Shown: positions 1 through 64,000 of the stretch, one piece after another
Position numbering within the stretch: position 1 is the first letter of the stretch
Layout of the letters: each line of letters opens with the position of its first letter
Virus record (IMG/VR): IMGVR_UViG_3300027834_000005
Coordinates: 62,001-126,000 of that record
Reading direction: 5' to 3' (one strand)
DNA length: 64,000 bases
Notes under the pieces: model-generated
Databases searched by the model: none
Told to the model about the DNA's origin: nothing
Seen by the model: the letters and a program-made list of their open reading frames with translations, nothing else
Program-made: the position numbers and the translations under genes

Positions 1-2
1 TT

Positions 3-290
3 GATGGCTCCATTAAATTCAACCATAGCTACGTTAATGGGTTCAAATGCGGGGAACAAACAACATGGAGAAGTAACGGCGTAATCTTCAGAAGTGAAAT
101 GTGCTCTTCAATCTCTGTGTTGCATGGCGAAGCAGTTGAAAGAGATAGAAACGGGTACGTAAATAGCCACTGCATATATGCTAATGGCGTGGTAGTTGAA
201 CGCCTTGACGATAGCGAACTCACCGACGAAGATAAGTTTGAGCTTAGGCTTAAGTACGGAGACATTGGTTTCCTAAAGCACTTCAAGTAG
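3..290 (+). CDS. Tag-array protein, MORN-variant class (5' partial)
   Basis: Frame open from window start; ends LTDEDKFELRLKYG. Confidence 0.8.
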   Translation, partial: DGSIKFNHSYVNGFKCGEQTTWRSNGVIFRSEMCSSISVLHGEAVERDRNGYVNSHCIYANGVVVERLDDSELTDEDKFELRLKYGDIGFLKHFK

Positions 291-298
291 GAACGTAT

Positions 299-619
299 AT
301 GAGACAAGTTGATCGTGATGACATAGTTACAGGTACGAAGTTCTTATTGGTAGCTAAGCACACTAATGATATTGTCATTGGCGAGGTAATTTCAAAGTCT
401 AGAAGTAATTTTTACTACAAGATTGGAAACGGTAGAGTTTACGTGTTGGGTTTCACCACTACGGAGGTTTTGCCTGTGCCCGATTTGAGGGTCATACCAT
501 TAGACTATATGGATTGGTATGTGGAACAGGGCGAAATCAGAGACCAAGACGTTTTCCTCGCTAAGTTAAGTGGTGACTGGAACGACGTAGTAGATAAGAT
601 AACAGGAAGAAATCTATGA
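299..619 (+). CDS. Tag-array protein, LSGDW class
   Basis: DQDVFLAKLSGDW. Confidence 0.8.
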   Translation: MRQVDRDDIVTGTKFLLVAKHTNDIVIGEVISKSRSNFYYKIGNGRVYVLGFTTTEVLPVPDLRVIPLDYMDWYVEQGEIRDQDVFLAKLSGDWNDVVDKITGRNL

Positions 620-1002
620 CCATGCGTATTGTTACTTCTAGGGACCTAATCAATGAAGGAATGGAGCTTCTCCTTTTTTCATTCACTGATAAGGAGAAGC
701 ACTCACACGGCATATTCGTAGAGAAGTCTGTATCTATGTGGACTGAAGGCCCAGAGTATATAATAGATATCACCAGAAAAGACGGTAACACTACAAAGTT
801 TGGTGCTAAGAAACATGTATTAATGGGTGTCGTACCTTACTCAGAAAAAGATGGCATCAAGAAGTTCTTGGTTGCTATACCAGTTTCAAGTTTAGATGAG
901 AACGACCTGTTTCTGTTAAAACTAAGTAATAATGCTGATCATATAAGAGCTAAGACAAAAAAGCTTATCAACTCATATTCAATTGAACACTGGGTAGACT
1001 AA
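616..1002 (+). CDS. Tag-array protein, LSGDW class
   Basis: DENDLFLLKLSNN; ATGA overlap. Confidence 0.8.
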   Translation: MTMRIVTSRDLINEGMELLLFSFTDKEKHSHGIFVEKSVSMWTEGPEYIIDITRKDGNTTKFGAKKHVLMGVVPYSEKDGIKKFLVAIPVSSLDENDLFLLKLSNNADHIRAKTKKLINSYSIEHWVD

Positions 1003-1433
1003 TGTCGGAATTAAAACGCATAGTAGAAAGAAGTGGCGGAATCATAGAAACGTTCCAAGTTGATGAAACTGGCTCGAAACAGGGAGTCAGTGTTAGGACG
1101 TTCGAGAACGGAAAGCCATGGCTTATATCTTATTACCAAAATGGGTTCTTACATGGCGAATTCATAGAGCTGCACGAAGATGGGTACATACGTGAGCACT
1201 CTATGTACTCTAATGGTAAACAGTGCGGCGAGATGGTATTAAAAAGAGATGACAGGGTAGTACGCCATGAAATATGGTATAGTGCAGAATTGGTCCATAC
1301 ATTCATGTATCTTGGATCTATTTTCTGTGAACCAACAGAAGAAACCAAGTTTGAAATGACACTTAAATACGGCACCAAGTGGTTACCCAAGAGGACATAT
1401 GAAGAGTTATCAGCTGAATTTGAACAGTCCTAA
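1002..1433 (+). CDS. Tag-array protein, MORN-variant class
   Basis: YQNGFLHGEF repeats; PTEETKFEMTLKYG. Confidence 0.85.
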   Translation: MSELKRIVERSGGIIETFQVDETGSKQGVSVRTFENGKPWLISYYQNGFLHGEFIELHEDGYIREHSMYSNGKQCGEMVLKRDDRVVRHEIWYSAELVHTFMYLGSIFCEPTEETKFEMTLKYGTKWLPKRTYEELSAEFEQS

Positions 1434-1722
1434 TTATAGAACTATAAATAAAAAAACATTAGTTCAAGATCTACCTCATAACACAATGCTTATCGGCATA
1501 GATAAGCATAATAGTGGGGATGCGATACACATACAGATTGGCGAAGATGGACGTCATATGTGTAACGGTTCGGTATGCTCTAACCTGCATCTTGATAATG
1601 ATAGATACGCATATGTACCTGAATCTAGCCTAAGTGAAGAAGCCGTGTTCGAAGCTAAGTTGCGTGGTGATTGGAGTGAAGTGGCAATTGAAGCTGCTTC
1701 ACTATACTACCGTGTCTATTAA
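1399..1722 (+). CDS. Tag-array protein, LSGDW class
   Basis: SEEAVFEAKLRGDW; start uncertain. Confidence 0.75.
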   Translation: MKSYQLNLNSPNYRTINKKTLVQDLPHNTMLIGIDKHNSGDAIHIQIGEDGRHMCNGSVCSNLHLDNDRYAYVPESSLSEEAVFEAKLRGDWSEVAIEAASLYYRVY

Positions 1723-1729
1723 TCCGTAT

Positions 1730-2155
1730 ATGAATCTTCCATTCGACCATCTCATATTCACTACGGATATGGAAGTGGGGAAGGAAATATTAGTGTACCG
1801 TCATGATGATCACGCTGGTGACAGGTATTCTTTTAAGGCTAATATATTCAGAGTACATGATGAATGTGATAGTGATGGTGATTATGATATGCAGCGCATG
1901 ATTGCCTCCCCAGATAACGTGATGGATCAGAAATTCAGCTTTGTTAGACTAGATGAATATAATGGCAACAAACTATGGATGGATTGCATTACGTTATTAG
2001 GTATACCTATACGGTATATAACCGATGAAGATCAGTTTCATGCCAGACTCACTGGGGATTGGAGAGACGTTGCTGATAAAATACGTATAGCTAGAGATGC
2101 GTACGATGAGAATGTTTTGGCTAAAGACTTAGAGGACTTCTTTGATGACTTATAG
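1730..2155 (+). CDS. Tag-array protein, LSGDW class
   Basis: TDEDQFHARLTGDW; start uncertain (GTG 1712 possible). Confidence 0.75.
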   Translation: MNLPFDHLIFTTDMEVGKEILVYRHDDHAGDRYSFKANIFRVHDECDSDGDYDMQRMIASPDNVMDQKFSFVRLDEYNGNKLWMDCITLLGIPIRYITDEDQFHARLTGDWRDVADKIRIARDAYDENVLAKDLEDFFDDL

Positions 2156-2471
2156 TTACTACCCGATAACAAAGCTTACTGATATACAACCATCAGATAC
2201 AGTGTATTACGTGTCTTTAAATCTACGTCAAGGTGTCAATCCTTTGACAGTTAGTATTGATGATGAATCGTGTATAACTTTAACGGCGGCTATGCCTACT
2301 AAATCAGGTAATGACAGTATTGAGTTGAAACATTATCACCTCCCTGATCAATACTCTAGTGAATTCTTAGTAAGAGCTGACAATATAGACCCTAAAGACA
2401 TATTTTATGTTAAGATTTCAGGGGACTACAAAGACCTACACAGGAAAGTATTAGATGCGTTCGAAAGGTGA
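2145..2471 (+). CDS. Tag-array protein, LSGDW class
   Basis: DPKDIFYVKISGDY. Confidence 0.8.
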   Translation: MTYSYYPITKLTDIQPSDTVYYVSLNLRQGVNPLTVSIDDESCITLTAAMPTKSGNDSIELKHYHLPDQYSSEFLVRADNIDPKDIFYVKISGDYKDLHRKVLDAFER

Positions 2472-2790
2472 TATTAGTTGTGATTTTTACATGGAGTGTT
2501 TCGAATGTGCTGGTTTCTATTCATACGAAAAAGAACACGCACTAGGTGACATAATTAACGTGTTCGTTTATAGAGAATATGAACATGATTTCGTCATTAA
2601 AATAAGTTATCTAACTCCACTACATGAAACTAAATGGGGAATGATAACCGTAGAAGAAGACCACATCGTCATGGAGTTCGGTGTCAATGGTACATTCAAA
2701 TTCAAGCTTAGTATGACTGAAGATATAAAGTTTCAAAAATTACTTGATGGGTCTTTACCTACTATTTTTTTAGACGTGGATATAATATGA
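2455..2790 (+). CDS. Tag-array protein, LDGxLP class
   Basis: MTEDIKFQKLLDGSLP. Confidence 0.8.
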   Translation: MRSKGDISCDFYMECFECAGFYSYEKEHALGDIINVFVYREYEHDFVIKISYLTPLHETKWGMITVEEDHIVMEFGVNGTFKFKLSMTEDIKFQKLLDGSLPTIFLDVDII

Positions 2791-3149
2791 AAGATATTTA
2801 CACAGAATCAAACTTTGAATTGATATGCATTAAGACAGAACATACTCCTATGACGTACGGTCATGTCCTTGGTAAAGTCCAACATATTACGTACACTTGT
2901 ACCTCTAAAAACGGAATAGTCCACGGTATACGTACCAACAGGGATACATACCAAACCACTAACAGAACGGAGGGGTATGCTAGTCTATTGTACGGAGGCG
3001 GTAGTTTAGGAGAATATGCACTGTACGTATTTAATATGGACGAAGAAGAGAAGTTTAAAAAAATATTAGATGGTTCCATCCCAACCTATCTGTCACACGT
3101 GATCACTGAAGGAGAGCACAATGAAAGAAAGAAGCGTATGTTTAAGTGA
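2787..3149 (+). CDS. Tag-array protein, LDGxLP class
   Basis: MDEEEKFKKILDGSIP. Confidence 0.8.
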   Translation: MKDIYTESNFELICIKTEHTPMTYGHVLGKVQHITYTCTSKNGIVHGIRTNRDTYQTTNRTEGYASLLYGGGSLGEYALYVFNMDEEEKFKKILDGSIPTYLSHVITEGEHNERKKRMFK

Positions 3150-3447
3150 TGGCGGTGGCAGAACAAAGTATTTCACTGACGAGGCTGGAGATGCCCAAGG
3201 TCTTTTTCTAGGATTCAGTGAAGAAGGCTACCTATGTACTCGTTGTATATTCTTGGACGATAAATGGCATGGTGAGTACGTACGGTACGATAAAGAAGGT
3301 AGCGTTATTGAGCGAGAGTTTTATGAACATGGTGTCCGTATTGTATTACCACCACACATGAACACGTTAAACCTTACGGACGAAGATCTATTCGAATTGA
3401 GATTCACCCACCACGAAATACAATACTTGCCGGAGATGGGAGAATGA
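3121..3447 (+). CDS. Tag-array protein, MORN-variant class
   Basis: WHGEYVRY; LTDEDLFELRF. Confidence 0.8.
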   Translation: MKERSVCLSDGGGRTKYFTDEAGDAQGLFLGFSEEGYLCTRCIFLDDKWHGEYVRYDKEGSVIEREFYEHGVRIVLPPHMNTLNLTDEDLFELRFTHHEIQYLPEMGE

Positions 3448-3845
3448 TAATGCCGAGAAAGGAACAAATAATTGATTTCGAAGACAATGAGTTACCAATA
3501 TACTGCGTCCATGCTGACGAAATAGCTAAGCAGCAAGGCGGTCATTTTGTCGGACGCGAAGTCTACCTAACCAGATACTCAAAAACAGGTAGGTATATGG
3601 TATTGAAAGTTAAAGACAAAAGCAATGATACGTTTGAACATGTAACTTTCATATTATGTAAGGGGGTCCTAGTGGCTTCCTATTCAGAAAGCGACATCAC
3701 TATGTATATTCTTAACATGTCTGATATAGATTTGTTCCAAGCTAAACTGGAAGGCGCACACCCCACGTACTTACTTGACACCACCAGAGACAAAGACACG
3801 GATCTGCCTACGATAGAAGACATTCGTGAAACGATAAGGTCCTAA
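3444..3845 (+). CDS. Tag-array protein, LDGxLP class
   Basis: MSDIDLFQAKLEGAHP. Confidence 0.8.
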   Translation: MIMPRKEQIIDFEDNELPIYCVHADEIAKQQGGHFVGREVYLTRYSKTGRYMVLKVKDKSNDTFEHVTFILCKGVLVASYSESDITMYILNMSDIDLFQAKLEGAHPTYLLDTTRDKDTDLPTIEDIRETIRS

Positions 3846-3846
3846 C

Positions 3847-4191
3847 ATGGATTCATACTGTCTAATAGAAAACATAAATGACTTAGAGAAAGGCGAATGG
3901 TACTACAGTATATTACGAAATGAGGCACATAGATGCGCTAAGATTAGTAGATACGCCCATTACCGTTCGATAGCATATATGATCCTTAAGGGCTATGAAT
4001 ATTCGCAAGACGGTTGGCTAGACGACGATGACATAACAGTATTCAATAAGGACCCATACCTCTACATAAAATTAGATTTGATCTCTGATGAAGACATGTT
4101 CCTCAGTAAGATGAGCGGTGATGGCTCCCACATAAAAGAGAAGGCTTACGTAGTTTCACACGGTTGTTATTATACCGAACTAACACGTTGA
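3847..4191 (+). CDS. Tag-array protein, LSGDW class
   Basis: SDEDMFLSKMSGD. Confidence 0.8.
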   Translation: MDSYCLIENINDLEKGEWYYSILRNEAHRCAKISRYAHYRSIAYMILKGYEYSQDGWLDDDDITVFNKDPYLYIKLDLISDEDMFLSKMSGDGSHIKEKAYVVSHGCYYTELTR

Positions 4192-4216
4192 CAACGTCAT
4201 CATAATAAGGTAAAAT
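4188..4216 (+). promoter_or_regulatory. sigma70-type promoter inside array
   Basis: TTGACA-N17-TAAAAT; similar 17-bp-spacer promoters at 5790-5818 (TTGCCA/TATAAT) and 11395-11423 (TTGCAT/TACAAT). Confidence 0.7.
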
Positions 4217-4240
4217 GCTCGCTCAAGTAAGGGACTAAAC

Positions 4241-4624
4241 ATGACGCAGCAAACTGAAAGAAACCTAGACATCGTAGAAGAACTATCTGTGGGCGAAGTC
4301 TTCTTAGTAATGGATAAGGAGAAAGGCACTTCATGTTTATATGAGAAGATGCCAGATTCTGACGATTTGTTCGATTCGCCTAACTTCACTCGCATAGCTG
4401 GCGACCCAGAGATGAGAACATACGCCACAGTTTCCTATACCAATTTGGTCGTGTATAAACCATGCGAAACTAACTTCTTAGTTAAGGAAGAGAGTCTATT
4501 CCATGCCAAGCTATCAGGTGACTGGAGTCCGGTTCATCAAGATATCATGGCTCACCGTAAGAGATACTATGATGTGTACGTGCTGGACACCCATAATGCA
4601 TGGCAAGAGTCAAGAAAACAATAG
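4241..4624 (+). CDS. Tag-array protein, LSGDW class
   Basis: KEESLFHAKLSGDW. Confidence 0.8.
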   Translation: MTQQTERNLDIVEELSVGEVFLVMDKEKGTSCLYEKMPDSDDLFDSPNFTRIAGDPEMRTYATVSYTNLVVYKPCETNFLVKEESLFHAKLSGDWSPVHQDIMAHRKRYYDVYVLDTHNAWQESRKQ

Positions 4625-5025
4625 GACATTATAACATGCACATTCCACTACACTGTACACAAGGTAACGTACAAGGTTCGTATTACCATCTTGCTTACCA
4701 TGCAAATGACACGGCGTTAGTATCCTTTCCTGAAGAACAACGCATAAGCACAGCTGGGTGTATGTTTGAATTTGAACCATCAGATGAAGAAGACGGTGAT
4801 TATTATATATGCTACGTGATAGATGGCGTGTTAGTTGTACCTTTTAGTGACGCGATTGTATACGTATTCGTTCTTGACATGACCGAGGAATCCAAATTCC
4901 AATGTCTACTTGATGGATCATTACCGTCCGTAATGTCTACCGTAACCAATGACAAGAACGTAAAAGTAGATATCACCTTCGATAGAATAAGTGAGCATCT
5001 GGAAGAATATCGCAACGTCATATAA
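4600..5025 (+). CDS. Tag-array protein, LDGxLP class
   Basis: MTEESKFQCLLDGSLP. Confidence 0.8.
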   Translation: MARVKKTIGHYNMHIPLHCTQGNVQGSYYHLAYHANDTALVSFPEEQRISTAGCMFEFEPSDEEDGDYYICYVIDGVLVVPFSDAIVYVFVLDMTEESKFQCLLDGSLPSVMSTVTNDKNVKVDITFDRISEHLEEYRNVI

Positions 5026-5047
5026 TTACCATTCATTGGAGAATACG

Positions 5048-5500
5048 ATGATAAAATCAGAAAGTGGCAAAGACATAGTAGCCCACACTTTATACCATGA
5101 CAGTAAAGGTCTTGAGGTTGGCCTATGCGTTTTCATGCACGATTCCGTCACTATGCGCGAAACTTCAGAGTATTCCCGTGGGGACTATCACGGTGTTAGG
5201 AAGACTTGGTACACCAATGGACAACAATCTACTTACTCGGTGTACGAACACGGACGAAAAAACGGTATCTATCTCAGTTGGGACCTTGAGGGCAGACTAA
5301 ATTGCGTCATGTATTTCTGCAACGGTAAAAGACATGGGGAAATGAAGAGATATTCCTCTACAGGCGACTTATTTCATAAAATTCTCATCGATGATCACCC
5401 TCACTGTACCATGCCTATCACTGAAGAAGACAAGTTCGAACTGTGCCTTAGACACGAAGGATTATCTTTCATAGAGGACGACTATGATATACGACCATAA
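5048..5500 (+). CDS. Tag-array protein, MORN-variant class
   Basis: HGVRKTWYTNGQ; ITEEDKFELCLRH; RBS GGAG. Confidence 0.85.
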   Translation: MIKSESGKDIVAHTLYHDSKGLEVGLCVFMHDSVTMRETSEYSRGDYHGVRKTWYTNGQQSTYSVYEHGRKNGIYLSWDLEGRLNCVMYFCNGKRHGEMKRYSSTGDLFHKILIDDHPHCTMPITEEDKFELCLRHEGLSFIEDDYDIRP

Positions 5501-5798
5501 CAATGACGTTCCTAACGGAGAGATAGTCATAAACATGAACGAAGAGCTTATGGTTCCTTGGTCATGTAATCCTAGAATGAAACTTTCCTATGGAATTAAA
5601 CTTGACTTAGTAAATGGTAGACGTTTCTCTATACTTACTAACGTCCGTAAAGTTCATATGGTGTGTACGTTGGATGAGTTCAAATGCATAACTGAAGATA
5701 TGCTATTCCAAGCTCGCCTATCTGAAGACTGGAATGAGGTTGCCACTGCACTAAAGGATAATTCTCCATACCCATATATAAAACGTGACTTGCCATAA
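5484..5798 (+). CDS. Tag-array protein, LSGDW class
   Basis: TEDMLFQARLSEDW. Confidence 0.8.
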   Translation: MIYDHNNDVPNGEIVINMNEELMVPWSCNPRMKLSYGIKLDLVNGRRFSILTNVRKVHMVCTLDEFKCITEDMLFQARLSEDWNEVATALKDNSPYPYIKRDLP

Positions 5799-5850
5799 CG
5801 TCGAATATACTGTATAATTACGCTCACACCTGAAGAGTCCAAATAATACT

Positions 5851-6234
5851 ATGAATTTAAAACTTATCGAGACTGATAACGAGTTATACCATATTGATGC
5901 CACTGGTAAAATTCAAGGTGAATACCGCAGAAGATACCGTAGTGGCGCTCGTCAAGTGAGAAGCTTCTACGTAGATGATAAAGCGGAAGGAATGTTTCGT
6001 AGTTGGCATGAAAATGGCACGCCTTGTGTCAATTGCATGATGAAAAACAATGCACCGCATGGTGAATATTTGATGCTGCACGATTGTGGATCAGTCAACG
6101 AACACACCATCCACATTGATGGCGTTACGATAGTGACTCCAGAACACATAGACGTTACAGACATGTCAGAGACAGACATGTTTGAATTGAAACTTTTATA
6201 TGGAGACATAGGTTTCCTTCGTGACAATAAATGA
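5851..6234 (+). CDS. Tag-array protein, MORN-variant class
   Basis: EGMFRSWHENG; SETDMFELKLLYG. Confidence 0.85.
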   Translation: MNLKLIETDNELYHIDATGKIQGEYRRRYRSGARQVRSFYVDDKAEGMFRSWHENGTPCVNCMMKNNAPHGEYLMLHDCGSVNEHTIHIDGVTIVTPEHIDVTDMSETDMFELKLLYGDIGFLRDNK

Positions 6235-6542
6235 CTACCATAAAGAAAAAAACCACTAATGGGTCCTATTGGCATGAAAATGACAACGGCGACAAGCATG
6301 GATTTTTCTGTAAGATGTACAGTAATGGGCTGCCATGGTGTGTGGGTTTCTACAGGAACAACGTATTACACGGCGAATCAATACACTTCAATAAAGATGG
6401 TACTGCCATAGAACGAGTCATATACATAGATGACTGCGCAGTAGAACGTCACGTTAGTCTGATGACCCCAGAAGAGAAATTTGAATACTGCTTGCGCAAT
6501 GGCCAAGTTGAATTCTTAGGAGAAGAATATGACGCCTTTTAA
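6231..6542 (+). CDS. Tag-array protein, MORN-variant class
   Basis: LHGESIHF; TPEEKFEYCLRNG. Confidence 0.8.
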   Translation: MTTIKKKTTNGSYWHENDNGDKHGFFCKMYSNGLPWCVGFYRNNVLHGESIHFNKDGTAIERVIYIDDCAVERHVSLMTPEEKFEYCLRNGQVEFLGEEYDAF

Positions 6543-6867
6543 TATGATGTGCACCAATATAATGGGCGATCTTTCGTTCACTAACGCACATAAGATAGGC
6601 ATTGGCGTCACAGTCAATAGGGTGATAAAACACTCAGACCGTGATGTGTACACATTTGAACTAACCCATCATGTAGATGGTTCTCACTATGACAATGAAT
6701 ACTACGTCACGTTTGAAGAAGGCAAGTTTAGGATTGCATATGGCATCCATGAGGACTGTAGTTTTTCATACGCGGTTTACGACATAGAATTTTTGAGTGA
6801 CGAAGAGCAATTCCATTGCGTGTTATCTGGTGAATTGCCTAAATGGATAGAGGTAGAATTCGAATGA
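6529..6867 (+). CDS. Tag-array protein, LDGxLP class
   Basis: LSDEEQFHCVLSGELP. Confidence 0.8.
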   Translation: MTPFNMMCTNIMGDLSFTNAHKIGIGVTVNRVIKHSDRDVYTFELTHHVDGSHYDNEYYVTFEEGKFRIAYGIHEDCSFSYAVYDIEFLSDEEQFHCVLSGELPKWIEVEFE

Positions 6868-7175
6868 ACTATAAGATGATCAGACACTTACCTCTTAATG
6901 AGCCGGTATACCACACTAATTCGTTAACAGGAAACATAGCCGGTGCCGTAATTAGAATGACCAAGTATAAATTATTAGATTTAGAAACAATGGACATACG
7001 GCCATTAGGATTCTACGGCGGTTACCGTGACTTTAAGCCTCTAACTAATCTCACTGCGGTGCCTGATGATTCTATATTCAAAGCTATTCTATCTGACGAT
7101 TGGAAAGAGGTACAATCACTCATTCCTTTCTATGCATTCCCATACACAGACGAACATGAAGGTATCAAGTTTTGA
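6864..7175 (+). CDS. Tag-array protein, LSGDW class
   Basis: PDDSIFKAILSDDW. Confidence 0.8.
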   Translation: MNYKMIRHLPLNEPVYHTNSLTGNIAGAVIRMTKYKLLDLETMDIRPLGFYGGYRDFKPLTNLTAVPDDSIFKAILSDDWKEVQSLIPFYAFPYTDEHEGIKF

Positions 7176-7552
7176 GTAATAATCACATAGACGAACCAGA
7201 AGTGGCATTTAACCTTACGCTTATAGATAGACAAGGTCATATAAACGAAAGAGTGGACTGTCCAGAAACAATGGCAGTGGACACGTTCATCTTATTAAGC
7301 GATGACGACATAGATGGCCTACCCGCGTATAGGATGTGGTATGGGGATGGTCATAGCTTTTACGTCACTGTGGAAGAAGGTAATGTGCGAGTTGGGTTTA
7401 ATTGCCGTACACAAGAAGACTATGCATATTTATTATATAGCATAGATGGTTTGACCGAGGAAGATAAACTATACTACGCATTAAGCGGTGAGTTACCTGA
7501 GTGTTTAGCTACGTGCATTGAAAAACGCACCGCAAAGAGATATACATTTTGA
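7172..7552 (+). CDS. Tag-array protein, LDGxLP class
   Basis: LTEEDKLYYALSGELP; TTG start. Confidence 0.75.
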   Translation: MSNNHIDEPEVAFNLTLIDRQGHINERVDCPETMAVDTFILLSDDDIDGLPAYRMWYGDGHSFYVTVEEGNVRVGFNCRTQEDYAYLLYSIDGLTEEDKLYYALSGELPECLATCIEKRTAKRYTF

Positions 7553-7842
7553 TATACGATAATGTGTTTGCAGTGCCTGAAGGTACATGGGTAGTTTCGT
7601 ACAGGTTAATATGTGATAACGTTGAAGTACAAGACATGTTCAAGAGAAAGTGCAAAGATTCCACTAAGTACATCATATGGGATTGCCCACATGAAGAGAC
7701 TCATGGATACCTATTACATAGTGAAAGCCTAGACACACTTGTCGATCTTATAGACATGGATGGCATAACAGAAGAGATGGTTTTCCATGCTGAGCTTTCG
7801 GGCGACTGGCATGAAATATTCACCACGTTAAATTTGGAGTGA
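7549..7842 (+). CDS. Tag-array protein, LSGDW class
   Basis: TEEMVFHAELSGDW; TTG start. Confidence 0.75.
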   Translation: MIYDNVFAVPEGTWVVSYRLICDNVEVQDMFKRKCKDSTKYIIWDCPHEETHGYLLHSESLDTLVDLIDMDGITEEMVFHAELSGDWHEIFTTLNLE

Positions 7843-7845
7843 AAC

Positions 7846-8142
7846 ATGAAGCTAACGATACTATTCATTATTGCGTTACTATCTCTACCATTGCACTCTA
7901 AAGAGAAACATAGAGAGGTAGTAGTGTGCGTGTCAGAGACGGCATCTGTTAGGTTCCATAAGGACACTGCTAGAGATAAAAGATATCGTGGTAATGAGTT
8001 AGTTAGTGTGAGTATTAAGGACTTACGTAGCGGTAAACGATTACGATTACGTAGTCGTGACTTCATAGACATGTCTTGTTTTTCAGAGCCAGCACCTAGG
8101 CCTATAACCCATGCCGATATACCTTACTTGGCGGTACTATGA
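7846..8142 (+). CDS. Secreted hypothetical protein (untagged)
   Basis: Signal-peptide-like MKLTILFIIALLSLPLHS; lacks tag. Confidence 0.7.
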   Translation: MKLTILFIIALLSLPLHSKEKHREVVVCVSETASVRFHKDTARDKRYRGNELVSVSIKDLRSGKRLRLRSRDFIDMSCFSEPAPRPITHADIPYLAVL

Positions 8143-8558
8143 GACACGATATAGCTAATATACGTACCTTACGTGGATTGAAAGAAGGCGAACTGTACTT
8201 AATTATATACTCGGCGGTGGGTTATGAGATAGGTAGAAGGACTTCATATGGCGGCATTATTTTATATACTATAGACGGTAGGCACCATGGTAATGAAAAA
8301 TCATACGGTACATTAGAACTGACCGTTGATCTATTGAGTAGTCATCTATGCAATCAAGAGCACATAACCAATATAGTTGGTGAAGAGGCTTTATTCTTAG
8401 CTAATCTATCTGGTGATTGGGAACAAGTATCAAACACTATCAACGATAACATAGTGATCGGATTGGATTCATACAGATATTTACGTAAGGTCCCATGGTA
8501 CGTGGTCTTTGGTATGAAAATAAAGAAAGCATTTGGTAACATAAGGAATACACTATGA
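8139..8558 (+). CDS. Tag-array protein, LSGDW class
   Basis: GEEALFLANLSGDW. Confidence 0.8.
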   Translation: MRHDIANIRTLRGLKEGELYLIIYSAVGYEIGRRTSYGGIILYTIDGRHHGNEKSYGTLELTVDLLSSHLCNQEHITNIVGEEALFLANLSGDWEQVSNTINDNIVIGLDSYRYLRKVPWYVVFGMKIKKAFGNIRNTL

Positions 8559-8974
8559 ACACTAAAGACGTACACGTGATATGTATACAGAACGAATTCG
8601 CTAACAAAGAGAACAAAGATAGTGAGCACATAATAGGGACGAAGTCAACCTTATCTAACGTAAAAAGAGAATATAACGAATACACTTTAGAACTTAGACA
8701 TCAATGTAATAAATCATCATATGGGTACTTTGGTAATATCGTTAACGATGTGATATTATTACCCTACGGGGACGGCAAGCACGCATTATATGTTTTGGAT
8801 TTATCGGACGAAGATAAATTCCAAGCTTCCCTTGACGGAACATTACACTCAGACTTCACATGCGTAACCAATGACGTTGACGTAGATATTACTGAACACC
8901 GTAAAATGCCAATGTGTGATATAACTAGTCACATAATGCATGGTTACTCTTACGTTGATCACAACGATGTTTGA
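8555..8974 (+). CDS. Tag-array protein, LDGxLP class
   Basis: LSDEDKFQASLDGTL. Confidence 0.8.
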   Translation: MNTKDVHVICIQNEFANKENKDSEHIIGTKSTLSNVKREYNEYTLELRHQCNKSSYGYFGNIVNDVILLPYGDGKHALYVLDLSDEDKFQASLDGTLHSDFTCVTNDVDVDITEHRKMPMCDITSHIMHGYSYVDHNDV

Positions 8975-9311
8975 CCTAATAGGACCTAGACCTAGAGGCG
9001 AATTTACTATCACATTAGATAGTTCTGAACACCTACGTTTTATACCAGATCTATCTAAGCATATGGTGGTCCATAACTTTACTGAGTGTCCCTACACACG
9101 TAATGATGGTAGTCCTATGTATCGTATGTATTATACCACAGAATATAGCGGATGGTACTTGTTGTACGTCTACTTTAAGGACGGTAATATAATGGTGTCG
9201 TACCCTCAAGAAAGAATCTATATGTACACGGTGGACTTATTGACCGACGAGGATAGAATGTACCATACCATATCGGGCACATCACCTGATTTTTTCTTAT
9301 TTAGGAAATAG
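8967..9311 (+). CDS. Tag-array protein, LDGxLP class
   Basis: LTDEDRMYHTISGTSP. Confidence 0.75.
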   Translation: MFDLIGPRPRGEFTITLDSSEHLRFIPDLSKHMVVHNFTECPYTRNDGSPMYRMYYTTEYSGWYLLYVYFKDGNIMVSYPQERIYMYTVDLLTDEDRMYHTISGTSPDFFLFRK

Positions 9312-9312
9312 A

Positions 9313-9606
9313 ATGTACTATACACTAGAAGACATACCCATCGGCACATACGTTTGTAGTCTTAGAGGGGACGGAACTATAATAGAGGCATTCGTCAAAC
9401 TAAAAGAAGATTGGGTATATGACTTCGAGACAGAGTGCGACGATACTTATGGTCTTCTGTATAAGAGACCTCCGTATATACTTCTGGAAAACTTAGTAGA
9501 CGCTGAACTAATATTTCATGCCAAACTAACAGGGGATCACACCGAACTCCGAGAAGCGACTATGCAGTTGAAATGGGACAATTCATTTGGCGAAATAGAT
9601 GACTAA
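9313..9606 (+). CDS. Tag-array protein, LSGDW class
   Basis: AELIFHAKLTGD; paralog of 11033..11380 (YDFET). Confidence 0.8.
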   Translation: MYYTLEDIPIGTYVCSLRGDGTIIEAFVKLKEDWVYDFETECDDTYGLLYKRPPYILLENLVDAELIFHAKLTGDHTELREATMQLKWDNSFGEIDD

Positions 9607-9685
9607 GTCGTATTAAAATGTTACTCTTTCATTTCCAAATGACACGAATGTGTGCTATAATCCTACGAATACAAAGGTCAATACC

Positions 9686-10096
9686 ATGAAACATAATAAT
9701 CATTTGCCGAAAGATATCCAGATAGCAAGCCGTGACGTCGAAGTTGGAAAGACATACATCATGATCGGTGTGAATGAGTCGGTGGCTGAATATATAGTAG
9801 TTACTAAGATAACTGACTTTGAAGTCCCTATGTTCGGGGGAGTAACCGACACAATAAGCTACGTTGATCTAACCAACGATAGGCTATATACGTGCGATAT
9901 TAATATATTCATAGACCACTTTAAGGATGCATACGTCACTACATTAGACAGTATTAAGTCCACGTTGGACGGGGAATACTTATTCCAAATGGCTTTAACC
10001 AGTAACGACGTTAACCTAGTTAGACTGTGGGTCGAAGATCATAATCTCATCCACACATACTGTGACGACCTTAGTGGACGAGGAAAGGCATCATGA
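9686..10096 (+). CDS. Tag-array protein, LSGDW class (divergent)
   Basis: DGEYLFQMALTSND. Confidence 0.75.
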   Translation: MKHNNHLPKDIQIASRDVEVGKTYIMIGVNESVAEYIVVTKITDFEVPMFGGVTDTISYVDLTNDRLYTCDINIFIDHFKDAYVTTLDSIKSTLDGEYLFQMALTSNDVNLVRLWVEDHNLIHTYCDDLSGRGKAS

Positions 10097-10671
10097 GTCT
10101 CACGGAGTACAGAGATGACACATGTGTTTACTACACCGATGAATACGGTAGATACCAAGGTGAATACATATCATGGTACGGAACTGGCACTGTGTATCAA
10201 ACTCTCACATACGTTGATGATTTAGTTCACGGTGACATTATCACATGGCATCCGAACGGCAAGGTTAAATCTGTGAGGTCCTATGACATGGGCATAGTCA
10301 ACGGGGATTTTGCCTATTGGTGTGAATTTGGTACAATCGAATCATCGAAGTCTTATTCTGACGGTAAGTTACATGGTCTTTATCGTAGATGGTGGAGTAA
10401 CGGTCACCCACGATCTGAAACATTAATGGTTAACGATGACGCTCAAGGCGAATACAAAGAATGGCACTGTACCGGCGTTTTGAAATCTAGAACGTCATAT
10501 GTTAATGATCACATGCATGGCGAACTTATAAATTATTCTACTGACGGCACCGTATCAGGTAATTCATACATGGTAAACGATGTAGAGTTAATAGACTTAC
10601 TTCAGACCAACGTCACGGAGGAAGATAAGTTTGCATTAACACTGATTCACGGAGGTAAATGGCTGTCATGA
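10093..10671 (+). CDS. Tag-array protein, MORN-variant class
   Basis: Multiple HGxYxxWxxNG repeats; VTEEDKFALTLIHGG. Confidence 0.85.
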   Translation: MSLTEYRDDTCVYYTDEYGRYQGEYISWYGTGTVYQTLTYVDDLVHGDIITWHPNGKVKSVRSYDMGIVNGDFAYWCEFGTIESSKSYSDGKLHGLYRRWWSNGHPRSETLMVNDDAQGEYKEWHCTGVLKSRTSYVNDHMHGELINYSTDGTVSGNSYMVNDVELIDLLQTNVTEEDKFALTLIHGGKWLS

Positions 10672-11036
10672 ACGAAGAATTTACTGAACATAAATCTTCC
10701 AGAGTTCACTTTTTTACCGACGAAGAAGGACGAATGCATGGTAAATGTACTCGTTGGTTTGGCGATGGAAACTTAGATACTGAATCCTTCTATATCCATG
10801 GTGAACTAGACGGAGAATACAAAGAATGGTATCATAACGGTAACATTGCTGATCATGCCCAGATGAAAGATGGCTACACTAACGGCGAAAGTAAAGGCTG
10901 GAATAGTAACGGTAAACTTATAAATCACACGTATACTGTAGGCAATGTAATATCTGTGGATCTACTATCCAAAGACTTATCAGACGAAGATAAGTTCGAA
11001 ATAACATTGACCTATGGCGGGAAATGGTTACCATGA
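10668..11036 (+). CDS. Tag-array protein, MORN-variant class
   Basis: DGEYKEWYHNG; LSDEDKFEITLTYGG. Confidence 0.85.
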   Translation: MNEEFTEHKSSRVHFFTDEEGRMHGKCTRWFGDGNLDTESFYIHGELDGEYKEWYHNGNIADHAQMKDGYTNGESKGWNSNGKLINHTYTVGNVISVDLLSKDLSDEDKFEITLTYGGKWLP

Positions 11037-11380
11037 ATAATATCACGTACGATACATGGAAGGAAGTCCCCGTAGGCAAATATGTGTATGGCTTGACCGA
11101 AGATGGTAAGGTCAACGAAGTGTTTAGAATGCTTGAAGATGATTATGTCTATGACTTTGAGACTAACTCAGAGGAGCATAATAACATCCTATATAACAGA
11201 GCAGCAACCTTTCATCCCCTTGAAAATCTAGTGGACGAAAGAATCATATTCCTGTCCGCATTGACAGGTAGCATAGTCGAATTAAGGAATGCTGTTCGAA
11301 AAATTGATTGGGACCATGGGCCTGAATTTCTTGAGAACTATGACCGCAATACTAGACGTGTTGAAGACGAAGACGTTTAA
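11033..11380 (+). CDS. Tag-array protein, LSGDW class
   Basis: DERIIFLSALTG. Confidence 0.8.
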   Translation: MNNITYDTWKEVPVGKYVYGLTEDGKVNEVFRMLEDDYVYDFETNSEEHNNILYNRAATFHPLENLVDERIIFLSALTGSIVELRNAVRKIDWDHGPEFLENYDRNTRRVEDEDV

Positions 11381-11458
11381 GTATCTCCCTCCCCTTGCAT
11401 TCTTTTTGAAACTACTGTACAATTAACTTCACATTAACAACTCACATAAGATTATCAT

Positions 11459-11842
11459 ATGAATACGGAATCTGTAGGTATGACTGTGGAAACTATAGAG
11501 ATTGGTATAGTTCGCGCTGTGCCTACTGGAAGCATTTTTCTGAAATGGCCATTTAATGAACAAGACAGTAGAGTATTCTTCAAGATATCCGATGACGAAA
11601 TGTACATATTCAGCGTAGTGTATGATCGCCCATCAGAAAAACACATCGTGAGAAAACGTAAAAGAACTATTAATAAATGCGCATGGACTAAATTCACATG
11701 CGTTAGTGTGTCCGAAGAAGACATATTCCATGCCCAATTATCTGAAGATTGGGGTAGTATTTGTAGACAAGCTAATGAACATAGAAATAGAATCAACTGT
11801 AGACATGTTGATTCTATGGAAGTGGATAAGTTGGAAGTGTAG
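11459..11842 (+). CDS. Tag-array protein, LSGDW class
   Basis: SEEDIFHAQLSEDW. Confidence 0.8.
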   Translation: MNTESVGMTVETIEIGIVRAVPTGSIFLKWPFNEQDSRVFFKISDDEMYIFSVVYDRPSEKHIVRKRKRTINKCAWTKFTCVSVSEEDIFHAQLSEDWGSICRQANEHRNRINCRHVDSMEVDKLEV

Positions 11843-11843
11843 A

Positions 11844-12068
11844 ATGTCATACGAGGTGAGGTATTCAAAGGGAAATTATCATTACCGAATGAGTAATGAT
11901 TTCCTGTTCCAAGGAGAGTGTAAATTCTGGGATGAAAATGATATCATAAACATGCACGTGTATGTGATTGATAACGAGATACTACATGATTTCCTCAAGG
12001 ATGAACCTATCACCGAAGAACTCAAATTCGAAATCACTTTAAGATATGGGAATTTATGGCTACCATGA
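11844..12068 (+). CDS. Tag-array protein, minimal MORN-variant class
   Basis: QGECKFW; ITEELKFEITLRYG. Confidence 0.75.
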   Translation: MSYEVRYSKGNYHYRMSNDFLFQGECKFWDENDIINMHVYVIDNEILHDFLKDEPITEELKFEITLRYGNLWLP

Positions 12069-12433
12069 ACATACACGAATTAGCACTCAGTTTACACGTA
12101 GGTTCGTCATACGTATCATATTGTATAAATATCGACAATGAATTAGAGTCTATAGGTTTATTCAAAGTGGTTGACATGGACATTGACGAAGAGACGATAA
12201 CCACACACGACATGTTCAGGAATAAAGAAGACAAGAATTTTATCGAAGACCTAATTAGAATGCATGATAGCGAGGATGAGACTTTCATAATGCTTGATGT
12301 AGTCCATGCTGCACTACCAGCAGAATTCATATTCGAAGCAACCCTACGTGGTGATTTCAGAATCGTCCTTTCTGAATACTTCGGACTACAAGGCGTAGTG
12401 AATGCTAAAGGCATAATGGAGCTAAAAGTATGA
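12065..12433 (+). CDS. Tag-array protein, LSGDW class
   Basis: PAEFIFEATLRGDF. Confidence 0.8.
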   Translation: MNIHELALSLHVGSSYVSYCINIDNELESIGLFKVVDMDIDEETITTHDMFRNKEDKNFIEDLIRMHDSEDETFIMLDVVHAALPAEFIFEATLRGDFRIVLSEYFGLQGVVNAKGIMELKV

Positions 12434-12810
12434 GTACATTGAAAACACTATGCATACTAAAGAACCTCAAGGAAGGCGAAACTTACGTCATGTTCAGATG
12501 TGTAATGGACCAAGTGTCGTACATGCGTACCATACGTGTTGAAAAGGTAGAGACACGACCAAGTGAACTAGGATTAACCAAAGCCTGTACTTTCATCCAC
12601 TTCCATAACGTCACGATGGACACCCACGGCATCCAAACGTTAAGTTCGTTTACGTCTACGTTCAGGGATAAACGAATTGAGGTGCTCGATGACATACTAT
12701 CGTCATTGTCTGACGAAGAGAACCTTCAGGTCTTTGAAGAAACGCTCAAAGGTACAGTGAACTCTCACATGCGCATCTGGTTCAAGAAGGAGGGTTTGAT
12801 ATGGCGGTAG
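12430..12810 (+). CDS. Tag-array protein, LSGDW class
   Basis: DEENLQVFEETLKG. Confidence 0.75.
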   Translation: MSTLKTLCILKNLKEGETYVMFRCVMDQVSYMRTIRVEKVETRPSELGLTKACTFIHFHNVTMDTHGIQTLSSFTSTFRDKRIEVLDDILSSLSDEENLQVFEETLKGTVNSHMRIWFKKEGLIWR

Positions 12811-13136
12811 CATTCAGAGACGTAGTCGAAGGTGATGTTCTATATTTCATTAGTCGCGGTTTGAGCGAAATTGTCATATGGCATGTCATGGGGATCACAT
12901 CAGGTAACAAACAGCAGCACGTTCTCCATTTGGAGCAGAATGGTAACGTTATCACTCCAATGAACGAGAAAGAGTACAACTCGATAGTACGGAGTTCAAG
13001 ACTCATAGTGGAAAGAGACATAAAAGAGAATATACCTGAAGAAGATATATTCGAAGCTACACTATCTGGTAAACTATACGATCTATACAGTAACTATCTC
13101 AAAGAAGAGAATGACGATAGGGACATAAACACATGA
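12801..13136 (+). CDS. Tag-array protein (GD..Y subfamily)
   Basis: EGDVLYF; PEEDIFEATLSG. Confidence 0.8.
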   Translation: MAVAFRDVVEGDVLYFISRGLSEIVIWHVMGITSGNKQQHVLHLEQNGNVITPMNEKEYNSIVRSSRLIVERDIKENIPEEDIFEATLSGKLYDLYSNYLKEENDDRDINT

Positions 13137-13432
13137 AATACGAAGAGTTACTAGAAGGCGACGAGATACATATCATACACAGTCATGTCTTTGCTACTTG
13201 GACTTTAATCGATGTTAAGTTTGGATACAATGGCGTCCATATTGGGTACAATATTAAAATGAATGATGAGTCATATAAATATCTTTTGGAGAGAGACGAA
13301 TATGAAAGTCTTACTGAGCGGAATAGAATAGTCGTACAACGAGATCTGGAAGATAACGATCCTGAAGGATTGTTCAAGGCTACACTTTCTGGTGATATAT
13401 TATCTTTCCTACTGGAATACGCAGACAAATGA
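13133..13432 (+). CDS. Tag-array protein (GD..Y subfamily)
   Basis: PEGLFKATLSGD. Confidence 0.8.
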   Translation: MKYEELLEGDEIHIIHSHVFATWTLIDVKFGYNGVHIGYNIKMNDESYKYLLERDEYESLTERNRIVVQRDLEDNDPEGLFKATLSGDILSFLLEYADK

Positions 13433-13764
13433 GCATGCAATATACTAACCTTAGTATTGGTGACGTTTTTTACTACCCAATCAATATAGAATACAAACCC
13501 ATGCAGATTTGGACTATTACTGGTGCAGAATTCAAACGTAATATCCACACGTTTAAGGTTATGAGTGAAGATAGTCCGCCCGATACTAGGTTCTTCATGA
13601 ACAGAGAAGGATGGGAATCGATGGTTCATGGGAGATCCATCGTGACTCGTAATGAACTTGTCAAGTTGTACTCAGAAGAAGCTGTATTCCAAGCTCTACT
13701 ATCCGGTGATATGTCTGTTCTTATCGGACAGTACGACGAGGACAATAGCCATGACGATAATTAA
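13429..13764 (+). CDS. Tag-array protein (GD..Y subfamily)
   Basis: IGDVFYYP; SEEAVFQALLSGD. Confidence 0.8.
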   Translation: MSMQYTNLSIGDVFYYPINIEYKPMQIWTITGAEFKRNIHTFKVMSEDSPPDTRFFMNREGWESMVHGRSIVTRNELVKLYSEEAVFQALLSGDMSVLIGQYDEDNSHDDN

Positions 13765-13845
13765 GCTAGTAATACTATCCATACTTGCGAAGAAGATAAA
13801 TTTGAGATATACTTGATCTACGGTCATATGGAATTTATACCATGA
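13751..13845 (+). pseudogene. Deleted MORN-class array gene (orphan tag)
   Basis: TCEEDKFEIYLIYGHMEFIP* at 13783-13845 has no in-frame start; ATG 13751 is out of frame. Confidence 0.7.
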
Positions 13846-14285
13846 GTAAGCTAAAATTTATTGAAACGCCAACGTCACAGTACTTCGAAGATGAACTTGG
13901 AAGATTACAAGGTAAGCATATAGAATGGTATGAATTCGAGGACGGATATAAATGCATGAAATCTTTGAGTTTTTACAAAGACGATGAGATGCATGGTCCT
14001 TTCAAACGATGGTTCGAAAATGGTAAACCACAAAGATTCTGTACGTACGTGGAAGATAGACTCGATGGTGAGTACCAGAGATGGCATCGTAACAATAAAA
14101 GAAAGAGACATTGTTTCTATAAGAACACTGTGTTACATGGAGAGTACCAAAGATGGGATGAGGATGGAGAAGTAGAAATTAACAGACTCTATGTTGATGG
14201 TAAAAGATTATCGTGTCCTATACCTACATCCGAAGAAGATAAATTTGAGATATGCCTGAAATATGGACATATGGATTTCATATGA
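13842..14285 (+). CDS. Tag-array protein, MORN-variant class
   Basis: HGPFKRWFENG; TSEEDKFEICLKYG. Confidence 0.85.
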   Translation: MSKLKFIETPTSQYFEDELGRLQGKHIEWYEFEDGYKCMKSLSFYKDDEMHGPFKRWFENGKPQRFCTYVEDRLDGEYQRWHRNNKRKRHCFYKNTVLHGEYQRWDEDGEVEINRLYVDGKRLSCPIPTSEEDKFEICLKYGHMDFI

Positions 14286-14809
14286 AACTAGAAGAGGTCA
14301 GAACTAGAACACGACATTACTACGTTGATGAAGAAGACAATATTCAAGGCGAATATATACGTTACTACGACGATGCCCCATCGGTAATTCGATCCGCATG
14401 CACGTACATAGACGACAAAAAAGAAGGTTTATATGTACATTTCTACAGAAACGGGAAAGTGGATAGCGTAAGTGAGTACGTAAATAATGAAAAGGACGGC
14501 GAGTATGTGTCGTGGCATAAAAATGGCGGTGTTTGTACCAGAACTACGTTCAGGAAAGGCGTGGAGAATGGAGAGTACATGGACTGGCATGCGAACGGTC
14601 AGTTATGGGAACATCTATTCTTTAAGGATGGACGTGAACATGGTGAATCTATAATGATTAAAGAGAATGGCGAGGTAAGGTCACATGCCATATACCTTGA
14701 GGGTAGAGAAACTAAGATACCAATACCAACCACTGAGGAAGATCAATTTCTCCTCTGCCTAGAACACGGTCACATGGATTTCCTACCAATAGGACTGCAT
14801 GACGTATGA
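14282..14809 (+). CDS. Tag-array protein, MORN-variant class
   Basis: GEYMDWHANGQ; TEEDQFLLCLEHG. Confidence 0.85.
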   Translation: MKLEEVRTRTRHYYVDEEDNIQGEYIRYYDDAPSVIRSACTYIDDKKEGLYVHFYRNGKVDSVSEYVNNEKDGEYVSWHKNGGVCTRTTFRKGVENGEYMDWHANGQLWEHLFFKDGREHGESIMIKENGEVRSHAIYLEGRETKIPIPTTEEDQFLLCLEHGHMDFLPIGLHDV

Positions 14810-15348
14810 AACTTAAAGAGATAAAGACACGAACCATACACTACTTCGAAGATGAACTTGGACGAAGACAAGGTGAACTAATTCTTCGTTATGAGGAGAA
14901 ACCATCACAAATTAAATCCATTAATAATTACGTTGATGGTATTAAAGTTGGCACCAGTATAGATTGGTACATGAACGGTAAGATAAGAACCGTGGCCAAC
15001 TACGTGAATGAGCTTAAGGAAGGTAACCACGCTGAATGGCACGAAAGCGGCAATAAACGATCACGTACTTTTTACAAGGACGGTTCAGAGCATGGCGAGT
15101 ACATGGACTGGCATGCGAACGGTCAGTTATGGGAGCACGTATTTCTAATAGATAGTGCAGAAAACGGAGAGTCTATAATTTTCGACATATATGGTAATGT
15201 AACAGACCATGACATTTTTGTTAATGGTACGATAATTGATGTTCCAATCCCTACGTGTGAAGAAGAACAGTTTCTCTTGTGCCTTGAGTATGGACACATG
15301 GAATTCTTTCCTATAGGTATGTATGAACTTACAGCAAGTAAACACTAG
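14806..15348 (+). CDS. Tag-array protein, MORN-variant class
   Basis: Close paralog of previous gene; CEEEQFLLCLEYG. Confidence 0.85.
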   Translation: MKLKEIKTRTIHYFEDELGRRQGELILRYEEKPSQIKSINNYVDGIKVGTSIDWYMNGKIRTVANYVNELKEGNHAEWHESGNKRSRTFYKDGSEHGEYMDWHANGQLWEHVFLIDSAENGESIIFDIYGNVTDHDIFVNGTIIDVPIPTCEEEQFLLCLEYGHMEFFPIGMYELTASKH

Positions 15349-15613
15349 AGAAGAAACGTTCACCGTGGACAGAGATACCGGATGCATGGAAGGTGAATAT
15401 GTTAGCCGGTACAGTGACGGCTCAGTAAATATACACTGCTTCTATAAGAAGCATAAATTACATGGTGAGTTCAAAAGATGGGTGAATAGTATAAAACCAC
15501 TCGTCCATATTATATACATTGATGGGGTCCATTCCGATATCACTCCTCCAGTCACTGAGGAGGAAAGGTTCCTTTTCAAATTACAATACGATCTTCCATT
15601 ATTAGGAGAGTAA
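15323..15613 (+). CDS. Tag-array protein, MORN-variant class
   Basis: LHGEFKRW; VTEEERFLFKLQY. Confidence 0.8.
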   Translation: MNLQQVNTREETFTVDRDTGCMEGEYVSRYSDGSVNIHCFYKKHKLHGEFKRWVNSIKPLVHIIYIDGVHSDITPPVTEEERFLFKLQYDLPLLGE

Positions 15614-15615
15614 AC

Positions 15616-15954
15616 ATGACCCCATCAGAGAAATTAATACGGTCAGCATCCATTGGTGACACGATACTAATTGCCGAAAAGCGTGATTCCGTCACGTGGT
15701 CTGTAGATGAAACTAAGCTAGTGGTACAAGATGTGATTCTGTATGGTGAGAGAACCATAAAATATACGTTCAAGGATAATGACGAAACAGAGAGACTTAC
15801 CATGTCTATTTCTGACTGTGATCTTGAGCGTATATTCCGATCACACGAGCAAGTCATCTTATTAGTTAAGATCATCCCAGAAGACATCATGTTCCAATGT
15901 AAATTGTCAGGTGACTACTCAGACGCTGTGGCGTTCCAAGGCTTTGCTCCGTGA
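15616..15954 (+). CDS. Tag-array protein (PEDxLFQC subfamily)
   Basis: PEDIMFQCKLSGDY. Confidence 0.8.
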   Translation: MTPSEKLIRSASIGDTILIAEKRDSVTWSVDETKLVVQDVILYGERTIKYTFKDNDETERLTMSISDCDLERIFRSHEQVILLVKIIPEDIMFQCKLSGDYSDAVAFQGFAP

Positions 15955-16268
15955 ACAAATTCGAACGCCTAGTTAACAATTTTGAAGCTGGGGATAGATT
16001 ACTAATCCTACGTTCAAGGGAAGGCGTTTGGATTCTGTACGAAGAAGCTACGATAACCAGAGACCCTGATTTTGACTTTAAGTTTAACTTCAAGTATGAT
16101 GGCAATCCAACAATATACAACTCTGATGCATCAGAGCTAGAAGCCATAAACAATGCTGGGTCATTTGCTATGGTATTGAAAAGAGATGTGCCAGAAGAGT
16201 TATTATTTCAATGTGTACTATCTAATACATACGACGAAGTACTAAGGTACTTGGGATATATACAATGA
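15951..16268 (+). CDS. Tag-array protein (PEDxLFQC subfamily)
   Basis: PEELLFQCVLSNTY. Confidence 0.8.
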   Translation: MNKFERLVNNFEAGDRLLILRSREGVWILYEEATITRDPDFDFKFNFKYDGNPTIYNSDASELEAINNAGSFAMVLKRDVPEELLFQCVLSNTYDEVLRYLGYIQ

Positions 16269-16588
16269 ATATGTACATAGAGTTCATCGACATCTTGGTA
16301 GACACTGACACTGTTGTGATCGTACAGGAAAATCACGATAAAACGTGGACTAAAGCTAGTGAACTCATTGTGACATCTGTGAAACGACGTACCAAGCCAT
16401 CTTTTCTATATAGGCTAAATCATGACCATAATGTTTATGAGCTAACATGCAAAGATTTAGCTAGACTAAGTAACTCCAATGATTTTTCATTCGTACTCGA
16501 AAGAGTCATACCTGAAGATGTATTGTTCCAATGCAGACTGTCTGGCAACTACGCAGAAGCAATAAGACACCATGGGTTCACGTCATGA
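16265..16588 (+). CDS. Tag-array protein (PEDxLFQC subfamily)
   Basis: PEDVLFQCRLSGNY. Confidence 0.8.
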   Translation: MNMYIEFIDILVDTDTVVIVQENHDKTWTKASELIVTSVKRRTKPSFLYRLNHDHNVYELTCKDLARLSNSNDFSFVLERVIPEDVLFQCRLSGNYAEAIRHHGFTS

Positions 16589-16938
16589 AATCAGAACTAT
16601 TTTGCTACAGAGATTTCCTATACTCATTGAAAGTGGGAGACAGAATCATGCGTATTCGATACATTCCTGAGAAATTCGAACATGTAGATACGTTAACTAT
16701 TACGCATATATCAACGCCTATAGGTCACACTCCTATATGCTCCTACACCTCCAGTGCTACCGGAGATAAGAGAATCAGGTTGTCAATGGGAAGCTTGGAA
16801 TATATGGAGCGTCAAGAAGGCATATACACTAGGAAGGAAGAAGAAATATTGAAAGGCGTACCTGAAGATATTCTATTTCAATGTGTGTTATCTAATGACT
16901 ACACAGATGCTCTTAAGTATAGGGGGTTCAAGGTATGA
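16585..16938 (+). CDS. Tag-array protein (PEDxLFQC subfamily)
   Basis: PEDILFQCVLSNDY. Confidence 0.8.
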   Translation: MKSELFCYRDFLYSLKVGDRIMRIRYIPEKFEHVDTLTITHISTPIGHTPICSYTSSATGDKRIRLSMGSLEYMERQEGIYTRKEEEILKGVPEDILFQCVLSNDYTDALKYRGFKV

Positions 16939-17255
16939 ATCTATATGAACAGCTCACTCATGACGCAAACACCAATGACATCTTAATAGTCGTACAGAAG
17001 GACAAAGCCAGTGAAGCGTGGACATTAAACCTAGTCGTACGAGTAGTCGTCGCGTCTAAAATGGACTTCGTTAGATTCAAGGCAGACGAATGGACCATAG
17101 GCACAAACGTATCCATTAAGGAATTAGAACAGTACCACGTACATTCTAACCTATGTCTTCTTTTAGAGAAAAACATACCAGAGGACATTCTATTTCATGC
17201 TAGACTGTCTGAAGACTACACTGATGCCGCAAGACTCGCGGGGTATATAGAATGA
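16935..17255 (+). CDS. Tag-array protein (PEDxLFQC subfamily)
   Basis: PEDILFHARLSEDY. Confidence 0.8.
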   Translation: MNLYEQLTHDANTNDILIVVQKDKASEAWTLNLVVRVVVASKMDFVRFKADEWTIGTNVSIKELEQYHVHSNLCLLLEKNIPEDILFHARLSEDYTDAARLAGYIE

Positions 17256-17563
17256 CATATGCATATCATGACATGAAGAAAGGCGATAAGTTCTACTACC
17301 CTGTGGGGTTTGAAGATGTCCCTAAAGAATGGATAGTAACACGTGCATCTAATAGATCCCAACCTATGACTGTGTACCGTGGGGGGACAGGTTCACACCC
17401 CGTGTCTTTAGAAGAGGACACATGGAATAGAACCGTCACGGACGGCGTCATTGTTACGTATGGGCAGATCTTGACAGCAGTAGGAGAAGAGTGTATGTTT
17501 GAACATGAACTGGCTGGCACAGTAACCTCACTGCTCGCGGAGATGAAGAATGACAAGTTTTAA
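17252..17563 (+). CDS. Tag-array protein (GD..Y subfamily)
   Basis: KGDKFYYP; GEECMFEHELAG. Confidence 0.8.
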   Translation: MTYAYHDMKKGDKFYYPVGFEDVPKEWIVTRASNRSQPMTVYRGGTGSHPVSLEEDTWNRTVTDGVIVTYGQILTAVGEECMFEHELAGTVTSLLAEMKNDKF

Positions 17564-17651
17564 TGATGTGAAAGTAGGTGACATTTTGTACTACCCAGTA
17601 GCTGGATCATTAAGTGATCTATTACGGGACATGGGCAATTGGAATGTGTGA
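17550..17651 (+). pseudogene. Internally deleted array gene (33 aa)
   Basis: MTSFNDVKVGDILYYP fused directly to tag tail VAGSLSDLL. Confidence 0.65.
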
Positions 17652-17952
17652 GTATGATGATTTAGAAGTGGGTGATGTATTCTATCATCCCGCAGGCCAT
17701 CCAAGAAAGAAAGCGAATAAGTGGACAATAATCCAACAGAGACGTACAAAGAACCTTGTTGCTATACGTGATGGTAGCGAAGATAAACGCGGAACACAAA
17801 TAAGTAAAACGCAATGGCACATACTGAGTGCACGTAATAGGATTGTCTCACATAAGAAATTACTGAGTGATAACAGCGAAGAAACTATATTCTTACATAC
17901 GCTCGCTGGCACTCTATATGATTTACTGAGTGCATACGGCCCATCAGACTAA
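17644..17952 (+). CDS. Tag-array protein (GD..Y subfamily)
   Basis: VGDVFYHP; SEETIFLHTLAG. Confidence 0.8.
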   Translation: MCEYDDLEVGDVFYHPAGHPRKKANKWTIIQQRRTKNLVAIRDGSEDKRGTQISKTQWHILSARNRIVSHKKLLSDNSEETIFLHTLAGTLYDLLSAYGPSD

Positions 17953-17963
17953 GGTAGATAGTT

Positions 17964-18290
17964 ATGGAAGCATACGTAAAAGCACTACATGGTGCTAAAA
18001 AAGGCGACATTGTTACAGTAGTTGAATACGACGAGGATAACAGATCGTGGGATCTCTTCATAGAGATAAAAATCGTGAGTTTACATACATATCCCATGCG
18101 ATTAGAGTACACGCATGAAGGAATGAGCATCACCAACTACGTTAACCTTGATAATCTACTGAGCACCGGCATAAATGCCATTTTCTTAAGAAGAACTATA
18201 CCGGAAGACATTATATTCCAATGTTCGTTATCAGGCAACTATGTAGAGGCTGTAAAGTACCACGGATACGATACCTATGAAACTGCATAA
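17964..18290 (+). CDS. Tag-array protein (PEDxLFQC subfamily)
   Basis: PEDIIFQCSLSGNY. Confidence 0.8.
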   Translation: MEAYVKALHGAKKGDIVTVVEYDEDNRSWDLFIEIKIVSLHTYPMRLEYTHEGMSITNYVNLDNLLSTGINAIFLRRTIPEDIIFQCSLSGNYVEAVKYHGYDTYETA

Positions 18291-18570
18291 AATAGAGACA
18301 CCTTCATACATCATGTTCGTAGATGAGTATGGAAGGAAACAAGGTACATTTAAAGAATTCTATGAGGATGGACGATTAGAATACATATACAACTATGTAG
18401 ATGATCTTAAGCATGGCGATTATAAAGGATACACAAAGGACGGAGAAATTCTAGTCCATACACTATGTATTAATGGTGAGTTTGTGCATAGGTATCACAT
18501 TAACGGTCCTCTATCAGCCGAAGACAAGTTCGAGCTGTGCCTTAAGCACGGACATTTGGAGTTCCTATAA
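18277..18570 (+). CDS. Tag-array protein, MORN-variant class
   Basis: LSAEDKFELCLKHG. Confidence 0.85.
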   Translation: MKLHKIETPSYIMFVDEYGRKQGTFKEFYEDGRLEYIYNYVDDLKHGDYKGYTKDGEILVHTLCINGEFVHRYHINGPLSAEDKFELCLKHGHLEFL

Positions 18571-18860
18571 TGTTAACTGAACATACGTCTAGTTTTTATA
18601 ACTACTTCACTGATAACCTTGGAAGGAAACAAGGTTTATTCAATACGTACTACGATAATGGCCAAAAAGAACAACATGACTACTTCGTGAATGATAAAAG
18701 ACATGGCGATAGTAAAAGTTACTACACTGGCGGTCAACTACGTACCCACATACTATTCATAAATGGGTCTATGCACCATAGCTACCTATGCGATGGTCCT
18801 CTATCAGCCGAAGACAAGTTCGAGCTGTGCCTTAAGTACGGACATTTGGAGTTCCTATGA
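18570..18860 (+). CDS. Tag-array protein, MORN-variant class
   Basis: LSAEDKFELCLKYG. Confidence 0.85.
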   Translation: MLTEHTSSFYNYFTDNLGRKQGLFNTYYDNGQKEQHDYFVNDKRHGDSKSYYTGGQLRTHILFINGSMHHSYLCDGPLSAEDKFELCLKYGHLEFL

Positions 18861-19150
18861 AACATAAAGATATGCAAGTAGGCGATACCTTCTACCATTA
18901 CGGCATACGCGAGGTAGCTAAATGGAAGATAGACAGCATTAGCGTGATACACGTTATTGTTATAGGTGAAGGTGGTAACCCAGTAACTGTGAGCTTAGGT
19001 AGCTGGGGCGCACTAGTGAGAGAATGTACTATGGTGGCACATAAAGACTTAGTTGAAACCTACGGGGAAGAAGCAGTGTTTGAACATACTTTGTCCGGTA
19101 CAGTTAAAGACCTTTTATCCACATACAAAGAATTATCTAATAGACTATAA
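18857..19150 (+). CDS. Tag-array protein (GD..Y subfamily)
   Basis: VGDTFYHY; GEEAVFEHTLSG. Confidence 0.8.
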   Translation: MKHKDMQVGDTFYHYGIREVAKWKIDSISVIHVIVIGEGGNPVTVSLGSWGALVRECTMVAHKDLVETYGEEAVFEHTLSGTVKDLLSTYKELSNRL

Positions 19151-19206
19151 CATAAACTTATGGTATACTCTCTCATCACACACAGAACACCTACAAGGAT
19201 AGTAAT

Positions 19207-19869
19207 ATGAACGAAGAAACAACAGCCGTAGATACAGAAGCAGCAGAAGATCAAAATGTAACTATGGGACAAAGAGACATCACTACCCATGGCACACTGG
19301 ACAACAGTAAAGCAATGGAGTCTGCAGACGGCGATTGCATATGGATGGTGAGAGATGGCAAGCTAGAAATCATCAAGAAACATGAAGAATACTTCCTATG
19401 TATGTTATTCGATCACGTGAATAAAGCCTATGGCATAACCATTGAGAGAAACCCATGTGAGGGTGCCACTCATAGATTACCTTGCTTACAACAAACCATC
19501 GTTACGTATCCTGATGCCAAGCAAGATGACGGGAGCACAAAGGAAGTGGGATACATTCTGCAGCACTTTACACCGCCTGACACAATGACTGGCATACCTA
19601 ACTTAGAGAACACTGAGTCTCGTAGTAAGATGAAGATCACTATGGCTGATGGTAAAGTCGTTAAGAGCAAGAACCATATGCTCGTGCAACTAGACACAGG
19701 AAAGACTCTTCATGATAAGAAGAAAGCATTCACTAAGAAAGATAAAACCATGCACGTGAATAGACATGGCGTTACGCACTGGTTAGATGATAAACTTGTG
19801 AGACTGTCAGAGGACTTCTTCCGTCTGTACTCTGAAATCCCAGATAGCACAATCACTGAACTAACCTAG
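19207..19869 (+). CDS. Hypothetical protein (untagged, own promoter)
   Basis: 220 aa; RBS AAGGA; upstream TAGACT-N17-TATACT. Confidence 0.8.
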   Translation: MNEETTAVDTEAAEDQNVTMGQRDITTHGTLDNSKAMESADGDCIWMVRDGKLEIIKKHEEYFLCMLFDHVNKAYGITIERNPCEGATHRLPCLQQTIVTYPDAKQDDGSTKEVGYILQHFTPPDTMTGIPNLENTESRSKMKITMADGKVVKSKNHMLVQLDTGKTLHDKKKAFTKKDKTMHVNRHGVTHWLDDKLVRLSEDFFRLYSEIPDSTITELT

Positions 19870-19889
19870 TCCGTTTAAGGAATATTCCT

Positions 19890-20192
19890 GTGAGTACTCT
19901 AACTGAACATAGGTCTCTGACTTATCACTATTTCGGTGATGATGACGGGAATATACATGGTGAATATAAGGGCTGGTGTGATGACGGTACACAAACTGTG
20001 CATGCATTATACGTCCATGGAAAAAGACATGGTGAGTACAAGAGCTGGTATAATGATGGGGATTTAAGCACCCATTGCATATACGTTCATGGAAAAAGAC
20101 ATGATGTGCCTTACATCGATATCTTATCTGATGAAGACAAATTCGAGCTATGTCTCATACATGGACATATGGAGTTCTTACCCAATACATAA
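19890..20192 (+). CDS. Tag-array protein, MORN-variant class
   Basis: HGEYKSWY; LSDEDKFELCLIHG. Confidence 0.85.
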   Translation: MSTLTEHRSLTYHYFGDDDGNIHGEYKGWCDDGTQTVHALYVHGKRHGEYKSWYNDGDLSTHCIYVHGKRHDVPYIDILSDEDKFELCLIHGHMEFLPNT

Positions 20193-20550
20193 CCCACTCT
20201 TTCGTACTTTTTCGTACCTGATTTTATTATATACGGACATTATCTTTGCTAAAACAGGGGTAAAAAGTACGAAATGAGTTTATGTACGAAGACCCTGAGC
20301 GCTCTGTATTGCCATATAAGCCACCCAAATAACATACCAACCCAATGACACCTCTATCCCAGTAACGACGCCACACAGAGCTTATATAAGCATTCCCTTT
20401 GGTACATTAACTTATATATAAGTGCAACGCTTTTTTGCCCAAAACACACCCACTTTTTTTCTTACCCCTCGACGTGCGTGTCTCTCTTGTAAACAAATTG
20501 AAAATAATGTATACTCTCCTACATAAATTACCATTAGTGACGCATATCAA

Positions 20551-20862
20551 ATGAAGCTAACAGAACACATAACAGACACTTGCCACTTCTTTAAAGATGA
20601 AGAAGGAAGAACTCAAGGCGAATACATATCGTGGTATGATGAAGATAAACAGCAATGTAGTTGTCATTGTTTCTATAAGGATGGCAAAGCTCATGGAGAA
20701 TATTTATCCCTGTATTTTGATGGGAATATCGCATCACACCTTATCATCGTAAATGGCATCGGCACTTCTGAATGCCCTGACAATCTCACAGAAGAAGATA
20801 AGTTTGAGATATGTCTAAAGTATGGACATATGAAATTCCTCACTAACAACTGGAATACGTAA
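20551..20862 (+). CDS. Tag-array protein, MORN-variant class
   Basis: LTEEDKFEICLKYG. Confidence 0.85.
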   Translation: MKLTEHITDTCHFFKDEEGRTQGEYISWYDEDKQQCSCHCFYKDGKAHGEYLSLYFDGNIASHLIIVNGIGTSECPDNLTEEDKFEICLKYGHMKFLTNNWNT

Positions 20863-21230
20863 TGGATATCAAAGATATAAAAGTAGGCGATATCATCTAC
20901 TACCAACAACTACCTGGTCGCCCACTAGAAACACACAAGGTAGTAGAACTCCGCATGAACAAAAATAAACCCACTGTATGTGTACGTTACGCAGAAGATG
21001 GAGGACATCGCTCTCTCATCACAGAGAAAGAATATGATGAACTCAGAGAGAACGGTAGACTCATCACAGACAAAGAAGCACGAACTAATTTTTCCGATGA
21101 AGAACTATTCCAAGCTGAGCTAGCAGGAGACACACCACAACTCATTACCAAGTACTTGGAAAACAAAGCCAAAGCATTCGATGCACATCTCATACACAAG
21201 AGCACATTGCCATATGCCCCAGATGAATGA
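20862..21230 (+). CDS. Tag-array protein (GD..Y subfamily)
   Basis: VGDIIYY; SDEELFQAELAGD. Confidence 0.8.
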   Translation: MDIKDIKVGDIIYYQQLPGRPLETHKVVELRMNKNKPTVCVRYAEDGGHRSLITEKEYDELRENGRLITDKEARTNFSDEELFQAELAGDTPQLITKYLENKAKAFDAHLIHKSTLPYAPDE

Positions 21231-21576
21231 TTACTATAGCTTACAAGTGGGAGATGAGTACTACTACCCCATAGGACACCACCCACTAAAAATCAACACG
21301 TGGACCGTAGAACAGATACCAACGTCCCCACAAGGAGGCACTACATACGTGAGAAGAGATTTCGATAAGGTACGGTCTGCCATATCTCTACCCAACTGGA
21401 TGTCTCTAGTGGCAAAAGGAAACATCGTCACAAAGAAATACCTCATAGATATGGTGGGGGAAGAAGAACTCTTTCAACACATACTAGCCGACACTCTTAA
21501 AGACCTACTACTCATAGCGAAGATACAGATGATAGAGGAAGGCAAGGATACGATACGTAAAGGAATAATGAGATGA
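21223..21576 (+). CDS. Tag-array protein (GD..Y subfamily)
   Basis: VGDEYYYP; GEEELFQHILAD. Confidence 0.8.
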   Translation: MNDYYSLQVGDEYYYPIGHHPLKINTWTVEQIPTSPQGGTTYVRRDFDKVRSAISLPNWMSLVAKGNIVTKKYLIDMVGEEELFQHILADTLKDLLLIAKIQMIEEGKDTIRKGIMR

Positions 21577-21878
21577 CCAAGCACATACCCGATAAAGACT
21601 CATCTCTATATGGCGTGCAAGAGGGAGACAAATACTACTCCATAAGAGAACATGAAGCCAACCTATGGATTGTACACACCGTACGACAAAGACATATATG
21701 CATAACTAATGAAGGCGATGACAAACTAACCCTCACTAAAGATAGCTGGTATACGCTCATAGCAACACAAATCATGGTAGCACATGAAGACTTAATACAT
21801 GCGTACGGAGAAGAAGCACTCTTCCAACACCTACTAGCTGATACCCTATTAGAACTACTAACTCTATATACTGATTAA
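21573..21878 (+). CDS. Tag-array protein (GD..Y subfamily)
   Basis: EGDKYY; GEEALFQHLLAD. Confidence 0.8.
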   Translation: MTKHIPDKDSSLYGVQEGDKYYSIREHEANLWIVHTVRQRHICITNEGDDKLTLTKDSWYTLIATQIMVAHEDLIHAYGEEALFQHLLADTLLELLTLYTD

Positions 21879-21889
21879 TAGGCAAGAAG

Positions 21890-22186
21890 ATGAATCTAAC
21901 TGAACATAACACTCCAAGTAGAAGTCCATGCTTCCACGACGAGAATAGAAACAAACAAGGTCTGTATTCGCGTACTTTTTTCACAGGAAAGGAAGCCGCA
22001 CGAGTATTCTACCTTGATAACTATGAACATGGTGAAGTGAAGCGCTGGTGCGTTAACGGAGATGTACTTGAACATGCCATCTATGTACGTGGGCACGTAG
22101 TTAAAGACCTCATGAACGACATACTCACTGATGAAGATAAGTTCCTACTGTGCCTAGAACATGGACACATGGAATTCTTATCATAA
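21890..22186 (+). CDS. Tag-array protein, MORN-variant class
   Basis: LTDEDKFLLCLEHG. Confidence 0.85.
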   Translation: MNLTEHNTPSRSPCFHDENRNKQGLYSRTFFTGKEAARVFYLDNYEHGEVKRWCVNGDVLEHAIYVRGHVVKDLMNDILTDEDKFLLCLEHGHMEFLS

Positions 22187-22227
22187 ACATATACCCCATG
22201 TGTATACTCTACTAAAACGCCATAGGA

Positions 22228-22292
22228 GAATGGGAAATATGAATGGCATATTTGAGTGGCATATTTGAATCCCATTATTGAATCTCACCCGT
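22228..22292. repeat. 13-bp-period repeat array, copy 1
   Basis: gaatgggaaatat gaatggcatattt gagtggcatattt gaatcccattatt gaatctcacccgt. Confidence 0.75.
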
Positions 22293-22549
22293 AGAGAGAA
22301 ACCCATATGCATATACATACCCACACACGTATATGGAAACTAATCCTATTAAACATTATTGTTAATGATCCTTGACACTATAGGGAATAAGTTATATAAT
22401 AGATACACAATAAAGAAACGGGATCTCCTCACTTATTCTTATTGTATAGAGCATAGACACATCGCCAGTACCCTTGGATATAATGTCCCCGTAGTACGTG
22501 TCTATGCTCACCACCTATACTGGAATTCATCCCTATACATGTAAGTGGC

Positions 22550-22800
22550 CCTATATACGAAAAACATGGCTATAGCTGAAAATGTATCTATATGGGAAAA
22601 TCATGGCTATAGCTGAAAATGTGTGCTATACTGAAAAAACCATCTATATACGTAATTGTCCCTATAGGGGGAAATCATGGTCAAACTGGAAAGTTGCCCT
22701 ATAGTGGAAAAGTTACCTATAGTGCCCCTTAAGGGGAAATCATAGTCAAATTGGAAAAGTTGGTCAAAACTGAAAATTCCATTTTAGCTGGAAAATTTTT
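22550..22800. repeat. Degenerate ~18-19-bp repeats with phased GAAAA tracts (island left boundary)
   Basis: catggctatagctgaaaatgt at 22565 and 22602; GAAA(A) recurring about every 18-19 bp; non-coding. Confidence 0.7.
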
Positions 22801-22834
22801 ATTGAATGCTAAACGTAATGGTAATACGAATCGT

Positions 22835-22980
22835 AATACGAATCATTCTCATTTGCGCCTGTAAACCGTAATGCGAATCATTCTCATTCTCATCTATAAC
22901 TATCAGGCAGGAGTGGTGTTTATCTCCTCGGTTATCCCAAGCCATGTAAGTATTATACCTATCCTCACGTAGAGTGCAAG
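22835..22980 (-). ncRNA. Non-coding cassette A (promoter, ACACCACTCCTG core, 2 Fur-like boxes)
   Basis: -10 at 22952-22957(-); core 22908-22919; Fur-like boxes 22835-22853 and 22870-22888. Confidence 0.55.
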
Positions 22981-23004
22981 CATTTATTTGATATAATTTC
23001 AGAT

Positions 23005-23023
23005 AGTAATGATAATGATTATC
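23005..23023. promoter_or_regulatory. Fur box
   Basis: AGTAATGATAATGATTATC, 16/19 match to GATAATGATAATCATTATC. Confidence 0.55.
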
Positions 23024-23252
23024 CCTTAGTCTCTGCGATTACTCTAGTGTCGATATTATGCATAATATCGTGAGCGGTGGCAAGGGATATATACACTATT
23101 ACATGAGTACTTGTCCCCATAGTAGTTTTTATATAAGGAGATGATTCTGTATCTTTGGGTATTACCAGAATATTATTCTCATCATGCATACTGCCCGTCA
23201 TAGGTTTGTTGCTGTATACGCGCTCTGTTGATGATTCGTGTAATAGTTTCAT
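23019..23252 (-). CDS. Hypothetical early protein
   Basis: RBS AAGGAG; own promoter (duplicated at 23676-23730). Confidence 0.7.
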   Translation of the reverse strand: MKLLHESSTERVYSNKPMTGSMHDENNILVIPKDTESSPYIKTTMGTSTHVIVYISLATAHDIMHNIDTRVIAETKG

Positions 23253-23315
23253 GGTTATCTCCTTGTCTCTAAGTTGAATATGTAGTATAGTGTATCCATA
23301 TAAGAAGTCAAGGGT

Positions 23316-23501
23316 TTATTCTAAAGAATCATAGTTTAAATTACTGAGGTCGTTTATCACGACTAAGAGCAGAGATAGCTGCGCGTCTATTCTGTTATAG
23401 TTTTGACTACCAGCCCTACACTTACTCAGTCTTATCTCTAAGTTGCTAATTGTTTGGCGATAGTCGTTGATTAGGTCTTGTATAGACATAGACGATTTCA
23501 T
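23316..23501 (-). CDS. Hypothetical early protein
   Basis: ATGA-coupled to upstream gene. Confidence 0.65.
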   Translation of the reverse strand: MKSSMSIQDLINDYRQTISNLEIRLSKCRAGSQNYNRIDAQLSLLLVVINDLSNLNYDSLE

Positions 23502-23665
23502 GATTTAAACCCACTGAATGCTTCTAGTTCTTCTCTGAATGCTCTCTTAGAGTCGTCGTCGTGATACCCTTCATCCATGCCCATGCATATGCCATGATTG
23601 ATACATGCCCATACCATGTTCTTAAGGGCCTCTTGTGCTTCTTCTGATAGTTGGTCGTAGGTCAT
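23498..23665 (-). CDS. Hypothetical early protein
   Basis: Start MTYDQL after AAGGA RBS and promoter. Confidence 0.7.
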   Translation of the reverse strand: MTYDQLSEEAQEALKNMVWACINHGICMGMDEGYHDDDSKRAFREELEAFSGFKS

Positions 23666-23875
23666 GATAATGTCCTTGTCTCTAAGTTGAATATGTAGTA
23701 TAGTGTATCTATATAAGAAGTCAAGGGTTTTATTCAATGTATTTCATATTAGAGGCAATATCTATTATTGTCGTTATAGCATTAGTAACGGCTTTATTAT
23801 GTATTATATGGCTTTAGTTGTTGACACTGTAGTTATGGTGTGTATACTGGGTGTATATTAAATAAGGGGATAGCT

Positions 23876-24205
23876 ATGGCTATTGTAGTTAAGGCAGACC
23901 AGAAACTGTTAGATCGTCTTAAGGACGCTTCTGAACATGATGCTGTATTTGATGAGCTAACAGCTAAGAGTAACGCAATTGATCCTAGTGATAGCATTGT
24001 GGGTGCGTTCCTTGCGTTTTACATGGGTGATGGCTATGCCTATTACTTATGTACTAGCGAATCTCCATTAGAAGTACAGCATATCCCTTTATGGGATGAA
24101 TGGGAGATAAACGTTAAAGGGTTTGATAAGCAATACCTTACGCAGAAAATAGTTAATGAGCGTAGAATTAATGCTCTTAAGTCTAAACAAACCTTGACAT
24201 TGTAG
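23876..24205 (+). CDS. Hypothetical early protein
   Basis: Repeated leader tatactgggtgtatattaaataaggggatagctATG. Confidence 0.75.
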   Translation: MAIVVKADQKLLDRLKDASEHDAVFDELTAKSNAIDPSDSIVGAFLAFYMGDGYAYYLCTSESPLEVQHIPLWDEWEINVKGFDKQYLTQKIVNERRINALKSKQTLTL

Positions 24206-24248
24206 TTATACTCGCTATACTGGGTGTATATTAAATAAGGGGATAGCT

Positions 24249-24572
24249 ATGGCTACCGACATTAAAGTAATACATATGAGTAATACCTCTGGTGGGTATA
24301 ATAACACTACGGTAAAGTCTGCCACGGACAATGTAACGCCTTTAGTGGTTGCTACACGTAAGTATATCATTACCTCTACGTTATTAGAAGCATGTAACAG
24401 TGACTACTCCCCTGTAACGTTTAAGGCTGAAGTATGGAACGATAGGCTATCGGAGTGGAAAGATGTATATTACTTGCATATTACCCATGAGCGTGCTACT
24501 ATGTCTGTGGATGATTTTGTATCTAAGCATACTAAAGAAATAGAAGATATAATGCTTGCTATTTTGTTTTAG
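24249..24572 (+). CDS. Hypothetical early protein
   Basis: Same repeated leader. Confidence 0.75.
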   Translation: MATDIKVIHMSNTSGGYNNTTVKSATDNVTPLVVATRKYIITSTLLEACNSDYSPVTFKAEVWNDRLSEWKDVYYLHITHERATMSVDDFVSKHTKEIEDIMLAILF

Positions 24573-24612
24573 TGGGTTATACTGGGTGTATATTAATTAA
24601 GGGGAGAATCCC

Positions 24613-24801
24613 ATGCCACAGAAAATATCTTTTGGTACAGCCTTGATACTAGGTTTCCTAGGTCATCAGTTCGGTATGTCCGTATTACAGTTAGGTGCTA
24701 TCATTGTATTAGTTGCTGTTATAGCTACGGCTAGTTATGTACAGGGATTGCGTGAAGGTGATAAGATGGGTGCTGGTCGTATTAGACGTGGTGAAGGCTA
24801 A
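24613..24801 (+). CDS. Small membrane protein
   Basis: Two hydrophobic segments. Confidence 0.7.
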   Translation: MPQKISFGTALILGFLGHQFGMSVLQLGAIIVLVAVIATASYVQGLREGDKMGAGRIRRGEG

Positions 24802-24950
24802 TGTCTGATTGTGAACATAGTGATGATGGTGGAAAAACAACGTGTAGTGATATGTATAACTGCTGTAGTTGTGGCGGTAATGATTGTGGCTGTCGCTATT
24901 GTTTTGATTGTAATGCATGTGAAGAATGTTTAGGGGATGATGATGAGTAA
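24801..24950 (+). CDS. Cys-rich metallothionein-like peptide (49 aa)
   Basis: MSDCEHSDDGGKTTCSDMYNCCSCGGNDCGCRYCFDCNACEECLGDDDE; TAATG coupling; below ORF-track cutoff. Confidence 0.65.
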   Translation: MSDCEHSDDGGKTTCSDMYNCCSCGGNDCGCRYCFDCNACEECLGDDDE

Positions 24951-25233
24951 AAGAAAAATGTTATTAGCTGGTGTTATAGCTGCTAGTGTTATGTTAGTGG
25001 GTTGTAATGATGTTATTAGTATATCACCTGAAGCTATAGAACTAGTTGAGCCTGTATGTGATACGAATGATGGTGTGTTTAAATATACCATTGAAGAGAC
25101 TAGTACCTATAACTATGTGTCTGTTACGTGTCTTAACAATGCTAATTTTAATCGTGTGGCGTTTTATAACAGTTCTAATGAACCGGCTTATGCGCCAGTA
25201 TATAAATACTTAGCGGATAAAAAACAAGAATAA
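24937..25233 (+). CDS. Putative lipoprotein
   Basis: Lipobox LVGC after hydrophobic leader. Confidence 0.7.
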   Translation: MMMSKRKMLLAGVIAASVMLVGCNDVISISPEAIELVEPVCDTNDGVFKYTIEETSTYNYVSVTCLNNANFNRVAFYNSSNEPAYAPVYKYLADKKQE

Positions 25234-25246
25234 GGAAAGGGTAGTC

Positions 25247-25354
25247 ATGGAATGGCTTGATTCTATAAGGGATGTTGAATGGTTTATAGGTGCTATCTTA
25301 GTGGCATGTATAGTTGTGCTTGCGAATTACTTCGGGAGAAGTGATGATGATTGA
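25247..25354 (+). CDS. Small membrane peptide
   Basis: MEWLDSIRDVEWFIGAILVACIVVLANYF; paralog of next gene. Confidence 0.55.
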   Translation: MEWLDSIRDVEWFIGAILVACIVVLANYFGRSDDD

Positions 25355-25487
25355 TTGGCTAATGAGCTTGCAAGATGAGCATTGGTTCTTTATAATAATG
25401 GGAACTGTGCTGTTTGTGTTGTTACTTAGTGGCAGTGAGACATTATTTGGCTCTGAGGAGACGCATGACGAGTTTCCTGATGTATAG
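25347..25487 (+). CDS. Small membrane peptide
   Basis: MIDWLMSLQDEHWFFIIMGTVLFVLLL. Confidence 0.55.
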   Translation: MIDWLMSLQDEHWFFIIMGTVLFVLLLSGSETLFGSEETHDEFPDV

Positions 25488-25549
25488 AGGGTGATTGTAT
25501 GCCTGAACGCATAAAAGCCCTTACGGGCTATTGTGGGGCTTCTGAGAGG

Positions 25550-25750
25550 CTACACGACTACATTAGATAAGTCTCTCATGTTATCTAATACATCTTCAAG
25601 GGATTTATGTGGTAGGATGGTTCTATCATCTGCTTGATCTTTTAATCGCATTGATGCTTCTACGCATTCAGCATAGTCTTTACTTTTATGGATAGCAAGT
25701 CCATCATGCATTATCTTATACGCTATCTCTGGTTGTATTGAAGTAGCCAT
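25550..25750 (-). CDS. Hypothetical protein
   Basis: Coupled - strand trio. Confidence 0.65.
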   Translation of the reverse strand: MATSIQPEIAYKIMHDGLAIHKSKDYAECVEASMRLKDQADDRTILPHKSLEDVLDNMRDLSNVVV

Positions 25751-25956
25751 TATGCATTATCCTTGCGGTATTGTTTAAGAGCTTCACTATACATACGTGC
25801 ATAGGTATAGTCAACATTAATGTTAGCAGATTTTTGGAATAGCAGTTCACTTTCATCTTTAGTGCCATACTTCCATGCTTGCACTTGCCATGTGTTTGTG
25901 CTTTCCGCAATCTGTTCAAAGATAATACATACAAATCCAATTCTATAATAAAACAT
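25750..25956 (-). CDS. Hypothetical protein
   Basis: Start MFYYRIG, TAATG coupling. Confidence 0.6.
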   Translation of the reverse strand: MFYYRIGFVCIIFEQIAESTNTWQVQAWKYGTKDESELLFQKSANINVDYTYARMYSEALKQYRKDNA

Positions 25957-26168
25957 TATGCTTCGTCCCATTCTGATAAGTCTTGTGTAGTGCCATCTAA
26001 GAAACCCAATGCATCTTCCAACGTACACTGTACCGTGAGCTTACCATCAAAGCTATTCATGATACGCATTTGTTCTGTAGCTTCTTCTGCGTGCTGCTCA
26101 CCATGGTGCTGAGTTAAGCCAACACGGATAGACACTGCTGATTCTGTATGTTCTCTTGCCTTAGACAT
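25956..26168 (-). CDS. Hypothetical protein
   Basis: RBS AAGGAG, divergent promoter. Confidence 0.7.
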   Translation of the reverse strand: MSKAREHTESAVSIRVGLTQHHGEQHAEEATEQMRIMNSFDGKLTVQCTLEDALGFLDGTTQDLSEWDEA

Positions 26169-26299
26169 GATGTTCTCCTTAGTTATACCACCTATAATAC
26201 CTACTCCTCACTTGTTGTCAACAACTAAATTAAATTAATATATTACTTGACTATGTATAGGGTACGTATATAATGAGAATCAAATTAAAGGAGAACACC

Positions 26300-26527
26300 A
26301 TGAAGCACATATCCGATTTCAATATTACTGAGGGTGACTGTACATTCCCAGACGCCAAAGCTATCCTTGAATATGTAAATGTGCACGGGGTAAACTCTGT
26401 TAGTACTGAAGCATACGAACTTATCTCTTGTGCTGACTGTGGCGCAGAGATGGACGGTGGCTACCCTAACGATTGTTTCGGTACTACTCATGGTTGGTGC
26501 GGTGAATGCGAACAAGAGGAAGACTAA
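26300..26527 (+). CDS. Zn-ribbon-like small protein
   Basis: CADC...CGEC. Confidence 0.7.
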   Translation: MKHISDFNITEGDCTFPDAKAILEYVNVHGVNSVSTEAYELISCADCGAEMDGGYPNDCFGTTHGWCGECEQEED

Positions 26528-26697
26528 TGGACGATCACACAGAACTAAAATGTAACACTTGTAATGATAATACAGGTGTGTATTATCAAGACTGCGGTGC
26601 GCCATTCTATCAAATATTCGTATGTTACTCTTGTAAAGAGAAAGAAGTACGCGAAGAAGAAGAACGCCTTGAAGAGGAAGATGAAGATGAAGAATAA
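26527..26697 (+). CDS. Zn-finger protein with acidic tail
   Basis: CNTC..CYSC; EEEERLEEEDEDEE. Confidence 0.65.
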   Translation: MDDHTELKCNTCNDNTGVYYQDCGAPFYQIFVCYSCKEKEVREEEERLEEEDEDEE

Positions 26698-27007
26698 GAA
26701 ACCAATCGTAGGTATAGTGGGCACAAGTAGCATTGGGCATAGTAGTCTAGTCCGCCACATAGGTCAATCTGTCCCTGTAGTAGTGATAGACGATATCGAT
26801 AAGGCTGACTTCTCTAATGAAGGTCTAGCTAGAAAAACTATCGAAGAGTTCTATACACAATCAGGCGATTGCATAAAGCACACGGTTAATAATTGCCAGC
26901 CATGTAAGGTTAAAGCCGTAGATAGATTATCTCAGCGTATAGACTTACATAGTGTAACGCCTAAAGATATGATGAATGCTTTAGAAAAATATAAACATAA
27001 ACGTTGA
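26687..27007 (+). CDS. Hypothetical protein
   Basis: ORF; start uncertain. Confidence 0.6.
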   Translation: MKNKKPIVGIVGTSSIGHSSLVRHIGQSVPVVVIDDIDKADFSNEGLARKTIEEFYTQSGDCIKHTVNNCQPCKVKAVDRLSQRIDLHSVTPKDMMNALEKYKHKR

Positions 27008-27057
27008 CTTTGTATATGTGCCCTGTATAGTGGGGCATAACTTCTGAGGAGAAGAAC

Positions 27058-27456
27058 ATGTATCTATCCAAAAACGTACAATCAGTTACTATTAGTGTTG
27101 ATCCAGAAGACCTGTACATGTTGACGTTGTTTGCTCGTCACTACTGTTTAGCTAAGCATTACGCGAGATCTAGTGGTAAGCGTAAGAATAAAGTTGAGCG
27201 TTTAATTAACAAGAACAAAAAAGTTATCCAGCGTATTATTGGTGAAACACTGGGGGATAGACTGGTGTTAGATACATTCGCTTGGGAATTTAAGAACAGA
27301 GAAGGATATAAGGGCATATTCAATAAGAGAAGTGTTCATGATGCGTATGACACTGTGTGTCGTTATGAATGGTACATTGTAATCACGTCTGATTTAGCGA
27401 AGCATGGCTATGGTAAACCAAAAAAAGACTTGACTCCTAGCGACACTACTGTATAG
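27058..27456 (+). CDS. Hypothetical early protein
   Basis: Promoter plus GAGGAG RBS. Confidence 0.75.
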   Translation: MYLSKNVQSVTISVDPEDLYMLTLFARHYCLAKHYARSSGKRKNKVERLINKNKKVIQRIIGETLGDRLVLDTFAWEFKNREGYKGIFNKRSVHDAYDTVCRYEWYIVITSDLAKHGYGKPKKDLTPSDTTV

Positions 27457-27481
27457 TGGACTCATCACTAAGGGGAATAGC

Positions 27482-27769
27482 ATGTTATTTAACAATAGAC
27501 GCGGACGTATCCGTGACCATGTAGAAAGTAAAGCTAAGATTATCTCTAAGGCTATTGCTCCTATCAAGGGCGCTAGTGCTATGGAAACGTCTAGTTCTAA
27601 CATTAATGCCTCATCATTCCGCATTTACTGTAAGACTGAAGAGGTAGTTGATCGCGTAGAGAATACATTACGTGGTTTAGCTATTCAGCGTTTGCACACT
27701 AATACCATTCAAGGTACTGGACGTGGCATTGTAGTGTGTGTTACTATTATTACTGATCTTATTCGATAG
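27482..27769 (+). CDS. Hypothetical early protein
   Basis: AAGGGGAA RBS. Confidence 0.7.
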   Translation: MLFNNRRGRIRDHVESKAKIISKAIAPIKGASAMETSSSNINASSFRIYCKTEEVVDRVENTLRGLAIQRLHTNTIQGTGRGIVVCVTIITDLIR

Positions 27770-27777
27770 GTGTAGTT

Positions 27778-28266
27778 ATGCTCAAAGTCATGAAGATGGT
27801 TAAGGTATTGGGGAAAGTACGTGTTCCTTATACTACATACCGTGTACCTTTACTTAAAGGAATCATTGAGGGCACTGTCACTATTGTCAGTGCTGAGTGG
27901 TGTGACCCGTGGAAAACAAAACATTCTGATTTATACGCCAAGCCGAATCTATGTGTTAGCTTTGATGAAAATGGCGAACGTGGTTCATTTAATAATTGGT
28001 GTGCGGTTCAGGATGGCTTTGACTATAAAGTATACCCTGACGGTAAGATAGAAGTAACCAAGTATGAAAGTGGCGGATATCATGGTGGACGTGGTGATAA
28101 GCATTGGGTAGCAGTATTACAGGCTGACCCTAAGATTGTCAAGGAATCATTCGGCTCTAGTATTACCCGTGCATGGCAAAGACATGTAGATGATAAGCTT
28201 TGTGCTATTGAAGAAAAGGAACGTTTGGAACGGCTTAATTCCTTATCTAAACTTTTATTGAAATAG
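27778..28266 (+). CDS. Hypothetical protein
   Basis: 162-aa ORF. Confidence 0.7.
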   Translation: MLKVMKMVKVLGKVRVPYTTYRVPLLKGIIEGTVTIVSAEWCDPWKTKHSDLYAKPNLCVSFDENGERGSFNNWCAVQDGFDYKVYPDGKIEVTKYESGGYHGGRGDKHWVAVLQADPKIVKESFGSSITRAWQRHVDDKLCAIEEKERLERLNSLSKLLLK

Positions 28267-28319
28267 GTTGACACTGCATTCCTCTTAGGTATAATGGATA
28301 CATAACTAAGGGGAACACC

Positions 28320-28742
28320 ATGAAACATATCACTACTCTAGCACCTACTTGCTTCGCAGACATTAGACTGCCTACTACCATTACTTGTTTAGATCAAGAC
28401 TTGGCTACGTTAAAAGCGCAAAAGGATGCTAAGGTAAACAGCTATATGCACCACTGCTTCTATTCATTAGCAGCACGTTTCCCTAAGCGCGACTTCTATG
28501 TTGATCATGGTATGGGTTGTCTCACTGTTGAGATTGTGCCTAAAGGCGCAAAGAAGAGCGAATCCCAAACTATCCTATGTGAGATGCATAGTCAATTTTC
28601 TATAGTAAGGGTTGACGGAACTAAACATTACATGTATGGTAGTAGTCCTCTATTCATTGAACTTAATGATATACTAACACAGTTCGATATGTATGATACA
28701 CATATCAAACCTTTCACTACAGCCGCAGAGCTAAAGGATTAA
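28320..28742 (+). CDS. Hypothetical early protein
   Basis: TTGACA-N16-TATAAT at 28268. Confidence 0.75.
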   Translation: MKHITTLAPTCFADIRLPTTITCLDQDLATLKAQKDAKVNSYMHHCFYSLAARFPKRDFYVDHGMGCLTVEIVPKGAKKSESQTILCEMHSQFSIVRVDGTKHYMYGSSPLFIELNDILTQFDMYDTHIKPFTTAAELKD

Positions 28743-28744
28743 CC

Positions 28745-29152
28745 ATGTCAGAATTCACACAAGAACAGTTAGATATGGCTGTGGCCATGCAAAAACGTGC
28801 AGTATTCATTGGCGACCAGATAATGGTTTTACGCAAGGGCGAAATCTATACAAGGCATGGTCAGTGCTCGGAAGTTGATTTTGAAGATGATTACATTGAA
28901 CTATCCTATGAGTACAGTGATGGTGACCATTTGGGCAGTGTATCGTTAACCATTGAAGACCTCAATGATCCTGACGGTACTGTAGAGAAAGAGCGTGCTA
29001 GTATTGCACGTGAGATTATGCGTAAGGAAGCTGAAGAAGTAGCACTTACGGTTGCTGTTGAATCCGAAGAGCGTGAAAAACGTAAAGCTGAGTATGAGAA
29101 ATTAAAAGCAGAATTTGAGCCGAAATCACTTGACAGCGGTGATGGCCAATAG
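28745..29152 (+). CDS. Hypothetical protein, C-terminal coiled coil
   Basis: ERKAEYEKLKAEF-type tail. Confidence 0.75.
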   Translation: MSEFTQEQLDMAVAMQKRAVFIGDQIMVLRKGEIYTRHGQCSEVDFEDDYIELSYEYSDGDHLGSVSLTIEDLNDPDGTVEKERASIAREIMRKEAEEVALTVAVESEEREKRKAEYEKLKAEFEPKSLDSGDGQ

Positions 29153-29184
29153 TAATATAGTACTCATCAGCTAAGGGGAATGTC

Positions 29185-29511
29185 ATGCATTTAGAAGAAT
29201 CGCACAAGTCACTACACGTATCATACATTGAGTCGTTATCTGAAACGCGCTTGATGTTCCAATTAAGTGGCCACCCTTATTGGGGTAATGATGCTATCTT
29301 TTGTGCATGGCCTGAAGATGGCCTGAAGAATCGCATTAAGCTTGGCGTCGATTATATTGACGAGAGTAGCGTATTCTGTAAGTGGGTTGTGACTGCTGTT
29401 GGCTTTGAGCCACGTGACGGACACAATGACATACGTGTTTGGGTAAAAGATGCAGATGATCACTTGACATTACTTACAAGTGAGAATATGATTATGGTGA
29501 GTGGCACATGA
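29185..29511 (+). CDS. Hypothetical early protein
   Basis: Promoter and RBS. Confidence 0.7.
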   Translation: MHLEESHKSLHVSYIESLSETRLMFQLSGHPYWGNDAIFCAWPEDGLKNRIKLGVDYIDESSVFCKWVVTAVGFEPRDGHNDIRVWVKDADDHLTLLTSENMIMVSGT

Positions 29512-29693
29512 TGCGCTCATCGACTAGAACAAGACTTCGCATTTTAGGGATATCAGTTGCTATGTGGCCAGTAGAAAAATGTTATTACGAACCGATTGTT
29601 GTTAAGAATCCAAGCGAACCTGTAAATCGTGACGGTAAGCAACGTGGTAAGAAGAAGCTACGCGACTGGAATATACATGGTCGTGGTCGGTAG
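29508..29693 (+). CDS. Small basic protein
   Basis: ATGA coupling. Confidence 0.55.
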   Translation: MMRSSTRTRLRILGISVAMWPVEKCYYEPIVVKNPSEPVNRDGKQRGKKKLRDWNIHGRGR

Positions 29694-29747
29694 TTGACTA
29701 TTATTTGAACATGTGTTATAATGTATTGCATATACAAGGAACAATAT

Positions 29748-29957
29748 ATGCGATGCATAGAATTATGTAATGCTATCTCAGCTCAAGACGGTTGGCGAGC
29801 TGAATTCACCTATTGCGGAAGCACTGGCGAGTACGTGGGTAGAGTATACACTCATGAAGATGGAATTGGATGGATATGTGATAAGATCGCGGTAAGTGCA
29901 AACATACACGTAGTTGAAGATATACTCGTGGAAGCATTGCACAGTTTGTTATTTTAA
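29748..29957 (+). CDS. Hypothetical protein
   Basis: Promoter at 29694, AAGGA RBS. Confidence 0.65.
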   Translation: MRCIELCNAISAQDGWRAEFTYCGSTGEYVGRVYTHEDGIGWICDKIAVSANIHVVEDILVEALHSLLF

Positions 29958-29986
29958 TACATGTTCGTATGACAAGGAGTCATAGC

Positions 29987-30190
29987 ATGAAAACAGCTCT
30001 ATTTGTAATCGCATTAAGTATGTGCTTATGTGCCCGTGCGCATATTCCTAATAATGCCCCTGTGCCATCTAACCATGTACTTAAGTGTGACATTGTAGAA
30101 AAGGTATGCATCCTATCTAACGTGAAGACGTCTACTTGTACAGCCAAGAAAGAACGTTGTTTAAGTAAAATAATTGATAAAAAGACTTGA
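29987..30190 (+). CDS. Small secreted Cys-containing protein
   Basis: Signal-peptide-like N-terminus. Confidence 0.6.
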   Translation: MKTALFVIALSMCLCARAHIPNNAPVPSNHVLKCDIVEKVCILSNVKTSTCTAKKERCLSKIIDKKT

Positions 30191-30246
30191 CCTTTAATTC
30201 CCCTATGCTATTATGGTTACACATTAAACGTTCTGAGGGGAACATC

Positions 30247-30819
30247 ATGGGTTGGACTTGCACACATAAACCAGACAATATCAAAGATCACTTAGACCAA
30301 GGAATGACTTGGGACACTGATACGCATTCTATGTGCGTACTTGAAAGTGCTTTGAAGAACTTCACTGAATACTACGCCGCCGTAGAACGTACCGATAAGG
30401 CTACTGGTGAGACAATGGTATTCGCCGCAATCACTTTAGTTACGTATCATAACAAAGGTTCTGAAGTATGCTTTAAGGACATGGACGAATCTGCAGGCCC
30501 GAACGCAGTTAAATGCCCACTATCTATCCTTAAGCTATTGACTCCCTTACCAGAAGATGATACATCTTATGCTGCTAAGTGGCGCGAGTCGTGCTACGCT
30601 TCGATTGAGGCTAGTAAGAAGATCACCAAACTAAAGCATGGCCAATTGGTTAAGTTCAAAAATGCTATTAGTTTTGGTATGAACGACAAATATACAGAAA
30701 TGTATGTGTATAAGCAAGGCAGAAAGCTACGCTTTGCCCCATACCCAACTATTAACATGAACTCTGCGCCACCGTATCAAATACGCCGCTCTTCATTACT
30801 GAACAACTTGGAGTCATAA
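30247..30819 (+). CDS. DUF6927-like protein
   Basis: MGW start; FKDMDESAGP..CPLSIL.LLTP..AAKWRE motif. Confidence 0.65.
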   Translation: MGWTCTHKPDNIKDHLDQGMTWDTDTHSMCVLESALKNFTEYYAAVERTDKATGETMVFAAITLVTYHNKGSEVCFKDMDESAGPNAVKCPLSILKLLTPLPEDDTSYAAKWRESCYASIEASKKITKLKHGQLVKFKNAISFGMNDKYTEMYVYKQGRKLRFAPYPTINMNSAPPYQIRRSSLLNNLES

Positions 30820-31031
30820 TGGAACAATTCGACACGGTATTACTAGCATACATTGTATTCTGTGTGCTATACTTACCAGCACACTACTTGGCATACAAGT
30901 TATGCCTGAATGCAGCTAAAAATGTATACATCGAACGCTTGACAACTGTGTTACGTCGTGCTATGTATGGGGATATAGCTGTAGTTGTTATTGGATTGAT
31001 CTATTTAATAGTTAAATATTTTATAATTTAA
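30819..31031 (+). CDS. Small membrane protein
   Basis: Two TM-like segments. Confidence 0.65.
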   Translation: MEQFDTVLLAYIVFCVLYLPAHYLAYKLCLNAAKNVYIERLTTVLRRAMYGDIAVVVIGLIYLIVKYFII

Positions 31032-31094
31032 TGCTTGACTCTATGTGTAACCCTGTTATTATGGTTACACATTAAACGTTCTGAGGGGAACATC

Positions 31095-31574
31095 ATGCAA
31101 AACAAATCACACTTGACCGCTATATCGCGCAGTAAGCTAAGCGCACCTATGCAATACTTACTTGACAATGGCGCATTGAACACAACAGTTGGCCTTGACT
31201 ATGGTAGTGGACGTGGGCATGATGCCGACTATATAGGCATGGATAAGTTTGACCCTTACTACACCAGCGGTAAGATCATGGAATGGGATAGGGACATACA
31301 CCATGATATGTTGGATATGTCCAGTGGCTATCAAGTTATCACTTGCAATTATGTGCTTAATGTGATTGAGGATCAAGCAGAGCGTGATATGGTGCTGCTA
31401 AATATCAAAATGTTACTGTGTGACACTGGAAAAGCATACATCACCGTGCGCCGCGACTCTCATGTGCAAGAAGGTTATACCAGTAAAGGTACATACCAAG
31501 CAACTATAGAACTAGATCTCCCTGTATATCATCATGCTAAAGGCAAATACATTACTTATTTGCTCGAAAAGTAG
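31095..31574 (+). CDS. Class I SAM-dependent methyltransferase
   Basis: TAISRSKLSAP, LDYGSGRG, FDPYY, ITCNYVLNVIED. Confidence 0.8.
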   Translation: MQNKSHLTAISRSKLSAPMQYLLDNGALNTTVGLDYGSGRGHDADYIGMDKFDPYYTSGKIMEWDRDIHHDMLDMSSGYQVITCNYVLNVIEDQAERDMVLLNIKMLLCDTGKAYITVRRDSHVQEGYTSKGTYQATIELDLPVYHHAKGKYITYLLEK

Positions 31575-31636
31575 TTGACTTCAGCGGTGACCATGGTATC
31601 ATGGTTACATATTAAATAGTTCTGAGGGGAACGATC

Positions 31637-31987
31637 ATGGCAGCTAAACACTATGTGTATCTAAACACTGTTAAGAAAAGTATGTCTATCAAGCTACGTG
31701 GTATTGTCATTGAACATACCAAGAGCAAGAAATTAATCAATGTTTTGTTTGACACTGTCAATGATGGTGCTATTATTAAAGCCGGTGATATTGCTGATAG
31801 AAACATTAGCGACTCACATGATCAAGACATCGTGGAAATTGTTGACTTCCCCAATGGTAAGTGGTATGTTCTTAGTACTAGAGAACAAGTACTAGGCGCT
31901 AAAGAAGCTGTTATTGTAGGCACGAAGATATTTTGCCATGAAGCTGACCTTAGTTACCCTGAAAAACAATTGACGTTGGAGGTATAG
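31637..31987 (+). CDS. Hypothetical early protein
   Basis: Family-1 leader. Confidence 0.7.
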   Translation: MAAKHYVYLNTVKKSMSIKLRGIVIEHTKSKKLINVLFDTVNDGAIIKAGDIADRNISDSHDQDIVEIVDFPNGKWYVLSTREQVLGAKEAVIVGTKIFCHEADLSYPEKQLTLEV

Positions 31988-31988
31988 C

Positions 31989-32468
31989 ATGTTACAGTTA
32001 CGCAAGAAGAATACCGCTCTGACTACTGGAGAACAAAAGACAGTAGACCGTGCGATGGAGGTACTCGATAGAGCAGCCAAGCGACAAGGTTCTGTGTTCA
32101 GTAGTATCTCTATGGTAAAGAAGTACTTTAAGACCAGACTATCGGGCTTAAGTAAAGAGAAATTTGAAGTTGCTTTCCTAGACACTGGACTGCGATTGAT
32201 TGAATGTGAAACTATGTTCGATGGATCTGCCGATTATGTCCATGTAGACGTAACAGAAATTACACGAAAGGCATTGACATTAAATGCCACACGTGTTATA
32301 CTGGCACACAATCACCCTAGCGGTAACGCTAATGCCAGTGACGGAGATAAACTCCTAACTAAAGAAATAAAGGGTGTACTTTCTCAATTTGATATAGTAC
32401 TATGTGACCATATCATAGTGGCGGACGGCAAGACACCGTTCTCTATGAGCGAAGCTAACTTATTATAG
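31989..32468 (+). CDS. radC: RadC-like JAB/MPN domain protein
   Basis: KEKFEVAFLD, HNHPSGNANASDGD, LCDHII. Confidence 0.85.
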   Translation: MLQLRKKNTALTTGEQKTVDRAMEVLDRAAKRQGSVFSSISMVKKYFKTRLSGLSKEKFEVAFLDTGLRLIECETMFDGSADYVHVDVTEITRKALTLNATRVILAHNHPSGNANASDGDKLLTKEIKGVLSQFDIVLCDHIIVADGKTPFSMSEANLL

Positions 32469-32477
32469 TGACGAACG

Positions 32478-32813
32478 ATGGATAGAATAGGTCCCAATTT
32501 AAACATAGAACGAGCCTTGGACATGATCCAGTTCGAGGATGCAGTACCAGTAACAGAATGGCGTGGGGCAGTGTATCACATTGATCCTACAGGCCGTGCA
32601 CTAGGTAACCTATATTACACTAGGTTCACACTAGACATGGCCACAGCTGTACACTCAGTGGAAATGCCTTATTCTAAGATGCATACCCTAGGTGAACTGC
32701 TTGACCGTGGCGAGAACATGCAAAACAAAGTACCGCCAAAGATAGAAGAATTGCCGCCACTAGCCTATGCAGTGGTAGTATGTAAGACTGAGCCTATTAT
32801 CACTAAGAAGTAA
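32478..32813 (+). CDS. Hypothetical protein
   Basis: ORF in operon. Confidence 0.65.
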   Translation: MDRIGPNLNIERALDMIQFEDAVPVTEWRGAVYHIDPTGRALGNLYYTRFTLDMATAVHSVEMPYSKMHTLGELLDRGENMQNKVPPKIEELPPLAYAVVVCKTEPIITKK

Positions 32814-32830
32814 CAGACTGGAGAGTAAAC

Positions 32831-33217
32831 ATGTTATCAGCTATTTCCTTATCATTCTTAATGGGCTTTATCAATAACATCACTGACGACCCTATTGACA
32901 CGTACGCCAAGACTGTGTTTATGGAAGCATACAACATAGAGGTAAGTCAAGAAGATATGCAAGGTTTCTTGTTCGACACTGATGTAGTAGTGACGGAGCA
33001 TACACTAGGCACGGAGAACGGAGACTACTGGTGTACTACTACGACCAATGGTAACCAAACTCTACATACAGCCGCCTATATACATAATGGCGAGTTCGGG
33101 CACATACCCAAAGGTGTTACATTCTACGCCGGACTATGTGAGCCTGACACTGAAGAAGGCAGGACAGAAAAGACTTTCATGCAGATTATGAGTTCATTTG
33201 GCTCCATGTTCAAGTAA
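32831..33217 (+). CDS. Hypothetical protein
   Basis: GGAGAG RBS. Confidence 0.65.
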   Translation: MLSAISLSFLMGFINNITDDPIDTYAKTVFMEAYNIEVSQEDMQGFLFDTDVVVTEHTLGTENGDYWCTTTTNGNQTLHTAAYIHNGEFGHIPKGVTFYAGLCEPDTEEGRTEKTFMQIMSSFGSMFK

Positions 33218-33346
33218 CTCTTCACTAGGTTCAACCCCTCAAAGTGCTCACCCATAATACTCCCCTCAGTTGGGGTGGGCACTTTTCCCCGCATATATCT
33301 TATCACTCATTTCCGATAAATACTAGTAACAACATGGAAATGGACA

Positions 33347-33679
33347 ATGTCATCATTCAACTTAAACATCAAACACATAAATAAGTGGCTTATTGCCCCA
33401 TATTTTCTATGTTTTGCTACTATCGCATACGTGCAAATCTCTATAACTAACATGCATACTCTGTATGATACCAACATACAAGACACAATCACGGTACAAA
33501 CCGCACAGAATCGTCTGATTTCATACGAGAATTCTCAAAAGATAGATGAATTACACGCAGAAGTAGTAAAAGAAACCATTAATAGGTTCAGAGCTGAAGA
33601 TATGCAGTCATGGATCACTACGTTCAAGAGAGACAACCCAGAGTTACACATACCTGAACTAAAACTAGATCGTCAGTAA
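33347..33679 (+). CDS. Single-TM coiled-coil protein
   Basis: TM helix; C-term WITTFKRDNPELHIP; gaTAAATA at 33315. Confidence 0.7.
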   Translation: MSSFNLNIKHINKWLIAPYFLCFATIAYVQISITNMHTLYDTNIQDTITVQTAQNRLISYENSQKIDELHAEVVKETINRFRAEDMQSWITTFKRDNPELHIPELKLDRQ

Positions 33680-33696
33680 TCAAGGAGAATAGATGT

Positions 33697-34056
33697 ATGG
33701 CTACTGATAACGAAGAAAGAAAGCACTTTAGTGAAGATAAAAAAGCTCATTGGGCACTAGGTATATCCGCAATACCAACTTTTATGTTATTACTCACGTT
33801 AGTATGGCAACAATCGGCGTTCCAGACTACATTAACAGAAAAATTGAACCATTACGGAGCCAAGCAAGAGCAAATCTTAGAGTCTGTTGACGAAAACGGC
33901 AAGCTTATCAAGTTAAATACTATAAGATTGTCTGAAGTAGAGAACATATTAGCGGACAGTGTGACACGTGAGGACTTATTTCACTGGTTACTGGAGCTAA
34001 AGACAAATAACCCAGACATAAAAGTGCCCTTGCCCCCAAAGAAGAGCGACAAATAA
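33697..34056 (+). CDS. Single-TM coiled-coil protein (paralog)
   Basis: TM helix; C-term WLLELKTNNPDIKVP. Confidence 0.7.
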   Translation: MATDNEERKHFSEDKKAHWALGISAIPTFMLLLTLVWQQSAFQTTLTEKLNHYGAKQEQILESVDENGKLIKLNTIRLSEVENILADSVTREDLFHWLLELKTNNPDIKVPLPPKKSDK

Positions 34057-34068
34057 CACTTTCAAATC

Positions 34069-34092
34069 AGCAACTTAGGTTGCTTTTTTTTA
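34069..34092 (+). terminator. Rho-independent terminator
   Basis: agcaac-ttag-gttgct followed by T8. Confidence 0.75.
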
Positions 34093-34186
34093 TTCTCAAT
34101 TTTAATTCACAAAAACGCTTGACATCTAATCACCCCACACATATTATAGATCACATATTCAAACACACCAGCGCGGGAGCGACACC

Positions 34187-34726
34187 ATGAACACTAATAC
34201 TTCTAACTATACAATTGAACGCACTAAATCTGACAAAGAACGTACTTGGTTCTTAACCATCGATGGCATTAAGTTTGGTCAGGCCGAAGTGGTACACCTT
34301 ACTGATACCTTACGCTCTGTAGTAGCAACGTTTGAAGCATTCACAGCTGACGGATTCAAGCCTATCACAGTATCATATGATTGCAACAAGGTCAAGGCGC
34401 GTGTAGCTTACTCTATCAACAACTTCATTGACGATATTATGGAAGCAATCGGCGATAAAGAAATCTTTATCCCTCGCGTATTAGACGACAATGTTATGGG
34501 GCAGGTTATCGTACCTGAAGACGTTACTCTACAGAACACCCGCGAAGCTGCCGAAGTACTTAAGCTTGATGTTGATGCTGACTTAGATGTGGCTCGTGTG
34601 CAAGTTATCAATCACCTAGCAGATAACAAAGCCAAGCATTTAGATATGCCTATGTTTGACCTAGTACAAAAGTCTAAGCTTGGTCGTACACGTGCGACTG
34701 CTGTACACCATCACATGGCTTGGTAA
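34187..34726 (+). CDS. Hypothetical early protein
   Basis: Promoter at 34119. Confidence 0.75.
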   Translation: MNTNTSNYTIERTKSDKERTWFLTIDGIKFGQAEVVHLTDTLRSVVATFEAFTADGFKPITVSYDCNKVKARVAYSINNFIDDIMEAIGDKEIFIPRVLDDNVMGQVIVPEDVTLQNTREAAEVLKLDVDADLDVARVQVINHLADNKAKHLDMPMFDLVQKSKLGRTRATAVHHHMAW

Positions 34727-34805
34727 TTAATTGAAATAAAGTGTTGACACTATGTGTGATCATGCTATTATGGTCACACATTAAAGAGTTCTGAGGGGAA
34801 CCACC

Positions 34806-35585
34806 ATGTATCAAGTAACTAAAGCGCTAAAATCAATCGTAGCTCAATCTGACCTTTACATTCCTGTATCTATGTTATCAGTTAATGCTGATGCAAAGAC
34901 AGTAAAGGGCACTAAAAAAGGTTTTCTAACTGGTATCATGTACCTTGCGCCTAACGCTACTTTATGCCCTAGCGCAAAAGCTGCTGATTGTCTAAGCCCT
35001 TGTCTTTATACTGCTGGTCGCGGCAAGTTTACTAGTGTTCAACTAGGTCGTATTAACAAGACTAAATTATTAGATAAGCACCCAGAAATAGCAATGGTTG
35101 CTTTATGGAAAAGCATAAACGGTTTAGTCAATAAAGCTGCTAAGCAAGGTTTACAGCCTGTAGTGCGCCTTAATGGCACTAGCGATATTGACTGGACTAC
35201 TCGCATGTTAGATGGTAAAACATTGTTTCAGCATTTCCCTGATGTGCAATTTTACGACTACACCAAACGCCCTAATATCTCACGCAAGGCAAGCTTTATT
35301 AGCAACTATGATGTTACTGTAAGCTATAGCTCTGCTGCTGCTTATACTCCTGTTATGTCTAAGCTTATGAAAGGCAATGATAATATCGCGGTAGTGTTTG
35401 ACGGTGGCCTGCCTGATACATTCCTAGGCTTGCCAGTGATTGACGGTGACGATAGTGATTTGCGTTTCTTAGATAAAGAAGAACACAAAGAGCGTGTTGT
35501 TGTTGGCCTTAAGGCTAAAGGCGATGCAAGGGGCAGCGACTCTGCCCTAGTCGTTAACACTAACATCATAGCAGTGGCGGCCTAA
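34806..35585 (+). CDS. Gp88-like (DUF7227-type) protein
   Basis: C..A.ADC...CL...GRG, VRLNGTSDI, QFYDYTK, VIDGDDSDLRFLD, VVGLKAKG. Confidence 0.7.
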   Translation: MYQVTKALKSIVAQSDLYIPVSMLSVNADAKTVKGTKKGFLTGIMYLAPNATLCPSAKAADCLSPCLYTAGRGKFTSVQLGRINKTKLLDKHPEIAMVALWKSINGLVNKAAKQGLQPVVRLNGTSDIDWTTRMLDGKTLFQHFPDVQFYDYTKRPNISRKASFISNYDVTVSYSSAAAYTPVMSKLMKGNDNIAVVFDGGLPDTFLGLPVIDGDDSDLRFLDKEEHKERVVVGLKAKGDARGSDSALVVNTNIIAVAA

Positions 35586-35801
35586 TGGTCGCTCTAGACC
35601 TAAGCCGATACACTGTGCTTAGGTCGTACTATGTAGGCAGCATCAAAATGGCTACTATCACTAATCATGGTAATAGCCATTATCTACAAGTCAACTATTC
35701 TCGCATAATAGAATTTTATGAAAAACAATTTTATAAAGCATTGACAAAGTAACCGTCTATGCTATTATAGGTACACATTAACAAGTTCTGAGGGGAATAG
35801 C

Positions 35802-36122
35802 ATGGGCATTATCAAAGTAGCGGTATGGAATAAAGATGATTTTGAAGATCATGACTATAGAGATATTCTAAACCAAGAAACCCATGACGGTAAAAAGTAT
35901 TCCACTTTGATGGGAGTACCAACGGGCACCGCCGATAAAACTATCAAAGAGATAATTATGGCCTCTGGTGAAGCAGCCGAAACTAATCTTGCATTCGAGA
36001 TACTTAGGCCAAAATGTATCTCTCAGTTCTGTATAGCCACTGGCTTATCTGGCGGCACTGCAACCAATGAAGCTCATGCAGCATACATAAAAGCTTACAA
36101 TGAAGTAAATAATATACTTTGA
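35802..36122 (+). CDS. Hypothetical early protein
   Basis: N-term KVAVWN resembles 46758 gene. Confidence 0.7.
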   Translation: MGIIKVAVWNKDDFEDHDYRDILNQETHDGKKYSTLMGVPTGTADKTIKEIIMASGEAAETNLAFEILRPKCISQFCIATGLSGGTATNEAHAAYIKAYNEVNNIL

Positions 36123-36179
36123 CATTGAGCGTAGCCATGCTATTATAGGCACACATTAACAAGTTCTGAGGGGAACACC

Positions 36180-36653
36180 ATGACAGTATCATTCGAAGAC
36201 TTAGCAGTAAAAAAATTAGCGATGGTTCGCGGCTGTTTTGGCACTGAGAAAGCAAAAGAAGTATTCATCACAGAAGTAGATGAAGATATAAAAAACGGCG
36301 AAGCCGGTATCTGCTACTCTACCCCTGACGGCGCGTCTGGTTGGGCATATATCGATCAAATAGATAGTGTATATTCCGCAGAGTCTATGCCGAATATTCG
36401 TAGAAAATTTATAGAACATGCCTCATCTTGTGGCGCGGTAGAAGTTGACGGTAAGCTATACGCTAACCCTCCGCTATCCGCCGATAACGATTTTAGACTT
36501 GACACGACAGGTCTCATTGTATCTGTACGTGCGTTAGACTTCTTCAATGACGATGTGGCATGGTGCGACGACAAACTATGTTTTGTTATCACAGAACTAG
36601 ACGATTCCAAGTACACCATTAAATTTTACAACCTTGTACCATACGGAGAGTAG
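36180..36653 (+). CDS. Hypothetical early protein
   Basis: Family-1 leader. Confidence 0.75.
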   Translation: MTVSFEDLAVKKLAMVRGCFGTEKAKEVFITEVDEDIKNGEAGICYSTPDGASGWAYIDQIDSVYSAESMPNIRRKFIEHASSCGAVEVDGKLYANPPLSADNDFRLDTTGLIVSVRALDFFNDDVAWCDDKLCFVITELDDSKYTIKFYNLVPYGE

Positions 36654-36655
36654 CA

Positions 36656-36835
36656 ATGCAACGTTTTGATGATAAAGTCCATACTGGACAGACAGCGCTA
36701 TTCAATAAAAAGGTCGTTATACCACGTGCCCAAGTTATTGTCAAGCCAAACAAATCGAAAGAAGTTGTTGCTTCTGGTAAGAACTTCAACTATAATGCTT
36801 CTCATTGTGTACCTGTATACATTGACGAAGTATAA
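36656..36835 (+). CDS. Small hypothetical protein (59 aa)
   Basis: GGAGAG RBS; MQRFDDKVHT...YIDEV*; stop abuts the ribozyme. Confidence 0.55.
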   Translation: MQRFDDKVHTGQTALFNKKVVIPRAQVIVKPNKSKEVVASGKNFNYNASHCVPVYIDEV

Positions 36836-36900
36836 CCGTTCTGATGAGCTTGCGAAATACAAGCGAAACATGGAATCATACGATTCTATGTCAACGGACT
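36829..36900 (+). ncRNA. Hammerhead ribozyme (type I)
   Basis: ccgtt CTGATGA gcttg-cgaaata-caagc GAAA catggaatc-atac-gattctatGTC|aacgg; all three stems pair; cleavage 3' of 36892. Confidence 0.9.
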
Positions 36901-37210
36901 GCGAGACGGGCTGGAAAACTGTCTCGTAAACAAGTGAGGTGGAAAATGCTACCACTAATGCTAGGCCTGCCAGCGGCTATTGGACACTTGACTATGGTTT
37001 TGCAGACTGCTATTGATCTATCGCCTCACGTGATATAGTATAATAGAAATTAAAACTGTCCTAATATAGAAGGTCTCTATATAAGAGACACAACTGGGGA
37101 AACCGTGCCAATGCAGATTTAACTATATGTAAGATTGTGATCTATTACAAGCCACAGAAAGTGGGTACTAAGTCACATTATAAAAGCATATGGTTCTGTG
37201 ATTGGCGCGT
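36893..37210 (+). ncRNA. Candidate structured ncRNA released by the hammerhead
   Basis: Non-coding; stems gcgagacgg/ctgtctcgt, gtgaggtg/cgcctcac, cgtgccaat/attggcgcg. Confidence 0.45.
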
Positions 37211-37275
37211 AGCTAATTCTTGCATTCCATGCTCTACTATGTTATACTCCTCAAAAATTACACAGGAGTTATAGC

Positions 37276-37839
37276 ATGGATGCTATCACAGCACAACAAG
37301 CACAGCAATATATTGACGCAGTAAGCGTATCTACAGAACAAGTGGCGGACACCATTGAAGATGAGCAATCATACGAGATCGTTTCTGTTACTAAAGTGAA
37401 GACAGCGGCCAAGCACAAAGAAGAAACAATCAATAAGGTATCGCGTTCAATCGCCATACTGCCATTATCTGGCAACACTTACCGTGATATGGTTATAGAA
37501 TCAGCCAAGTCCATGGGGACAGATGCTGAGGTGGCGGATAGCTTCACAGTATCAGACACGTTCTATGAGCATACAGACCTATACCCACTATGTAAAGCTA
37601 AGAGAAACGACACCATGTATTTGTATGGTATCTATGAGCGCTCCTCTAAGCCCGTTTACGTGCATAATGGCGTAGAGCTAAGCAAAGAGCAAGTGGCGGA
37701 GTTCCTGACGCCTGCAGAGGCTAAGAAGCTGCTTGGTGACACTGTAACAGTCACAGAGAACAAAGCCAATAGCTTGACACATAAAGTCAATGCGCGTACA
37801 GTGAAACTTGATAACGTTAAATCTATTAAAAAGATTTGA
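37276..37839 (+). CDS. Hypothetical early protein (paralog of 49482..50102)
   Basis: Shared QVAE..T...AKKLLGDT...RT.K..NV. Confidence 0.8.
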   Translation: MDAITAQQAQQYIDAVSVSTEQVADTIEDEQSYEIVSVTKVKTAAKHKEETINKVSRSIAILPLSGNTYRDMVIESAKSMGTDAEVADSFTVSDTFYEHTDLYPLCKAKRNDTMYLYGIYERSSKPVYVHNGVELSKEQVAEFLTPAEAKKLLGDTVTVTENKANSLTHKVNARTVKLDNVKSIKKI

Positions 37840-37888
37840 CACTACCCATAAGTTGCGGTATCATTAGTTAAATTATTGAGGACACACC

Positions 37889-38275
37889 ATGGCCATTAAA
37901 TCTAACGTTTCAATCGGTGACACAGTTGACTGGTACGATAGCGGTGATAATACATGCTTCGCACTCAACGTAACAGTTACGTCTATTAATGGTTCACGCT
38001 ATAACTTACGTGCTCCTGATGGCGGTGTTATAGTCGCACGTGATCATGAACTATATGAAGTAGGGACTACTCCCTATGTACCTCATGACCATTCTGTTGA
38101 GAACGTTATTGAAGAAGTGGCCACAGAATGGTTTGATGACAACTTCGATGAAGTCGCTCTTGAAATCTTGGAATCGTCTGGCGTTATATCTCAAGCTGAA
38201 GGATTCCGTATGTCTTGCTTGGCAACGCTACAGATAGAGCTAGCCAGTAAGTTAGAAACTATTTCGCATAAATAG
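37889..38275 (+). CDS. Hypothetical early protein
   Basis: Promoter and GAGGA RBS. Confidence 0.75.
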   Translation: MAIKSNVSIGDTVDWYDSGDNTCFALNVTVTSINGSRYNLRAPDGGVIVARDHELYEVGTTPYVPHDHSVENVIEEVATEWFDDNFDEVALEILESSGVISQAEGFRMSCLATLQIELASKLETISHK

Positions 38276-38328
38276 TTGACTATCACCTCAGTTACTGTAT
38301 TATGTACTTACTGACTGAGGAGATTACC

Positions 38329-38715
38329 ATGCAACATAACAATGTGTTTAATAGAAACTTATTAGCTAAACTTATCATTGAAGCTGGTAATGGTACTGCT
38401 ACTCGCGCTACTAATAGCAGGGGCACCTACATAACGACAGTGTATAGCACTGAAGATATAAAGTCCGTCCGCCGTGTAGTTCGCATGGCCAATAAGATGA
38501 TTAAGCGAGCTGGCGTGTCCAGCGGTTATAAGATTGATATTAAAGGCCGATTAGGTAAGAAAAACCCTAACGCCCATAAGTATGTCACGCGTGACAAGTG
38601 GGGTAAAGGGATAGATCAATGGGATGGCAGAATTCGCATAGAAGATGCCACAAGATTCGATGTATATGTTTATTTCAAATCTAGGCAAGAAAGTCTTGAC
38701 TGGCTAAAGAATTAA
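38329..38715 (+). CDS. Hypothetical basic early protein
   Basis: Promoter at 38276, GAGGAG RBS. Confidence 0.75.
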   Translation: MQHNNVFNRNLLAKLIIEAGNGTATRATNSRGTYITTVYSTEDIKSVRRVVRMANKMIKRAGVSSGYKIDIKGRLGKKNPNAHKYVTRDKWGKGIDQWDGRIRIEDATRFDVYVYFKSRQESLDWLKN

Positions 38716-38729
38716 AGATATAATGTACA

Positions 38730-38977
38730 ACATGAACTGAAGGGAGAATACCCTACACTACAATCGTTTGATTGGTTCATGGCAGGTAAGTGTCCGGTTC
38801 GATTCCGGTTGACGTATGATATCATATCCTATGATGTTACGTGCTTTTAGGAACTGCAAGCCATCGGTGGTGACTCAAAAGGTCGATGATCCCGCTAGCA
38901 ACGTACTGCTTCAGAAGTGATACTGTTATGTGCTTTGTAGCCTTCGGGCGGTAAAGAGTACATAGCGATTATCATTA
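38730..38977 (+). ncRNA. Candidate structured ncRNA upstream of tRNAs
   Basis: Promoter 38696-38724; several hairpins, a T-loop-like ccggttcgattccgg and a cUUCGg-capped long stem. Confidence 0.45.
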
Positions 38978-38978
38978 C

Positions 38979-39055
38979 GCGCTTGTAGCTCAGCTGGATA
39001 GAGCATCCGCCTTCTAAGCGGAGGGTCATTGGTTCGAATCCAATCAGGCGCACCA
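38979..39055 (+). tRNA. tRNA-Arg(UCU)
   Basis: Cloverleaf GCGCTTG/CAGGCGC, anticodon loop CT-TCT-AA, GGTTCGAATCC, encoded CCA. Confidence 0.95.
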
Positions 39056-39077
39056 CATTAACACACGGATAAATACA

Positions 39078-39236
39078 ATGCAAGTACTAACAGCAATAGC
39101 TTTTACAATAGCAATATTAGTTGTGGCATTGATATCCATCTCGTTATGTAATACTTCTCTATACTTCATGAATAGAAGACGCGCTACTAAAGCGGGTAAG
39201 AAAGTAAGAGAGAAACTTTTAGGGCCTATAGCATAG
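39078..39236 (+). CDS. Small membrane peptide between tRNAs
   Basis: 52 aa, TM plus basic tail; overlaps the 5' end of the second tRNA. Confidence 0.4.
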   Translation: MQVLTAIAFTIAILVVALISISLCNTSLYFMNRRRATKAGKKVREKLLGPIA

Positions 39237-39298
39237 TCGGTTAATGCGTTCGACTCATAATCGAGGGAGGTGCGGTTCGAATCCGCGTAGGCCCACCA
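39222..39298 (+). tRNA. tRNA with CAU anticodon, probably Ile2 (lysidine)
   Basis: GGGCCTA/TAGGCCC, loop CT-CAT-AA, C4/C5 acceptor pairs typical of TilS substrates, CCA. Confidence 0.85.
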
Positions 39299-39358
39299 AA
39301 CAGTCCAGTTAGCTATCTGGTCATGACAAAAATAGCATCCATCCTCTACTCAAGGGGC

Positions 39359-39393
39359 AAAAGGGCATTAAGTTAATCTTTCTGCCCTTTTTT
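39359..39393 (+). terminator. Terminator after tRNAs
   Basis: aaaagggca...tgccc followed by a T-run. Confidence 0.6.
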
Positions 39394-39465
39394 ATTGCCT
39401 GCCTATTGACAACACATCTCACAATGCTATTATGGTTACACATTAAACGTTCTGAGGGGAACACG

Positions 39466-39834
39466 ATGGATAATACATTTATCACTAGCGCAGATTACAA
39501 CGGCCTCACATTAGCCACTCACCGCGAAGAGACGATACATGACCTGTCTTATCGCGTAAAGAATTCTAGGGGTAACACTCTGTACAAGGTGAGAGATAAC
39601 TTCGAGGCAGCGATTAAGTGGATAGACAAGAACGCCGCCCGTGTACGTGTAGCTGACGAATATTTTATCAAGAAAGATTCCCCCGAAATACTTTATACCT
39701 GCTCTGTGCTCCCGAATGACGATTGTGTCATCGAGTGGTATGATAGCAACAACTCATTACATACAGAGAGTATGAGCGGAATTGAGTTTGACCGAGTTTA
39801 CTACAAAAACAAAGACTATGAAGTTTTATCATAA
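39466..39834 (+). CDS. Hypothetical early protein
   Basis: Family-1 leader. Confidence 0.75.
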   Translation: MDNTFITSADYNGLTLATHREETIHDLSYRVKNSRGNTLYKVRDNFEAAIKWIDKNAARVRVADEYFIKKDSPEILYTCSVLPNDDCVIEWYDSNNSLHTESMSGIEFDRVYYKNKDYEVLS

Positions 39835-39892
39835 GTCCTTGACAATACATCTCACAATGCTATTATGGTTACACATTAACGGAGCGCATACC

Positions 39893-40219
39893 ATGAAGAC
39901 CGGAACTAAACTATTCGCAGTAACAGACCAACATGTAATTATCCCTCTAGTGGTAACATCGTTAGCGACAAGAGAGGACTACACTAAGGCCGTGACTGAG
40001 ATCGTTGGTGAGTCCACTAGCCATGCCCAATGCCATCACGAAACATACTTCATGTCTATGTGGTTAGAAGAAGACGGAAGCATAGACAAGGCTAACGTAT
40101 TCACGGACGTAGAGCAAGCCAAAGTGTATGCTATCGAGAGAGTGGATATGGCATTAGCTACTATCAACAGACAAATCTGCTCATTGGGCAATCAAAGAAA
40201 TAAGTTAGAAAACACTTGA
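39893..40219 (+). CDS. Hypothetical early protein
   Basis: Family-1 leader. Confidence 0.75.
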   Translation: MKTGTKLFAVTDQHVIIPLVVTSLATREDYTKAVTEIVGESTSHAQCHHETYFMSMWLEEDGSIDKANVFTDVEQAKVYAIERVDMALATINRQICSLGNQRNKLENT

Positions 40220-40276
40220 CTCCAAACGTAACCATGCTATTATGGTTACACATTAACAAGTTCTGAGGAGAACACT

Positions 40277-40609
40277 ATGAACACTGCAACTTTATTACAT
40301 GGTTCATTTCGCGTTGGTCGTTTCAAGCACACTACATCTAAGCGTGCTGTTAACGTAGCATGTCACGTAGGTAACATCAACGGTGAGTCTAGTTTCTTCT
40401 TCACCCGTGATGGTGCGCCCGTGTTCATTCCTAGCAATGAGCTATTGAATGACTGGGAGCAGATCGAAGAGCACAAAGGTATGTGGTCTACTATCCGTCC
40501 GTGTAGCAAGCGTACTTTCTCACAAGTGAAGACGTTAGGTCAAGTCATGGAATCGTCCGCACCTGTAAAGCGTGAGAAGTTAAGCTTAAAGAAAAAAGAA
40601 TTAGTATAA
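40277..40609 (+). CDS. Hypothetical early protein
   Basis: Family-1 leader. Confidence 0.75.
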   Translation: MNTATLLHGSFRVGRFKHTTSKRAVNVACHVGNINGESSFFFTRDGAPVFIPSNELLNDWEQIEEHKGMWSTIRPCSKRTFSQVKTLGQVMESSAPVKREKLSLKKKELV

Positions 40610-40673
40610 ACACTTGACATTGTGTGTAGCCATGCTATTATGGTTACACATTAAACGTTCTAAGGGGAACAGT

Positions 40674-40784
40674 ATGAAATTTTTAGCCGGTATCGCAGTA
40701 GGTGTATTCTTGTCACCAATCTTATTACCTCTGTTCTTCTTTGCCATTGGTACAATCAGTACAGCAGGCAGAATCATTTTTTAA
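40674..40784 (+). CDS. 36-aa hydrophobic peptide
   Basis: MKFLAGIAVGVFLSPILLPLFFFAIGTISTAGRIIF behind family-1 promoter and RBS. Confidence 0.65.
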   Translation: MKFLAGIAVGVFLSPILLPLFFFAIGTISTAGRIIF

Positions 40785-40835
40785 GATAGCACATCTAAAT
40801 GCCATTTTTAAGTCACATTTTTAAATGGCATTATT
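40784..40835. repeat. 13-bp-period repeat array, copy 2
   Basis: agatagcacatct aaatgccattttt aagtcacattttt aaatggcattatt. Confidence 0.7.
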
Positions 40836-40889
40836 GACTTTCAATCCTGAATGACATACCATGTATATATTACATACGAGGATACACCC

Positions 40890-41135
40890 ATGGCCACACA
40901 AGTATTAAGCGTTAGGCAGATAGATGATGCGCTATGCGACCCAATCATGGTAGCGTCTTATCGTAAAGAACGCCACTTCGTTAGACTATCTTTTGATCCA
41001 CGTGATTGTAAGTTTGCTCTGGCCTATGGTATCACTCGCCTCAAGCAAGACTTTAAGTCATTCAAGCATGACGAGAAAGAAGCAGCCGTCACCATGTACA
41101 ATGATTTAGTGGAGAAATACAATGCCAGCATTTAA
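40890..41135 (+). CDS. Hypothetical early protein
   Basis: GAGGA RBS. Confidence 0.7.
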   Translation: MATQVLSVRQIDDALCDPIMVASYRKERHFVRLSFDPRDCKFALAYGITRLKQDFKSFKHDEKEAAVTMYNDLVEKYNASI

Positions 41136-41379
41136 AGCGAAAGATACCAAAGTACTTGAGCTAGCCAATCAAGCAATCAGTCAGTTCTGTAAAGAGACTG
41201 GAGTCATGGAGCCAACCGCTGGCTACGCTAATATATTGAGACGTGAATTAATTCATATCTTACTACAACAAGATGCCGCTACAAAAGCAGCTATCCTTGC
41301 TGACGCCACGGGCGGTGATGCAGACAGTTACCCAACCCTAACACAAACAATCAATAATTGTCAAGGCGGACTCGTTTGA
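41122..41379 (+). CDS. Hypothetical protein
   Basis: GGAG RBS. Confidence 0.65.
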   Translation: MPAFKAKDTKVLELANQAISQFCKETGVMEPTAGYANILRRELIHILLQQDAATKAAILADATGGDADSYPTLTQTINNCQGGLV

Positions 41380-41386
41380 GTTCGTT

Positions 41387-41402
41387 TGTTTCACGTGAAA
41401 CA
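41387..41402. promoter_or_regulatory. parS site (ParB binding)
   Basis: TGTTTCACGTGAAACA, perfect consensus. Confidence 0.85.
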
Positions 41403-41407
41403 TTGTA

Positions 41408-41516
41408 AACGATAATCATTCTCATTAGGGGATAGCGGACAGGAGTAGTGTTTATCTTCGCCTCCTCCAGCGCCTCTATCTGTAACCATTATACATCTCC
41501 CCCATTACATAGCAAG
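41408..41516 (-). ncRNA. Non-coding cassette B
   Basis: -10 at 41488-41493(-); core 41440-41451; Fur-like box 41408-41426; parS follows. Confidence 0.55.
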
Positions 41517-41611
41517 CATTTTATTCATTTAATTTAATTCATTATTCGCTTGACTTCACATGAGCTTAGAGTAGAATGGGAACCATATTAAATAGTTCTG
41601 AGGGGAACAAC

Positions 41612-42364
41612 ATGATAAACCAAGACACCATGAAAGCAATGATCAATCTATTCGGTAGACTACGTCCATTCGATTTACGTGATGCACGTGAAGATAGAGT
41701 TAACGCAGTCATGTGGTCAATCATTGAAGCATTCAACTGGAACGCCAATGGTAACGAAAACATTACGCAAATCCAACGTGCCATGATTAGCCACTTCGAC
41801 AACGACCTAATGTTACGCGCCTGTAAGTTTGCACGTGAGCGTATCTCCGAACTACACACTCATGCGTTCGATGCGTGTACGGTTGGCGGTGATGACTCAT
41901 ACAACGACTGCGTATCTCATGCTGTAGGTATGGGCGAAGACTATTTCAATAAAGCAATGGCAAATCCAGCCATTCTTAACAGCCTAGATTATAAAGAATC
42001 GTTTAGTTATGTATTATTCAGTGAGGCGAGCGATTTTGAAAAGTTTGATACACACTATCACAAACAACAAGCGTATATGCTTTGGGGTCAACTAAACTTC
42101 CACCACGACAGCTACAAGTCGGATAATGCTGGATTATGGGCAAAACTAGCAGTGCGCTTTGATGACGTGCTGGGTGCAATTGGTGAACAAAACGACACAC
42201 CAGATATGGACGCACTATGGTTAGCCGTTGGTGACTTGCAGAATAGAGAAGTATACAGTGAGCTATCTGGTTTCTGCTATAGCTATCCTAACATTCTTAA
42301 GGATATGGCCGAGTACTTGTTTGACTGGGACAAGCAAAAGAATACACAAAAAGAATTGTTTTAG
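41612..42364 (+). CDS. DUF4240-like protein
   Basis: GGDDSYNDCVSHAVGMGEDYFNKAMANP resembles the DUF4240 motif. Confidence 0.55.
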   Translation: MINQDTMKAMINLFGRLRPFDLRDAREDRVNAVMWSIIEAFNWNANGNENITQIQRAMISHFDNDLMLRACKFARERISELHTHAFDACTVGGDDSYNDCVSHAVGMGEDYFNKAMANPAILNSLDYKESFSYVLFSEASDFEKFDTHYHKQQAYMLWGQLNFHHDSYKSDNAGLWAKLAVRFDDVLGAIGEQNDTPDMDALWLAVGDLQNREVYSELSGFCYSYPNILKDMAEYLFDWDKQKNTQKELF

Positions 42365-42427
42365 TAGTTGACAACGAGTGTGACCGTGCTATGATGGTCA
42401 CACATTAAACGTTCTGAGGGGAACAAC

Positions 42428-42892
42428 ATGGCAGACCAAACGAATACATTAGTTATCAATCTTGGCGGCGACGAGCTTAATGATGAAGATAAGCGCATGT
42501 TATGCAACAACGTTGATTTTGCATTGGAACAGCAACGCTCTGAGGGTATGTTATCTACCAACCTAAGCCATGATGCTAATGGCGATCAGAAAGCGATTGA
42601 CTGGATAGACGTTGACTTCTTTACTCCAGCTCCTCCTAAGTCTAACACACTAACGGACGATAGCAAGTTCAAAGTATTCCAAAAAACATCTGGTCACTTT
42701 TTGACCGAATGTGTACCTGATAACTGGAATGATCTTGATGATACAGAATCGGATGATTTCTTAACTTCTCACTTAACCAGCGACTTAGAACATCACACAG
42801 CTAGCGATGTTTATAGCTTGATTGAAGACGCCGCCACTGTTACAATAGAGCTTATTGAAAGCAACACATTAACCTTTACTGAGGAGAAGTAA
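42428..42892 (+). CDS. Acidic hypothetical protein
   Basis: Family-1 leader; D/E-rich. Confidence 0.75.
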   Translation: MADQTNTLVINLGGDELNDEDKRMLCNNVDFALEQQRSEGMLSTNLSHDANGDQKAIDWIDVDFFTPAPPKSNTLTDDSKFKVFQKTSGHFLTECVPDNWNDLDDTESDDFLTSHLTSDLEHHTASDVYSLIEDAATVTIELIESNTLTFTEEK

Positions 42893-42893
42893 G

Positions 42894-43139
42894 ATGGGCG
42901 ATAAAAACTATGCAGTATTCGACATGTCCCGTGAGAACCAATTTGACGATGGTAATGGCAACGGCGTATCTCTTGAAGATCACGTCAGGTATGTAGACAA
43001 TTACATGGGGACGCCAGACTGCGGTATCTTCTGTGATACCTTAGCAGAAGCTTTTGAAGAAGCCAAGATGTTTAAGGAAGGCGCTGGCATTGTTGACCTT
43101 GAAGAAGGTAGCATTGTAGAAGTAACAGAAGCACAATAA
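42894..43139 (+). CDS. Acidic small protein
   Basis: GAGGAG RBS. Confidence 0.7.
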   Translation: MGDKNYAVFDMSRENQFDDGNGNGVSLEDHVRYVDNYMGTPDCGIFCDTLAEAFEEAKMFKEGAGIVDLEEGSIVEVTEAQ

Positions 43140-43207
43140 AACACTTGACGCCACTGTTATCCTATGCGATGATGGTGGTCTATTCAATAATAACTCTGGG
43201 AAGCAAC

Positions 43208-43894
43208 ATGAAAAAGCCATACGGATTCAAGCGAGCCTTTGCCTCGTTATCACTCTTACTCGTGCTAGTCATGCCATCTATTGCAATGGCAACCAACTGC
43301 GCATCACAAATCAATAACATCTCCGACCTACCCGACATTGCCAAGCAACAAATGATCGTAGAGTGCGAACAGAACAAGCTTAACGATGTGCGCAGTATCG
43401 TAGAGCCTGATATGTCCGCTGATGAAGCTGCTGACATGGCACAGAAGTGGGCGGGTGTAGCTAATGCGTTCCTCGGTGCAATCAATACGGTGGCCAAAGA
43501 CTTAGGCGTAACCATTAACGAATTCTTACCCACGCCAGCCGGTATACTTACCGCTGTCCTTATCACATGGGAAGTTATGGGCGATGACATAGGCGAGGTG
43601 GTTTCGTCAGTGGTTGGATGTAGTGCTTTCGTTATCCTCGGTTTCATTGTACTTAACATGGGCAGACGTTACTGTAAACGTCAACTTGTAACCAAAACAG
43701 AAACAGTACTCATTAAGGGCTGGTTTGGTAGAGAGAAACATGTACAGAAGGACACTTATTGTTCAATTAATGAACTAGACAGACACGGTGGCGGCAGTGA
43801 TTCTCCCTCGGATCACTCATGGTACTACATTACCGTACTGGTTACAACCGGAATAGGTCTGTCGTGTATCGCTATCGGTATTTTACAGTTATAG
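43208..43894 (+). CDS. Membrane protein
   Basis: Signal peptide plus about 3 TM segments. Confidence 0.75.
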   Translation: MKKPYGFKRAFASLSLLLVLVMPSIAMATNCASQINNISDLPDIAKQQMIVECEQNKLNDVRSIVEPDMSADEAADMAQKWAGVANAFLGAINTVAKDLGVTINEFLPTPAGILTAVLITWEVMGDDIGEVVSSVVGCSAFVILGFIVLNMGRRYCKRQLVTKTETVLIKGWFGREKHVQKDTYCSINELDRHGGGSDSPSDHSWYYITVLVTTGIGLSCIAIGILQL

Positions 43895-43917
43895 AATAGT
43901 CCGATTACATACCAAAC

Positions 43918-43942
43918 AAAAGCCACTCTTTAGTGGCTTTTT
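43918..43942 (+). terminator. Terminator
   Basis: aaaagccact-cttt-agtggcttttt. Confidence 0.7.
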
Positions 43943-43997
43943 CTGTTGACAGCGATTATACATTGTGTATAATGATACTCATCAACTGGAGAAGACC

Positions 43998-44651
43998 ATG
44001 CCAAACATAACAGCAATAGCAAAAGACATAGCATCAGTGATGATCACAGCAGAGACTGCAATGGGCAGTAGTGATTTAGGCGACTACTTACATGAGTGCG
44101 TAACTGACGAGTATTGGGGTATCAAGCTAAAGGCAGCAGCCAAGCCATGCCAAGACCTCATTGATAAGTGTTTAGCCATAGGTGCTATCAGTAACGACTC
44201 TAGTGTATGGATTGGGGACGCTGACGCCTATATCTGGGTAGAAGAGATTAAACCAACTAAGAGCTACCATACATTACGCCATGCACTAATCATCAAGAAC
44301 GTAGTGACGTGCGCAGAGAACAATGTATTCATCTATGATCTTGACAGTATGGATGATGATTTCTCAGCTACGTTCCATTGTGTGGCGGTAGAAGACTCCG
44401 AAGAAGTAATGCGCTATAATCCGCGCCAGTTCAATGATAACCGTGATTGGGAAAAAGCCACGCTCAAGACTTACCGCGACCATAACTTTACTTTTGGCTA
44501 TCGTGACTGCCGTGATAGAGGACATAGCTTCTTACTAAAGCATGGTTCATGTGAGAAGGCAACACCTCATGAAGTAAGATTTGCCTTACGTGAACTTATG
44601 TGGGCGTATAATTCCATAGTAGAGGCAGAAGATTACACGAAAAAGAACTAA
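43998..44651 (+). CDS. Hypothetical early protein
   Basis: Promoter and GGAGA RBS. Confidence 0.75.
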   Translation: MPNITAIAKDIASVMITAETAMGSSDLGDYLHECVTDEYWGIKLKAAAKPCQDLIDKCLAIGAISNDSSVWIGDADAYIWVEEIKPTKSYHTLRHALIIKNVVTCAENNVFIYDLDSMDDDFSATFHCVAVEDSEEVMRYNPRQFNDNRDWEKATLKTYRDHNFTFGYRDCRDRGHSFLLKHGSCEKATPHEVRFALRELMWAYNSIVEAEDYTKKN

Positions 44652-44678
44652 AAATAGCTTGACTTTTGAATCGTATCA

Positions 44679-44709
44679 TGTTATTATAACAGCTTCTGTT
44701 ATAATAACA
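44679..44709. repeat. Perfect 14-bp inverted repeat over the -10 box of the mom-like promoter
   Basis: tgttattataacag-ctt-ctgttataataaca. Confidence 0.7.
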
Positions 44710-44756
44710 GTTTATAAATTAGTTTACAGCATAGTCTAGGTGTGTTATAATAGCGC

Positions 44757-45380
44757 ATGATTAAATATACTGTAGAACAAATAGAAAGAAAAGATTGCGA
44801 ACCATACATAATAGGTATACACTACGCCAAACGATGGCCAAGTATCTCCTATGCGTATGGTTTATTTGCTGATGGCGACCTATGCGGGATTGTATCATAC
44901 GGCACACCACCTAGCGCACCACTCAAGCGCGGCATAGCAGGAGACGATTATAAGGATAAAATCCTTGAACTCAATCGATTATGCTTACTCCACAACAGAA
45001 AGAACGAAGCCAGTATACTTGTAGGCCAAAGCCTCAAGATGCTACCAAGGAATCGTATCATTGTATCTTTTGCCGACATAAGCCAAGGTCACACAGGCAC
45101 AGTATACCAAGCAACCAATTTTACATACTGCGGACTAAGCGCCAAGCGTACTGACTGGAAGGTGAAAGGCAAGGAACACTTACACGGCCAAACCATAGCA
45201 GACGAGTTCAGAGGCGTAAAGAACAGAGCACAGGCAATGCGCGACAAGTACGGTGATGACTTCTATCTGGCACCACGCCCACGTAAACATAGATACATCT
45301 ATTTCTGTGGTGGGAAGAACTTTAGAAAACATGCCATACGCGCACTAAAATATAAAGTAGAAGATTATCCCAAAAAGTAG
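44757..45380 (+). CDS. Mom-like (GNAT-fold) DNA adenine modification protein
   Basis: HYAKRWPS, LELNRL, IVSFAD..QGHTGTVYQATNF.YCG, RKHRYIYF. Confidence 0.75.
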   Translation: MIKYTVEQIERKDCEPYIIGIHYAKRWPSISYAYGLFADGDLCGIVSYGTPPSAPLKRGIAGDDYKDKILELNRLCLLHNRKNEASILVGQSLKMLPRNRIIVSFADISQGHTGTVYQATNFTYCGLSAKRTDWKVKGKEHLHGQTIADEFRGVKNRAQAMRDKYGDDFYLAPRPRKHRYIYFCGGKNFRKHAIRALKYKVEDYPKK

Positions 45381-45449
45381 TTGACATTAAATGTGACCAT
45401 GCTATTATGGTCACACATCAAACGAAACAAGTTCTGAGGGGAACACATC

Positions 45450-46019
45450 ATGGGCTATACAACTGAATTTACCGGCAAAATCGAAATCGTACCAGCTCTT
45501 AATGAGACTGAAATTAAGTACATCCAGCAATTCAATGACACACGTCGTATGGAACGTACCAACGGTGCATACTTTGTTGGCGGCACTGGCATGTGTGGTC
45601 AAGGTCAAGACGATGATATCATCAATTACAATCAGCCACCACAAGGCCAACCATCACTGTGGTGTCAGGTAACATGTTCAGACGATGGTAAGTATTTAGA
45701 ATGGGACGGCGGCGAGAAAGCATATAGCATGGAAATCTGGATGCTTTATATCATTAAACACTTCTTAGGTAAAGACCCAATTGCTAGACAGGTAAACAAA
45801 TCTTTTGGCTTCCTTAAAGGTCACATGCTTAATGGTACGCTAGCAGCCGAAGGCGAGAGCCACGATGATAACTGGCAGATCAGCGTTATTGATAACGTAG
45901 TGTACAAGCAAGAGCACGACGAAAGCAAGCTAGGTTTAGGCGAACTGGTACAGGTTGAACTTGAAGTAGGGCAACTGGCACTATCTAACTCACCCACCGG
46001 ATTATTAGAACACAGTTAA
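45450..46019 (+). CDS. Conserved phage hypothetical protein
   Basis: MGYTTEFTG..PSLWCQ..WDGGEK motif familiar from phage hypotheticals. Confidence 0.75.
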   Translation: MGYTTEFTGKIEIVPALNETEIKYIQQFNDTRRMERTNGAYFVGGTGMCGQGQDDDIINYNQPPQGQPSLWCQVTCSDDGKYLEWDGGEKAYSMEIWMLYIIKHFLGKDPIARQVNKSFGFLKGHMLNGTLAAEGESHDDNWQISVIDNVVYKQEHDESKLGLGELVQVELEVGQLALSNSPTGLLEHS

Positions 46020-46069
46020 GGCGGCGATTAAGTAGCGCCTTATATACTCAGACGAATTCATAAGCCTTT

Positions 46070-46098
46070 GCCCATCCCTAAAAAAGATGGGCTTTTTT
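46070..46098 (+). terminator. Terminator
   Basis: gcccatc...gatgggc followed by T6. Confidence 0.65.
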
Positions 46099-46162
46099 GT
46101 GTCTTACCTATTGACATTGTGTGTGTAGCACGTATAATTATCACATAACTAAGGGGCACGCC

Positions 46163-46699
46163 ATGAACATTCCATTATTTGATAAATTCCAAGCGCTAGT
46201 AGTAGAACATTACAATCCCAAACACATGCCCCTTACTAATTACCCTCGCGGTGATTGGGTAGACGACGAAACATTCATCTCCATAGCAGAAGGTTACTTG
46301 ACGTGGTTAGACAAAAACCTAGAGCGTTTAGTGGACAATGTAACCGCCATATATGAAGCAACTGGCTACGAGTCTGGATATTCCGCGCTAACCGAGAACT
46401 TATTATGGAAGCGTGAGATTATAATAGATCACCCTGAAAGAGCATACAGCCGTGAGAGTATAAAAGGCAACATATTAGAGAAGTCATTATCGCCATTATA
46501 TCACTTGTATCAGAATAAAGCATGGGGTAAGCGTGAGAAGTCAGAGAGGTTCGGGTTCACTGGCTCACTAGTAACATCTTCACTGAACGTAGAAGTAGAA
46601 GAAAGCGTCAGGCGAGGTAAGATGGACGTGTCTTATTCTTTCCATATTAGCATGAGTATTGGCAGTACTCACAGAGGCGTTATAGAAATAGCAGAATAA
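46163..46699 (+). CDS. Hypothetical early protein
   Basis: Promoter duplicated at 46703. Confidence 0.75.
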   Translation: MNIPLFDKFQALVVEHYNPKHMPLTNYPRGDWVDDETFISIAEGYLTWLDKNLERLVDNVTAIYEATGYESGYSALTENLLWKREIIIDHPERAYSRESIKGNILEKSLSPLYHLYQNKAWGKREKSERFGFTGSLVTSSLNVEVEESVRRGKMDVSYSFHISMSIGSTHRGVIEIAE

Positions 46700-46757
46700 A
46701 CCTTGACTTTGTGTGTGTGTAGCACGTATAATGATTACATCAACTAAGGGGAACACC

Positions 46758-47288
46758 ATGCAAGTAGCCATTTGGAACAACGATAAAGTCGAAGGCGAAA
46801 CATACGCTGAAGTACAAGAGAACGAAAAGGAAGAGAAAGGCACAGTGTCCTCTGTCCTTACACTACCAACAAATTCGATGTATGTCTTAAAGGATATACT
46901 GGAAGCTGTCTATAACGAAACTGACATTAGTCTGAAATGGGAAATCGTTGGTGATGTTGCGCCAGTAACACTACCAAAAGTTACCGATTTGCCAGTGCCC
47001 AACTTCATCAATGTTGAGCGTAATAACCGCAACGCTGCCATCGAGTTCATTAACGGTAGCTTAGCAAGAGCCATACTCAGTAAGATGAATAGCACTAACG
47101 TACGTCCTAAAGACGGCAAGTTCCACACTAGCATGAAAGATCCTGACGTGTCAAAAGAAGTTCTAGTCATCGTTAAGGAAATGGCTAAGGTGCTAGGCTA
47201 CACACTATCAGATAGCCACGATGGTGGCGGCATGTTCTACGTATTAGCCATTCAATGGCAAATAGATCTTGACACGCTAGAAGACTAG
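46758..47288 (+). CDS. Hypothetical early protein
   Basis: AAGGGGAAC RBS. Confidence 0.75.
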   Translation: MQVAIWNNDKVEGETYAEVQENEKEEKGTVSSVLTLPTNSMYVLKDILEAVYNETDISLKWEIVGDVAPVTLPKVTDLPVPNFINVERNNRNAAIEFINGSLARAILSKMNSTNVRPKDGKFHTSMKDPDVSKEVLVIVKEMAKVLGYTLSDSHDGGGMFYVLAIQWQIDLDTLED

Positions 47289-47325
47289 CGGTATTATAAC
47301 CACACACTCACATAGGGATACAATC

Positions 47326-47631
47326 ATGGCTAAGATGCAGATAATTACATGTTTATGTGGGTGTGGCGGTAAGAAAGCAGTACGCCAAGCTGATATTGAT
47401 CGCGGCTGGGGATTGTACTACAGTAAGCGCTGTAAGGCTAAGCACCAAGCCCAAGGGTTTAAGTCTCCAACCGCCAACAAGAAACGTTCTGTTAAGCACG
47501 ATAAGTATGACAGACAGTATACCAAGGGCGGTGTAGCAACTACATGGTATTTTGGTTCTGATCAAGAACACGACGACCTGATGGATGAAGCCGAAATGGG
47601 CTGGGATGCACACAAGGATATCACGTTATGA
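47326..47631 (+). CDS. Zn-finger-like phage protein
   Basis: CLCGCG..ADIDRGWG.YYSKRCKA. Confidence 0.7.
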   Translation: MAKMQIITCLCGCGGKKAVRQADIDRGWGLYYSKRCKAKHQAQGFKSPTANKKRSVKHDKYDRQYTKGGVATTWYFGSDQEHDDLMDEAEMGWDAHKDITL

Positions 47632-48125
47632 CTATCAATGCAACTATAAATTTTAAGCTTGATCTGTATGGCGATAATACGCATAGTTTCCTATCTAGGA
47701 TAGATATTTTATCTTACCCTCAAAACAAAGATATATGCGACATAATACGCGAGTATATCAGAGATGGCTTGACAGTAGAGTGCGAATACGTTAATGACAT
47801 TGACGGTCTATATGAGTACTACGTCCCTATATACTTTGAAGACGTGAAGCCAGAAGAGCTAAGCGATATAGCTATGAAAGCAGCTGATTCTATAGCTGAA
47901 GCGGTAGCAAGTTTTAAGAGCGAGTACCACGTTGATGAGTACTACAAAATATACGAACGCTTCGAGAAAGTATACACCGACTACATGATAGATGGCGAAA
48001 CTGTAATGTATGAGCGTTTGGCTGGCAAGGGGTATCGTCTGAGAAACTGGCAGAATGCAGAGAGCTATCTATATACACGTTTATTTTGCAAAAAGACCTT
48101 GACGCCACGTTCAGAGCTGGTATAG
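47628..48125 (+). CDS. Hypothetical protein
   Basis: ATGA coupling. Confidence 0.7.
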   Translation: MTINATINFKLDLYGDNTHSFLSRIDILSYPQNKDICDIIREYIRDGLTVECEYVNDIDGLYEYYVPIYFEDVKPEELSDIAMKAADSIAEAVASFKSEYHVDEYYKIYERFEKVYTDYMIDGETVMYERLAGKGYRLRNWQNAESYLYTRLFCKKTLTPRSELV

Positions 48126-48150
48126 TAGACACATAACTAAGGGGAACACT

Positions 48151-48315
48151 ATGAACATTGAACACTTCGTAAACGGCAAGAGCACAGGCACTATCACTCC
48201 AGACACCAAAGCATGGCGTGATCATTCCATCAACTTCCAAGCACGTAGTGATGCTCACTACCAACCATCGCGCCCGTCTAAAGTGACGTTTGTTGAGGTG
48301 CCGCGCAATGCCTAA
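48151..48315 (+). CDS. Small hypothetical protein (54 aa)
   Basis: AAGGGGAAC RBS; MNIEHFVNG. Confidence 0.6.
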   Translation: MNIEHFVNGKSTGTITPDTKAWRDHSINFQARSDAHYQPSRPSKVTFVEVPRNA

Positions 48316-48508
48316 TCTAATCGCATGTGTCGTGATGGCACTCTGTTTATTATTCAATCTAGTGCGCTGGTTAATGCTACCAGAGGACATACGCCTAGCT
48401 ATTGACATATTCATGCTGTTTGTTTTCGTGGAACTTTTTTTGACTTTCTGCTTCTTAATGAATTTTGATAAAGCTAAGAAATATATCTCGAAGTACTGCC
48501 GATCATAA
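48308..48508 (+). CDS. Small membrane protein
   Basis: Two hydrophobic segments. Confidence 0.55.
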   Translation: MPNLIACVVMALCLLFNLVRWLMLPEDIRLAIDIFMLFVFVELFLTFCFLMNFDKAKKYISKYCRS

Positions 48509-48514
48509 CAGTCT

Positions 48515-48579
48515 GAATAGCAAATGTAAATGCCATTTTTGAACCACATTTTTGAATGGCATTTTTGAATCTCATACCC
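48515..48579. repeat. 13-bp-period repeat array, copy 3
   Basis: gaatagcaaatgt aaatgccattttt gaaccacattttt gaatggcattttt gaatctcataccc. Confidence 0.75.
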
Positions 48580-48744
48580 GCGCCACACTCCCGCGCCACA
48601 CACGACACGTCAGTCACACGCGAACATATACTCGCACGAATACATACGTGCATATAATATCACACATTATATACATATAGCGCTTGACAACGTGTGTACC
48701 TATGCTATTATAGGCACACATTAACAAGTTCTGAGGGGAACACC

Positions 48745-49047
48745 ATGAGTACAACATCTACTAAGTCATTGCGCATTAGAACCTACACTGGTTATATTAA
48801 CACACAAGCCATCGTCATTGGCGAGCACGTAGCTACTAACACCTACATTGCCGCGAAAGGCATCATAGGCGGTCTGTGGGACGTAGACCATACCGAGGCA
48901 CAAGAGATTATCATGGGCGCTATCGTAGGCACTGAAGCGATACACAGAACTAGATTATGTAGTGATGGTGATGTAACAATGAGATTGATAGTGGATGTCA
49001 TAGAAACAGACGCCACTGAGATCAAAGATGAGTATGCATACGCATAG
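48745..49047 (+). CDS. Hypothetical early protein
   Basis: Family-1 leader. Confidence 0.75.
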   Translation: MSTTSTKSLRIRTYTGYINTQAIVIGEHVATNTYIAAKGIIGGLWDVDHTEAQEIIMGAIVGTEAIHRTRLCSDGDVTMRLIVDVIETDATEIKDEYAYA

Positions 49048-49106
49048 TCACACAGTCCACCATCATACCACACATGTAGTTATCCGCAACATGTTTATTC
49101 ATACAG

Positions 49107-49180
49107 TACTGGTTGGATATACAGTACTGGTTGGATATACAGTACTGGTTGGATATACAGTACTGGTTGGATATACAGTG
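49107..49180. repeat. Four tandem LexA SOS boxes (18-bp repeat)
   Basis: CTG-GTTGGATATA-CAG at 49109, 49127, 49145, 49163; reverse strand reads TACTGTATATCCAACCAGTA. Confidence 0.8.
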
Positions 49181-49189
49181 GATTTGGTA

Positions 49190-49283
49190 AACGCGAATCA
49201 TTCGCATTCGCATTCTCATTACCCAAATAGCAGGCAGGAGTGGTGTAGCTCTATTATACTAGCATTCACAACAACAACACAAG
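49190..49283 (-). ncRNA. Non-coding cassette C
   Basis: TTGTGT..TATAAT(-); core starts at predicted +1 (49246); Fur-like hexamers 49190-49220. Confidence 0.55.
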
Positions 49284-49481
49284 CTTTATTTCATCTAATT
49301 AAATATAAAATGAATGAATAAAAAGCTTTACATATACAGCCAGTTCTATAATATAGGTGGCACTTGTTTAGAACAACAAACAAAAAGAAAGACAAATAAA
49401 AGCTTGCAATACTCTTTCACTTGTCTATAATGAGAATCATCAAAACAAAAAAACAAAAACTTTTATATAACGGGCTTACTT

Positions 49482-50102
49482 ATGAACATTATCTCTTCTT
49501 TGAAAAAAGCAACATTGGCTAAAATCGAATCAGCACAGGCGAATGCAGCCATTACTAAACGCGCAAACGGCGCACGTATCACAGCGGGACAAGTGGCGGC
49601 AATCGCGGCAACTAAGCCAGCACTGGTTAAACTAACACAAGTCACGCCTGTAGCACTAGCAGCAGCCAACAAACAGCGCAACATTGTTAAGGTAGCACAA
49701 ACAGTGTGTATCTTGCCTAATGATTCGGACGTATACACAAGCGCCATTAAGCACACGGCAAAAGGTAGCGCCGAAGATATCGCAGCATATACGCCACGCG
49801 AAAGCAAGTATAATCATTGCGGTAGTGCTTATGCAGCGCTAACACTTAAATCAGATGATAGCAAGGAATATTTATATACAATTCAAGACAATTGTACAAA
49901 ATCTGTACTAGTTGACGCCGACACTGGCACAGTTTTAGAAAAAGCGCAAGTTGCTGAATTAATGACCAAATCAGCAGCCAAAAAATTGCTAGGTGATACC
50001 AGCGCAGAAAAAACCAACAAAACCTTTGACATTGAGCACGATGTATGCGTACGCACAATCAAGATGGAAAATGTTATTAAGATGGAAGAAGTATCCATCT
50101 AA
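49482..50102 (+). CDS. Hypothetical early protein (paralog of 37276..37839)
   Basis: Tandem promoters upstream; shared C-terminal motifs. Confidence 0.8.
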   Translation: MNIISSLKKATLAKIESAQANAAITKRANGARITAGQVAAIAATKPALVKLTQVTPVALAAANKQRNIVKVAQTVCILPNDSDVYTSAIKHTAKGSAEDIAAYTPRESKYNHCGSAYAALTLKSDDSKEYLYTIQDNCTKSVLVDADTGTVLEKAQVAELMTKSAAKKLLGDTSAEKTNKTFDIEHDVCVRTIKMENVIKMEEVSI

Positions 50103-50116
50103 TAGAACGCTAACAC

Positions 50117-50145
50117 AAAAGACTGGCATTGTCCAGTCTTTTTTT
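50117..50145. terminator. Bidirectional terminator
   Basis: aaaagactgg-cattgt-ccagtc followed by T-run; near-copy at 55192-55218. Confidence 0.75.
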
Positions 50146-50147
50146 AT

Positions 50148-50251
50148 ATACGAATGATTCTCAATTGCAAATGATTATCATTCTCATTACCCAAATACCA
50201 TGCAGGAGTGGTGTAAGGTCATTATACTACCAACCACAACAACAACACAAG
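50148..50251 (-). ncRNA. Non-coding cassette D
   Basis: -10 at 50221-50226(-); core 50203-50214; Fur box 50170-50188; runs into the bidirectional terminator. Confidence 0.6.
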
Positions 50252-50374
50252 CTTTATTTCATCTAAATTAAATATAAAAAGAATGAATAAAAAGCTTTAC
50301 ATACTCAGCTCGTTCTATATAATGATTACATCAGCTAAGGGATTACCTCTTAGCACCCTTTGAGAGTATTTGCT

Positions 50375-50926
50375 ATGTCTTCACGTAGAATTAATGTATC
50401 AGTTGAACAGTTAGCCACAGAAGCGAAACAGAACGAATTAGCCCGTGTGGACGCAATTAATGCAACTCGTAACATGCTCAATAAGTTACAGCCCTTAATT
50501 GCTGCGCGTATAGCCAAAGGTATTAAGTTTAAAAACGACGGTAGCCCATACGCTAAAGACGCCAAAGATATTGCCGCTATCGTAGCCAATGCGGTTGGTG
50601 GTGAAAAAATACATGTTATGGTAATGTATAAAGAAATCCCTAACCCAATTAGACCTATTCCTTCGACTATACGCATACAGGCAAGGGCGCACTATAGCAA
50701 AATTAGCTCAATATATAACGACTTGAACGGAAAACCGGACGTAAGCGGCCAGAGCTGCGAGGAAAATGCCTATGTGGGTGTTGCTGAGTCTTTCGAGTAC
50801 AAAGATAAACCGCTTTTATCAGTGGATCAAGTAGTAAAGGCTAAAGCCAGAATCACAGAAATAGACGACCTGATAAGTGCATTAAATGGCGAGCGTTCCG
50901 CACTTGCGCACTCTATTGATCTTTAA
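50375..50926 (+). CDS. Hypothetical early protein
   Basis: Family-2 promoter. Confidence 0.75.
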   Translation: MSSRRINVSVEQLATEAKQNELARVDAINATRNMLNKLQPLIAARIAKGIKFKNDGSPYAKDAKDIAAIVANAVGGEKIHVMVMYKEIPNPIRPIPSTIRIQARAHYSKISSIYNDLNGKPDVSGQSCEENAYVGVAESFEYKDKPLLSVDQVVKAKARITEIDDLISALNGERSALAHSIDL

Positions 50927-51018
50927 TACACATTAATACTTTACATACTCAGCTAGTTCTGTATAATGATTACATCAGCTAGGGGATTGTCCCCTAGCAC
51001 CTTTTAAGAGTATTTGCC

Positions 51019-51312
51019 ATGACTACTGTCGCTGCTATTGCCACCGCTACGCCTAAAGATATGATGATAAAACATGTTAACTTTTGTTTCCCTGTCGCTT
51101 GTGCCCGTGATGGACAAGATTTCTTTAAGCACGCATCAGACACTATACACTTAAACTCTAAAAATGTCATCTTGAAGTTTACGCCGTTGTATGATAGCAA
51201 GACGCGCACTGTCGAGAAAGTATTCGATAACTTTCTAAAAAGCCACGGGTGGTACTTAGAAGCGTACACGGTAACAGAACTAATCTTAAGAAAACGCATA
51301 ACACACAATTAA
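51019..51312 (+). CDS. Hypothetical early protein
   Basis: Family-2 promoter. Confidence 0.7.
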   Translation: MTTVAAIATATPKDMMIKHVNFCFPVACARDGQDFFKHASDTIHLNSKNVILKFTPLYDSKTRTVEKVFDNFLKSHGWYLEAYTVTELILRKRITHN

Positions 51313-51321
51313 ACCGTTCTA

Positions 51322-51337
51322 TGTTTCACGTGAAACA
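51322..51337. promoter_or_regulatory. parS site
   Basis: TGTTTCACGTGAAACA, perfect consensus. Confidence 0.85.
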
Positions 51338-51357
51338 TTACCCACTATATGTGGGTA

Positions 51358-51439
51358 AATGCGTATCATTCTCATTAAGTAAATAGCGGACAGGAGTGGT
51401 GTAAGGTCATTATACTACCAACCGCAACAACAACACAAG
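51358..51439 (-). ncRNA. Non-coding cassette E
   Basis: -10 at 51409-51414(-); core 51391-51402; Fur-like box 51358-51376; parS follows. Confidence 0.6.
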
Positions 51440-51528
51440 CTTTTTCTTTATTATCTTTTTGCACAATAAAGCTTTACATACTCAGCTAGATCTGTATAAT
51501 TCAGTAATGTTTATAAGGTTCTATGTGT

Positions 51529-51939
51529 ATGAAAACTACAGACAAGCAAACAAATATATCAGGTTTTTGGCGTATGTGCGCGAGCATCATATTTGACGTT
51601 GTTGCGCACGACGGTGGCGGCTTATCATACTCTTATTACCACGGCAGACAGTTAAGGTCTGGATGTATGCATGATCCTAAGCTATTCACGCAGAATTACA
51701 CACAGTTTAACGTAGATAGCGCAGAAAAAGACCTTGAAGCATTTATTAATGTATTCAATACTTTACATGCTGCCAATGACGCGCTAACAGAGGAAAAACA
51801 ATTTATATTTGATAAAGTTGACACACTAATAACTTTACTGTATAGGGCAGGCGTGGATTATGATGGTGTTACACTAGACATTGACTATAGAAAAGACCAC
51901 CCAACGTATAGCAGAAATAGTAAGTTTTCTTTTCAATAA
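51529..51939 (+). CDS. Hypothetical early protein
   Basis: Family-2 promoter. Confidence 0.7.
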   Translation: MKTTDKQTNISGFWRMCASIIFDVVAHDGGGLSYSYYHGRQLRSGCMHDPKLFTQNYTQFNVDSAEKDLEAFINVFNTLHAANDALTEEKQFIFDKVDTLITLLYRAGVDYDGVTLDIDYRKDHPTYSRNSKFSFQ

Positions 51940-52021
51940 AGCTTTACATACTCAGCTAGATCTGTATAATTGTTAACAAGTCGGGGGCATACAGCAACCG
52001 ACACAGTTTAGAGTATTTGTT

Positions 52022-52399
52022 ATGACTTTTTCTATCGTTAGTTCTACTGCAAAAACCATCTTCACCCCTAGTGCATCTACTCCGCGCCATGAACACGACT
52101 GCGACTGTTGTACATTTACTGGTACTTACGGCGACTATGATCTTTATCATTGCCCTAAGAGCGATGAGGGCACGATCATAGCACGTTTCGGCATTGATGG
52201 CGATTACTATAGCCGCCCGTTATCCTTATGTAAAAGTTCAATGAGCTGTGATCATCCATTGTCTGCCGCCCTTGCTGCATATAAGGAGCACACAGAACAA
52301 CCCGTAACAATTGGCGATCTTATCAAGCGACAAATGGACGAGTCAACCTTTAAAGAAGAACATCTAGCGCATTTTAATAAATGTCTTAATAGGGAATAA
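52022..52399 (+). CDS. His/Cys-motif hypothetical protein
   Basis: PRHEHDCDCC..DLYHC. Confidence 0.75.
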   Translation: MTFSIVSSTAKTIFTPSASTPRHEHDCDCCTFTGTYGDYDLYHCPKSDEGTIIARFGIDGDYYSRPLSLCKSSMSCDHPLSAALAAYKEHTEQPVTIGDLIKRQMDESTFKEEHLAHFNKCLNRE

Positions 52400-52486
52400 A
52401 AACCCTTTACATACTCAGCTAGTTCTGTATAATTGTTAACAAGTCGGGGGCATACAGCAACCGACACCTTTTTGAGAGTATTTACC

Positions 52487-52663
52487 ATGGCTACATTAGT
52501 TGCTGCGAAACAAGTTAAAGCTGGCGATCTTATCATGGACAAGGGCACAAAGCGACAAGTGTCTATGGTTCGCGTATCAGGTGGCGGCGTCGATATCTAT
52601 TGTGTATGTGGCGAGCATTTAGACAAGATAGCCGATCAACAAGTATCATTGGTGGAGGTGTAA
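52487..52663 (+). CDS. Small hypothetical protein
   Basis: Family-2 leader. Confidence 0.65.
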   Translation: MATLVAAKQVKAGDLIMDKGTKRQVSMVRVSGGGVDIYCVCGEHLDKIADQQVSLVEV

Positions 52664-52665
52664 TC

Positions 52666-52857
52666 ATGGCTAGTGTATACGGTGTTAATAGTCCTCGTAG
52701 TGGTCACATAGATGTAAGCAATACGGAACGTGGTGCAAAGAACTACGCAACGCGCAACGGCTACACAGAAGTAACAGAGCGCAACACAAATCACATGACG
52801 GCTATTATCATAGCTGAAAAACATGATGGTATGTGGTGCAAACCTTATTCATTATAG
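52666..52857 (+). CDS. Small hypothetical protein
   Basis: GGAGG RBS. Confidence 0.65.
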   Translation: MASVYGVNSPRSGHIDVSNTERGAKNYATRNGYTEVTERNTNHMTAIIIAEKHDGMWCKPYSL

Positions 52858-52943
52858 TAGTTGACATACTCAGTCAGTTCTATATAATTGTTAACAAGTC
52901 GGGGGCATACAGCAACCGACACAAATCAAAAACGGGATTTATC

Positions 52944-53198
52944 ATGGCTTCATACAAACTTTCTACTATTGCCGCTATCTACGCACTACAACAAGCCATC
53001 GTTGCCGATAAAGCACCTTGCACCCTAACGCAACATTACTTTGCCAAGCAAGTGGTACAGATTGCCGAGCAAGTAGATAACGAGTTTATCATTGATACGC
53101 CTTTAGAGGAAGTCAAAGCAAGCGTTCAATGCGCGTATGATTTTGCTAAGGTTGTGGCGGATAGTGGCGGCCTTGTATACACTCAGGCGAGTGTATAA
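52944..53198 (+). CDS. Small hypothetical protein
   Basis: Family-2 leader. Confidence 0.65.
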   Translation: MASYKLSTIAAIYALQQAIVADKAPCTLTQHYFAKQVVQIAEQVDNEFIIDTPLEEVKASVQCAYDFAKVVADSGGLVYTQASV

Positions 53199-53269
53199 CT
53201 ATGGCTATCACGTTATCAGTTATCATGGTTCTTTCTTTTCCTTTAGTCTTTAGCCTGTAGGGGTTTATT

Positions 53270-53614
53270 ATGCTATTAGTCATTAATGCACTAGAACAAG
53301 TCAAAAGCGGCACTGATGGCGCGGCCACTATAATCTCTCATATTAACGCGCACCCACTCAAAGCGCTTATTGCTGAAGGGCTTTATGAAAAGGTACGGGA
53401 ACGCGATAACATAGCAGATAAACGCTATTCATTACAGGCACGCCGTAAAAAGGCCGACAAGTACACAAACACCGACGCTATGGATAAAGACATAGAAGCG
53501 TTAGGGTTGCAAGAAGATGCCCTAGATGGCGATATAGAGGCCATAGTGCATGAATCTAAGAAAATGCTAAACTTTGAAATTGCATTGATTGTAAACGAAT
53601 TCTCAAAATATTAA
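53270..53614 (+). CDS. Hypothetical coiled-coil protein
   Basis: 114-aa ORF. Confidence 0.65.
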   Translation: MLLVINALEQVKSGTDGAATIISHINAHPLKALIAEGLYEKVRERDNIADKRYSLQARRKKADKYTNTDAMDKDIEALGLQEDALDGDIEAIVHESKKMLNFEIALIVNEFSKY

Positions 53615-53632
53615 ATAAGCCTTTGGGGGGAC

Positions 53633-53711
53633 TTGTGTCCCCTCTTTTTTTGTGTATAATAGAACCACACCACTCCTGCCTGCTATTCCACTAATGAGAA
53701 TGATTATCATT
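53633..53711 (+). ncRNA. Non-coding cassette F
   Basis: TTGTGT-N16-TATAAT; core 53667-53678 at predicted +1; Fur box AATGAGAATGATTATCATT at 53693-53711. Confidence 0.6.
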
Positions 53712-53716
53712 CACAC

Positions 53717-53732
53717 TGTTCCACGTGAAACA
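53717..53732. promoter_or_regulatory. parS site
   Basis: TGTTCCACGTGAAACA fits TGTTNCACGTGAAACA. Confidence 0.8.
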
Positions 53733-53756
53733 TAAACTAACACGCAATCAACTCTA

Positions 53757-53878
53757 AATGAGAATGATTCCCAACAACTGATAGCAGACAGGAGTAGTGT
53801 TTGCCTCCTAGCTCCGCAGCTAGCCCCAATCCCTTATCTCTTAATACCTATTATAATGATCTGAATACATAACGCAAG
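53757..53878 (-). ncRNA. Non-coding cassette G (converges on F)
   Basis: -10 at 53850-53855(-); core 53789-53800; partial Fur-like box at 53757. Confidence 0.55.
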
Positions 53879-54116
53879 CATTATTTCACCTAAATTAAAT
53901 ACAAAATTAGATGATTATATAGTTGACACTAACAGCAGAATGATTAATAATAGCTTCACTGTTTAGGCAAGCCCTAACAGCGCTAAAACAGATATGAAAT
54001 TATCTGAAAATAAAACAAGTAATCGCTTGACTCTATAATCACTAAGCGATACTATATAACAACTGAAACCAATAACGAGTTTCGGACAAAGCCCCAAAGG
54101 GGCAAAGGCTATTATT

Positions 54117-55172
54117 ATGAATACTTCTACTCCTTCAAACGTTGTTTCTCTTTTCTCTAAAACTTCTGCCGCTGTAGCTGTTACTACTGCCGCCGTGGAC
54201 TATGCGCCTGTACGTCAAGAGGCACGCGAGAACGGTCTGTCTACGCCTAACTGGAACGTTCCTACATGTAAGCGTGAAGATATCGGCCTAACGTTACATG
54301 CTCAGCTAGACGCTAAAGGCGTGTTCTATACTGTTGATGGCCGTGATAACTTCGTACAGAATAATGCGGGTGAATTTGTAAGCACTGGCTCGAAAACTAT
54401 CTACAATGAAACGAATGAAAAAACTCTTGGCGTTATGTCTAAAGGTTATGAGATTGTCCAGAATGAAAACATCTTCACTTCTCTTTTTGCAGAGATTGAA
54501 CGTGCTGGCCTAGACGTCTCTAATGCCTTCACACGCGTTAGAATGGATAACGACGGTCAAAGAGTAATGGCGGAAATCATCTTTCCAGAAACATCGTTCG
54601 ACGTCGCTGTAGGTGATACCGTCGCCTTGTCTATCACTGCAATCAATAGCTTTGATGGTAGTGGCGCTTTTCACCTTAAAATGGGCGCGTTTCGTTTCAT
54701 CTGTGCTAACGGTATGGTATCAGCTAACGGTATCATTGAGTATAAGCACCAACACAGCAAAGGCTTAAGCGCTTCAAGTGCTGCTAAGCATATCGCTAAC
54801 GGCATGACTCAATATAATGAAGACAAAGAGTCTTTATTAGAACAAGCCAACACACAAGTAAACGCGCAAGATGTTTATGAAGCGTTAGCAATCATGAACA
54901 AAATTGATACTAAACTAGCGCCAACCTATGAGCAATACCAGCTTGTTATTCGCCCAACACTTAAACGTGAGCCAGCTATAGAGCGTCATATGGGCTTATG
55001 GAATAAGTACAAGGCAGAGCTAGGCAATACCCAATGGGCACTTAACAACGTGCTAACGCATATCAGCACACATGGCGACAAGCCAGAGTATACAGCAGAT
55101 CAAAACATTACTACCCGCTCAGGCAAAGAGAAGTTAGTAGGTGTTGCACTACGTAACATGTTAGCGGCATAA
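54117..55172 (+). CDS. DUF932/DUF945-family protein
   Basis: LGVMSKGYEIVQNE, NSFDGS, GAFRFICANG, TQWALNNVLTH. Confidence 0.8.
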   Translation: MNTSTPSNVVSLFSKTSAAVAVTTAAVDYAPVRQEARENGLSTPNWNVPTCKREDIGLTLHAQLDAKGVFYTVDGRDNFVQNNAGEFVSTGSKTIYNETNEKTLGVMSKGYEIVQNENIFTSLFAEIERAGLDVSNAFTRVRMDNDGQRVMAEIIFPETSFDVAVGDTVALSITAINSFDGSGAFHLKMGAFRFICANGMVSANGIIEYKHQHSKGLSASSAAKHIANGMTQYNEDKESLLEQANTQVNAQDVYEALAIMNKIDTKLAPTYEQYQLVIRPTLKREPAIERHMGLWNKYKAELGNTQWALNNVLTHISTHGDKPEYTADQNITTRSGKEKLVGVALRNMLAA

Positions 55173-55234
55173 GCCCTAACACCTAACACGATAAGGCTGG
55201 CATTGTCCAGCCTTTTTTACGTCTATTGTAATAG

Positions 55235-55554
55235 TTATCCACACCCTGTGCATAACCTGTTAGTAATACTTATCCCCTACCTTATCCACAATCCTATAGT
55301 TATCCACAACCACTGCGCTATTATAGTGCACGACCATGCACCATAGGGGGGCACCCCCCTACCCCTGCCCCTATGCACACGGGTGGCGGCATGTCAAGGG
55401 ATAACTTATGCACAATTGTACACAGAGTTACACACAATATAGCGGTTTTAGCGAAAGTCAAGGGATAACTAGCACTATTTCTGTGCATAAGCCTGTGGAT
55501 AAGAAAAAATAGTTATCACCAGGGGTCCTGTGTATATGTATAACCTGTGGATAA
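55235..55554. promoter_or_regulatory. Cluster of DnaA boxes
   Basis: TTATCCACA at 55235, 55282, 55300, 55494(-), 55546(-); TTATGCACA at 55247(-), 55406, 55482(-); further 1-mismatch boxes. Confidence 0.85.
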
Positions 55555-55652
55555 CTTAGGGGCGACCTAGCCAGCGGCCCAATTTTTTTGCCCCCAGACC
55601 CCCCCCATGGTAAAAATTTTTCCCAGAAAATTTTCCGACCCTCCTACCCCCC

Positions 55653-55725
55653 AACCCTCGGTAAACCCTTGGTGAACCCTTGGTAAACCCTTGGGCGACG
55701 TAGTCGCTACCCTCGGTAAACCTTG
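55653..55725. repeat. 11-bp direct repeats (island right boundary)
   Basis: aaccctcggta aacccttggtg aacccttggta aacccttgggc, preceded by C-runs and A/T tracts. Confidence 0.7.
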
Positions 55726-56387
55726 TACATGATCCTGTGCTTATGTTCTATCCACTCACACAACTCTTCTGCCGACACATTAGGGGGTGGGAGTGACCAC
55801 GCTTTCCGTGTTCCTGACGTCGCAGCCCCAAAGGGCAGCTCTGTTAGTGGTGGGGCAAGCGTTCCGACTCCTCGACTCGACACTCCTAGCGGCACTTTAG
55901 TGGATACTTTAGTGGATACTTTAGTGGATACTTTAGTGGATACACTAGAGGAAAAGTCACCACTATGATTAGTTATGGTGGGAATGTAGGGTGCATAGTA
56001 GAACCCACTGTCAGAATCACGTTGGGGGATATACTTCCGATCCATGTAGACCCCCAGATATAGCCCTGTGAAGGCCCTGACGCGATCTTTTGGATCATAG
56101 AGTATATCGGTTAGGATTTCATCCTCTTCGCCTCCTAGCTCGTGCTGGAACTGTGTGGGGCCATCTACTATCCCTGTGACGGAACTATAGAAGTCACCCA
56201 CAACAGAACCCCATAAATTTACTTGTATGTCTATGTCGTGGAGTTTAGATGTATTGAGGAAATGATAGAACATGTCTCCGGCAGCATTTCTAAAGCATAT
56301 GTGACGGTTGTAGTAGACTTTATGCAGTTCCATGCCTATTGAATGAATCATGTTTTTTGATCGCATCATGTTTTTTGATTGCATCAT
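55707..56387 (-). CDS. Hypothetical protein with repeat expansions
   Basis: STKV x4 (12-bp repeat 55894-55941); DSGFYYAPYIP motif. Confidence 0.55.
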   Translation of the reverse strand: MMQSKNMMRSKNMIHSIGMELHKVYYNRHICFRNAAGDMFYHFLNTSKLHDIDIQVNLWGSVVGDFYSSVTGIVDGPTQFQHELGGEEDEILTDILYDPKDRVRAFTGLYLGVYMDRKYIPQRDSDSGFYYAPYIPTITNHSGDFSSSVSTKVSTKVSTKVSTKVPLGVSSRGVGTLAPPLTELPFGAATSGTRKAWSLPPPNVSAEELCEWIEHKHRIMYKVYRG

Positions 56388-56830
56388 GTTTTTATGTTCT
56401 CGCGTAATAGTCTTTCCACTGTTCGAGTGTCTACTAGCGCACCGTATACTGCGATGCAGGATGGTGGCATACTGCATGCAGTGGCGTAGTTTCTAGTGTC
56501 TTCGTATTTATGAAGGAAGTGGTAGAATGCCACTCCCTGTCTTTCACTCTTGAGTTCATCGAATTCATAATCGTCAAATGCGTCCAATCCTTCTCCGCTC
56601 AGTTCGTAGTTGAATTGATCTTCACGGCTAAACTCTACCATACGGACGGTATAAAATTCTTCGCCGATATTAATTCCGAAAGTAGAATTCTTTTTCTTCT
56701 TTTCGGAATGCATATAGGCAAGTGAGAATGAATGCGCATAGTGGATGAATTTTTCTCCATCCTGTCTTGCAATAGAAAAATGATTTCTATATCCAAATGG
56801 GTATACTTTATGAAATGAATAATTATGCAC
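56384..56830 (-). CDS. Tag-bearing protein
   Basis: SREDQFNYELSG. Confidence 0.7.
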   Translation of the reverse strand: MHNYSFHKVYPFGYRNHFSIARQDGEKFIHYAHSFSLAYMHSEKKKKNSTFGINIGEEFYTVRMVEFSREDQFNYELSGEGLDAFDDYEFDELKSERQGVAFYHFLHKYEDTRNYATACSMPPSCIAVYGALVDTRTVERLLRENIKT

Positions 56831-57215
56831 GGATACTGTATCCTCTATCTAAAAACCTTGGTGGTTTAATGCCAAAAAATGTGCTTTCTCTTCCGTATTT
56901 GAAATAGTACCGTGGTTTAGCTTCTGGGTGTTTTTTCTTTATTTGTTGTATCATGGACCAGAACCCATGGCCATAATATACAAAACCATCGCACCCTACC
57001 GGCGTACCTGATAATTTTCTTTCGAACTCTTCTTCTACGGAGAGCACCATGAGATCCACTACCCATACTTCTTTACCGATGCATTGTCCAAAATAGGTTG
57101 GTTGAGTACCGCTAGGCTTGGGTCTAATATGAGTGATGCCTTGTATGTGATAGAAATTACCATCGTCGTCTGTGACAATTATATATGCTTCTGTAACTAT
57201 TGATTGCAGTTTCAT
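56823..57215 (-). CDS. Tag-bearing protein
   Basis: SVEEEFERKLSG. Confidence 0.7.
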   Translation of the reverse strand: MKLQSIVTEAYIIVTDDDGNFYHIQGITHIRPKPSGTQPTYFGQCIGKEVWVVDLMVLSVEEEFERKLSGTPVGCDGFVYYGHGFWSMIQQIKKKHPEAKPRYYFKYGRESTFFGIKPPRFLDRGYSIRA

Positions 57216-57709
57216 ACTGATTGTTCCTGAAAATATTCTGATGCGAATGGGTTTGCCCCAAATACTCCGCGAATAGTGCGTGTTACAGTATTATCTTCTC
57301 CGTATTCAGAATGTATAAATTTTCTGAATACTTCAATACTATGCCATACGACTATGCCTTCTCCGTCCTGACTATGGTCCCAGTATTCATCGTCTCGGTA
57401 TGCCTCAGTGAGCCGGTCTAGGAAAAATTCTTCCACGGTAACTACTTTCAATATGAATGCGTGTCCGTGTTCCTTAGTAATTAAGGTATGTAGTGGGCAA
57501 CCGTATACGACTTCTGTGGTTGTTGGGTTACTAGTTTCTGGATAGACTATTCTACAGTGTTTGATATCTAGGTTGATACTCCACTGATAGAGATATACAA
57601 TTTCTGGGCGTGTAGAGTCCATGACGGCGTAAAAGCTTTTTCTTTCGAATATACTTTTACCTGCTAACCTTTGGGCGTTCTGGCTCTGTAGCGTGGTGTA
57701 TTTTAGCAT
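57212..57709 (-). CDS. Tag-bearing protein (weak)
   Basis: TVEEFFLDRLT. Confidence 0.65.
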   Translation of the reverse strand: MLKYTTLQSQNAQRLAGKSIFERKSFYAVMDSTRPEIVYLYQWSINLDIKHCRIVYPETSNPTTTEVVYGCPLHTLITKEHGHAFILKVVTVEEFFLDRLTEAYRDDEYWDHSQDGEGIVVWHSIEVFRKFIHSEYGEDNTVTRTIRGVFGANPFASEYFQEQSV

Positions 57710-57783
57710 GTGTATGCCCTATATTAATAGTATTATATACTATTATTTTGAAGTTTACTATAGTCTTATAGGATTTTTCGGCT

Positions 57784-58083
57784 TTATAGTTTCAGATTTT
57801 GAGGTTGCCACTTCAGGCTCATGCACCGGATCTGCAGCGCGGCTCTTATGATTCGATACGGCCAACCTAACAGGATTGTCAACGGAAAGAACATTATATG
57901 GTCGTCTAGGTGTTCGCTTCCGTGTGTGATTTCCATTATGAGTTCGGTTATGCAATACGCCATAACGAAGGTGAAGTACGCTAAAAGCGCAATAAAAAGA
58001 ATAGCCCCTAGGTGTGAACTTCCGTTAACAGTCACAGTACATGCTTCTATAGTACATCTTGCAGTAGATTCAATGCCGAGCAT
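57784..58083 (-). CDS. Small 2-TM protein
   Basis: Tandem paralog family; start uncertain. Confidence 0.55.
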   Translation of the reverse strand: MLGIESTARCTIEACTVTVNGSSHLGAILFIALLAYFTFVMAYCITELIMEITHGSEHLDDHIMFFPLTILLGWPYRIIRAALQIRCMSLKWQPQNLKL

Positions 58084-58268
58084 GAGGTTCTCCTTCTAAA
58101 TAATATCCCAATGAATAGGTATAGTGGACAAATAAACTTCTCAGTGAACCCTCTGAAGTTATCATAGTTCCACCCAAAATGCTCATATATGACTATGGCC
58201 CACGTTATGTTAGCTACTAAGTACATTCCTACCATATAGACGAATGTCACATATAATAAAGTGTTCAT
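58047..58268 (-). CDS. Small 2-TM protein
   Basis: HFGWNY motif. Confidence 0.65.
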   Translation of the reverse strand: MNTLLYVTFVYMVGMYLVANITWAIVIYEHFGWNYDNFRGFTEKFICPLYLFIGILFRRRTSCSALNLLQDVL

Positions 58269-58471
58269 AGCACATTACTCCATATATTGGGCACATTCTT
58301 TTCCCTAAGTACGAATCGTATAACACGGAAAGGTAACAGTGTGATCTTATCGAATATTCCGTCAGGCTCGTAGTTCCACCCATATGCATACACAGCAATC
58401 AATGAACATATAATTGCCATGAACGAGTAGGAAGTGCCCAATATAATTACAGAAAGTATAATACCCATCAT
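58265..58471 (-). CDS. Small 2-TM protein
   Basis: AYGWNY..LPFRVI. Confidence 0.65.
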   Translation of the reverse strand: MMGIILSVIILGTSYSFMAIICSLIAVYAYGWNYEPDGIFDKITLLPFRVIRFVLREKNVPNIWSNVL

Positions 58472-58689
58472 CTCTCACACCGATTCCATCGCACGGGCAT
58501 TGTCCTCTTACGAAAAACAACAGCCAGAATTCTATAAGGGATAAGGAACGCAGAATCCCATATATCTTCATTCTGGAAATCCCATCCGTACACCTCTACT
58601 GTGGAGACGGTATACGCGAACGAAAAAATTACATACACCCCAATAGAGATGAACATCCAGAACTGCGTGGCACTTATAGGGTCTATCAT
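58468..58689 (-). CDS. Small 2-TM protein
   Basis: VYGWDF..IPYRIL. Confidence 0.65.
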   Translation of the reverse strand: MIDPISATQFWMFISIGVYVIFSFAYTVSTVEVYGWDFQNEDIWDSAFLIPYRILAVVFRKRTMPVRWNRCER

Positions 58690-58729
58690 GTTTATATTCC
58701 TATATCAATAAGACTATACTACCATAAAT

Positions 58730-59269
58730 TCAAGATTTCATATAGTACTTAGCATGGATATCTGTCCACGTATTTCTATTTGCGTTTAACTTATTATGGG
58801 CCGCAACTATATTAGCGTATGGATTATGGGGAACAGGATAGTAATCGCCTGCCATAGAGAAGTATACGAGTGAACTTTTAAACGTTCTGTTACTTCCTCC
58901 AAATAAAGGTAGATGGTATACCCCTACATTTTCAGACTCCACTTCAGCTAGTAATAAGAATATATCTTCGTGGAGAGTACCCATCAATGAAGACATGAAA
59001 TATTCAGTCGTTTCCATGGTCACTTTCTTCCCCTCGCATATGGTTCCGGTGAGAGAGCCGAAACACGGGGTGATATTTTCTTCAGTTGTTTTCACTAAGT
59101 ATGACGGTAGCTTAACGACACAGACGTACTCAACTGAGTCCTCTTCATAGAAATGAAGATATAAGTCTTCTGTTATTAGGCCGATAAACGAACCCACGCC
59201 ACGTTTATTGACAGGATTAGTTTTAATTCGATTTTCATACTTACTTATTTTTTGATACTGGAATGTCAT
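58730..59269 (-). CDS. Tag-bearing protein (weak)
   Basis: ETTEYFMSSLMG; paralog of next gene (FGS..G). Confidence 0.7.
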   Translation of the reverse strand: MTFQYQKISKYENRIKTNPVNKRGVGSFIGLITEDLYLHFYEEDSVEYVCVVKLPSYLVKTTEENITPCFGSLTGTICEGKKVTMETTEYFMSSLMGTLHEDIFLLLAEVESENVGVYHLPLFGGSNRTFKSSLVYFSMAGDYYPVPHNPYANIVAAHNKLNANRNTWTDIHAKYYMKS

Positions 59270-59697
59270 GTGTAGTGCCTACCGAATCCGTATTCTCTTG
59301 CTGCGCTATCATAGTTACAGAAATCTATATAACTTTGGTATGAACATGGTGATTTATATTCGTATGGTCCATCATTCATATATAAGTACATTTCATAATA
59401 CGCGCCTACCTTAGCACGCGACGTTTTACTTCTGTATTGATTTACAGTTCCTCTAAGCTTAGCCTCGAAAAATTCATCCTCCGGTACTTCTGCGCTATGA
59501 ACTGCAATAACGGGTCCAACAAAAGAACCAAACACGGTGATATTACTTTCTTTCTCCTTTCTATCGAGTATAGTATCTAGCATTCGTCCTAGGTCATAAC
59601 CACCGCAGAAATATAATATATAACTATCCCTACTAGTGGGTATCTCAATCACGTATCTATCGTCTTTATCGAGGACAACTTTATTCTTTATAGTCAT
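59266..59697 (-). CDS. Tag-bearing protein
   Basis: PEDEFFEAKLRG. Confidence 0.75.
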   Translation of the reverse strand: MTIKNKVVLDKDDRYVIEIPTSRDSYILYFCGGYDLGRMLDTILDRKEKESNITVFGSFVGPVIAVHSAEVPEDEFFEAKLRGTVNQYRSKTSRAKVGAYYEMYLYMNDGPYEYKSPCSYQSYIDFCNYDSAAREYGFGRHYT

Positions 59698-59700
59698 ATA

Positions 59701-59853
59701 TCACCATATAAGCGCACGAAAAACTACATTAACCATGAACACAGCGAAACCCACAATGACAAGAAGCACAGGGGAACTATCTAAACGCATGGGCACCTCT
59801 TCAAGGGTCACAATAGTAAGAATTATGACTACAAAACTCACGAAAATTCCCAT
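59701..59853 (-). CDS. 50-aa 2-TM peptide
   Basis: MGIFVSFVVIILTIV...VFRALIW. Confidence 0.5.
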   Translation of the reverse strand: MGIFVSFVVIILTIVTLEEVPMRLDSSPVLLVIVGFAVFMVNVVFRALIW

Positions 59854-59861
59854 ACCAATGC

Positions 59862-60071
59862 CTATGTGTCTTTTTTTGACATCATATCACGAATGCCAAA
59901 TGGATCGAATACCTTCATAACGTTGGATTTTATTTCAGTCACCAGTCTGTCACGCAGCACGGTGTCATCCCCGACTATTTTATCCCACATGGGATTCAAG
60001 TCTGGTAACCCAACCAACTCTCTGGCCTCTTTGGGCGTGAGGTCAACGTTCATATTAATATCGATCTTCAT
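59862..60071 (-). CDS. DUF6489-like protein
   Basis: MKIDINMNVDLTPKEARELVGLPDLNPM. Confidence 0.65.
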   Translation of the reverse strand: MKIDINMNVDLTPKEARELVGLPDLNPMWDKIVGDDTVLRDRLVTEIKSNVMKVFDPFGIRDMMSKKDT

Positions 60072-60415
60072 TATAATCTCATTTTCACAAGTTTTACCAT
60101 CGGATCACCCTCAACGGCACCCAACGTATATGCAAAATAATCTCTCTCCTTTATAAAGCGGAAACAAATATATTTGTCATCTTCTTTACCCATTACCATA
60201 TGGACGTTAAACTTCACAAACGTGAATATCTTCAGGCACGCGCCCATCTTAACAGCCATCACTTGGTCGCCAGACTCTAATGCGCCCACACTTTCATCCA
60301 GAGCATCAGGGTCCACCGGATCGAACATGGCAAAAAACAACATATACGGATAATATAAGAACCACATGTATGCTCTGTAAAATATATTCACTTTATTTCC
60401 CTCTTTCAAACCCAT
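60071..60415 (-). CDS. Hypothetical protein
   Basis: Coupled ORF. Confidence 0.65.
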   Translation of the reverse strand: MGLKEGNKVNIFYRAYMWFLYYPYMLFFAMFDPVDPDALDESVGALESGDQVMAVKMGACLKIFTFVKFNVHMVMGKEDDKYICFRFIKERDYFAYTLGAVEGDPMVKLVKMRL

Positions 60416-60974
60416 AGGTAAGTAGACGCTCGTCTGTCATCTGCTTTCTGACGTCTTTACCAACGCCCTGCATATAGCATAGGAAATCATTATAGGTGTA
60501 TTTCTCACTCCTGTCAACCCTATCATCTATTCTATCAAAGCAATAGTTAATGAGCATCATGGCATTACACTCATCCATGTAGAATGCTGTCTCGCCCATC
60601 TTACCTACCGTCACTGTATTAGACGAGTTAGGAGTCAGAGCAAGTTCATCAGGGATAGTTGGCCATCTCACGTTGAAGAAAGGTTCTATGACTGAGCCGT
60701 TGAAGGCTGTGCACACTTTATGTGTAGGTAAAAGACTGGCTCTCACACCGACTGCCTTAAACAAACGATGGGTCGCTATCTTCTGTCTTCCGAAGAATCC
60801 GTCATTGTATAATGATAAGATATAGATGTCCGAACCAAGACCGTTAAGGAACTTAGCTTCGTCCGTGGATAGGATACCAAGGGTTAGGGATCTTAATTTT
60901 ATCTCAGATTCTGTGATCTTTAACGCGCCAGACTTGGTGTCTTTGCGTATTTGATAGGGTTTGTTGACTGACAT
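60393..60974 (-). CDS. Hypothetical protein
   Basis: 193-aa ORF. Confidence 0.7.
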   Translation of the reverse strand: MSVNKPYQIRKDTKSGALKITESEIKLRSLTLGILSTDEAKFLNGLGSDIYILSLYNDGFFGRQKIATHRLFKAVGVRASLLPTHKVCTAFNGSVIEPFFNVRWPTIPDELALTPNSSNTVTVGKMGETAFYMDECNAMMLINYCFDRIDDRVDRSEKYTYNDFLCYMQGVGKDVRKQMTDERLLTYGFERGK

Positions 60975-61026
60975 ATGGCACCATAATGTTTTATATTCCG
61001 CATTATAGCACCATTTGTAGTTAGTG

Positions 61027-62664
61027 TCAAATTACTTTGGTTATGAAAACCATAGCGTAATTGTTCAGATCGTCAATGCCGATGGTATGACTGTGGGTAT
61101 GAGTTACGTTATGCGTATGCGTGCCATCTGAACTTATACCATGGTCATGTGATGATCCACTACCTGTAGATCCAGAAGTAGAACTTGCTCCGGTCTGACC
61201 CTCATAAGGTTCAGATATTGTCCCGCCGCCCACACCACTATATGCACCAACTGCATGTGTATGTGCTGGCATTTCGCTAATAGATAATACATGTCCCGCT
61301 GTGTCACCACCATGGGAATGATTACCGGCGCTAGTAGAGGTCATAGTGTCAGTGGAACTTAACGTGATTGATGGTGAGCCATTTGCTCCCACATCGCCGT
61401 CGTCATCTACGCCCTTAATGAATCGATTAACTAGGTTAGGGGTCTTAATGTCTCCGGTGCCATTGGCAACTAAAATACCATTAGTGTAGGTGTCACCATT
61501 GCATAACTTCCAACCGCTAGGGATAGTAACGATATTACCATTCCACATCATTGTCATGCCCACAGGGAAGAAATCCATGTACGATGCTTTTTCTATAGCG
61601 CCATCATCCTTAACAATTACCACTTTGTCAGTGGCTGGTGTCAATGAACCATTAGGTAAATTATCAACGCCACTTTCGAACACAGTTGTGCCTATAGTGT
61701 CGGATACCGTAAATGTTTGGTTTGGACTTTCATTAAGACTAGTAACATATAATTGGTTTACATGTACACTTGCTAATCTTTTGGTCGTAGATCCTATACC
61801 TGTTCCACTATCTGACTCAGGTACAATATAAGTTCCGCCGATAAGATTAATGTCGTTGTTTCCGTCTCCGCCTAAATTAGATACGTTTGCCGTTTCCACA
61901 GTGATTGCGTTGAATGGCGTAGCCGCGTTACCAAGATTTACTTGGTTGCCGCTTTCACTAATAGGAACGATAGAGGATACATTATTCTCTACGATTTCCT
62001 TAAGGATTACATTTCTACCTTCGCCAAATCTCAACTCTTCGGCAAATACAGATTTAATAGGGTTGTCATATTCACCTAAGTCAATAAAACTTCCGCTCTC
62101 AGCTGTTATTTTAGAAACGTTACCAGTAGATGATTTGGAGTTTGACAGTACCGTGTTACCGTCTATAGACAAAGCAGGGATACCATCTGGATCAGATACG
62201 CCTACTTGACCGGCATATCTGTTCGTGTTCAATGTTAAATGAGTAACGAAAGCTTCATGCCAGTACAATGAATCAGTGCCGATATTCTGTTCTGAATCTC
62301 TCGCAGGAACCAGCGACTGCGTAGTTGATTCTTGCGCAACTAAAGTCCATCCGTAAGTAGGACTAGAGACCTCTGAATTATACACTTTAAGTCTTTCTAC
62401 GGATGTATCAAACCATAGCTGTCCGGTAACTGGTGTTACTGGTGCCGGTGATGTATCGTCATTGTTATTAAAGTTTACAAAAGGATTACTTTCTGGAGGA
62501 AGATCAGACGCGTAATTTTCTGATAACTGAAATAAAGATTGCGCCACAGAGGACCCATAATCTTCGACGTCACGACCTAATAGACTAGTACTATAGATTC
62601 TGTTTATTTCAGAATCTTGCACCGGAACAGAAAGTCCGTTAGATTTCTTAAATGTAAGAGACAT
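61027..62664 (-). CDS. Tail fibre/baseplate protein with tail-collar domain
   Basis: N-term LSENYA..PVTGQLWFDT; FPVGMTMMWNG..IPSGWKLCNG..TPNLVNRFIKG; His-repeat tip. Confidence 0.8.
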   Translation of the reverse strand: MSLTFKKSNGLSVPVQDSEINRIYSTSLLGRDVEDYGSSVAQSLFQLSENYASDLPPESNPFVNFNNNDDTSPAPVTPVTGQLWFDTSVERLKVYNSEVSSPTYGWTLVAQESTTQSLVPARDSEQNIGTDSLYWHEAFVTHLTLNTNRYAGQVGVSDPDGIPALSIDGNTVLSNSKSSTGNVSKITAESGSFIDLGEYDNPIKSVFAEELRFGEGRNVILKEIVENNVSSIVPISESGNQVNLGNAATPFNAITVETANVSNLGGDGNNDINLIGGTYIVPESDSGTGIGSTTKRLASVHVNQLYVTSLNESPNQTFTVSDTIGTTVFESGVDNLPNGSLTPATDKVVIVKDDGAIEKASYMDFFPVGMTMMWNGNIVTIPSGWKLCNGDTYTNGILVANGTGDIKTPNLVNRFIKGVDDDGDVGANGSPSITLSSTDTMTSTSAGNHSHGGDTAGHVLSISEMPAHTHAVGAYSGVGGGTISEPYEGQTGASSTSGSTGSGSSHDHGISSDGTHTHNVTHTHSHTIGIDDLNNYAMVFITKVI

Positions 62665-62665
62665 A

Positions 62666-63298
62666 TTACACTGCCTCCAAATAGATTCTTATAGTGTAGT
62701 CAATCTCAAGAATACGATTGTTAGACTTTTGGATAGGATGAAAAATAACATGAGAAATCATCAACGCATCATTAGTGTTGGCCAATGTAGTTGATAGAGG
62801 AATATTTGACTCACCTGTATACAAAGCTATCTCATCAAACACCGTGGCGTCATCTAAGTTATTTGCTCTATCAATCGGGTCCTGTAGACTACCAGTATCA
62901 TTGAAATCTAAAGTACACGTGATTTTTACATCGGCATACTGCGCATTACTTTGGATAGGAATAACTGTGTTACCAGAATCGGCTCCGGTATTCGTTGAAC
63001 CATTCTCTCCTACTTCTTGGTGGTAAATTTCCGAGTATAATGATGAACTAGGATCTTTTATATTAGTCACATCCGGTTTTCTATATGTAATTTCTCCGTT
63101 TGCAGAGATAGACGTACCGCCATTACCAAATGCCATATATCTAATATGTCCGGTTCCTAGACCAGACAATGCATCAACTACGGACGCCGCGAGGTTACCA
63201 TAATGTATAGCGTTCATTTCGTCACGTATTACTTCTCTAGTAACTTTGTCACGAATGATGACATGCCCTTCAGCACGCATACCAATTCCTTCAATCAT
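62666..63298 (-). CDS. Virion structural (baseplate-type) protein
   Basis: GHVIIRD..NAIHYGN, MAFGNGG, FDEIAL, HVIFHPIQKS motifs typical of large myophages. Confidence 0.7.
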   Translation of the reverse strand: MIEGIGMRAEGHVIIRDKVTREVIRDEMNAIHYGNLAASVVDALSGLGTGHIRYMAFGNGGTSISANGEITYRKPDVTNIKDPSSSLYSEIYHQEVGENGSTNTGADSGNTVIPIQSNAQYADVKITCTLDFNDTGSLQDPIDRANNLDDATVFDEIALYTGESNIPLSTTLANTNDALMISHVIFHPIQKSNNRILEIDYTIRIYLEAV

Positions 63299-63299
63299 T

Positions 63300-63428
63300 T
63301 TATCCTCTCTTATCAAGCAAAGTCTTGCCTGATTCTTTGTCAATTATCTTGATGTGATCTTCTGCACTGAGGATGATGCCATCTCTGACACCATCATCTT
63401 TATCTTTTACTTCGTCTGTTTCTTTCAT
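63300..63428 (-). CDS. Small virion-associated protein (42 aa)
   Basis: HIKIIDKESGKTLLDKRG resembles the N-terminus of the next gene. Confidence 0.55.
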   Translation of the reverse strand: MKETDEVKDKDDGVRDGIILSAEDHIKIIDKESGKTLLDKRG

Positions 63429-63432
63429 ATCA

Positions 63433-63442
63433 CTATTTATCA
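63433..63442 (-). promoter_or_regulatory. T4-like late promoter motif
   Basis: gaTAAATA on - strand just upstream of structural genes. Confidence 0.5.
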
Positions 63443-63460
63443 CTAAATATTATATCCGTA

Positions 63461-64000
63461 TTAATTGTGCGGTGGCGTAGGTGTTACCGCCACTGGTAAG
63501 AATGGCACCTCTGAGTTAGAGTACACATACGTCCCTAATGGATAGTCTTCCAATAGGTTACCGTTAACAGATCCTTCAACATCTAATGTAGTACCGGCAG
63601 ACATTCTGGTCACGCCAGTCAATGTATTACCAACCTTGCCCGTGTAGATAACTCTCTCCGCGCCAACCCAAATAATACTTGGATTATCAACAGTCGCATC
63701 AACGAATAAAGATCCGTCTGTAACGTTCACATTAGAATCACCGTAAGCAAAGATACTAGAAAGTGTAGTTCTCGAAGTTAAGCTATGTAGCGTCTGGATG
63801 TTCTTCTCACTAACGAAGATTCTACAATCGTCGGAACTAACACCAGAACTTTTATCCGTGTAGCTAATAACTACCGCATCAGAAGATTTATACAAAGCCA
63901 TTTCGTCAGTTACGCCAGCATCAACATTGGAAGGTAAGAACGCTCCGCCGTCAATTGTTTGCTTACTGATATCATTACTGAATACATCGTCTCTCTTAGT
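63461..64000 (-). CDS. C-terminus of large virion structural protein (5' partial)
   Basis: Frame open to window edge; IWVGAERVIYTGKVGNTLTGVTR. Confidence 0.7.
   Translation of the reverse strand, partial: TKRDDVFSNDISKQTIDGGAFLPSNVDAGVTDEMALYKSSDAVVISYTDKSSGVSSDDCRIFVSEKNIQTLHSLTSRTTLSSIFAYGDSNVNVTDGSLFVDATVDNPSIIWVGAERVIYTGKVGNTLTGVTRMSAGTTLDVEGSVNGNLLEDYPLGTYVYSNSEVPFLPVAVTPTPPHN

What the first reader, a model, noticed from the sequence alone, without database searches (positions are those of the whole stretch)
3..22186. A 60-gene array of variable domains sharing one C-terminal docking-like tag: candidate modular adaptor system
Seen: 58 of 60 consecutive, mostly translationally coupled small genes carry [ST/P]-[DE]-[DE]-x-x-F-x-x-x-L-x-G near the C-terminus. 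The tag is fused to unrelated N-terminal scaffolds: 18 MORN-variant repeat proteins (EEDKFELCLKYG), 32 LSGD(W/Y)-type and 8 LDGxLP-type. The classes are interleaved, and one of only two untagged genes is the only one with a signal peptide. Known: variable binding domain plus constant short motif is the architecture of substrate adaptors (F-box, poxvirus ANK-PRANC) and of secretion or packaging signals. Inference: the tag is an acidic amphipathic helix that docks all these proteins onto one hub (phage or host protease/chaperone, capsid-loading or compartment-import machinery), while the N-termini recognise diverse host or defence targets. I know of no described phage system of this type.
Basis: partly seen in the sequence, partly recalled or inferred. 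Interest (0 to 1): 0.92.

Follow-up and report, generated by a model that had tools for sequence, protein, structure and literature searches.

The report
Ninety-gene phage paralog array, shared helix
A giant uncultivated phage spends about 35 kb on roughly 92 back-to-back small genes that all keep one short helix motif after a highly variable beta-rich domain; this is one of the largest gene-family expansions seen in a phage, but the motif looks like a built-in part of each protein, not a loose docking tag.

Summary
All 60 tiled plus-strand genes at 3-22186 exist, and 58 carry phi-[ST/P]-[DE]-E-[DE]-x-F-x-x-x-L-x-G. The array continues 13 kb upstream of the window, giving 95 tiled genes and 92 tagged over about 35 kb of a 347-410 kb jumbo phage contig. 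Codons at the invariant positions vary, so selection acts on the protein.

There are two scaffolds, not three: 23 MORN_2-repeat proteins and about 69 members of one very divergent new family. That family includes both the LSGDW and the LDGxLP types.

The motif is not a terminal peptide. AlphaFold2 models it with high confidence as a capped helix directly after the last strand, followed by Gly, a second short helix and a variable tail of 0-57 residues. A non-MORN-trained matrix still finds it at the right place in all 23 MORN proteins, so it is a genuinely shared module. A six-gene minus-strand cluster (55707-59697) carries it in mid-protein.

No hub was identified and no relatives were found outside this phage lineage. 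My best reading is an early-expressed battery of variable binders, organised like a polyimmunity locus, with a constant structural helix. A shared partner is not excluded.

The parts
3..22186 (+). Window part of the tandem array: 60 tiled small genes (median 112 aa, median pI about 5). The array continues upstream to contig position ~48990, which is L004:~6350.
   Evidence: MORN_2-class genes: 3-290 (5' end lies upstream of the window), 1002-1433, 3121-3447, 5048-5500, 5851-6234, 6231-6542, 10093-10671, 10659-11036, 11805-12068, 13842-14285, 14252-14809, 14806-15348, 15323-15613, 18277-18570, 18570-18860, 19890-20192, 20551-20862, 21890-22186. All other tagged genes belong to the second family.
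20551..20862 (+). Representative MORN_2-class member, 103 aa, modelled.
   Evidence: AlphaFold2 mean pLDDT 88.4, pTM 0.77. Seven strands, then helix 81-91, which is the motif. Best PDB fold match is the SET7/9 MORN-like domain, E 0.03, not significant.
20785..20832 (+). 16-residue motif of the MORN representative (EEDKF..L..G type).
   Evidence: Matrix score 34.1 bits. Helix 81-91 in the model.
15616..15954 (+). Representative member of the non-MORN family, 112 aa, modelled.
   Evidence: AlphaFold2 mean pLDDT 90.8, pTM 0.78. Order of elements: helix 3-10, five strands, helix 67-76, strand 79-83, motif helix 89-98, helix 102-107. No significant fold match in PDB or BFVD.
15874..15921 (+). 16-residue motif of the non-MORN representative (IPED..F...LSGDY type).
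   Evidence: Matrix score 36.5 bits. Block pLDDT 95-96 over residues 81-100.
7846..8142 (+). Untagged gene with a signal-peptide-like N-terminus.
   Evidence: Matrix score -17.7. It is the only array protein with 10 of 12 hydrophobic residues near its N-terminus. No Pfam hit.
19207..19869 (+). Untagged 220-aa gene.
   Evidence: Matrix score -9.5. No Pfam or PHROG hit.
9686..10096 (+). Member with a degenerate motif (..E..F...L.S).
   Evidence: Low matrix score, but it hits the family HMM as P0018, E 5e-11.
12430..12810 (+). Member with the motif shifted by an insertion (..VFEETLKGTV).
4189..4217 (+). Sigma-70-like promoter match in an intergenic gap (11 of 12).
5791..5819 (+). Sigma-70-like promoter match in an intergenic gap (11 of 12).
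9633..9662 (+). Sigma-70-like promoter match with extended -10, in a gap.
13789..13839 (+). Non-coding relic of a MORN-type motif in the gap before gene 13842.
   Evidence: The gap sequence translates to an EEDKFE...YGHMEF-like string. A 23-nt exact repeat of the motif region of gene 13842 is present.
17564..17643 (+). Relic of an N-terminal (V-G-D-I-L-Y-Y-P) fragment in a gap.
18505..18568 (+). Gene-conversion patch over the motif. It is 63/64 nt identical to 18795-18858 in the neighbouring paralog, while the rest of the two genes has saturated synonymous sites.
20193..20550 (+). Largest non-coding gap in the array (358 nt), with a weak promoter-like match at its 3' end.
   Evidence: No Rfam family.
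55707..59697 (-). Second, smaller cluster. Six genes (59266-59697, 58730-59269, 57212-57709, 56823-57215, 56384-56830, 55707-56477) carry the same or a degenerate motif in mid-protein, followed by 40-130 further residues. Three unrelated small membrane-protein genes (58047-58689) lie between them.
   Evidence: A strict regex gives 4 matches there, against 0.04 expected in shuffles of the non-array part. 59266-59697 hits the non-MORN HMM over positions 44-109, E 1e-4.

Best explanation
This is a lineage-specific tandem expansion in a jumbo phage of at least 347 kb, probably at least 410 kb. It comprises about 92 paralogs over about 35 kb, roughly a tenth of the genome. The products are small, acidic, cytoplasmic two-part proteins.

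Part one is a fast-evolving beta-rich recognition domain of two kinds: MORN_2 hairpin repeats (23 genes), or a new five-to-six-stranded domain (about 69 genes). Part two is a constant module of about 22 residues: a capped amphipathic helix, a Gly, and a second short helix. It packs as an integral piece of each protein.

The genes grew by old duplications, deletions and local gene conversion (birth and death). They are probably transcribed as several polycistronic early operons from host-type sigma-70 promoters. They most likely act in parallel as a repertoire of binders or inhibitors of varied host or competitor proteins, the way bacterial polyimmunity loci and giant-virus repeat-protein families are thought to work.

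Shown: the array, the motif, protein-level selection, the two scaffolds, confident helical models, and rarity outside this lineage. Inferred: intramolecular packing of the helix, early expression, and the binder or inhibitor function.
For: Extent and tiling:
-.

Selection at protein level:
- L is encoded by all six codons and F by both.
- Every paralog pair is at most 49% identical, with saturated synonymous sites.

One non-MORN family:
- Collinear hhalign matches of 87-97 columns at 89-95% probability.
- N-terminus-only iterative HMM searches link LSGDW-type and LDGxLP-type members.
- Core positions are shared.

Scaffold identity:
- MORN_2 hits. MORN repeats are protein-binding modules (PMC7725318).

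Helix as part of the fold:
- Block pLDDT 83-96, no long linker, N-cap box and Gly C-cap, nine conserved hydrophobic positions.
- The motif sits in mid-protein in the second cluster.

Birth and death:
- Relic fragments and a 64-nt conversion patch.

Early operons:
- Promoter matches of at least 10 of 12 are 12-fold enriched in the gaps, p = 1.3e-5.
- 60 of 94 junctions overlap.

Organisation:
- It matches the published hallmarks of polyimmunity loci: same orientation, tiny spacers, distantly related tandem paralogs, no interspersed toxins (PMC3482391).
- Repeat-protein multigene families scale with genome size in giant viruses (PMC5753266).
Against: - No coordinates were available, so burial of F and L was not measured.
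- Sharing one helix motif, including its conserved acidic residues, across two unrelated scaffolds and a third context is more than a purely structural element needs. It argues for a common function.
- No target, no host and no expression data are known.
- The MORN members hit no YwqK-type immunity model.
- No toxin or defence gene lies nearby.
- Promoter matches are consensus matches only.
Confidence: 0.5

Rival explanations
1. The constant helix is a portable docking module that brings about 90 variable binders to one hub (protease, chaperone, polymerase, or import or packaging machinery). This would be a phage adaptor system analogous to F-box or ANK-PRANC proteins.
For: - The motif is shared between scaffolds with no detectable homology, and this holds under cross-validation.
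- It also occurs in a third context, in mid-protein.
- The conserved stripe E3-F6-L10 includes acidic residues that core packing does not require.
- The motif is conserved in foreign arrays on other metagenome contigs.
- One conversion patch shows the module can move between paralogs.
Against: - It is modelled as an ordered helix contiguous with the domain, not as a tethered peptide.
- Many hydrophobic positions are conserved.
- The flanks are class-specific and there is no sign of systematic shuffling.
- A variable tail follows the motif.
- No hub candidate is adjacent.
- There is no similarity to F-box or PRANC in Pfam.
Confidence: 0.25
2. The motif is a virion-targeting and/or prohead-protease processing signal. 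The phi-[ST]-[DE]-E start resembles the L/I-x-E and S/A/G-x-E cleavage consensus of T4-like and phiKZ-like prohead proteases (recalled knowledge). On this reading the array encodes packaged, ejected proteins.
For: The only support is the sequence resemblance of motif positions 0-3, plus the precedent of polymorphic T4 internal proteins that share a targeting sequence (recalled).
Against: - Known targeting sequences are N-terminal, whereas this motif is C-proximal or internal.
- Ninety different cargo species is implausible.
- The array has sigma-70-like promoters typical of early genes, not late genes.
- No head genes are nearby.
Confidence: 0.07
3. The helix mediates association among the paralogs themselves, giving homo- or hetero-oligomers. 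For example, it could dock in trans into the aromatic groove of MORN-class members.
For: MORN grooves bind partner segments with high affinity, and MORN proteins dimerise (PMC7725318). The two classes are interleaved and co-transcribed.
Against: MORN members carry their own helix. There is no test of this, and single-chain models are already confident.
Confidence: 0.08
4. The array is an artefact: not real genes, or a DNA-level repeat whose translation merely looks conserved.
For: None, beyond the absence of database relatives.
Against: - The ORFs tile one strand with coupled junctions.
- Codons at conserved residues vary.
- There are almost no DNA repeats.
- Both models are confident.
- The same architecture is present on independent contigs from other samples.
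Confidence: 0.01

Closest known systems
Bacterial polyimmunity loci (Zhang, Aravind et al. 2012, PMC3482391)
   Same: Long uninterrupted runs of co-oriented, tightly spaced and only distantly related paralogs. They encode small binding proteins thought to act in parallel rather than as one complex. MORN_2 repeats occur in YwqK (recalled), and YwqK is the immunity protein of the YwqJ deaminase toxin (10.64898/2026.09.29.755374).
   Different: This array is in a phage, not a bacterium. It is far larger (about 92 genes, against 19 in the example cited). There are no toxin systems nearby. The main family is not a known immunity family. A constant C-proximal helix motif across scaffolds is not a described feature of such loci.
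Repeat-protein multigene families of giant eukaryotic viruses (ANK, MORN, F-box, BTB; PMC5753266) and poxvirus ANK-PRANC proteins
   Same: Large lineage-specific expansions of protein-binding scaffolds in very large viral genomes. MORN repeats are among them. ANK-PRANC combines a variable binder with a constant C-terminal motif.
   Different: The host domain of life is different. There is no homology to F-box or PRANC. Here the constant element is modelled as part of the fold, and no hub is known.
Lineage-specific expansions in jumbo phages, e.g. about 35 zinc-ribbon copies in Bacillus phage G (PMC7824862)
   Same: A single small-domain family amplified many times in one jumbo phage.
   Different: This one has about three times more copies, sits in one contiguous array, uses two scaffolds that share one motif, and has no annotated domain for the major family.
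T4-type internal proteins with a shared capsid-targeting sequence (recalled knowledge)
   Same: Polymorphic proteins that share one short constant signal.
   Different: That signal is N-terminal, is cleaved, and involves few genes. Here the motif is C-proximal or internal, is a folded helix, and occurs in about 92 genes.

Membership tests
MORN_2 repeat proteins (Pfam PF07661) | Match to the repeat HMM in several tandem copies | tested here: met
   11 of 18 window members match at E up to 0.1, best 1.9e-14. The alignment shows the repeated Y..G...G/HGE pattern.
MORN_2 repeat proteins (Pfam PF07661) | Beta-hairpin repeat fold | tested here: inconclusive
   The model is seven consecutive strands. 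The best PDB matches are MORN-type domains (SET7/9, MORN1), but at E 0.03-0.8.
YwqK-type immunity / antitoxin proteins | Match to a curated YwqK-family model | tested here: not met
   NCBIfam returns only the LIC20035 adhesin model, which is MORN-rich.
YwqK-type immunity / antitoxin proteins | Adjacent cognate toxin gene | tested here: not met
   No toxin-like gene lies in or beside the array.
Polyimmunity locus | Co-oriented, tightly spaced, distantly related tandem paralogs not interrupted by toxin genes | tested here: met
   95 genes on one strand. 60 of 94 junctions overlap. All pairs are at most 49% identical.
Polyimmunity locus | Members belong to families shown or predicted to neutralise toxins | tested here: not met
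   The major family has no Pfam, PHROG or PDB relative. For the MORN class there is only the recalled YwqK link.
Adaptor systems with a constant hub-binding motif (F-box, PRANC) | Sequence membership of the constant motif | tested here: not met
   No F-box or PRANC hit in the Pfam scans of all members.
Adaptor systems with a constant hub-binding motif (F-box, PRANC) | The constant motif binds one hub protein | not testable with these tools
   This needs complex prediction or pull-downs. No hub candidate is encoded next to the array.
Capsid-targeting-sequence proteins (T4 internal proteins) | N-terminal targeting peptide removed by the prohead protease | tested here: not met
   The motif lies 43-178 residues from the N-terminus. 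Cleavage itself is not testable here.

The most novel reading that the evidence does not exclude
The 22-residue helix module is a genuinely portable handle that this phage lineage has grafted onto at least three unrelated protein contexts. Through it, about 90 variable binders would be delivered to one common partner. That would make it a phage-encoded combinatorial adaptor system with no described counterpart in bacteriophages.
Probability: 0.2. Interest if true: 0.9.

Novelty: new variant of a known kind. Interest (0 to 1): 0.62.

Why it matters
If the reading is right, this is among the largest single gene-family expansions known in any phage. It would show that jumbo phages, like giant eukaryotic viruses and like bacteria with polyimmunity loci, can build large repertoires of variable binders for conflict with their hosts. 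The major family is a new, confidently foldable small domain found almost nowhere else among 1.8 billion representative proteins. The motif shared across scaffolds gives a concrete, cheap test: mutate F and L, then ask whether the fold or a partner is lost. That test separates 'structural keystone' from 'docking handle'. If it is a handle, it would be a new organising principle for phage accessory proteins.

Tried and rejected
Searches that found nothing:
- Megablast of the array against 50,697 phage records: no match.
- Degenerate DNA patterns for the motif recovered only this phage (347-kb and 410-kb contigs) plus chance hits in viral, metagenome and genome collections.
- Word-indexed protein searches with a MORN member, A1 and A2 returned only self hits and generic MORN_2 proteins that lack the motif.
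- Foldseek against PDB and BFVD: nothing at E of 0.001 or better.
- PDB sequence-profile searches: nothing.
- Rfam on the whole window: only the two tRNAs.
- Longer foreign contigs: only 0.9-1.7 kb pieces exist.

Ideas rejected:
- A DNA-level repeat or recombination signal as the cause of conservation. Codon diversity is high, and there are only three exact repeats of at least 21 nt between genes.
- MORN and non-MORN classes as one detectable family. The N-terminal profiles do not align.
- Recent accordion-like amplification. No pair is above 49% identity and synonymous sites are saturated.
- A hub gene flanking the array.

Full report
**Source and extent**

The window is positions 62001-126000 of IMGVR_UViG_3300027834_000005, a 347,232-bp contig. 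The same proteins also lie on a 410,284-bp contig, JGI24723J26617_10000007. The rest of the window is clearly phage. It holds a tail-collar fibre protein, a Mom-like protein, GP88 and DUF932 proteins, and two tRNAs. There is no nucleotide-level relative among 50,697 deposited phage records.

**The observation**

- Stop-to-stop ORFs on the plus strand tile 3-22186 almost without gaps, giving 60 genes.
- An iteratively refined 16-column matrix scores 56 of the 60 above 12 bits. The maximum in 1,200 shuffled proteins is 10.2 and the 99th percentile is 3.2.
- Four further genes carry degenerate or shifted copies.
- Only 7846-8142 and 19207-19869 lack the motif.
- The consensus over 90 copies is phi-[T/S/P]-[E/D]-E-[D/E]-x-F-x-x-x-L-x-G, with F in 87, L in 83 and E at position 3 in 69.
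- A six-frame scan gives 55 hits in the array strand and 2 in the remaining 42 kb.
- Only 7846-8142 has a signal-like N-terminus.

**The array is larger than reported**

I fetched the contig upstream of the window (L003 and L004). The tiling and the motif continue for another 13 kb, back to about contig position 48990.

- In total there are 95 tiled genes: 23 MORN-class, 69 of the other class and 3 untagged.
- 60 of 94 junctions overlap, 25 of them as ATGA.
- The proteins are small (median 112 aa) and acidic (median pI 5.06).

**Protein-level or DNA-level conservation**

- The invariant Leu uses all six codons and the Phe uses both.
- The closest paralog pairs are at most 49% identical, with saturated synonymous sites. 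All duplications are therefore old.
- Exact DNA repeats between genes are almost absent.
- The one striking exception is a 63/64-nt identical patch covering the motif of neighbours 18277-18570 and 18570-18860. This is a local gene-conversion event.
- Two intergenic gaps hold relics: a MORN-type motif at 13789-13839 and an N-terminal fragment at 17564-17643.
- Together these point to birth-and-death evolution with purifying selection on the peptide.

**How many scaffolds**

- The MORN class matches Pfam MORN_2 (11 of 18, best E 1.9e-14).
- The remaining genes match nothing in Pfam or PHROGs.
- With the motif and tail removed, most of them no longer find each other by phmmer.
- Iterative HMM searches on the N-terminal parts alone still join members with LSGDW-type and LDGxLP-type motifs.
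- Full-length profile comparisons align the subfamilies collinearly over 87-97 columns at 89-95% probability.
- A 63-sequence alignment shows family-wide features beyond the motif. These are an N-terminal D-phi-x-x-G-D-x-phi-phi-C-phi strand, a mid Gly, a Y-x-F strand and an L-x-G turn.
- The '32' and '8' classes are therefore one divergent family.
- MORN and non-MORN profiles align only over the 20-27 motif columns.
- The motif is nevertheless the same in both. A matrix trained only on non-MORN genes selects the annotated site in 23 of 23 MORN proteins, 22 of them above the 99th percentile of shuffles.

**Structure**

- With the paralogs as the alignment, AlphaFold2 gives confident models: pLDDT 90.8 for 15616-15954 and 88.4 for 20551-20862.
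- In the non-MORN protein the motif is helix 89-98. It begins five residues after strand 79-83 and is followed by Gly99 and helix 102-107. Block pLDDT there is 95-96.
- In the MORN protein the motif is helix 81-91, after seven hairpin strands.
- The sequence reads as a textbook capped helix: Ser/Thr/Pro N-cap, acidic N1-N3 and a Gly C-cap.
- Across the family, positions 0, 5, 6, 8, 10, 14, 17, 18 and 21 are hydrophobic. That is the pattern of a helix-Gly-helix packing on a sheet.
- The motif is followed by tails of 0-57 residues.
- These features fit an integral element better than a tethered docking peptide.
- The tools return no coordinates, so I could not measure burial.
- Neither model has a significant neighbour in PDB or BFVD.

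**Distribution**

- An exhaustive HMM search of 1.84 billion representative proteins with the non-MORN profile found 26 proteins.
- 23 of these are the array's own genes. Three are foreign.
- The foreign ones lie on 0.9-1.7 kb contigs from other samples. Their neighbours are again tandem genes with the motif.
- Generic bacterial MORN_2 proteins lack the motif.
- Pattern scans of viral, metagenome and species-representative genome collections returned only this phage and chance hits.
- The system is therefore confined to a rare phage lineage, and it is always arrayed.

**A second cluster**

Six minus-strand genes between 55707 and 59697 carry [ST/P]-x-E-[ED]-x-F-x-x-x-L-x-G, or a degenerate form of it, in mid-protein. 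A further 40-130 residues follow. A strict regex finds four matches there, against 0.04 expected. One of the genes hits the non-MORN HMM beyond the motif. The module is thus not tied to a C-terminal position.

**Expression context**

- Sigma-70-like matches of at least 10 of 12 are 12-fold denser in the 17 gaps of 40 nt or more than in coding sequence (7 of 19 hits in 4.6% of the bases, p = 1.3e-5).
- This suggests several polycistronic operons read by host polymerase, which would make them early genes.
- A different, highly conserved promoter-plus-leader element occurs 13 times at 30-49 kb and never in the array.
- No protease, chaperone or other hub candidate flanks the array.

**Interpretation**

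I favour a very large lineage-specific expansion of two-part binders. Its organisation matches the published hallmarks of polyimmunity loci (PMC3482391). Its logic matches the repeat-protein families of giant viruses (PMC5753266). MORN repeats are established protein-binding modules (PMC7725318), and the MORN-type protein YwqK is a toxin-neutralising immunity protein (10.64898/2026.09.29.755374; that YwqK belongs to MORN_2 is my recollection).

I read the constant helix as a structural keystone that may also present a common surface. The reason is that one motif, acidic residues included, is shared across unrelated scaffolds and a third context. Packaging-signal and paralog-oligomerisation readings are less likely.

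The precedent for size in phages that I could find is about 35 zinc-ribbon copies in phage G (PMC7824862). This array is about three times larger.

Noticed in passing
window 30187-48721, plus strand (13 sites): A highly conserved promoter-plus-leader element: TTGAC, 17 nt, TATTATGG, then a near-identical 5' leader with a strong Shine-Dalgarno sequence just before the ATG. It occurs 13 times, against 0.01 expected, upstream of unrelated small genes and never inside the array. It makes ORF callers add a spurious shared N-terminal peptide.
   Followed up: partly
window 55707-59697, minus strand: A second cluster of six genes carrying the array's helix motif in mid-protein, with longer C-terminal extensions.
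   Followed up: partly
window 58047-58689, minus strand: Three adjacent paralogous genes of about 70 aa. They encode small hydrophobic proteins with a shared Y-G-W-N/D-Y/F motif and sit inside the second cluster.
   Followed up: no
window 18505-18568 and 18795-18858: A 63/64-nt identical patch over the motif of two neighbouring MORN genes that are otherwise saturated at synonymous sites. This is local gene conversion.
   Followed up: yes
window 13789-13839 and 17564-17643: Non-coding relics of a motif and of an N-terminal strand in intergenic gaps. They are traces of deletions between paralogs.
   Followed up: partly
window 20193-20550: A 358-nt non-coding gap inside the otherwise tightly packed array. 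There is no Rfam match and its function is unknown.
   Followed up: partly
window 38979-39055 and 39222-39298: tRNA-Arg(TCT) and tRNA-Met(CAT). The Arg tRNA is 87-91% identical to tRNAs of Acinetobacter and Pseudomonas jumbo phages.
   Followed up: no
window 44757-45380: A Mom-like DNA-modification protein (Pfam Mom, E 2e-40). This suggests the phage modifies its DNA.
   Followed up: no
window 55707-56477 (minus) and 49028-49321 (plus): Short in-frame tandem peptide repeats in two ORFs: V-S-T-K four times and V-L-V-G-Y-T four times.
   Followed up: no
contig JGI24723J26617_10000007 (L012): The same phage is present on a 410,284-bp contig from another assembly, so the genome is probably at least 410 kb.
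   Followed up: partly

What the first reader, a model, noticed from the sequence alone, without database searches (positions are those of the whole stretch)
22228..55725. Host-chromosome mimicry: the early island is seeded with parS, DnaA, LexA, Fur and KOPS sites
Seen, all intergenic: 3 canonical parS, 8 consensus DnaA boxes in 320 bp, 4 tandem SOS boxes, about 9 Fur-like boxes and 2 overlapping KOPS. They often abut one another (parS next to Fur at 41.4, 51.3 and 53.7 kb; SOS array next to Fur at 49.1 kb). No ParB, LexA, Fur or DnaA gene is in the window. Known: these are the recognition sequences of the host partition, replication-initiation, SOS, iron and FtsK systems. Inference: a non-coding cis-acting module that recruits or titrates host proteins. 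It could coat and protect incoming DNA, pull or position it via ParAB/SMC, or sponge regulators to stall host replication and derepress SOS and iron uptake as genome copy number rises. The combination looks undescribed to me.
Basis: partly seen in the sequence, partly recalled or inferred. Interest (0 to 1): 0.92.

Follow-up and report, generated by a model that had tools for sequence, protein, structure and literature searches.

The report
Host-type DNA sites in huge-phage early region
The early-gene region of a 347-kb uncultured phage really does carry binding sequences for the host's chromosome-partition protein ParB and replication initiator DnaA, plus an iron-regulator-like palindrome, but smaller phages (phi29, T5) already show the same trick.

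Summary
Three exact canonical parS sites, eight DnaA boxes in 320 bp, and 8-13 copies of a 19-bp Fur-like palindrome are far above chance. All are non-coding and all lie in 22.2-55.7 kb. The "SOS boxes" are an 18-bp tandem repeat matching the LexA consensus at 16/20 (CTGG, not CTGT). It varies in copy number between strains and is absent from a collinear relative. The two KOPS are chance.

The window belongs to a 347-kb PA5oct-related huge phage. The island is its early region, transcribed by host sigma-70 RNA polymerase, and sits where PA5oct has its 39-kb terminal repeat. The DnaA boxes form 3-bp-spaced pairs inside inverted repeats, as in phage T5's injection-stop region. The array recurs in a 71%-identical relative. 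A perfect parS recurs in a 47% relative. A 68% relative has another motif at the orthologous spot.

The Fur-like palindrome equals a published Xanthomonas Fur consensus. However, it is always fused to a second conserved box, and a variant fills PA5oct's terminal repeat, so a phage-encoded binder remains possible.

No cognate protein gene lies in the window; the other 283 kb was not examined. Verdict: new variant of a known kind. Sponge reading untested.

The parts
22190..55706 (+). Early-gene island. It holds about 85 small ORFan genes, most with their own sigma-70-type promoter and terminator, plus two tRNA genes. It sits where PA5oct has its 39-kb direct terminal repeat / early region.
   Evidence: Consensus promoters and repeated promoter cassettes. 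tRNAs. Synteny of the adjoining structural block with PA5oct. PA5oct terminal-repeat biology (PMC7318152).
41387..41402 (.). parS 1 (TGTTTCACGTGAAACA). It starts 8 nt after the stop codon of ORF 41122-41379 and lies 5 nt before a Fur-like palindrome.
51322..51337 (.). parS 2 (TGTTTCACGTGAAACA). It starts 10 nt after the stop codon of ORF 51019-51312 and lies 20 nt before a Fur-like palindrome.
53717..53732 (.). parS 3 (TGTTCCACGTGAAACA), flanked by two inverted copies of the palindrome+box module. In the collinear relative L009 this exact position holds ACCGTTCGTCGG instead.
55235..55554 (.). DnaA-box array: 5 TTATCCACA and 3 TTATGCACA, plus weaker variants. The left set is on the + strand and the right set on the - strand, forming inverted repeats. 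Pairs with a 3-bp gap lie at 55235/55247 and 55482/55494, and a pair with a 2-bp gap at 55535/55546.
55173..55706 (.). 534-bp untranslated region between the convergent early (+) and structural (-) gene blocks. It contains a terminator, the DnaA array, C-rich tracts and short T-tracts. Its right half is homologous in relatives L136, L135 and L009.
55653..55727 (+). Iteron-like repeats AACCCTYGGTRAACCCTTGG: three copies at 11-bp spacing and a fourth 33 bp further on.
22835..22888 (+). Two Fur-like palindromes (22835-22853 and 22870-22888), followed by the box at 22908.
41408..41450 (+). Fur-like palindrome (41408-41426) plus box CAGGAGTAGTG (41440-41450).
49190..49245 (+). Fur-like hexamer run / palindrome (49190-49221) plus box (49235-49245). 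It is orthologous to the L009 module at 4843-4889.
50147..50213 (+). Two Fur-like palindromes (50147-50165 and 50170-50188) plus box (50203-50213).
51358..51401 (+). Fur-like palindrome (51358-51376) plus box (51391-51401).
53668..53711 (-). Inverted module: box (53668-53678, - strand) plus Fur-like palindrome (53693-53711). It is orthologous to L009 8434-8478.
53757..53799 (+). Fur-like half-palindrome (53757-53775) plus box (53789-53799).
49101..49180 (+). 18-bp tandem repeat ATACAGTACTGGTTGGAT, 4 copies. It can be read as four overlapping LexA-like sites (CTGG-N8-ACAG, 16/20 to consensus). One 99.8%-identical assembly has 2 copies, and the array is absent from L009.
55357..55370 (-). Two overlapping GGGNAGGG matches inside a C-rich tract. 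They are at chance level and are not treated as KOPS.
22190..23120 (.). About 0.9 kb of untranslated DNA at the left edge of the island, holding several repeat families. It is a possible second boundary element.

Best explanation
The island is the early region of a 347-kb huge phage related to PA5oct, transcribed by host RNA polymerase. It is probably the first DNA to act in the cell. Its non-coding DNA carries landing sites for DNA-binding proteins the host already has at time zero.

(1) DnaA array. A 320-bp array of eight DnaA boxes sits in the large untranslated region at the early/structural boundary. The boxes form 3-bp-spaced pairs inside inverted repeats, the same architecture as the injection-stop region of phage T5's first-step-transfer DNA. 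I infer that it binds host DnaA. Binding would hold or anchor the DNA at this boundary, or alternatively start replication there.

(2) parS sites. Three canonical parS sites lie in the last 14 kb before that array. I infer that they load host ParB, which would spread over this end of the island. ParB would position or segregate the phage genome when lysis is delayed, as phi29 does with host Spo0J.

(3) Fur-type palindrome. A lineage-conserved 19-bp Fur-type palindrome is always joined at 13-15 nt to a second conserved box. It sits about 105-160 bp upstream of strong early promoters. It is a regulatory operator, bound by host Fur (my slight preference) or by a phage protein.

Shown versus inferred: the sequences, their statistics, their architecture and their recurrence in relatives are shown. 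Every protein-DNA contact and every physiological role is inferred. The SOS-like repeat and the KOPS are not part of the system.
For: - Exact consensus sites far above chance, all non-coding and all confined to the island.
- The palindrome+box module occurs nowhere else in the 347-kb genome copy held in IMG/VR.
- No ParB, Fur, LexA or DnaA domain is found in any window gene.
- The island is full of consensus sigma-70 promoters, so host RNA polymerase reads it.
- The adjoining structural genes are syntenic with PA5oct. There, the equivalent small-gene block is the 39-kb terminal repeat, transcribed early by host RNA polymerase.
- The DnaA array has 3-bp-spaced pairs and inverted-repeat arms. 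The same holds in the annotated T5 injection-stop region and in relative L136, which has three perfect boxes and a pair-to-pair spacing of 53 bp, as in the window.
- The untranslated region itself is homologous in four relatives.
- A perfect parS (TGTTCCACGTGGAACA) occurs in the 7.3-kb contig of a 47%-identical relative.
- Phi29-like contigs in IMG/VR carry 3-4 canonical parS sites, matching the published use of host Spo0J by phi29.
- The palindrome consensus equals a published Xanthomonas Fur-box consensus.
- In orthologous intergenic regions of L009, the palindrome and box are the only strongly conserved block.
Against: - About 283 kb of the genome was not examined, so a phage-encoded ParB or other cognate protein is not excluded.
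- The host is unknown, so it is not known whether it has ParAB-parS or an E. coli-type LexA.
- parS and the DnaA boxes are missing from some relatives. At the orthologous positions, L009 and L135 carry ACCGTTCGTCGG instead.
- The first 69.5 kb of PA5oct has neither parS nor a DnaA array.
- A variant of the palindrome (AATAAGAATwATTCTTATT) occurs 11 times in PA5oct's terminal repeat. It has no match to the E. coli-type Fur 19-mer at up to 4 mismatches, which fits a phage-encoded binder.
- The palindromes do not overlap the -35/-10 of the downstream promoters, which is not the usual Fur repression geometry.
- The untranslated region has no marked AT-rich unwinding element and no GATC cluster.
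- Terminal-repeat status of the island was not tested.
Confidence: 0.45

Rival explanations
1. The sites belong to phage-encoded proteins. A ParB-family protein encoded elsewhere in the 347-kb genome would bind parS, as in plasmid prophages or RK2 KorB. A phage regulator conserved in the PA5oct lineage would bind the Fur-like palindrome and/or the adjoining box, for example to shut off early genes.
For: - The palindrome family is present in PA5oct's terminal repeat in a form that departs from the Fur consensus.
- The palindrome is always coupled to a phage-specific box at fixed spacing and in either orientation.
- Relatives carry a different, unknown motif (ACCGTTCGTCGG) exactly where parS or the DnaA boxes sit. 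That looks like a swap between cognate protein-site pairs.
- Most of the genome is unexamined.
Against: - The parS sites are the exact chromosomal consensus, whereas plasmid and phage partition systems usually use private sites.
- No ParB, HTH-regulator or Fur domain is found in about 170 window genes.
- The PA5oct paper does not mention ParB at all.
- Phi29 shows that a phage without parB can use host-type parS.
Confidence: 0.25
2. Plasmid-like replicon. The DnaA boxes plus the 11-bp iterons would form a theta-type origin and the three parS sites its centromere. The phage would then persist as a low-copy episome (plasmid prophage or stable carrier state) replicated with host DnaA and partitioned by host ParAB.
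For: - DnaA boxes lie next to iteron-like repeats.
- parS sites lie within 1.5-14 kb of the array, as around bacterial origins.
- The non-coding region is conserved in relatives.
- From my own knowledge: a chromosomal parS stabilises an unstable plasmid in B. subtilis (Lin and Grossman 1998), and P1 oriR combines DnaA boxes with iterons.
Against: - There is no clear AT-rich unwinding element and no GATC cluster.
- No Rep-like gene is recognisable next to the iterons.
- Both gene blocks converge on the site, so forks leaving it would meet transcription head-on.
- T5 carries a comparable array that its author argues is not an origin.
- No integrase or repressor is seen in the window.
Confidence: 0.15
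3. As the genome copy number rises, the sites would titrate ParB, DnaA, Fur and LexA. This would stall host replication and segregation and derepress the iron and SOS regulons.
For: - The sites are real and multiple.
- From my own knowledge: extra parS copies and datA-like DnaA-box clusters perturb bacteria when amplified.
Against: - There are only 3 parS sites and 8 DnaA boxes per genome.
- The palindromes sit at fixed spacing to another conserved element and at a regular distance from promoters, which a sponge does not need.
- The LexA-like sites are weak and not conserved.
- Sites differ between close relatives.
- No computation here bears on titration.
Confidence: 0.1
4. Chance or repeat by-product with no function.
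For: - This holds for two sub-claims. KOPS occur 3 times against 1.9 expected.
- The SOS-like reading rests on one 18-bp unit amplified by slippage. It has 4 copies in one strain and 2 in another, and is absent in L009.
- Several palindrome copies are paralogous duplicates of whole promoter cassettes.
Against: - Three exact 16-mers against 0.000 expected, and 8 boxes in 320 bp against a simulated maximum of 3.
- The sites recur in relatives whose flanks have diverged.
Confidence: 0.03

Closest known systems
Bacillus phage phi29: five parS sites for host Spo0J (ParB) plus Spo0A boxes (PMC2731898)
   Same: - A virulent phage carries the host's canonical chromosomal parS together with binding sites for a host regulator near its early promoters.
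- The phage has no parB of its own.
- Phi29-like contigs in IMG/VR carry 3-4 exact parS sites.
   Different: - Phi29 is a 19-kb protein-primed podovirus of a sporulating Gram-positive host, and its sites serve spore entrapment.
- Here the phage is a 347-kb myovirus-type phage of an unknown, probably proteobacterial, host.
- The partner sites are DnaA boxes and a Fur-type palindrome.
- Host binding is not shown.
Phage T5 injection-stop signal in the left terminal repeat / first-step-transfer DNA (bioRxiv 10.1101/866236; NC_005859 9140-10149)
   Same: - About eight DnaA or DnaA-like boxes lie in a large untranslated region at the inner end of the early, host-transcribed DNA.
- The boxes come in pairs 3 bp apart and lie in inverted repeats.
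- Pair-to-pair spacing is about five helical turns: 61 bp in T5 and 53 bp here and in L136.
   Different: - T5's role for DnaA is itself only a hypothesis.
- The boxes here are mostly perfect consensus, whereas T5's are mostly variants.
- The inverted-repeat arms here are 171-280 nt apart, not 52.
- Terminal-repeat status and two-step injection are untested here.
- There is no sequence homology.
Pseudomonas jumbo phage PA5oct, 39-kb direct terminal repeat with early genes (PMC7318152; MK797984)
   Same: - The structural block is homologous and syntenic: a giant ~3900-aa protein, a 225-aa protein at 41.6% identity, and a tail pin.
- A converging block of small early ORFans is read by host RNA polymerase.
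- A 19-bp palindrome family (AATAAGAATwATTCTTATT, 11 copies) is confined to that block and sits after terminators.
   Different: - The first 69.5 kb of PA5oct has no parS and no DnaA array.
- It lacks the CAGGAGTRGTG box.
- Its palindrome departs further from the Fur consensus.
CtrA-binding-site clusters in Alphaproteobacteria phages, 'lytic deferment' (PMC9437464)
   Same: Lytic phages concentrate binding sites for a host master regulator in intergenic or promoter regions of one genome segment. The pattern evolved repeatedly and is read as sensing of the host's state.
   Different: The regulator and the hosts differ. In that work, binding and regulation were shown experimentally; here nothing has been tested.
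Dispersed ParB-family operator sites on replicons: RK2 KorB OB sites and N15 scattered centromeres (from my own knowledge)
   Same: Several ParB-type sites are scattered in intergenic regulatory regions, next to a second operator, and may combine partition with transcriptional control.
   Different: Those elements encode their own ParB-family protein and use private site sequences. Here the sites are the chromosomal consensus, and no such gene has been seen so far.
Fur boxes of Proteobacteria (Xanthomonas consensus AATGAgAATcATTctCATT, PMC1790865)
   Same: The 19-bp 9-1-9 palindrome is the same. Copies in relative L009 match 17-19 of 19 positions and window copies 15-17 of 19.
   Different: - The palindromes do not overlap the promoter hexamers.
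- They are always attached to a phage-specific box.
- The core is GAATnATTC rather than the TAATnATTA shared by Fur-family boxes.
- The downstream genes show no link to iron.

Membership tests
Canonical chromosomal parS (ParB loading site) | 16-bp palindrome matching TGTTNCACGTGAAACA | tested here: met
   Three exact matches; 0.000 expected by chance.
Canonical chromosomal parS (ParB loading site) | A cognate ParB is present in the cell (host or phage) and binds the site | not testable with these tools
   The host is unknown. There is no ParB domain in the window genes. 283 kb of the phage genome was not examined.
Canonical chromosomal parS (ParB loading site) | Site kept in related genomes | tested here: inconclusive
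   A perfect TGTTCCACGTGGAACA occurs in L137, a 47% relative. At the orthologous spot in L009, a 68% relative, the site is replaced by ACCGTTCGTCGG.
phi29-type use of host ParB and host regulator | A phage lacking parB carries host-type parS plus host-regulator sites at early promoters | tested here: inconclusive
   The window part is met. The whole genome was not checked. The palindromes lie 105-160 bp upstream of the promoters rather than on them.
T5-type injection-stop DnaA-box array | About 8 DnaA or DnaA-like boxes in a large untranslated region | tested here: met
   Eight boxes in 320 bp of a 534-bp untranslated region.
T5-type injection-stop DnaA-box array | Boxes in pairs separated by 3 bp, lying in inverted repeats | tested here: met
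   Pairs lie at 55235/55247 and 55482/55494, and at 1289/1301 in L136. Inverted-repeat arms I1, I2, I4 and I6 are present. T5 was checked the same way.
T5-type injection-stop DnaA-box array | Lies at the inner end of a terminal repeat that enters first; injection pauses there | not testable with these tools
   Only positional equivalence to PA5oct's terminal repeat is available. No reads were at hand to map termini or coverage.
DnaA-dependent replication origin (oriC or iteron-plasmid type) | Cluster of DnaA boxes | tested here: met
DnaA-dependent replication origin (oriC or iteron-plasmid type) | Adjacent AT-rich unwinding element (and, in E. coli-type origins, a GATC cluster) | tested here: not met
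   The least stable 30-mers reach only about the 95th percentile of the window, and there is 1 GATC.
DnaA-dependent replication origin (oriC or iteron-plasmid type) | Iterons with a neighbouring initiator (Rep) gene | tested here: inconclusive
   There are four iteron-like repeats at 11-bp spacing. The neighbouring ORFs have no Pfam or PHROG match.
Fur box | 19-bp palindrome matching a Fur consensus | tested here: met
   Eight sites lie within 3 mismatches of the Xanthomonas consensus, and eight within 4 mismatches of the E. coli 19-mer.
Fur box | Overlaps the -35/-10 or transcription start of the regulated promoter | tested here: not met
   Palindrome centres lie 106-157 bp upstream of the next -35. 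Only one half-site, at 49426-49444, overlaps a -10.
Fur box | The motif follows the host's Fur specificity rather than the phage lineage | tested here: inconclusive
   The PA5oct variant (host P. aeruginosa) has 0 matches to the E. coli-type 19-mer at up to 4 mismatches. The first 50 kb of XacN1 (host Xanthomonas) has no such palindrome.
LexA (SOS) box, gammaproteobacterial type | CTGT-N8-ACAG with an AT-rich spacer | tested here: not met
   The sites read CTGG-N8-ACAG with spacer TTGGATAT, a 16/20 match. No canonical box occurs in the island.
LexA (SOS) box, gammaproteobacterial type | Conserved and placed on a promoter | tested here: not met
   The array is an insertion absent from collinear L009. 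One assembly has 4 copies and another 2. No promoter was called on it.
KOPS (FtsK-orienting sequences) | Many skewed, strand-biased copies pointing to dif | tested here: not met
   There are three copies in 64 kb against 1.9 expected. The two overlapping ones lie in a C-rich tract.

The most novel reading that the evidence does not exclude
The early region would be a mimic of a chromosome's origin domain that works entirely with host proteins before any phage protein exists. Membrane-associated DnaA would catch the paired-box array and pause or anchor the entering DNA at the early/late boundary, a T5-like two-step entry in a huge phage. ParB clamps loaded at the three parS sites would coat, protect or position this DNA. 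The conserved scaffolds would be landing pads, into which each phage lineage plugs the site for whichever DNA-binding protein serves it there: parS in one relative, ACCGTTCGTCGG in another, at the same position.
Probability: 0.15. Interest if true: 0.85.

Novelty: new variant of a known kind. Interest (0 to 1): 0.58.

Why it matters
Huge phages are known almost only from metagenomes, and how they enter, persist and time their infection is open. If host ParB and DnaA act on this early region, two strategies known from small model phages would extend to 350-kb phages of Gram-negative hosts. These are phi29's hitch-hiking on the host segregation machinery and T5's DnaA-box injection-stop region.

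It would also give a sequence signature for finding such phages and guessing their lifestyle: paired DnaA boxes at the early/late boundary, chromosomal parS nearby, and a lineage-conserved palindrome.

The palindrome is shared with PA5oct, which is cultured, so that part of the question can be tested directly in the laboratory.

Tried and rejected
- No near match in the INPHARED phage collection.
- Rfam found only the two tRNAs, so the module is no known RNA.
- Consensus folding of the long module variants gave only a weak 7-bp hairpin (-3.4 kcal/mol) with one covarying pair. An RNA element is therefore not supported.
- Sigma-70, sigma-54 and extracytoplasmic-sigma readings of the box CAGGAGTRGTG did not fit all copies (reasoned). 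A reverse-strand promoter (TTGCTA-16-TATAAT) is convincing only at 41488-41515 and in one L009 copy.
- Relatives were sought with the DUF932 protein and its alignment. IMG/VR returned only the same phage. The metagenome scan gave two distant short contigs without any of the motifs. The genome collection gave only the MAG contig already held.
- A 14-base scan for a conserved block of the untranslated region returned only chance hits.
parS could therefore not be counted genome-wide.
- Pfam and PHROG searches of the genes beside the sites found ORFans only.
- Literature searches for sample or assembly accessions gave nothing useful.
- No sequence table was found from which to compute a LexA heterology index. 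The LexA match is therefore given only as 16/20.
- The first 50 kb of XacN1 was checked as a host-specificity test of the palindrome. It has none, so the test was uninformative.
- The 410-kb JGI contig exceeds the 347-kb assemblies by 63 kb. That excess lies 62-125 kb to the right of the window (arithmetic). It says nothing about the island being a terminal repeat.

Full report
WHAT THE WINDOW IS

The window is identical to part of a 410,284-bp JGI metagenome contig. It is 99.76% identical to a 347,153-bp ENA contig. The same genome is also held as a 347,232-bp IMG/VR contig and as NCBI assembly GCA_902730825.1, 347,087 bp. It is therefore a ~347-kb huge phage. It has no close match among deposited phage genomes.

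Genes to the right of 55.7 kb, on the minus strand, are structural. One is tail-fibre-like. One is a 225-aa protein 41.6% identical to PA5oct EST35_0126, and next to it lies a ~3,999-aa giant protein. The gene order matches that of Pseudomonas jumbo phage PA5oct.

In PA5oct, the block of small genes that converges on this structural block is the 39,080-bp direct terminal repeat. It holds 105 genes that are transcribed early by host RNA polymerase (PMC7318152).

In the window, the corresponding block is the island at 22.2-55.7 kb:
- It holds about 85 small ORFan genes.
- It has many consensus sigma-70 promoters in repeated cassettes.
- It has two tRNA genes.

I did not test whether the island is itself a terminal repeat.

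CHECK OF THE OBSERVATION

parS. Three exact canonical sites lie at 41387, 51322 and 53717. No degenerate copies occur at up to 3 mismatches. The expectation is 0.000 in 300 Markov-1 simulations.

DnaA boxes. Five TTATCCACA and three TTATGCACA lie in 55235-55554. That is 8 in 320 bp, against a simulated maximum of 3.

Fur-like boxes. Eight sites lie within 3 mismatches of AATGAGAATnATTCTCATT (0.06 expected), and 13 lie within 4 mismatches. All are in the island and all are intergenic.

SOS boxes. These are an 18-bp tandem repeat of 4 copies at 49101-49180.
- Each junction reads TACTGGTTGGATATACAGTA, a 16/20 match to the LexA consensus, with CTGG in place of CTGT.
- No canonical CTGT-N8-ACAG lies in the island.
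- The ENA strain has 2 copies instead of 4.
- The array is an insertion that is absent from the collinear relative L009.

KOPS. There are three GGGNAGGG in 64 kb against 1.9 expected, which is chance.

Adjacency. The parS-to-palindrome gaps are 5, 20 and 5 nt, and the gap from the repeat array to the palindrome is 9 nt.

Cognate genes. No window gene carries a ParB, Fur, LexA or DnaA domain.

THE FUR-LIKE BOXES ARE HALF OF A LARGER ELEMENT

Each palindrome is followed, after 13-15 nt, by a second conserved box, (A)TAGCrGrCAGGAGTrGTGT. After that comes a -10-like YATTATAC, at a short or a long distance. There are seven such modules, and one is inverted.

With the search pattern used, the module occurs nowhere else in the 347-kb genome.

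The palindrome centres lie 106-157 bp upstream of the -35 of the next strong promoter. This is not the usual Fur repression geometry.

The consensus, seen most clearly in relative L009, is AATGAGAATnATTCTCATT. This is letter for letter the Fur-box consensus derived for Xanthomonas campestris. That study reports it as 84% identical to the Shewanella and Bacillus Fur consensus sequences (PMC1790865).

Between the window and L009, the palindrome and box form the only strongly conserved block in the orthologous intergenic regions.

Against a simple host-Fur reading:
- PA5oct's terminal repeat holds 11 copies of a variant, AATAAGAATwATTCTTATT.
- Those copies also sit after terminators, and none lies in the next 30 kb.
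- PA5oct shows no match to the E. coli-type Fur 19-mer at up to 4 mismatches.

The palindrome is therefore an old cis element of this phage lineage. Host Fur, which is conserved across Proteobacteria, and a conserved phage protein both remain possible binders. I slightly prefer Fur.

I could not assign the box to any promoter class or RNA family.

THE DnaA ARRAY

The array lies in a 534-bp untranslated region between the converging early and structural blocks.

Its layout is as follows:
- The left boxes are on the plus strand and the right boxes on the minus strand, and they form inverted-repeat arms.
- Two pairs are separated by exactly 3 bp (55235/55247 and 55482/55494). A further pair is separated by 2 bp.
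- To the right lie C-rich tracts, short T-tracts and four iteron-like repeats at 11-bp spacing.

The right half of this region is homologous in relatives L136, L135 and L009. L136, whose DUF932 protein is 71% identical, has three perfect boxes. These include a 3-bp-spaced pair, and the pair-to-pair spacing is the same 53 bp as in the window. L135 and L009 lack the boxes.

The region has no marked AT-rich unwinding element and only one GATC.

The closest described structure is the injection-stop region of T5-like phages. It is a large untranslated stretch at the inner end of the first-entering terminal repeat, with about eight DnaA or DnaA-like boxes, always in pairs 3 bp apart and lying in inverted repeats (bioRxiv 10.1101/866236). 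I verified the paired layout on the annotated T5 record: TTATCCCCA-3-TTATCAACA, then 40 bp, then TTATCAACA-3-TTATCCACA.

That author argues the T5 boxes are not an origin and proposes capture by membrane-bound DnaA. This proposal is itself untested.

parS IN RELATIVES AND IN OTHER PHAGES

- L137 (47% DUF932 identity, a 7.3-kb contig) has five copies of the box and one perfect parS, TGTTCCACGTGGAACA. It also has two near-copies placed just before terminators.
- L009 is collinear with window 45.4-55.2 kb. Exactly where parS 3 sits, it carries ACCGTTCGTCGG. This motif is repeated 6-7 times in L009 and is also present in L136 and L135, but it is absent from the window.
- Sites are therefore exchanged on a conserved scaffold.
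The multi-site contigs I examined are phi29-like, carrying the Gp16 ATPase and the connector protein.
- This agrees with the literature. Phi29 carries five parS sites bound by host Spo0J plus Spo0A boxes, which together trap its genome in the spore and suppress the lytic cycle (PMC2731898).
- Clusters of host CtrA sites in phages of Alphaproteobacteria are a second precedent for host-regulator sites in lytic phages (PMC9437464).

MECHANISM AND CONFIDENCE

Shown:
- The sites exist and are non-random.
- They are confined to the early island and sit on conserved non-coding scaffolds.
- They recur in some relatives.
- No cognate gene lies in the window.

Inferred:
- Host DnaA binds the paired-box array at the early/late boundary. 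It would either hold or anchor the DNA there, as proposed for T5, or start replication.
- Host ParB loads at the three parS sites in the last 14 kb before the array and organises or segregates the genome, as in phi29.
- The palindrome is an operator, for Fur or for a phage protein, that works together with the adjoining box.

I give this 0.45. The rivals are:
- phage-encoded cognate proteins, 0.25
- a plasmid-like origin plus centromere, 0.15
- chance, 0.03; chance does apply to the KOPS and largely to the SOS reading

The main gaps are the 283 kb of genome I could not examine, the unknown host, and the untested position of the genome ends.

NOVELTY

The principle that lytic phages carry host ParB, DnaA or regulator sites is known from phi29, T5 and the CtrA phages. 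My literature searches found no description of three things:
- canonical parS combined with a T5-like paired DnaA-box array and a lineage-conserved Fur-type palindrome in a huge phage
- the swapping of sites at orthologous positions between relatives
- the palindrome family shared with PA5oct

I rate this as a new variant of a known kind, with interest 0.58.

Noticed in passing
window 30167-48750 (e.g. 36119-36183, 40614-40678, 48684-48748): A repeated early-promoter cassette occurs 9-12 times. It reads TTGACA, a 10-12-bp inverted repeat straddling the -10 (TGTGTAACCATGCTATTATGGTTACACA), then a conserved leader GTTCTGAGGGGAAC and ATG. The inverted repeat looks like an operator for a shut-off repressor.
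   Followed up: partly
window 22908, 41440, 49235, 50203, 51391, 53668(-), 53789; L009 4879, 5773, 7607(-), 8445(-); L137 900, 2742, 3652, 4328, 5204: The box CAGG[A/C/G]GT[A/G]GTG, with its flanks, is the most conserved non-coding element of this phage clade. In L137 its upstream partner is not the Fur-like palindrome but TTGTCAAGCCnnACCTnAAACAyGG. Its function is unknown: it fits no Rfam family, no convincing fold and no promoter class.
   Followed up: partly
L009 4935, 8482, 8517, 8552, 9800, 9837; L136 15, 52, 1275; L135 1257, 1373: The motif (AAACT)ACCGTTCGTCGG is repeated in the intergenic DNA of three relatives, often 12-13 nt after a TTGACA. It occupies the positions where the window has parS or DnaA boxes. 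It is absent from the window, and its binding factor is unknown.
   Followed up: partly
window 22230-22287, 40786-40856, 48517-48574: A second operator-like palindrome, AAATGCCATTTTT..AAAAATGGCATT, lies directly upstream of a -35 TTGAMT. There are three copies.
   Followed up: no
window 22190-23120: About 0.9 kb of untranslated DNA at the left edge of the island holds several direct-repeat families (for example GGGAAAATCATGGCTATAGCTGAAAATG). Just right of it (about 23.1-23.7 kb) lie two small minus-strand genes with near-identical promoters. This stretch could be the other boundary of a terminal repeat.
   Followed up: no
window 55894-55953: A 12-bp tandem repeat, ACTTTAGTGGAT, occurs 4 times inside the minus-strand ORF 55707-56477, next to the untranslated region. 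It would encode a repeated tetrapeptide.
   Followed up: no
L041 2657-3444 (IMGVR_UViG_3300037189_030872): Five exact parS sites lie within about 800 bp, a few hundred bp from an Sf6-type small terminase gene in an unrelated viral contig. This is a possible use of parS-like sites near a packaging gene.
   Followed up: no
L008 2500-2660 and 11040-12135: The 33%-GC relative has three 47-bp tandem repeats just upstream of its two Fur-like palindromes. It also has 1.1 kb of untranslated DNA after its DUF932 gene, with GGGGCTATATA repeats and long T-tracts but no DnaA boxes.
   Followed up: partly
L264 (XacN1) 2889-19648: TTATACACA occurs 11 times in 17 kb of the early small-gene block of XacN1, and it is the only TTATNCACA variant found there. 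It may be promoter-related. It warns that DnaA-like 9-mers can have other meanings.
   Followed up: no
window 54117-55172 and island genes 31989-32468, 44757-45380: The island encodes DUF932, RadC-like and Mom-like proteins. From my own knowledge, these domains are typical of anti-restriction / leading-region gene sets of plasmids and prophages, which is consistent with an early take-over role.
   Followed up: no

What the first reader, a model, noticed from the sequence alone, without database searches (positions are those of the whole stretch)
22835..53878. Seven promoter-driven non-coding cassettes sharing a 20-nt core with an anti-Shine-Dalgarno-like seed and a downstream Fur box
Seen: ACACYACTCCTGYCYGCTAT (transcribed sense) at 22908, 41440, 49235, 50203, 51391, 53789 (all -) and 53667 (+). 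Each lies downstream of TTG(T/C)..TATAAT and upstream of an AATGAGAAT-type Fur-like box, with no ORF. In four copies the core begins exactly 7 nt after the -10 hexamer, which is the predicted +1. In the other three, a 32-49-nt leader supplies AGGAG that can pair with the core CUCCU. Six run antisense to the bulk of early genes, and F and G converge. Inference: a multicopy small-RNA family whose 5' ACUCCU seed could mask host AGGAG ribosome-binding sites (many phage early genes use GAGGGGAAC instead) or sponge a host RNA or protein, possibly tuned by iron. Alternatively the core is a DNA site or a replication primer.
Basis: partly seen in the sequence, partly recalled or inferred. Interest (0 to 1): 0.8.

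Follow-up and report, generated by a model that had tools for sequence, protein, structure and literature searches.

The report
Transcribed phage cassettes carrying host operator sites
A giant uncultured marine phage carries seven promoter-driven, protein-free cassettes that begin with the same 20-letter tag and hold docking sites for the host's iron sensor (Fur), DNA-damage repressor (LexA) and chromosome-partition protein (ParB), so the phage probably reads, or hijacks, the state of its host through them.

Summary
All fall in a 31-kb stretch of a 347-410 kb marine phage genome. Each core sits downstream of a sigma-70-type promoter, and in four copies it starts exactly at the predicted +1. 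At least 22 further copies occur in six contigs of related uncultured phages.

The "Fur-like box" is a genuine Fur box. The exact palindrome occurs at least 120 times in bacterial genomes, often next to iron-uptake genes.

New findings:
- Three cassettes also carry perfect chromosomal parS sites.
- One carries four tandem LexA-type boxes.
- A DnaA-box cluster lies 1.4 kb away.
- In this window, strong host-protein sites occur almost only in or beside these cassettes.

No conserved RNA fold, Rfam match, regular terminator or transcript data was found.

Best reading (about 0.4): host-repressor-gated non-coding transcription units sharing a functional 5' RNA tag. Main rival: DNA-level decoy or hijack pads for host proteins.

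The parts
22812..22979 (-). Cassette A. -35 at 22979-22974, -10 at 22957-22952, 32 nt between the -10 and the core, core at 22919-22900. Two Fur-type hexamer arrays (about 22893-22865 and 22853-22812). Runs into an iteron-like repeat field at 22500-22830. A further Fur-like box lies upstream at 23005-23029.
41387..41515 (-). Cassette B. -35 at 41515-41510, -10 at 41493-41488, 36 nt between the -10 and the core, core at 41451-41432. Fur box at 41405-41429, perfect parS at 41387-41402.
49089..49282 (-). Cassette C. -10 at 49258-49253, core at 49246-49227 (starts at +1), Fur-type hexamer array at 49190-49220. Four 18-bp-spaced LexA-type 20-mers at 49107-49180, plus a fifth unit at 49089-49108.
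   Evidence: the fifth unit matches a consensus LexA box in L008:6915-6934
50110..50250 (-). Cassette D. -10 at 50226-50221, core at 50214-50195 (2 mismatches; +1). Two Fur boxes at 50148-50191. Bidirectional terminator hairpin at 50117-50142. This is the only window copy that looks like a discrete RNA of about 100 nt.
51322..51438 (-). Cassette E. -10 at 51414-51409, core at 51402-51383 (+1), Fur box at 51355-51376. An unassigned 19-bp palindrome at 51339-51357 and a perfect parS at 51322-51337.
53633..53732 (+). Cassette G. -35 at 53633-53638 (overlaps the terminator of gene 53270-53614), -10 at 53655-53660, core at 53667-53686 (+1). Fur box at 53690-53714; perfect parS at 53717-53732, shared with F.
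53755..53877 (-). Cassette F, convergent with G. -35 at 53877-53872, -10 at 53855-53850, 49 nt between the -10 and the core, core at 53800-53781, Fur-like box at 53755-53775. The parS therefore sits at the centre of a promoter-core-Fur / Fur-core-promoter mirror arrangement.
49482..50102 (+). Gene X (206 aa), flanked by cassettes C and D. The same cassette-gene-cassette arrangement is present in relatives L008 and L011, and one flanking cassette is present in L005. Its own promoter (49404-49431) overlaps a Fur-like box at 49426-49444.
   Evidence: family and fold
55235..55554 (.). Cluster of eight DnaA boxes (five perfect), just right of the DUF932 gene. This is origin-like context for the cassettes.

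Best explanation
The cassettes are non-coding transcription units read by the host sigma-70 RNA polymerase.

Proposed mechanism:
- Transcription starts at, or 20-45 nt before, a conserved pyrimidine-rich 16-20-nt tag (ACACCAC-n-CCU-R-Y-C-Y-G).
- It must then pass binding sites for host DNA-binding proteins placed in the transcribed body. A Fur box begins about 27 nt after the start of the core in nearly all copies. Some copies add a parS site (ParB) or an array of LexA boxes.
- In a healthy, iron-replete host these proteins would occlude or road-block the unit.
- On iron limitation, DNA damage or loss of ParB, RNAs carrying the common 5' tag would be made and would extend antisense into the neighbouring early gene.
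- The tag is the functional RNA part: a shared single-stranded seed or protein-binding handle, as in sibling sRNAs. The differing operator cargo would let different host signals control the same tag.

Shown: the sequences, their conservation, the coupling of promoter to core, and the identity of the operator motifs.
Inferred: that the units are transcribed, that Fur, LexA and ParB bind them, and what the tag does.
For: - Real and multicopy: 7 copies against 0.03 expected. All lie in 31 kb of a 347-kb contig.
- Always transcribed from the same side: 28 of 28 copies in seven contigs lie downstream of a sigma-70-like promoter in the same orientation. About 16 have the core exactly 6 nt after a TATAAT-like -10, including 8 of 8 in L005 and 3 of 3 in L008, with 10-11 of 12 consensus matches.
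- Selection on the core: positions 1-7, 9-11 and 19-20 are near invariant across phages whose flanking proteins are only 47-70% identical. In a 96%-identical relative the core is unchanged or reverts to consensus, while 3-4 of the 6 spacer bases differ.
- RNA-like character: the core is asymmetric, 42% C and 10% G, and mostly unpaired in folds. The long-leader copies share a conserved GAGRYAA just before the core, which fits processing to the same 5' end.
Six of 10 sampled neighbouring genes encode iron-uptake functions.
- parS: three perfect sites against 0.01 expected. They match the consensus listed in PMC7022226, Table 1.
- LexA array, with a consensus LexA box at the homologous place in L008.
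- Strong Fur, parS and LexA-array matches occur only in or beside cassettes among about 135 genes in this window.
Against: - No transcript data. No RNA run could be listed, so the promoters and the +1 are predictions.
- Only about 5 of 28 copies have a terminator-like hairpin within 100 nt.
- No conserved secondary structure and no Rfam match.
- No target was found, and the host is unknown.
- A Fur box at +27 to +45 is downstream of the usual operator position. ParB is not a classical repressor.
- The core-to-box spacing is held at 6-8 nt even in long-leader copies, which hints at DNA-level coupling.
- L156 and L158 have the core without a Fur box, and L155 has Fur and LexA boxes without the core. 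The two parts are therefore separable.
Confidence: 0.4

Rival explanations
1. DNA-level decoy or hijack pads. The cassettes, together with the nearby DnaA-box cluster, would recruit or titrate abundant host DNA-binding proteins (Fur, LexA, ParB, DnaA) as the phage genome amplifies. This would derepress iron uptake and SOS functions, disturb host replication and segregation, or coat the phage DNA. The promoter and core would be accessory, for example keeping the sites open or holding polymerase.
For: - Four kinds of host-protein site are concentrated in non-coding DNA rather than at promoters of phage protein genes.
- The sites come as arrays: Fur hexamer arrays in A and C, 4-5 LexA boxes in C, and 8 DnaA boxes.
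- Core-to-Fur-box spacing is conserved.
- From my own knowledge, multicopy Fur boxes titrate Fur (the FURTA assay) and the datA locus titrates DnaA.
Against: - It does not explain why every copy has a consensus promoter with the core at +1, or why 16-20 nt of asymmetric sequence are conserved across distant phages.
- Transcription through the decoys would lower their occupancy.
- L156 and L158 cassettes lack Fur boxes.
Confidence: 0.25
2. Replication and partition control region of a mini-chromosome-like phage, possibly a phage-plasmid. The parS sites would be working centromeres near a DnaA-dependent origin. The flanking Fur-gated promoters would make centromere or origin activity conditional on host state, or insulate it from early-gene transcription.
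For: - Three parS sites lie within 14 kb of a DnaA-box cluster.
- Iteron-like repeats lie beside cassette A, and similar iterons with four DnaA boxes lie beside gene X in L005.
- parS lies beside a cassette in the distant relative L156.
- In G/F the parS sits at the centre of mirrored Fur boxes and convergent promoters.
Against: - No ParA, ParB or Rep gene was recognised among 75 ORFs from 23-64 kb.
- Most cassettes in relatives carry no parS.
- The core itself remains unexplained.
- The window's phage-like content (tail-related proteins) identifies a phage, but nothing found here points to plasmid-style maintenance.
Confidence: 0.15
3. Mobile regulatory cassettes comparable to the PeSL elements of T4-type phages. 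Repeated promoter modules would serve mainly as homology for recombination that shuffles small early genes, and the core would be conserved as the recombination substrate.
For: - Copies flank single genes.
- The cassette-gene X-cassette unit is conserved in three phages, and in L008 it is inverted relative to the neighbouring gene block.
- C, D and E share about 100 bp including the divergent + promoter (families D11 and D15).
- Gene order around the cassettes is mosaic.
Against: - Homology for recombination does not require the core at +1.
- It would not keep 16 nt identical across phages at 47% protein identity while the adjacent spacer diverges.
- It does not explain the operator cargo.
Confidence: 0.1
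4. One reading: sRNAs whose 5' ACUCCU masks host AGGAG ribosome-binding sites or acts as an anti-SD-like sponge.
For: - CUCCU is present and unpaired in C, D, E and G.
- Phage early genes use a different RBS, GAGGGGAAC (families D5 and D9).
- The same 16 nt are kept in L011 and L156.
Against: - L005 and L008 replace CUCCU by ACCUA, GCCUA or CGCUG, and position 8 is free (information content 0.19 bits).
- RBS motifs of the four phages do not track the core.
- A 5-nt anti-SD match would be unspecific.
Confidence: 0.05

Closest known systems
Fur-repressed small RNAs such as RyhB and PrrF (from my own knowledge)
   Same: A sigma-70 promoter, an adjacent Fur box and no ORF. PrrF1/PrrF2 and RyhB1/RyhB2 are multicopy.
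   Different: There is no sequence or Rfam similarity. The box lies downstream of +1 rather than over the promoter. Most copies lack a terminator. Extra parS and LexA sites are present. The elements are phage-encoded and antisense to early genes.
Sibling sRNA families such as Qrr1-5 and OmrA/B (from my own knowledge)
   Same: Several genes share one short conserved single-stranded segment and differ elsewhere. Each has its own promoter and regulator sites.
   Different: The shared segment is at the extreme 5' end with no conserved Hfq-type 3' module. No target is known, and the regulator sites lie inside the transcribed body.
PeSL mobile regulatory cassettes of T4-type phages (Arbiol et al. 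2010, from memory)
   Same: Short repeated promoter-containing intergenic modules flank small early genes in a plastic region of a large phage.
   Different: PeSLs are an early promoter plus stem-loop, co-directional with the genes. These cassettes are mostly antisense, have no conserved stem-loop, carry host operator sites, and share a conserved +1 tag.
Chromosomal parS/ParB centromeres (PMC7022226), and ParB acting as a transcription road-block near the S. pneumoniae com operon (from memory)
   Same: The 16-bp sites at 41387, 51322 and 53717 match TGTTNCACGTGAAACA perfectly. They lie in the path of a promoter.
   Different: They sit in a phage, inside non-coding cassettes next to Fur boxes, and no par genes were seen nearby.
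Prophage-encoded anti-sRNAs AgvB and AsxR of EHEC (Tree et al. 2014, from memory)
   Same: Phage-borne, multicopy short RNAs with C/A-rich segments that mimic mRNA target sites and sponge host sRNAs.
   Different: No homology was tested or found, the host and partner sRNA are unknown, and those RNAs are not linked to operator arrays.

Membership tests
Fur box (Fur operator) | 19-bp 9-1-9 (or 7-1-7) inverted repeat of the GATAAT-type hexamer | tested here: met
   AATGAGAATnATTCTCATT-type sites follow 7 of 7 cores, with 3-5 mismatches to the E. coli 19-mer. Perfect palindromes occur in L011.
Fur box (Fur operator) | Occurs upstream of iron-uptake genes in bacteria | tested here: met
Six of 10 sampled flanking genes are FbpA-type binding proteins, a TonB-dependent receptor or an FTR1 permease.
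Fur box (Fur operator) | Bound by Fur in vitro or in vivo | not testable with these tools
   Needs EMSA, ChIP or a FURTA assay.
Chromosomal parS | 16-bp palindrome TGTTNCACGTGAAACA | tested here: met
   Three perfect matches against 0.01 expected. The consensus is taken from PMC7022226, Table 1.
Chromosomal parS | Cognate ParB available, and sites clustered near an origin | tested here: inconclusive
   A DnaA-box cluster lies 1.5-14 kb away. No ParB was found in 23-64 kb, and the host is unknown.
LexA (SOS) box, gammaproteobacterial type | CTGT-N8-ACAG within a 20-bp palindrome | tested here: inconclusive
   The four repeat units read CTGT-N8-CCAG and match 16 of 20 consensus positions. From memory, the uvrB and lexA boxes also use CCAG. 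The homologous site in L008 is a perfect CTGT-N8-ACAG.
Trans-acting Hfq-type sRNA gene | Own promoter and conserved single-stranded seed | tested here: met
Trans-acting Hfq-type sRNA gene | Rho-independent terminator with a U tail defining a short RNA | tested here: not met
   Present only in D and in about 4 copies in L005. About 23 of 28 copies have none within 100 nt.
Trans-acting Hfq-type sRNA gene | Conserved complementarity to a target | tested here: not met
   No target was found in four phage loci beyond the core's own antisense strand. There is no covariation with RBS motifs. Host targets could not be tested.
Any Rfam family | Covariance-model match | tested here: not met
   Only two tRNAs pass the gathering threshold. 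Nothing is found at E up to 5 in 48900-54100.
PeSL-type mobile promoter cassette | Early promoter plus conserved stem-loop, co-directional with the flanked ORFs | tested here: not met
   Six of 7 copies are antisense, and there is no shared stem-loop.
nut, put or Q-type antitermination site | Promoter-proximal RNA or DNA element followed by an operon read through terminators | tested here: not met
   No downstream genes lie in the direction of transcription for 6 of 7 copies. The palindrome is degenerate in ways that would break an RNA hairpin.

The most novel reading that the evidence does not exclude
A megaphage carries a dedicated 'host-factor hub'. This would be a set of transcription-gated arrays of Fur, LexA and ParB sites, next to a DnaA-box cluster. 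Through it the phage would either sequester four global host DNA-binding proteins at once, or make its own centromere and origin conditional on host iron and DNA-damage status. The shared 5' tag RNA would be the read-out.
Probability: 0.25. Interest if true: 0.9.

Novelty: new variant of a known kind. Interest (0 to 1): 0.72.

Why it matters
Phage use of host regulators is known mainly for temperate switches (LexA) and a few toxin genes (Fur). Here a very large, apparently lytic-type marine phage lineage devotes conserved non-coding modules to sites for the host's iron sensor, SOS repressor and chromosome-partition protein, all wired to one RNA tag.

If the cassettes are sensors, they show how a phage can integrate several host stress signals without encoding a single regulator. 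That is relevant to infection outcome in iron-limited oceans.

If they are decoys or centromeres, they would be a new way of taking over host DNA transactions.

Either way the family is compact and can be tested with reporters and purified Fur, LexA and ParB. The parS, LexA and Fur motif types also narrow the unknown host to a Proteobacterium with a ParABS system.

Tried and rejected
- Near-identity search in GenBank phages: no match.
- Exact and relaxed core patterns in IMG/VR: only the window's own contig.
- Core-plus-box pattern in JGI metagenomes: the same phage as a 410-kb contig, one real relative (L030), and chance hits in coding DNA.
- DUF932 protein and profile in IMG/VR: self only.
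- Rfam at gathering and permissive thresholds: nothing.
- A common RNA fold: none.
- A stem closing the core onto downstream sequence: significant only in F/G and L011:4890.
- Leader-core hairpin: not better than shuffled leaders, except in one L156 copy. The leader end GAGRYAA is conserved rather than covarying.
- A mini-ORF starting in the box: no SD, not conserved. Rejected.
- Core as an anti-SD or RBS-directed seed: rejected.
- A bacterial origin of a core-plus-Fur-box unit: no core next to the box in 120 bacterial loci.
- Gene X as a clue. It belongs to a family of 140 representatives with a confident model (pLDDT 94). It has no PDB, Pfam or PHROG match; only uncharacterised phage proteins resemble it.
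- RNA sequencing runs: none listed. Read laying showed only DNA relatives, at roughly 90-95% identity, in marine sediments.
- Resemblances of the core to 16S rRNA, 4.5S RNA, tmRNA, Chi, rut, marbox and CRISPR repeats were considered from memory. None was convincing.

Full report
**Observation.** A mismatch-tolerant search finds exactly seven copies of the 20-nt core, against 0.03 expected by chance. They lie at 22900, 41432, 49227, 50195, 51383 and 53781 on the minus strand and 53667 on the plus strand. Reading each locus and aligning them confirms the anatomy. C, D, E and G have a perfect TATAAT, 6 nt, then the core, so the core's first A is the predicted +1. A, B and F have TTGC-N16-TATAAT followed by 32, 36 and 49 nt before the core. 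After a 6-8-nt spacer, every core is followed by an AATGAGAAT-type box. Six copies point against the + strand early genes, and G and F converge.

**Genomic setting.** The window belongs to an uncultured marine phage. It is held as a 347-kb IMG/VR contig and a 410-kb JGI contig, with no close GenBank relative. DNA runs from a marine metagenome and from marine sediments hold it or relatives of roughly 90-95% identity. The region is a typical early region:
- more than 100 small + strand genes;
- many consensus sigma-70 promoters;
- shared promoter and 5'-UTR families with the RBS GAGGGGAAC.

All seven cassettes lie in 31 kb, and there are none elsewhere on the 347-kb contig. A profile search finds no further diverged copy in the window.

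**Relatives.** Homologues of the gene between C and D (gene X) and of the DUF932 gene led to contigs of related phages. These carry the same kind of cassette:

| Locus | Copies | Notes |
|---|---|---|
| L005 | 8 | all short type, consensus promoters |
| L008 | 3 | all short type |
| L011 | 4 | mixed short and long |
| L156 | 5 | all long-leader, no Fur box |
| L030 | 1 | |
| L158 | 1 | long-leader, no Fur box |

Sources for the table are. Across the 28 copies tabulated:
- Positions 1-7 (ACACCAC), 9-11 (CCU) and 19-20 are nearly invariant.
- Position 8 is free.
- Positions 12, 13 and 15 vary by transitions only.
- Composition is 42% C and 10% G.

In L005 and L008 all 11 copies have a 10-11 of 12 consensus promoter with the core exactly 6 nt after the -10. 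In a 96%-identical relative (L034) the core is unchanged in C. In D it reverts to the consensus. Meanwhile 3-4 of the 6 spacer bases differ. The core is therefore under selection and tied to the transcription start. The cassette-gene X-cassette arrangement recurs in the window, L008 and L011. In L008 the unit is inverted relative to its neighbours.

**What the boxes are.**
- *Fur.* The palindrome AATGAGAATnATTCTCATT was scanned across one genome per bacterial species. Of ten flanking genes sampled, six encode Fe(III)-type binding proteins, a TonB-dependent receptor or an FTR1 iron permease. It is a bona fide Fur box. The phage copies vary as Fur boxes do (GATAAT half-sites, hexamer arrays in A and C), in ways that would break an RNA hairpin.
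- *parS.* A full-text search for the second palindrome in B, E and G/F returned ParB-parS papers. The sites at 41387-41402, 51322-51337 and 53717-53732 match the chromosomal centromere consensus TGTTNCACGTGAAACA perfectly (PMC7022226 Table 1). Three sites are found against 0.01 expected. The distant relative L156 has a parS variant beside one of its cassettes.
- *LexA.* The 18-bp tandem repeat in C makes four overlapping 20-mers with CTGT-N8-CCAG and 16 of 20 consensus positions. The fifth, terminal unit corresponds to a perfect CTGT-N8-ACAG box at the homologous position of a cassette in L008.
- *DnaA.* Eight DnaA boxes cluster at 55235-55554, right after the DUF932 gene. L005 has four DnaA boxes and iterons next to gene X. 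Those iterons resemble the repeats beside cassette A.

In this window, strong Fur, parS and LexA-array matches occur only in or directly beside cassettes. The one partial exception is a Fur-like box over the promoter of gene X.

**Tests of an RNA function.**
- Rfam finds nothing.
- Folds show no shared structure. The core is unpaired in the short copies.
- A stem closing the core onto downstream sequence is significant only for the F/G mirror pair and one L011 copy.
What is conserved at the leader end is the sequence GAGRYAA, not a covarying partner.
- CUCCU is replaced in L005 and L008.
- The RBS motifs of the four phages do not follow the core.
- The only strong complements of the core in these loci are its own antisense strands.
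- Only about 5 of 28 copies have a terminator-like hairpin within 100 nt. D is the one clear case in the window.
- No RNA run could be listed.

**Interpretation.** The invariant orientation behind a promoter, the exact +1 placement in most copies and the asymmetric pyrimidine-rich sequence favour a transcript-level role for the core. So does the conserved junction in the long-leader forms. The operator motifs act as DNA. Putting the two together, I favour host-protein-gated non-coding transcription units with a common 5' tag (confidence about 0.4).

The main rival (about 0.25) is that the sites work purely at DNA level, as decoys or landing pads for Fur, LexA, ParB and DnaA. This explains the arrays and their restriction to non-coding DNA, but not the promoter-core coupling. 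A replication and partition reading (about 0.15) is suggested by parS plus DnaA boxes plus iterons. A PeSL-like recombination role (about 0.1) fits the mosaic gene order. The anti-SD model is not supported (about 0.05).

**Side results.**
- Gene X belongs to a wide family of 140 representatives. Its model is confident (pLDDT 94). It has no match in PDB, Pfam or PHROGs. Only uncharacterised phage proteins resemble it.
- Among 75 ORFs from 23-64 kb, the only Pfam hits are Mom, RadC, DUF932, GP88, DUF6927, a methyltransferase, a tail collar domain and a weak DUF4240 match. None is a ParB, Fur, LexA or RNA chaperone.

Noticed in passing
window 55235-55700: Origin-like region directly after the DUF932 gene. 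It has eight DnaA boxes (five perfect TTATCCACA) in 320 bp, G/C-rich blocks, and an 11-bp tandem repeat at 55653-55694.
   Followed up: partly
window 22190-22830: An 830-bp non-coding switch region between + and - genes. A consensus + promoter near 22385 faces cassette A across iteron-like repeats of about 37 bp period (22551-22648) and a long hairpin near 22440-22510. The repeat motif resembles the iterons next to DnaA boxes in L005:9830-9965.
   Followed up: partly
window 51339-51357: A perfect 19-bp palindrome (TACCCAC-ATATA-GTGGGTA) is inserted between the Fur box and the parS of cassette E. No known operator could be assigned.
   Followed up: no
window 49404-49444: The + promoter of gene X (TTGCAA-16-TATAAT) overlaps a Fur-like box (TATAATGAGAATCATC). 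It is the only protein-coding gene in the window seen with such a box.
   Followed up: partly
window 49482-50102 and 37276-37839: Gene X has a paralogue in the window and belongs to a family of 140 cluster representatives. Its predicted fold is confident (pLDDT 94) and matches nothing in PDB, only uncharacterised phage proteins.
   Followed up: yes
window 30167-48750 (about 12 sites): A family of early promoter and 5'-UTR modules. An imperfect palindrome (GTGACCAT ... ATGGTCAC) brackets the -10, followed by a shared leader and the RBS GAGGGGAAC. It looks like an operator for an unknown regulator.
   Followed up: no
window 1-22200: Dozens of paralogous genes of about 100-130 aa share conserved C-terminal coding motifs (repeat families D1, D3, D6, D10). 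This is a large expanded gene family of unknown function.
   Followed up: no
window 22228-22270, 40796-40832, 48529-48570: Three intergenic loci carry 13-bp tandem repeats (AATGGCATTTTT-like) in a shared 58-nt module (repeat family D14). Possibly another protein-binding array.
   Followed up: no
window 38979-39055 and 39222-39298: tRNA-Arg(TCT) and tRNA-Met genes lie in the early region.
   Followed up: no
L005, L008 and L011 (e.g. L011:4943-4954, 8481-8565; L005:9619-9698): A 12-nt motif, ACCGTTnGTCGG, is repeated next to cassettes and DnaA boxes in the relatives but is absent from the window.
   Followed up: partly
L155:798-1091, 1324-1977, 6085-6639: A more distant relative, binned as a Desulfobacterales MAG, encodes a CsrA homologue, a TerD protein and an integrase-family protein. 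It has Fur boxes (2710-2766) and a LexA box (6992-7007) but no core.
   Followed up: partly
window 23000-64000: Anti-defence-type genes are present (Mom-like, RadC-like JAB, a methyltransferase, DUF932). This fits a first-expressed takeover region.
   Followed up: no
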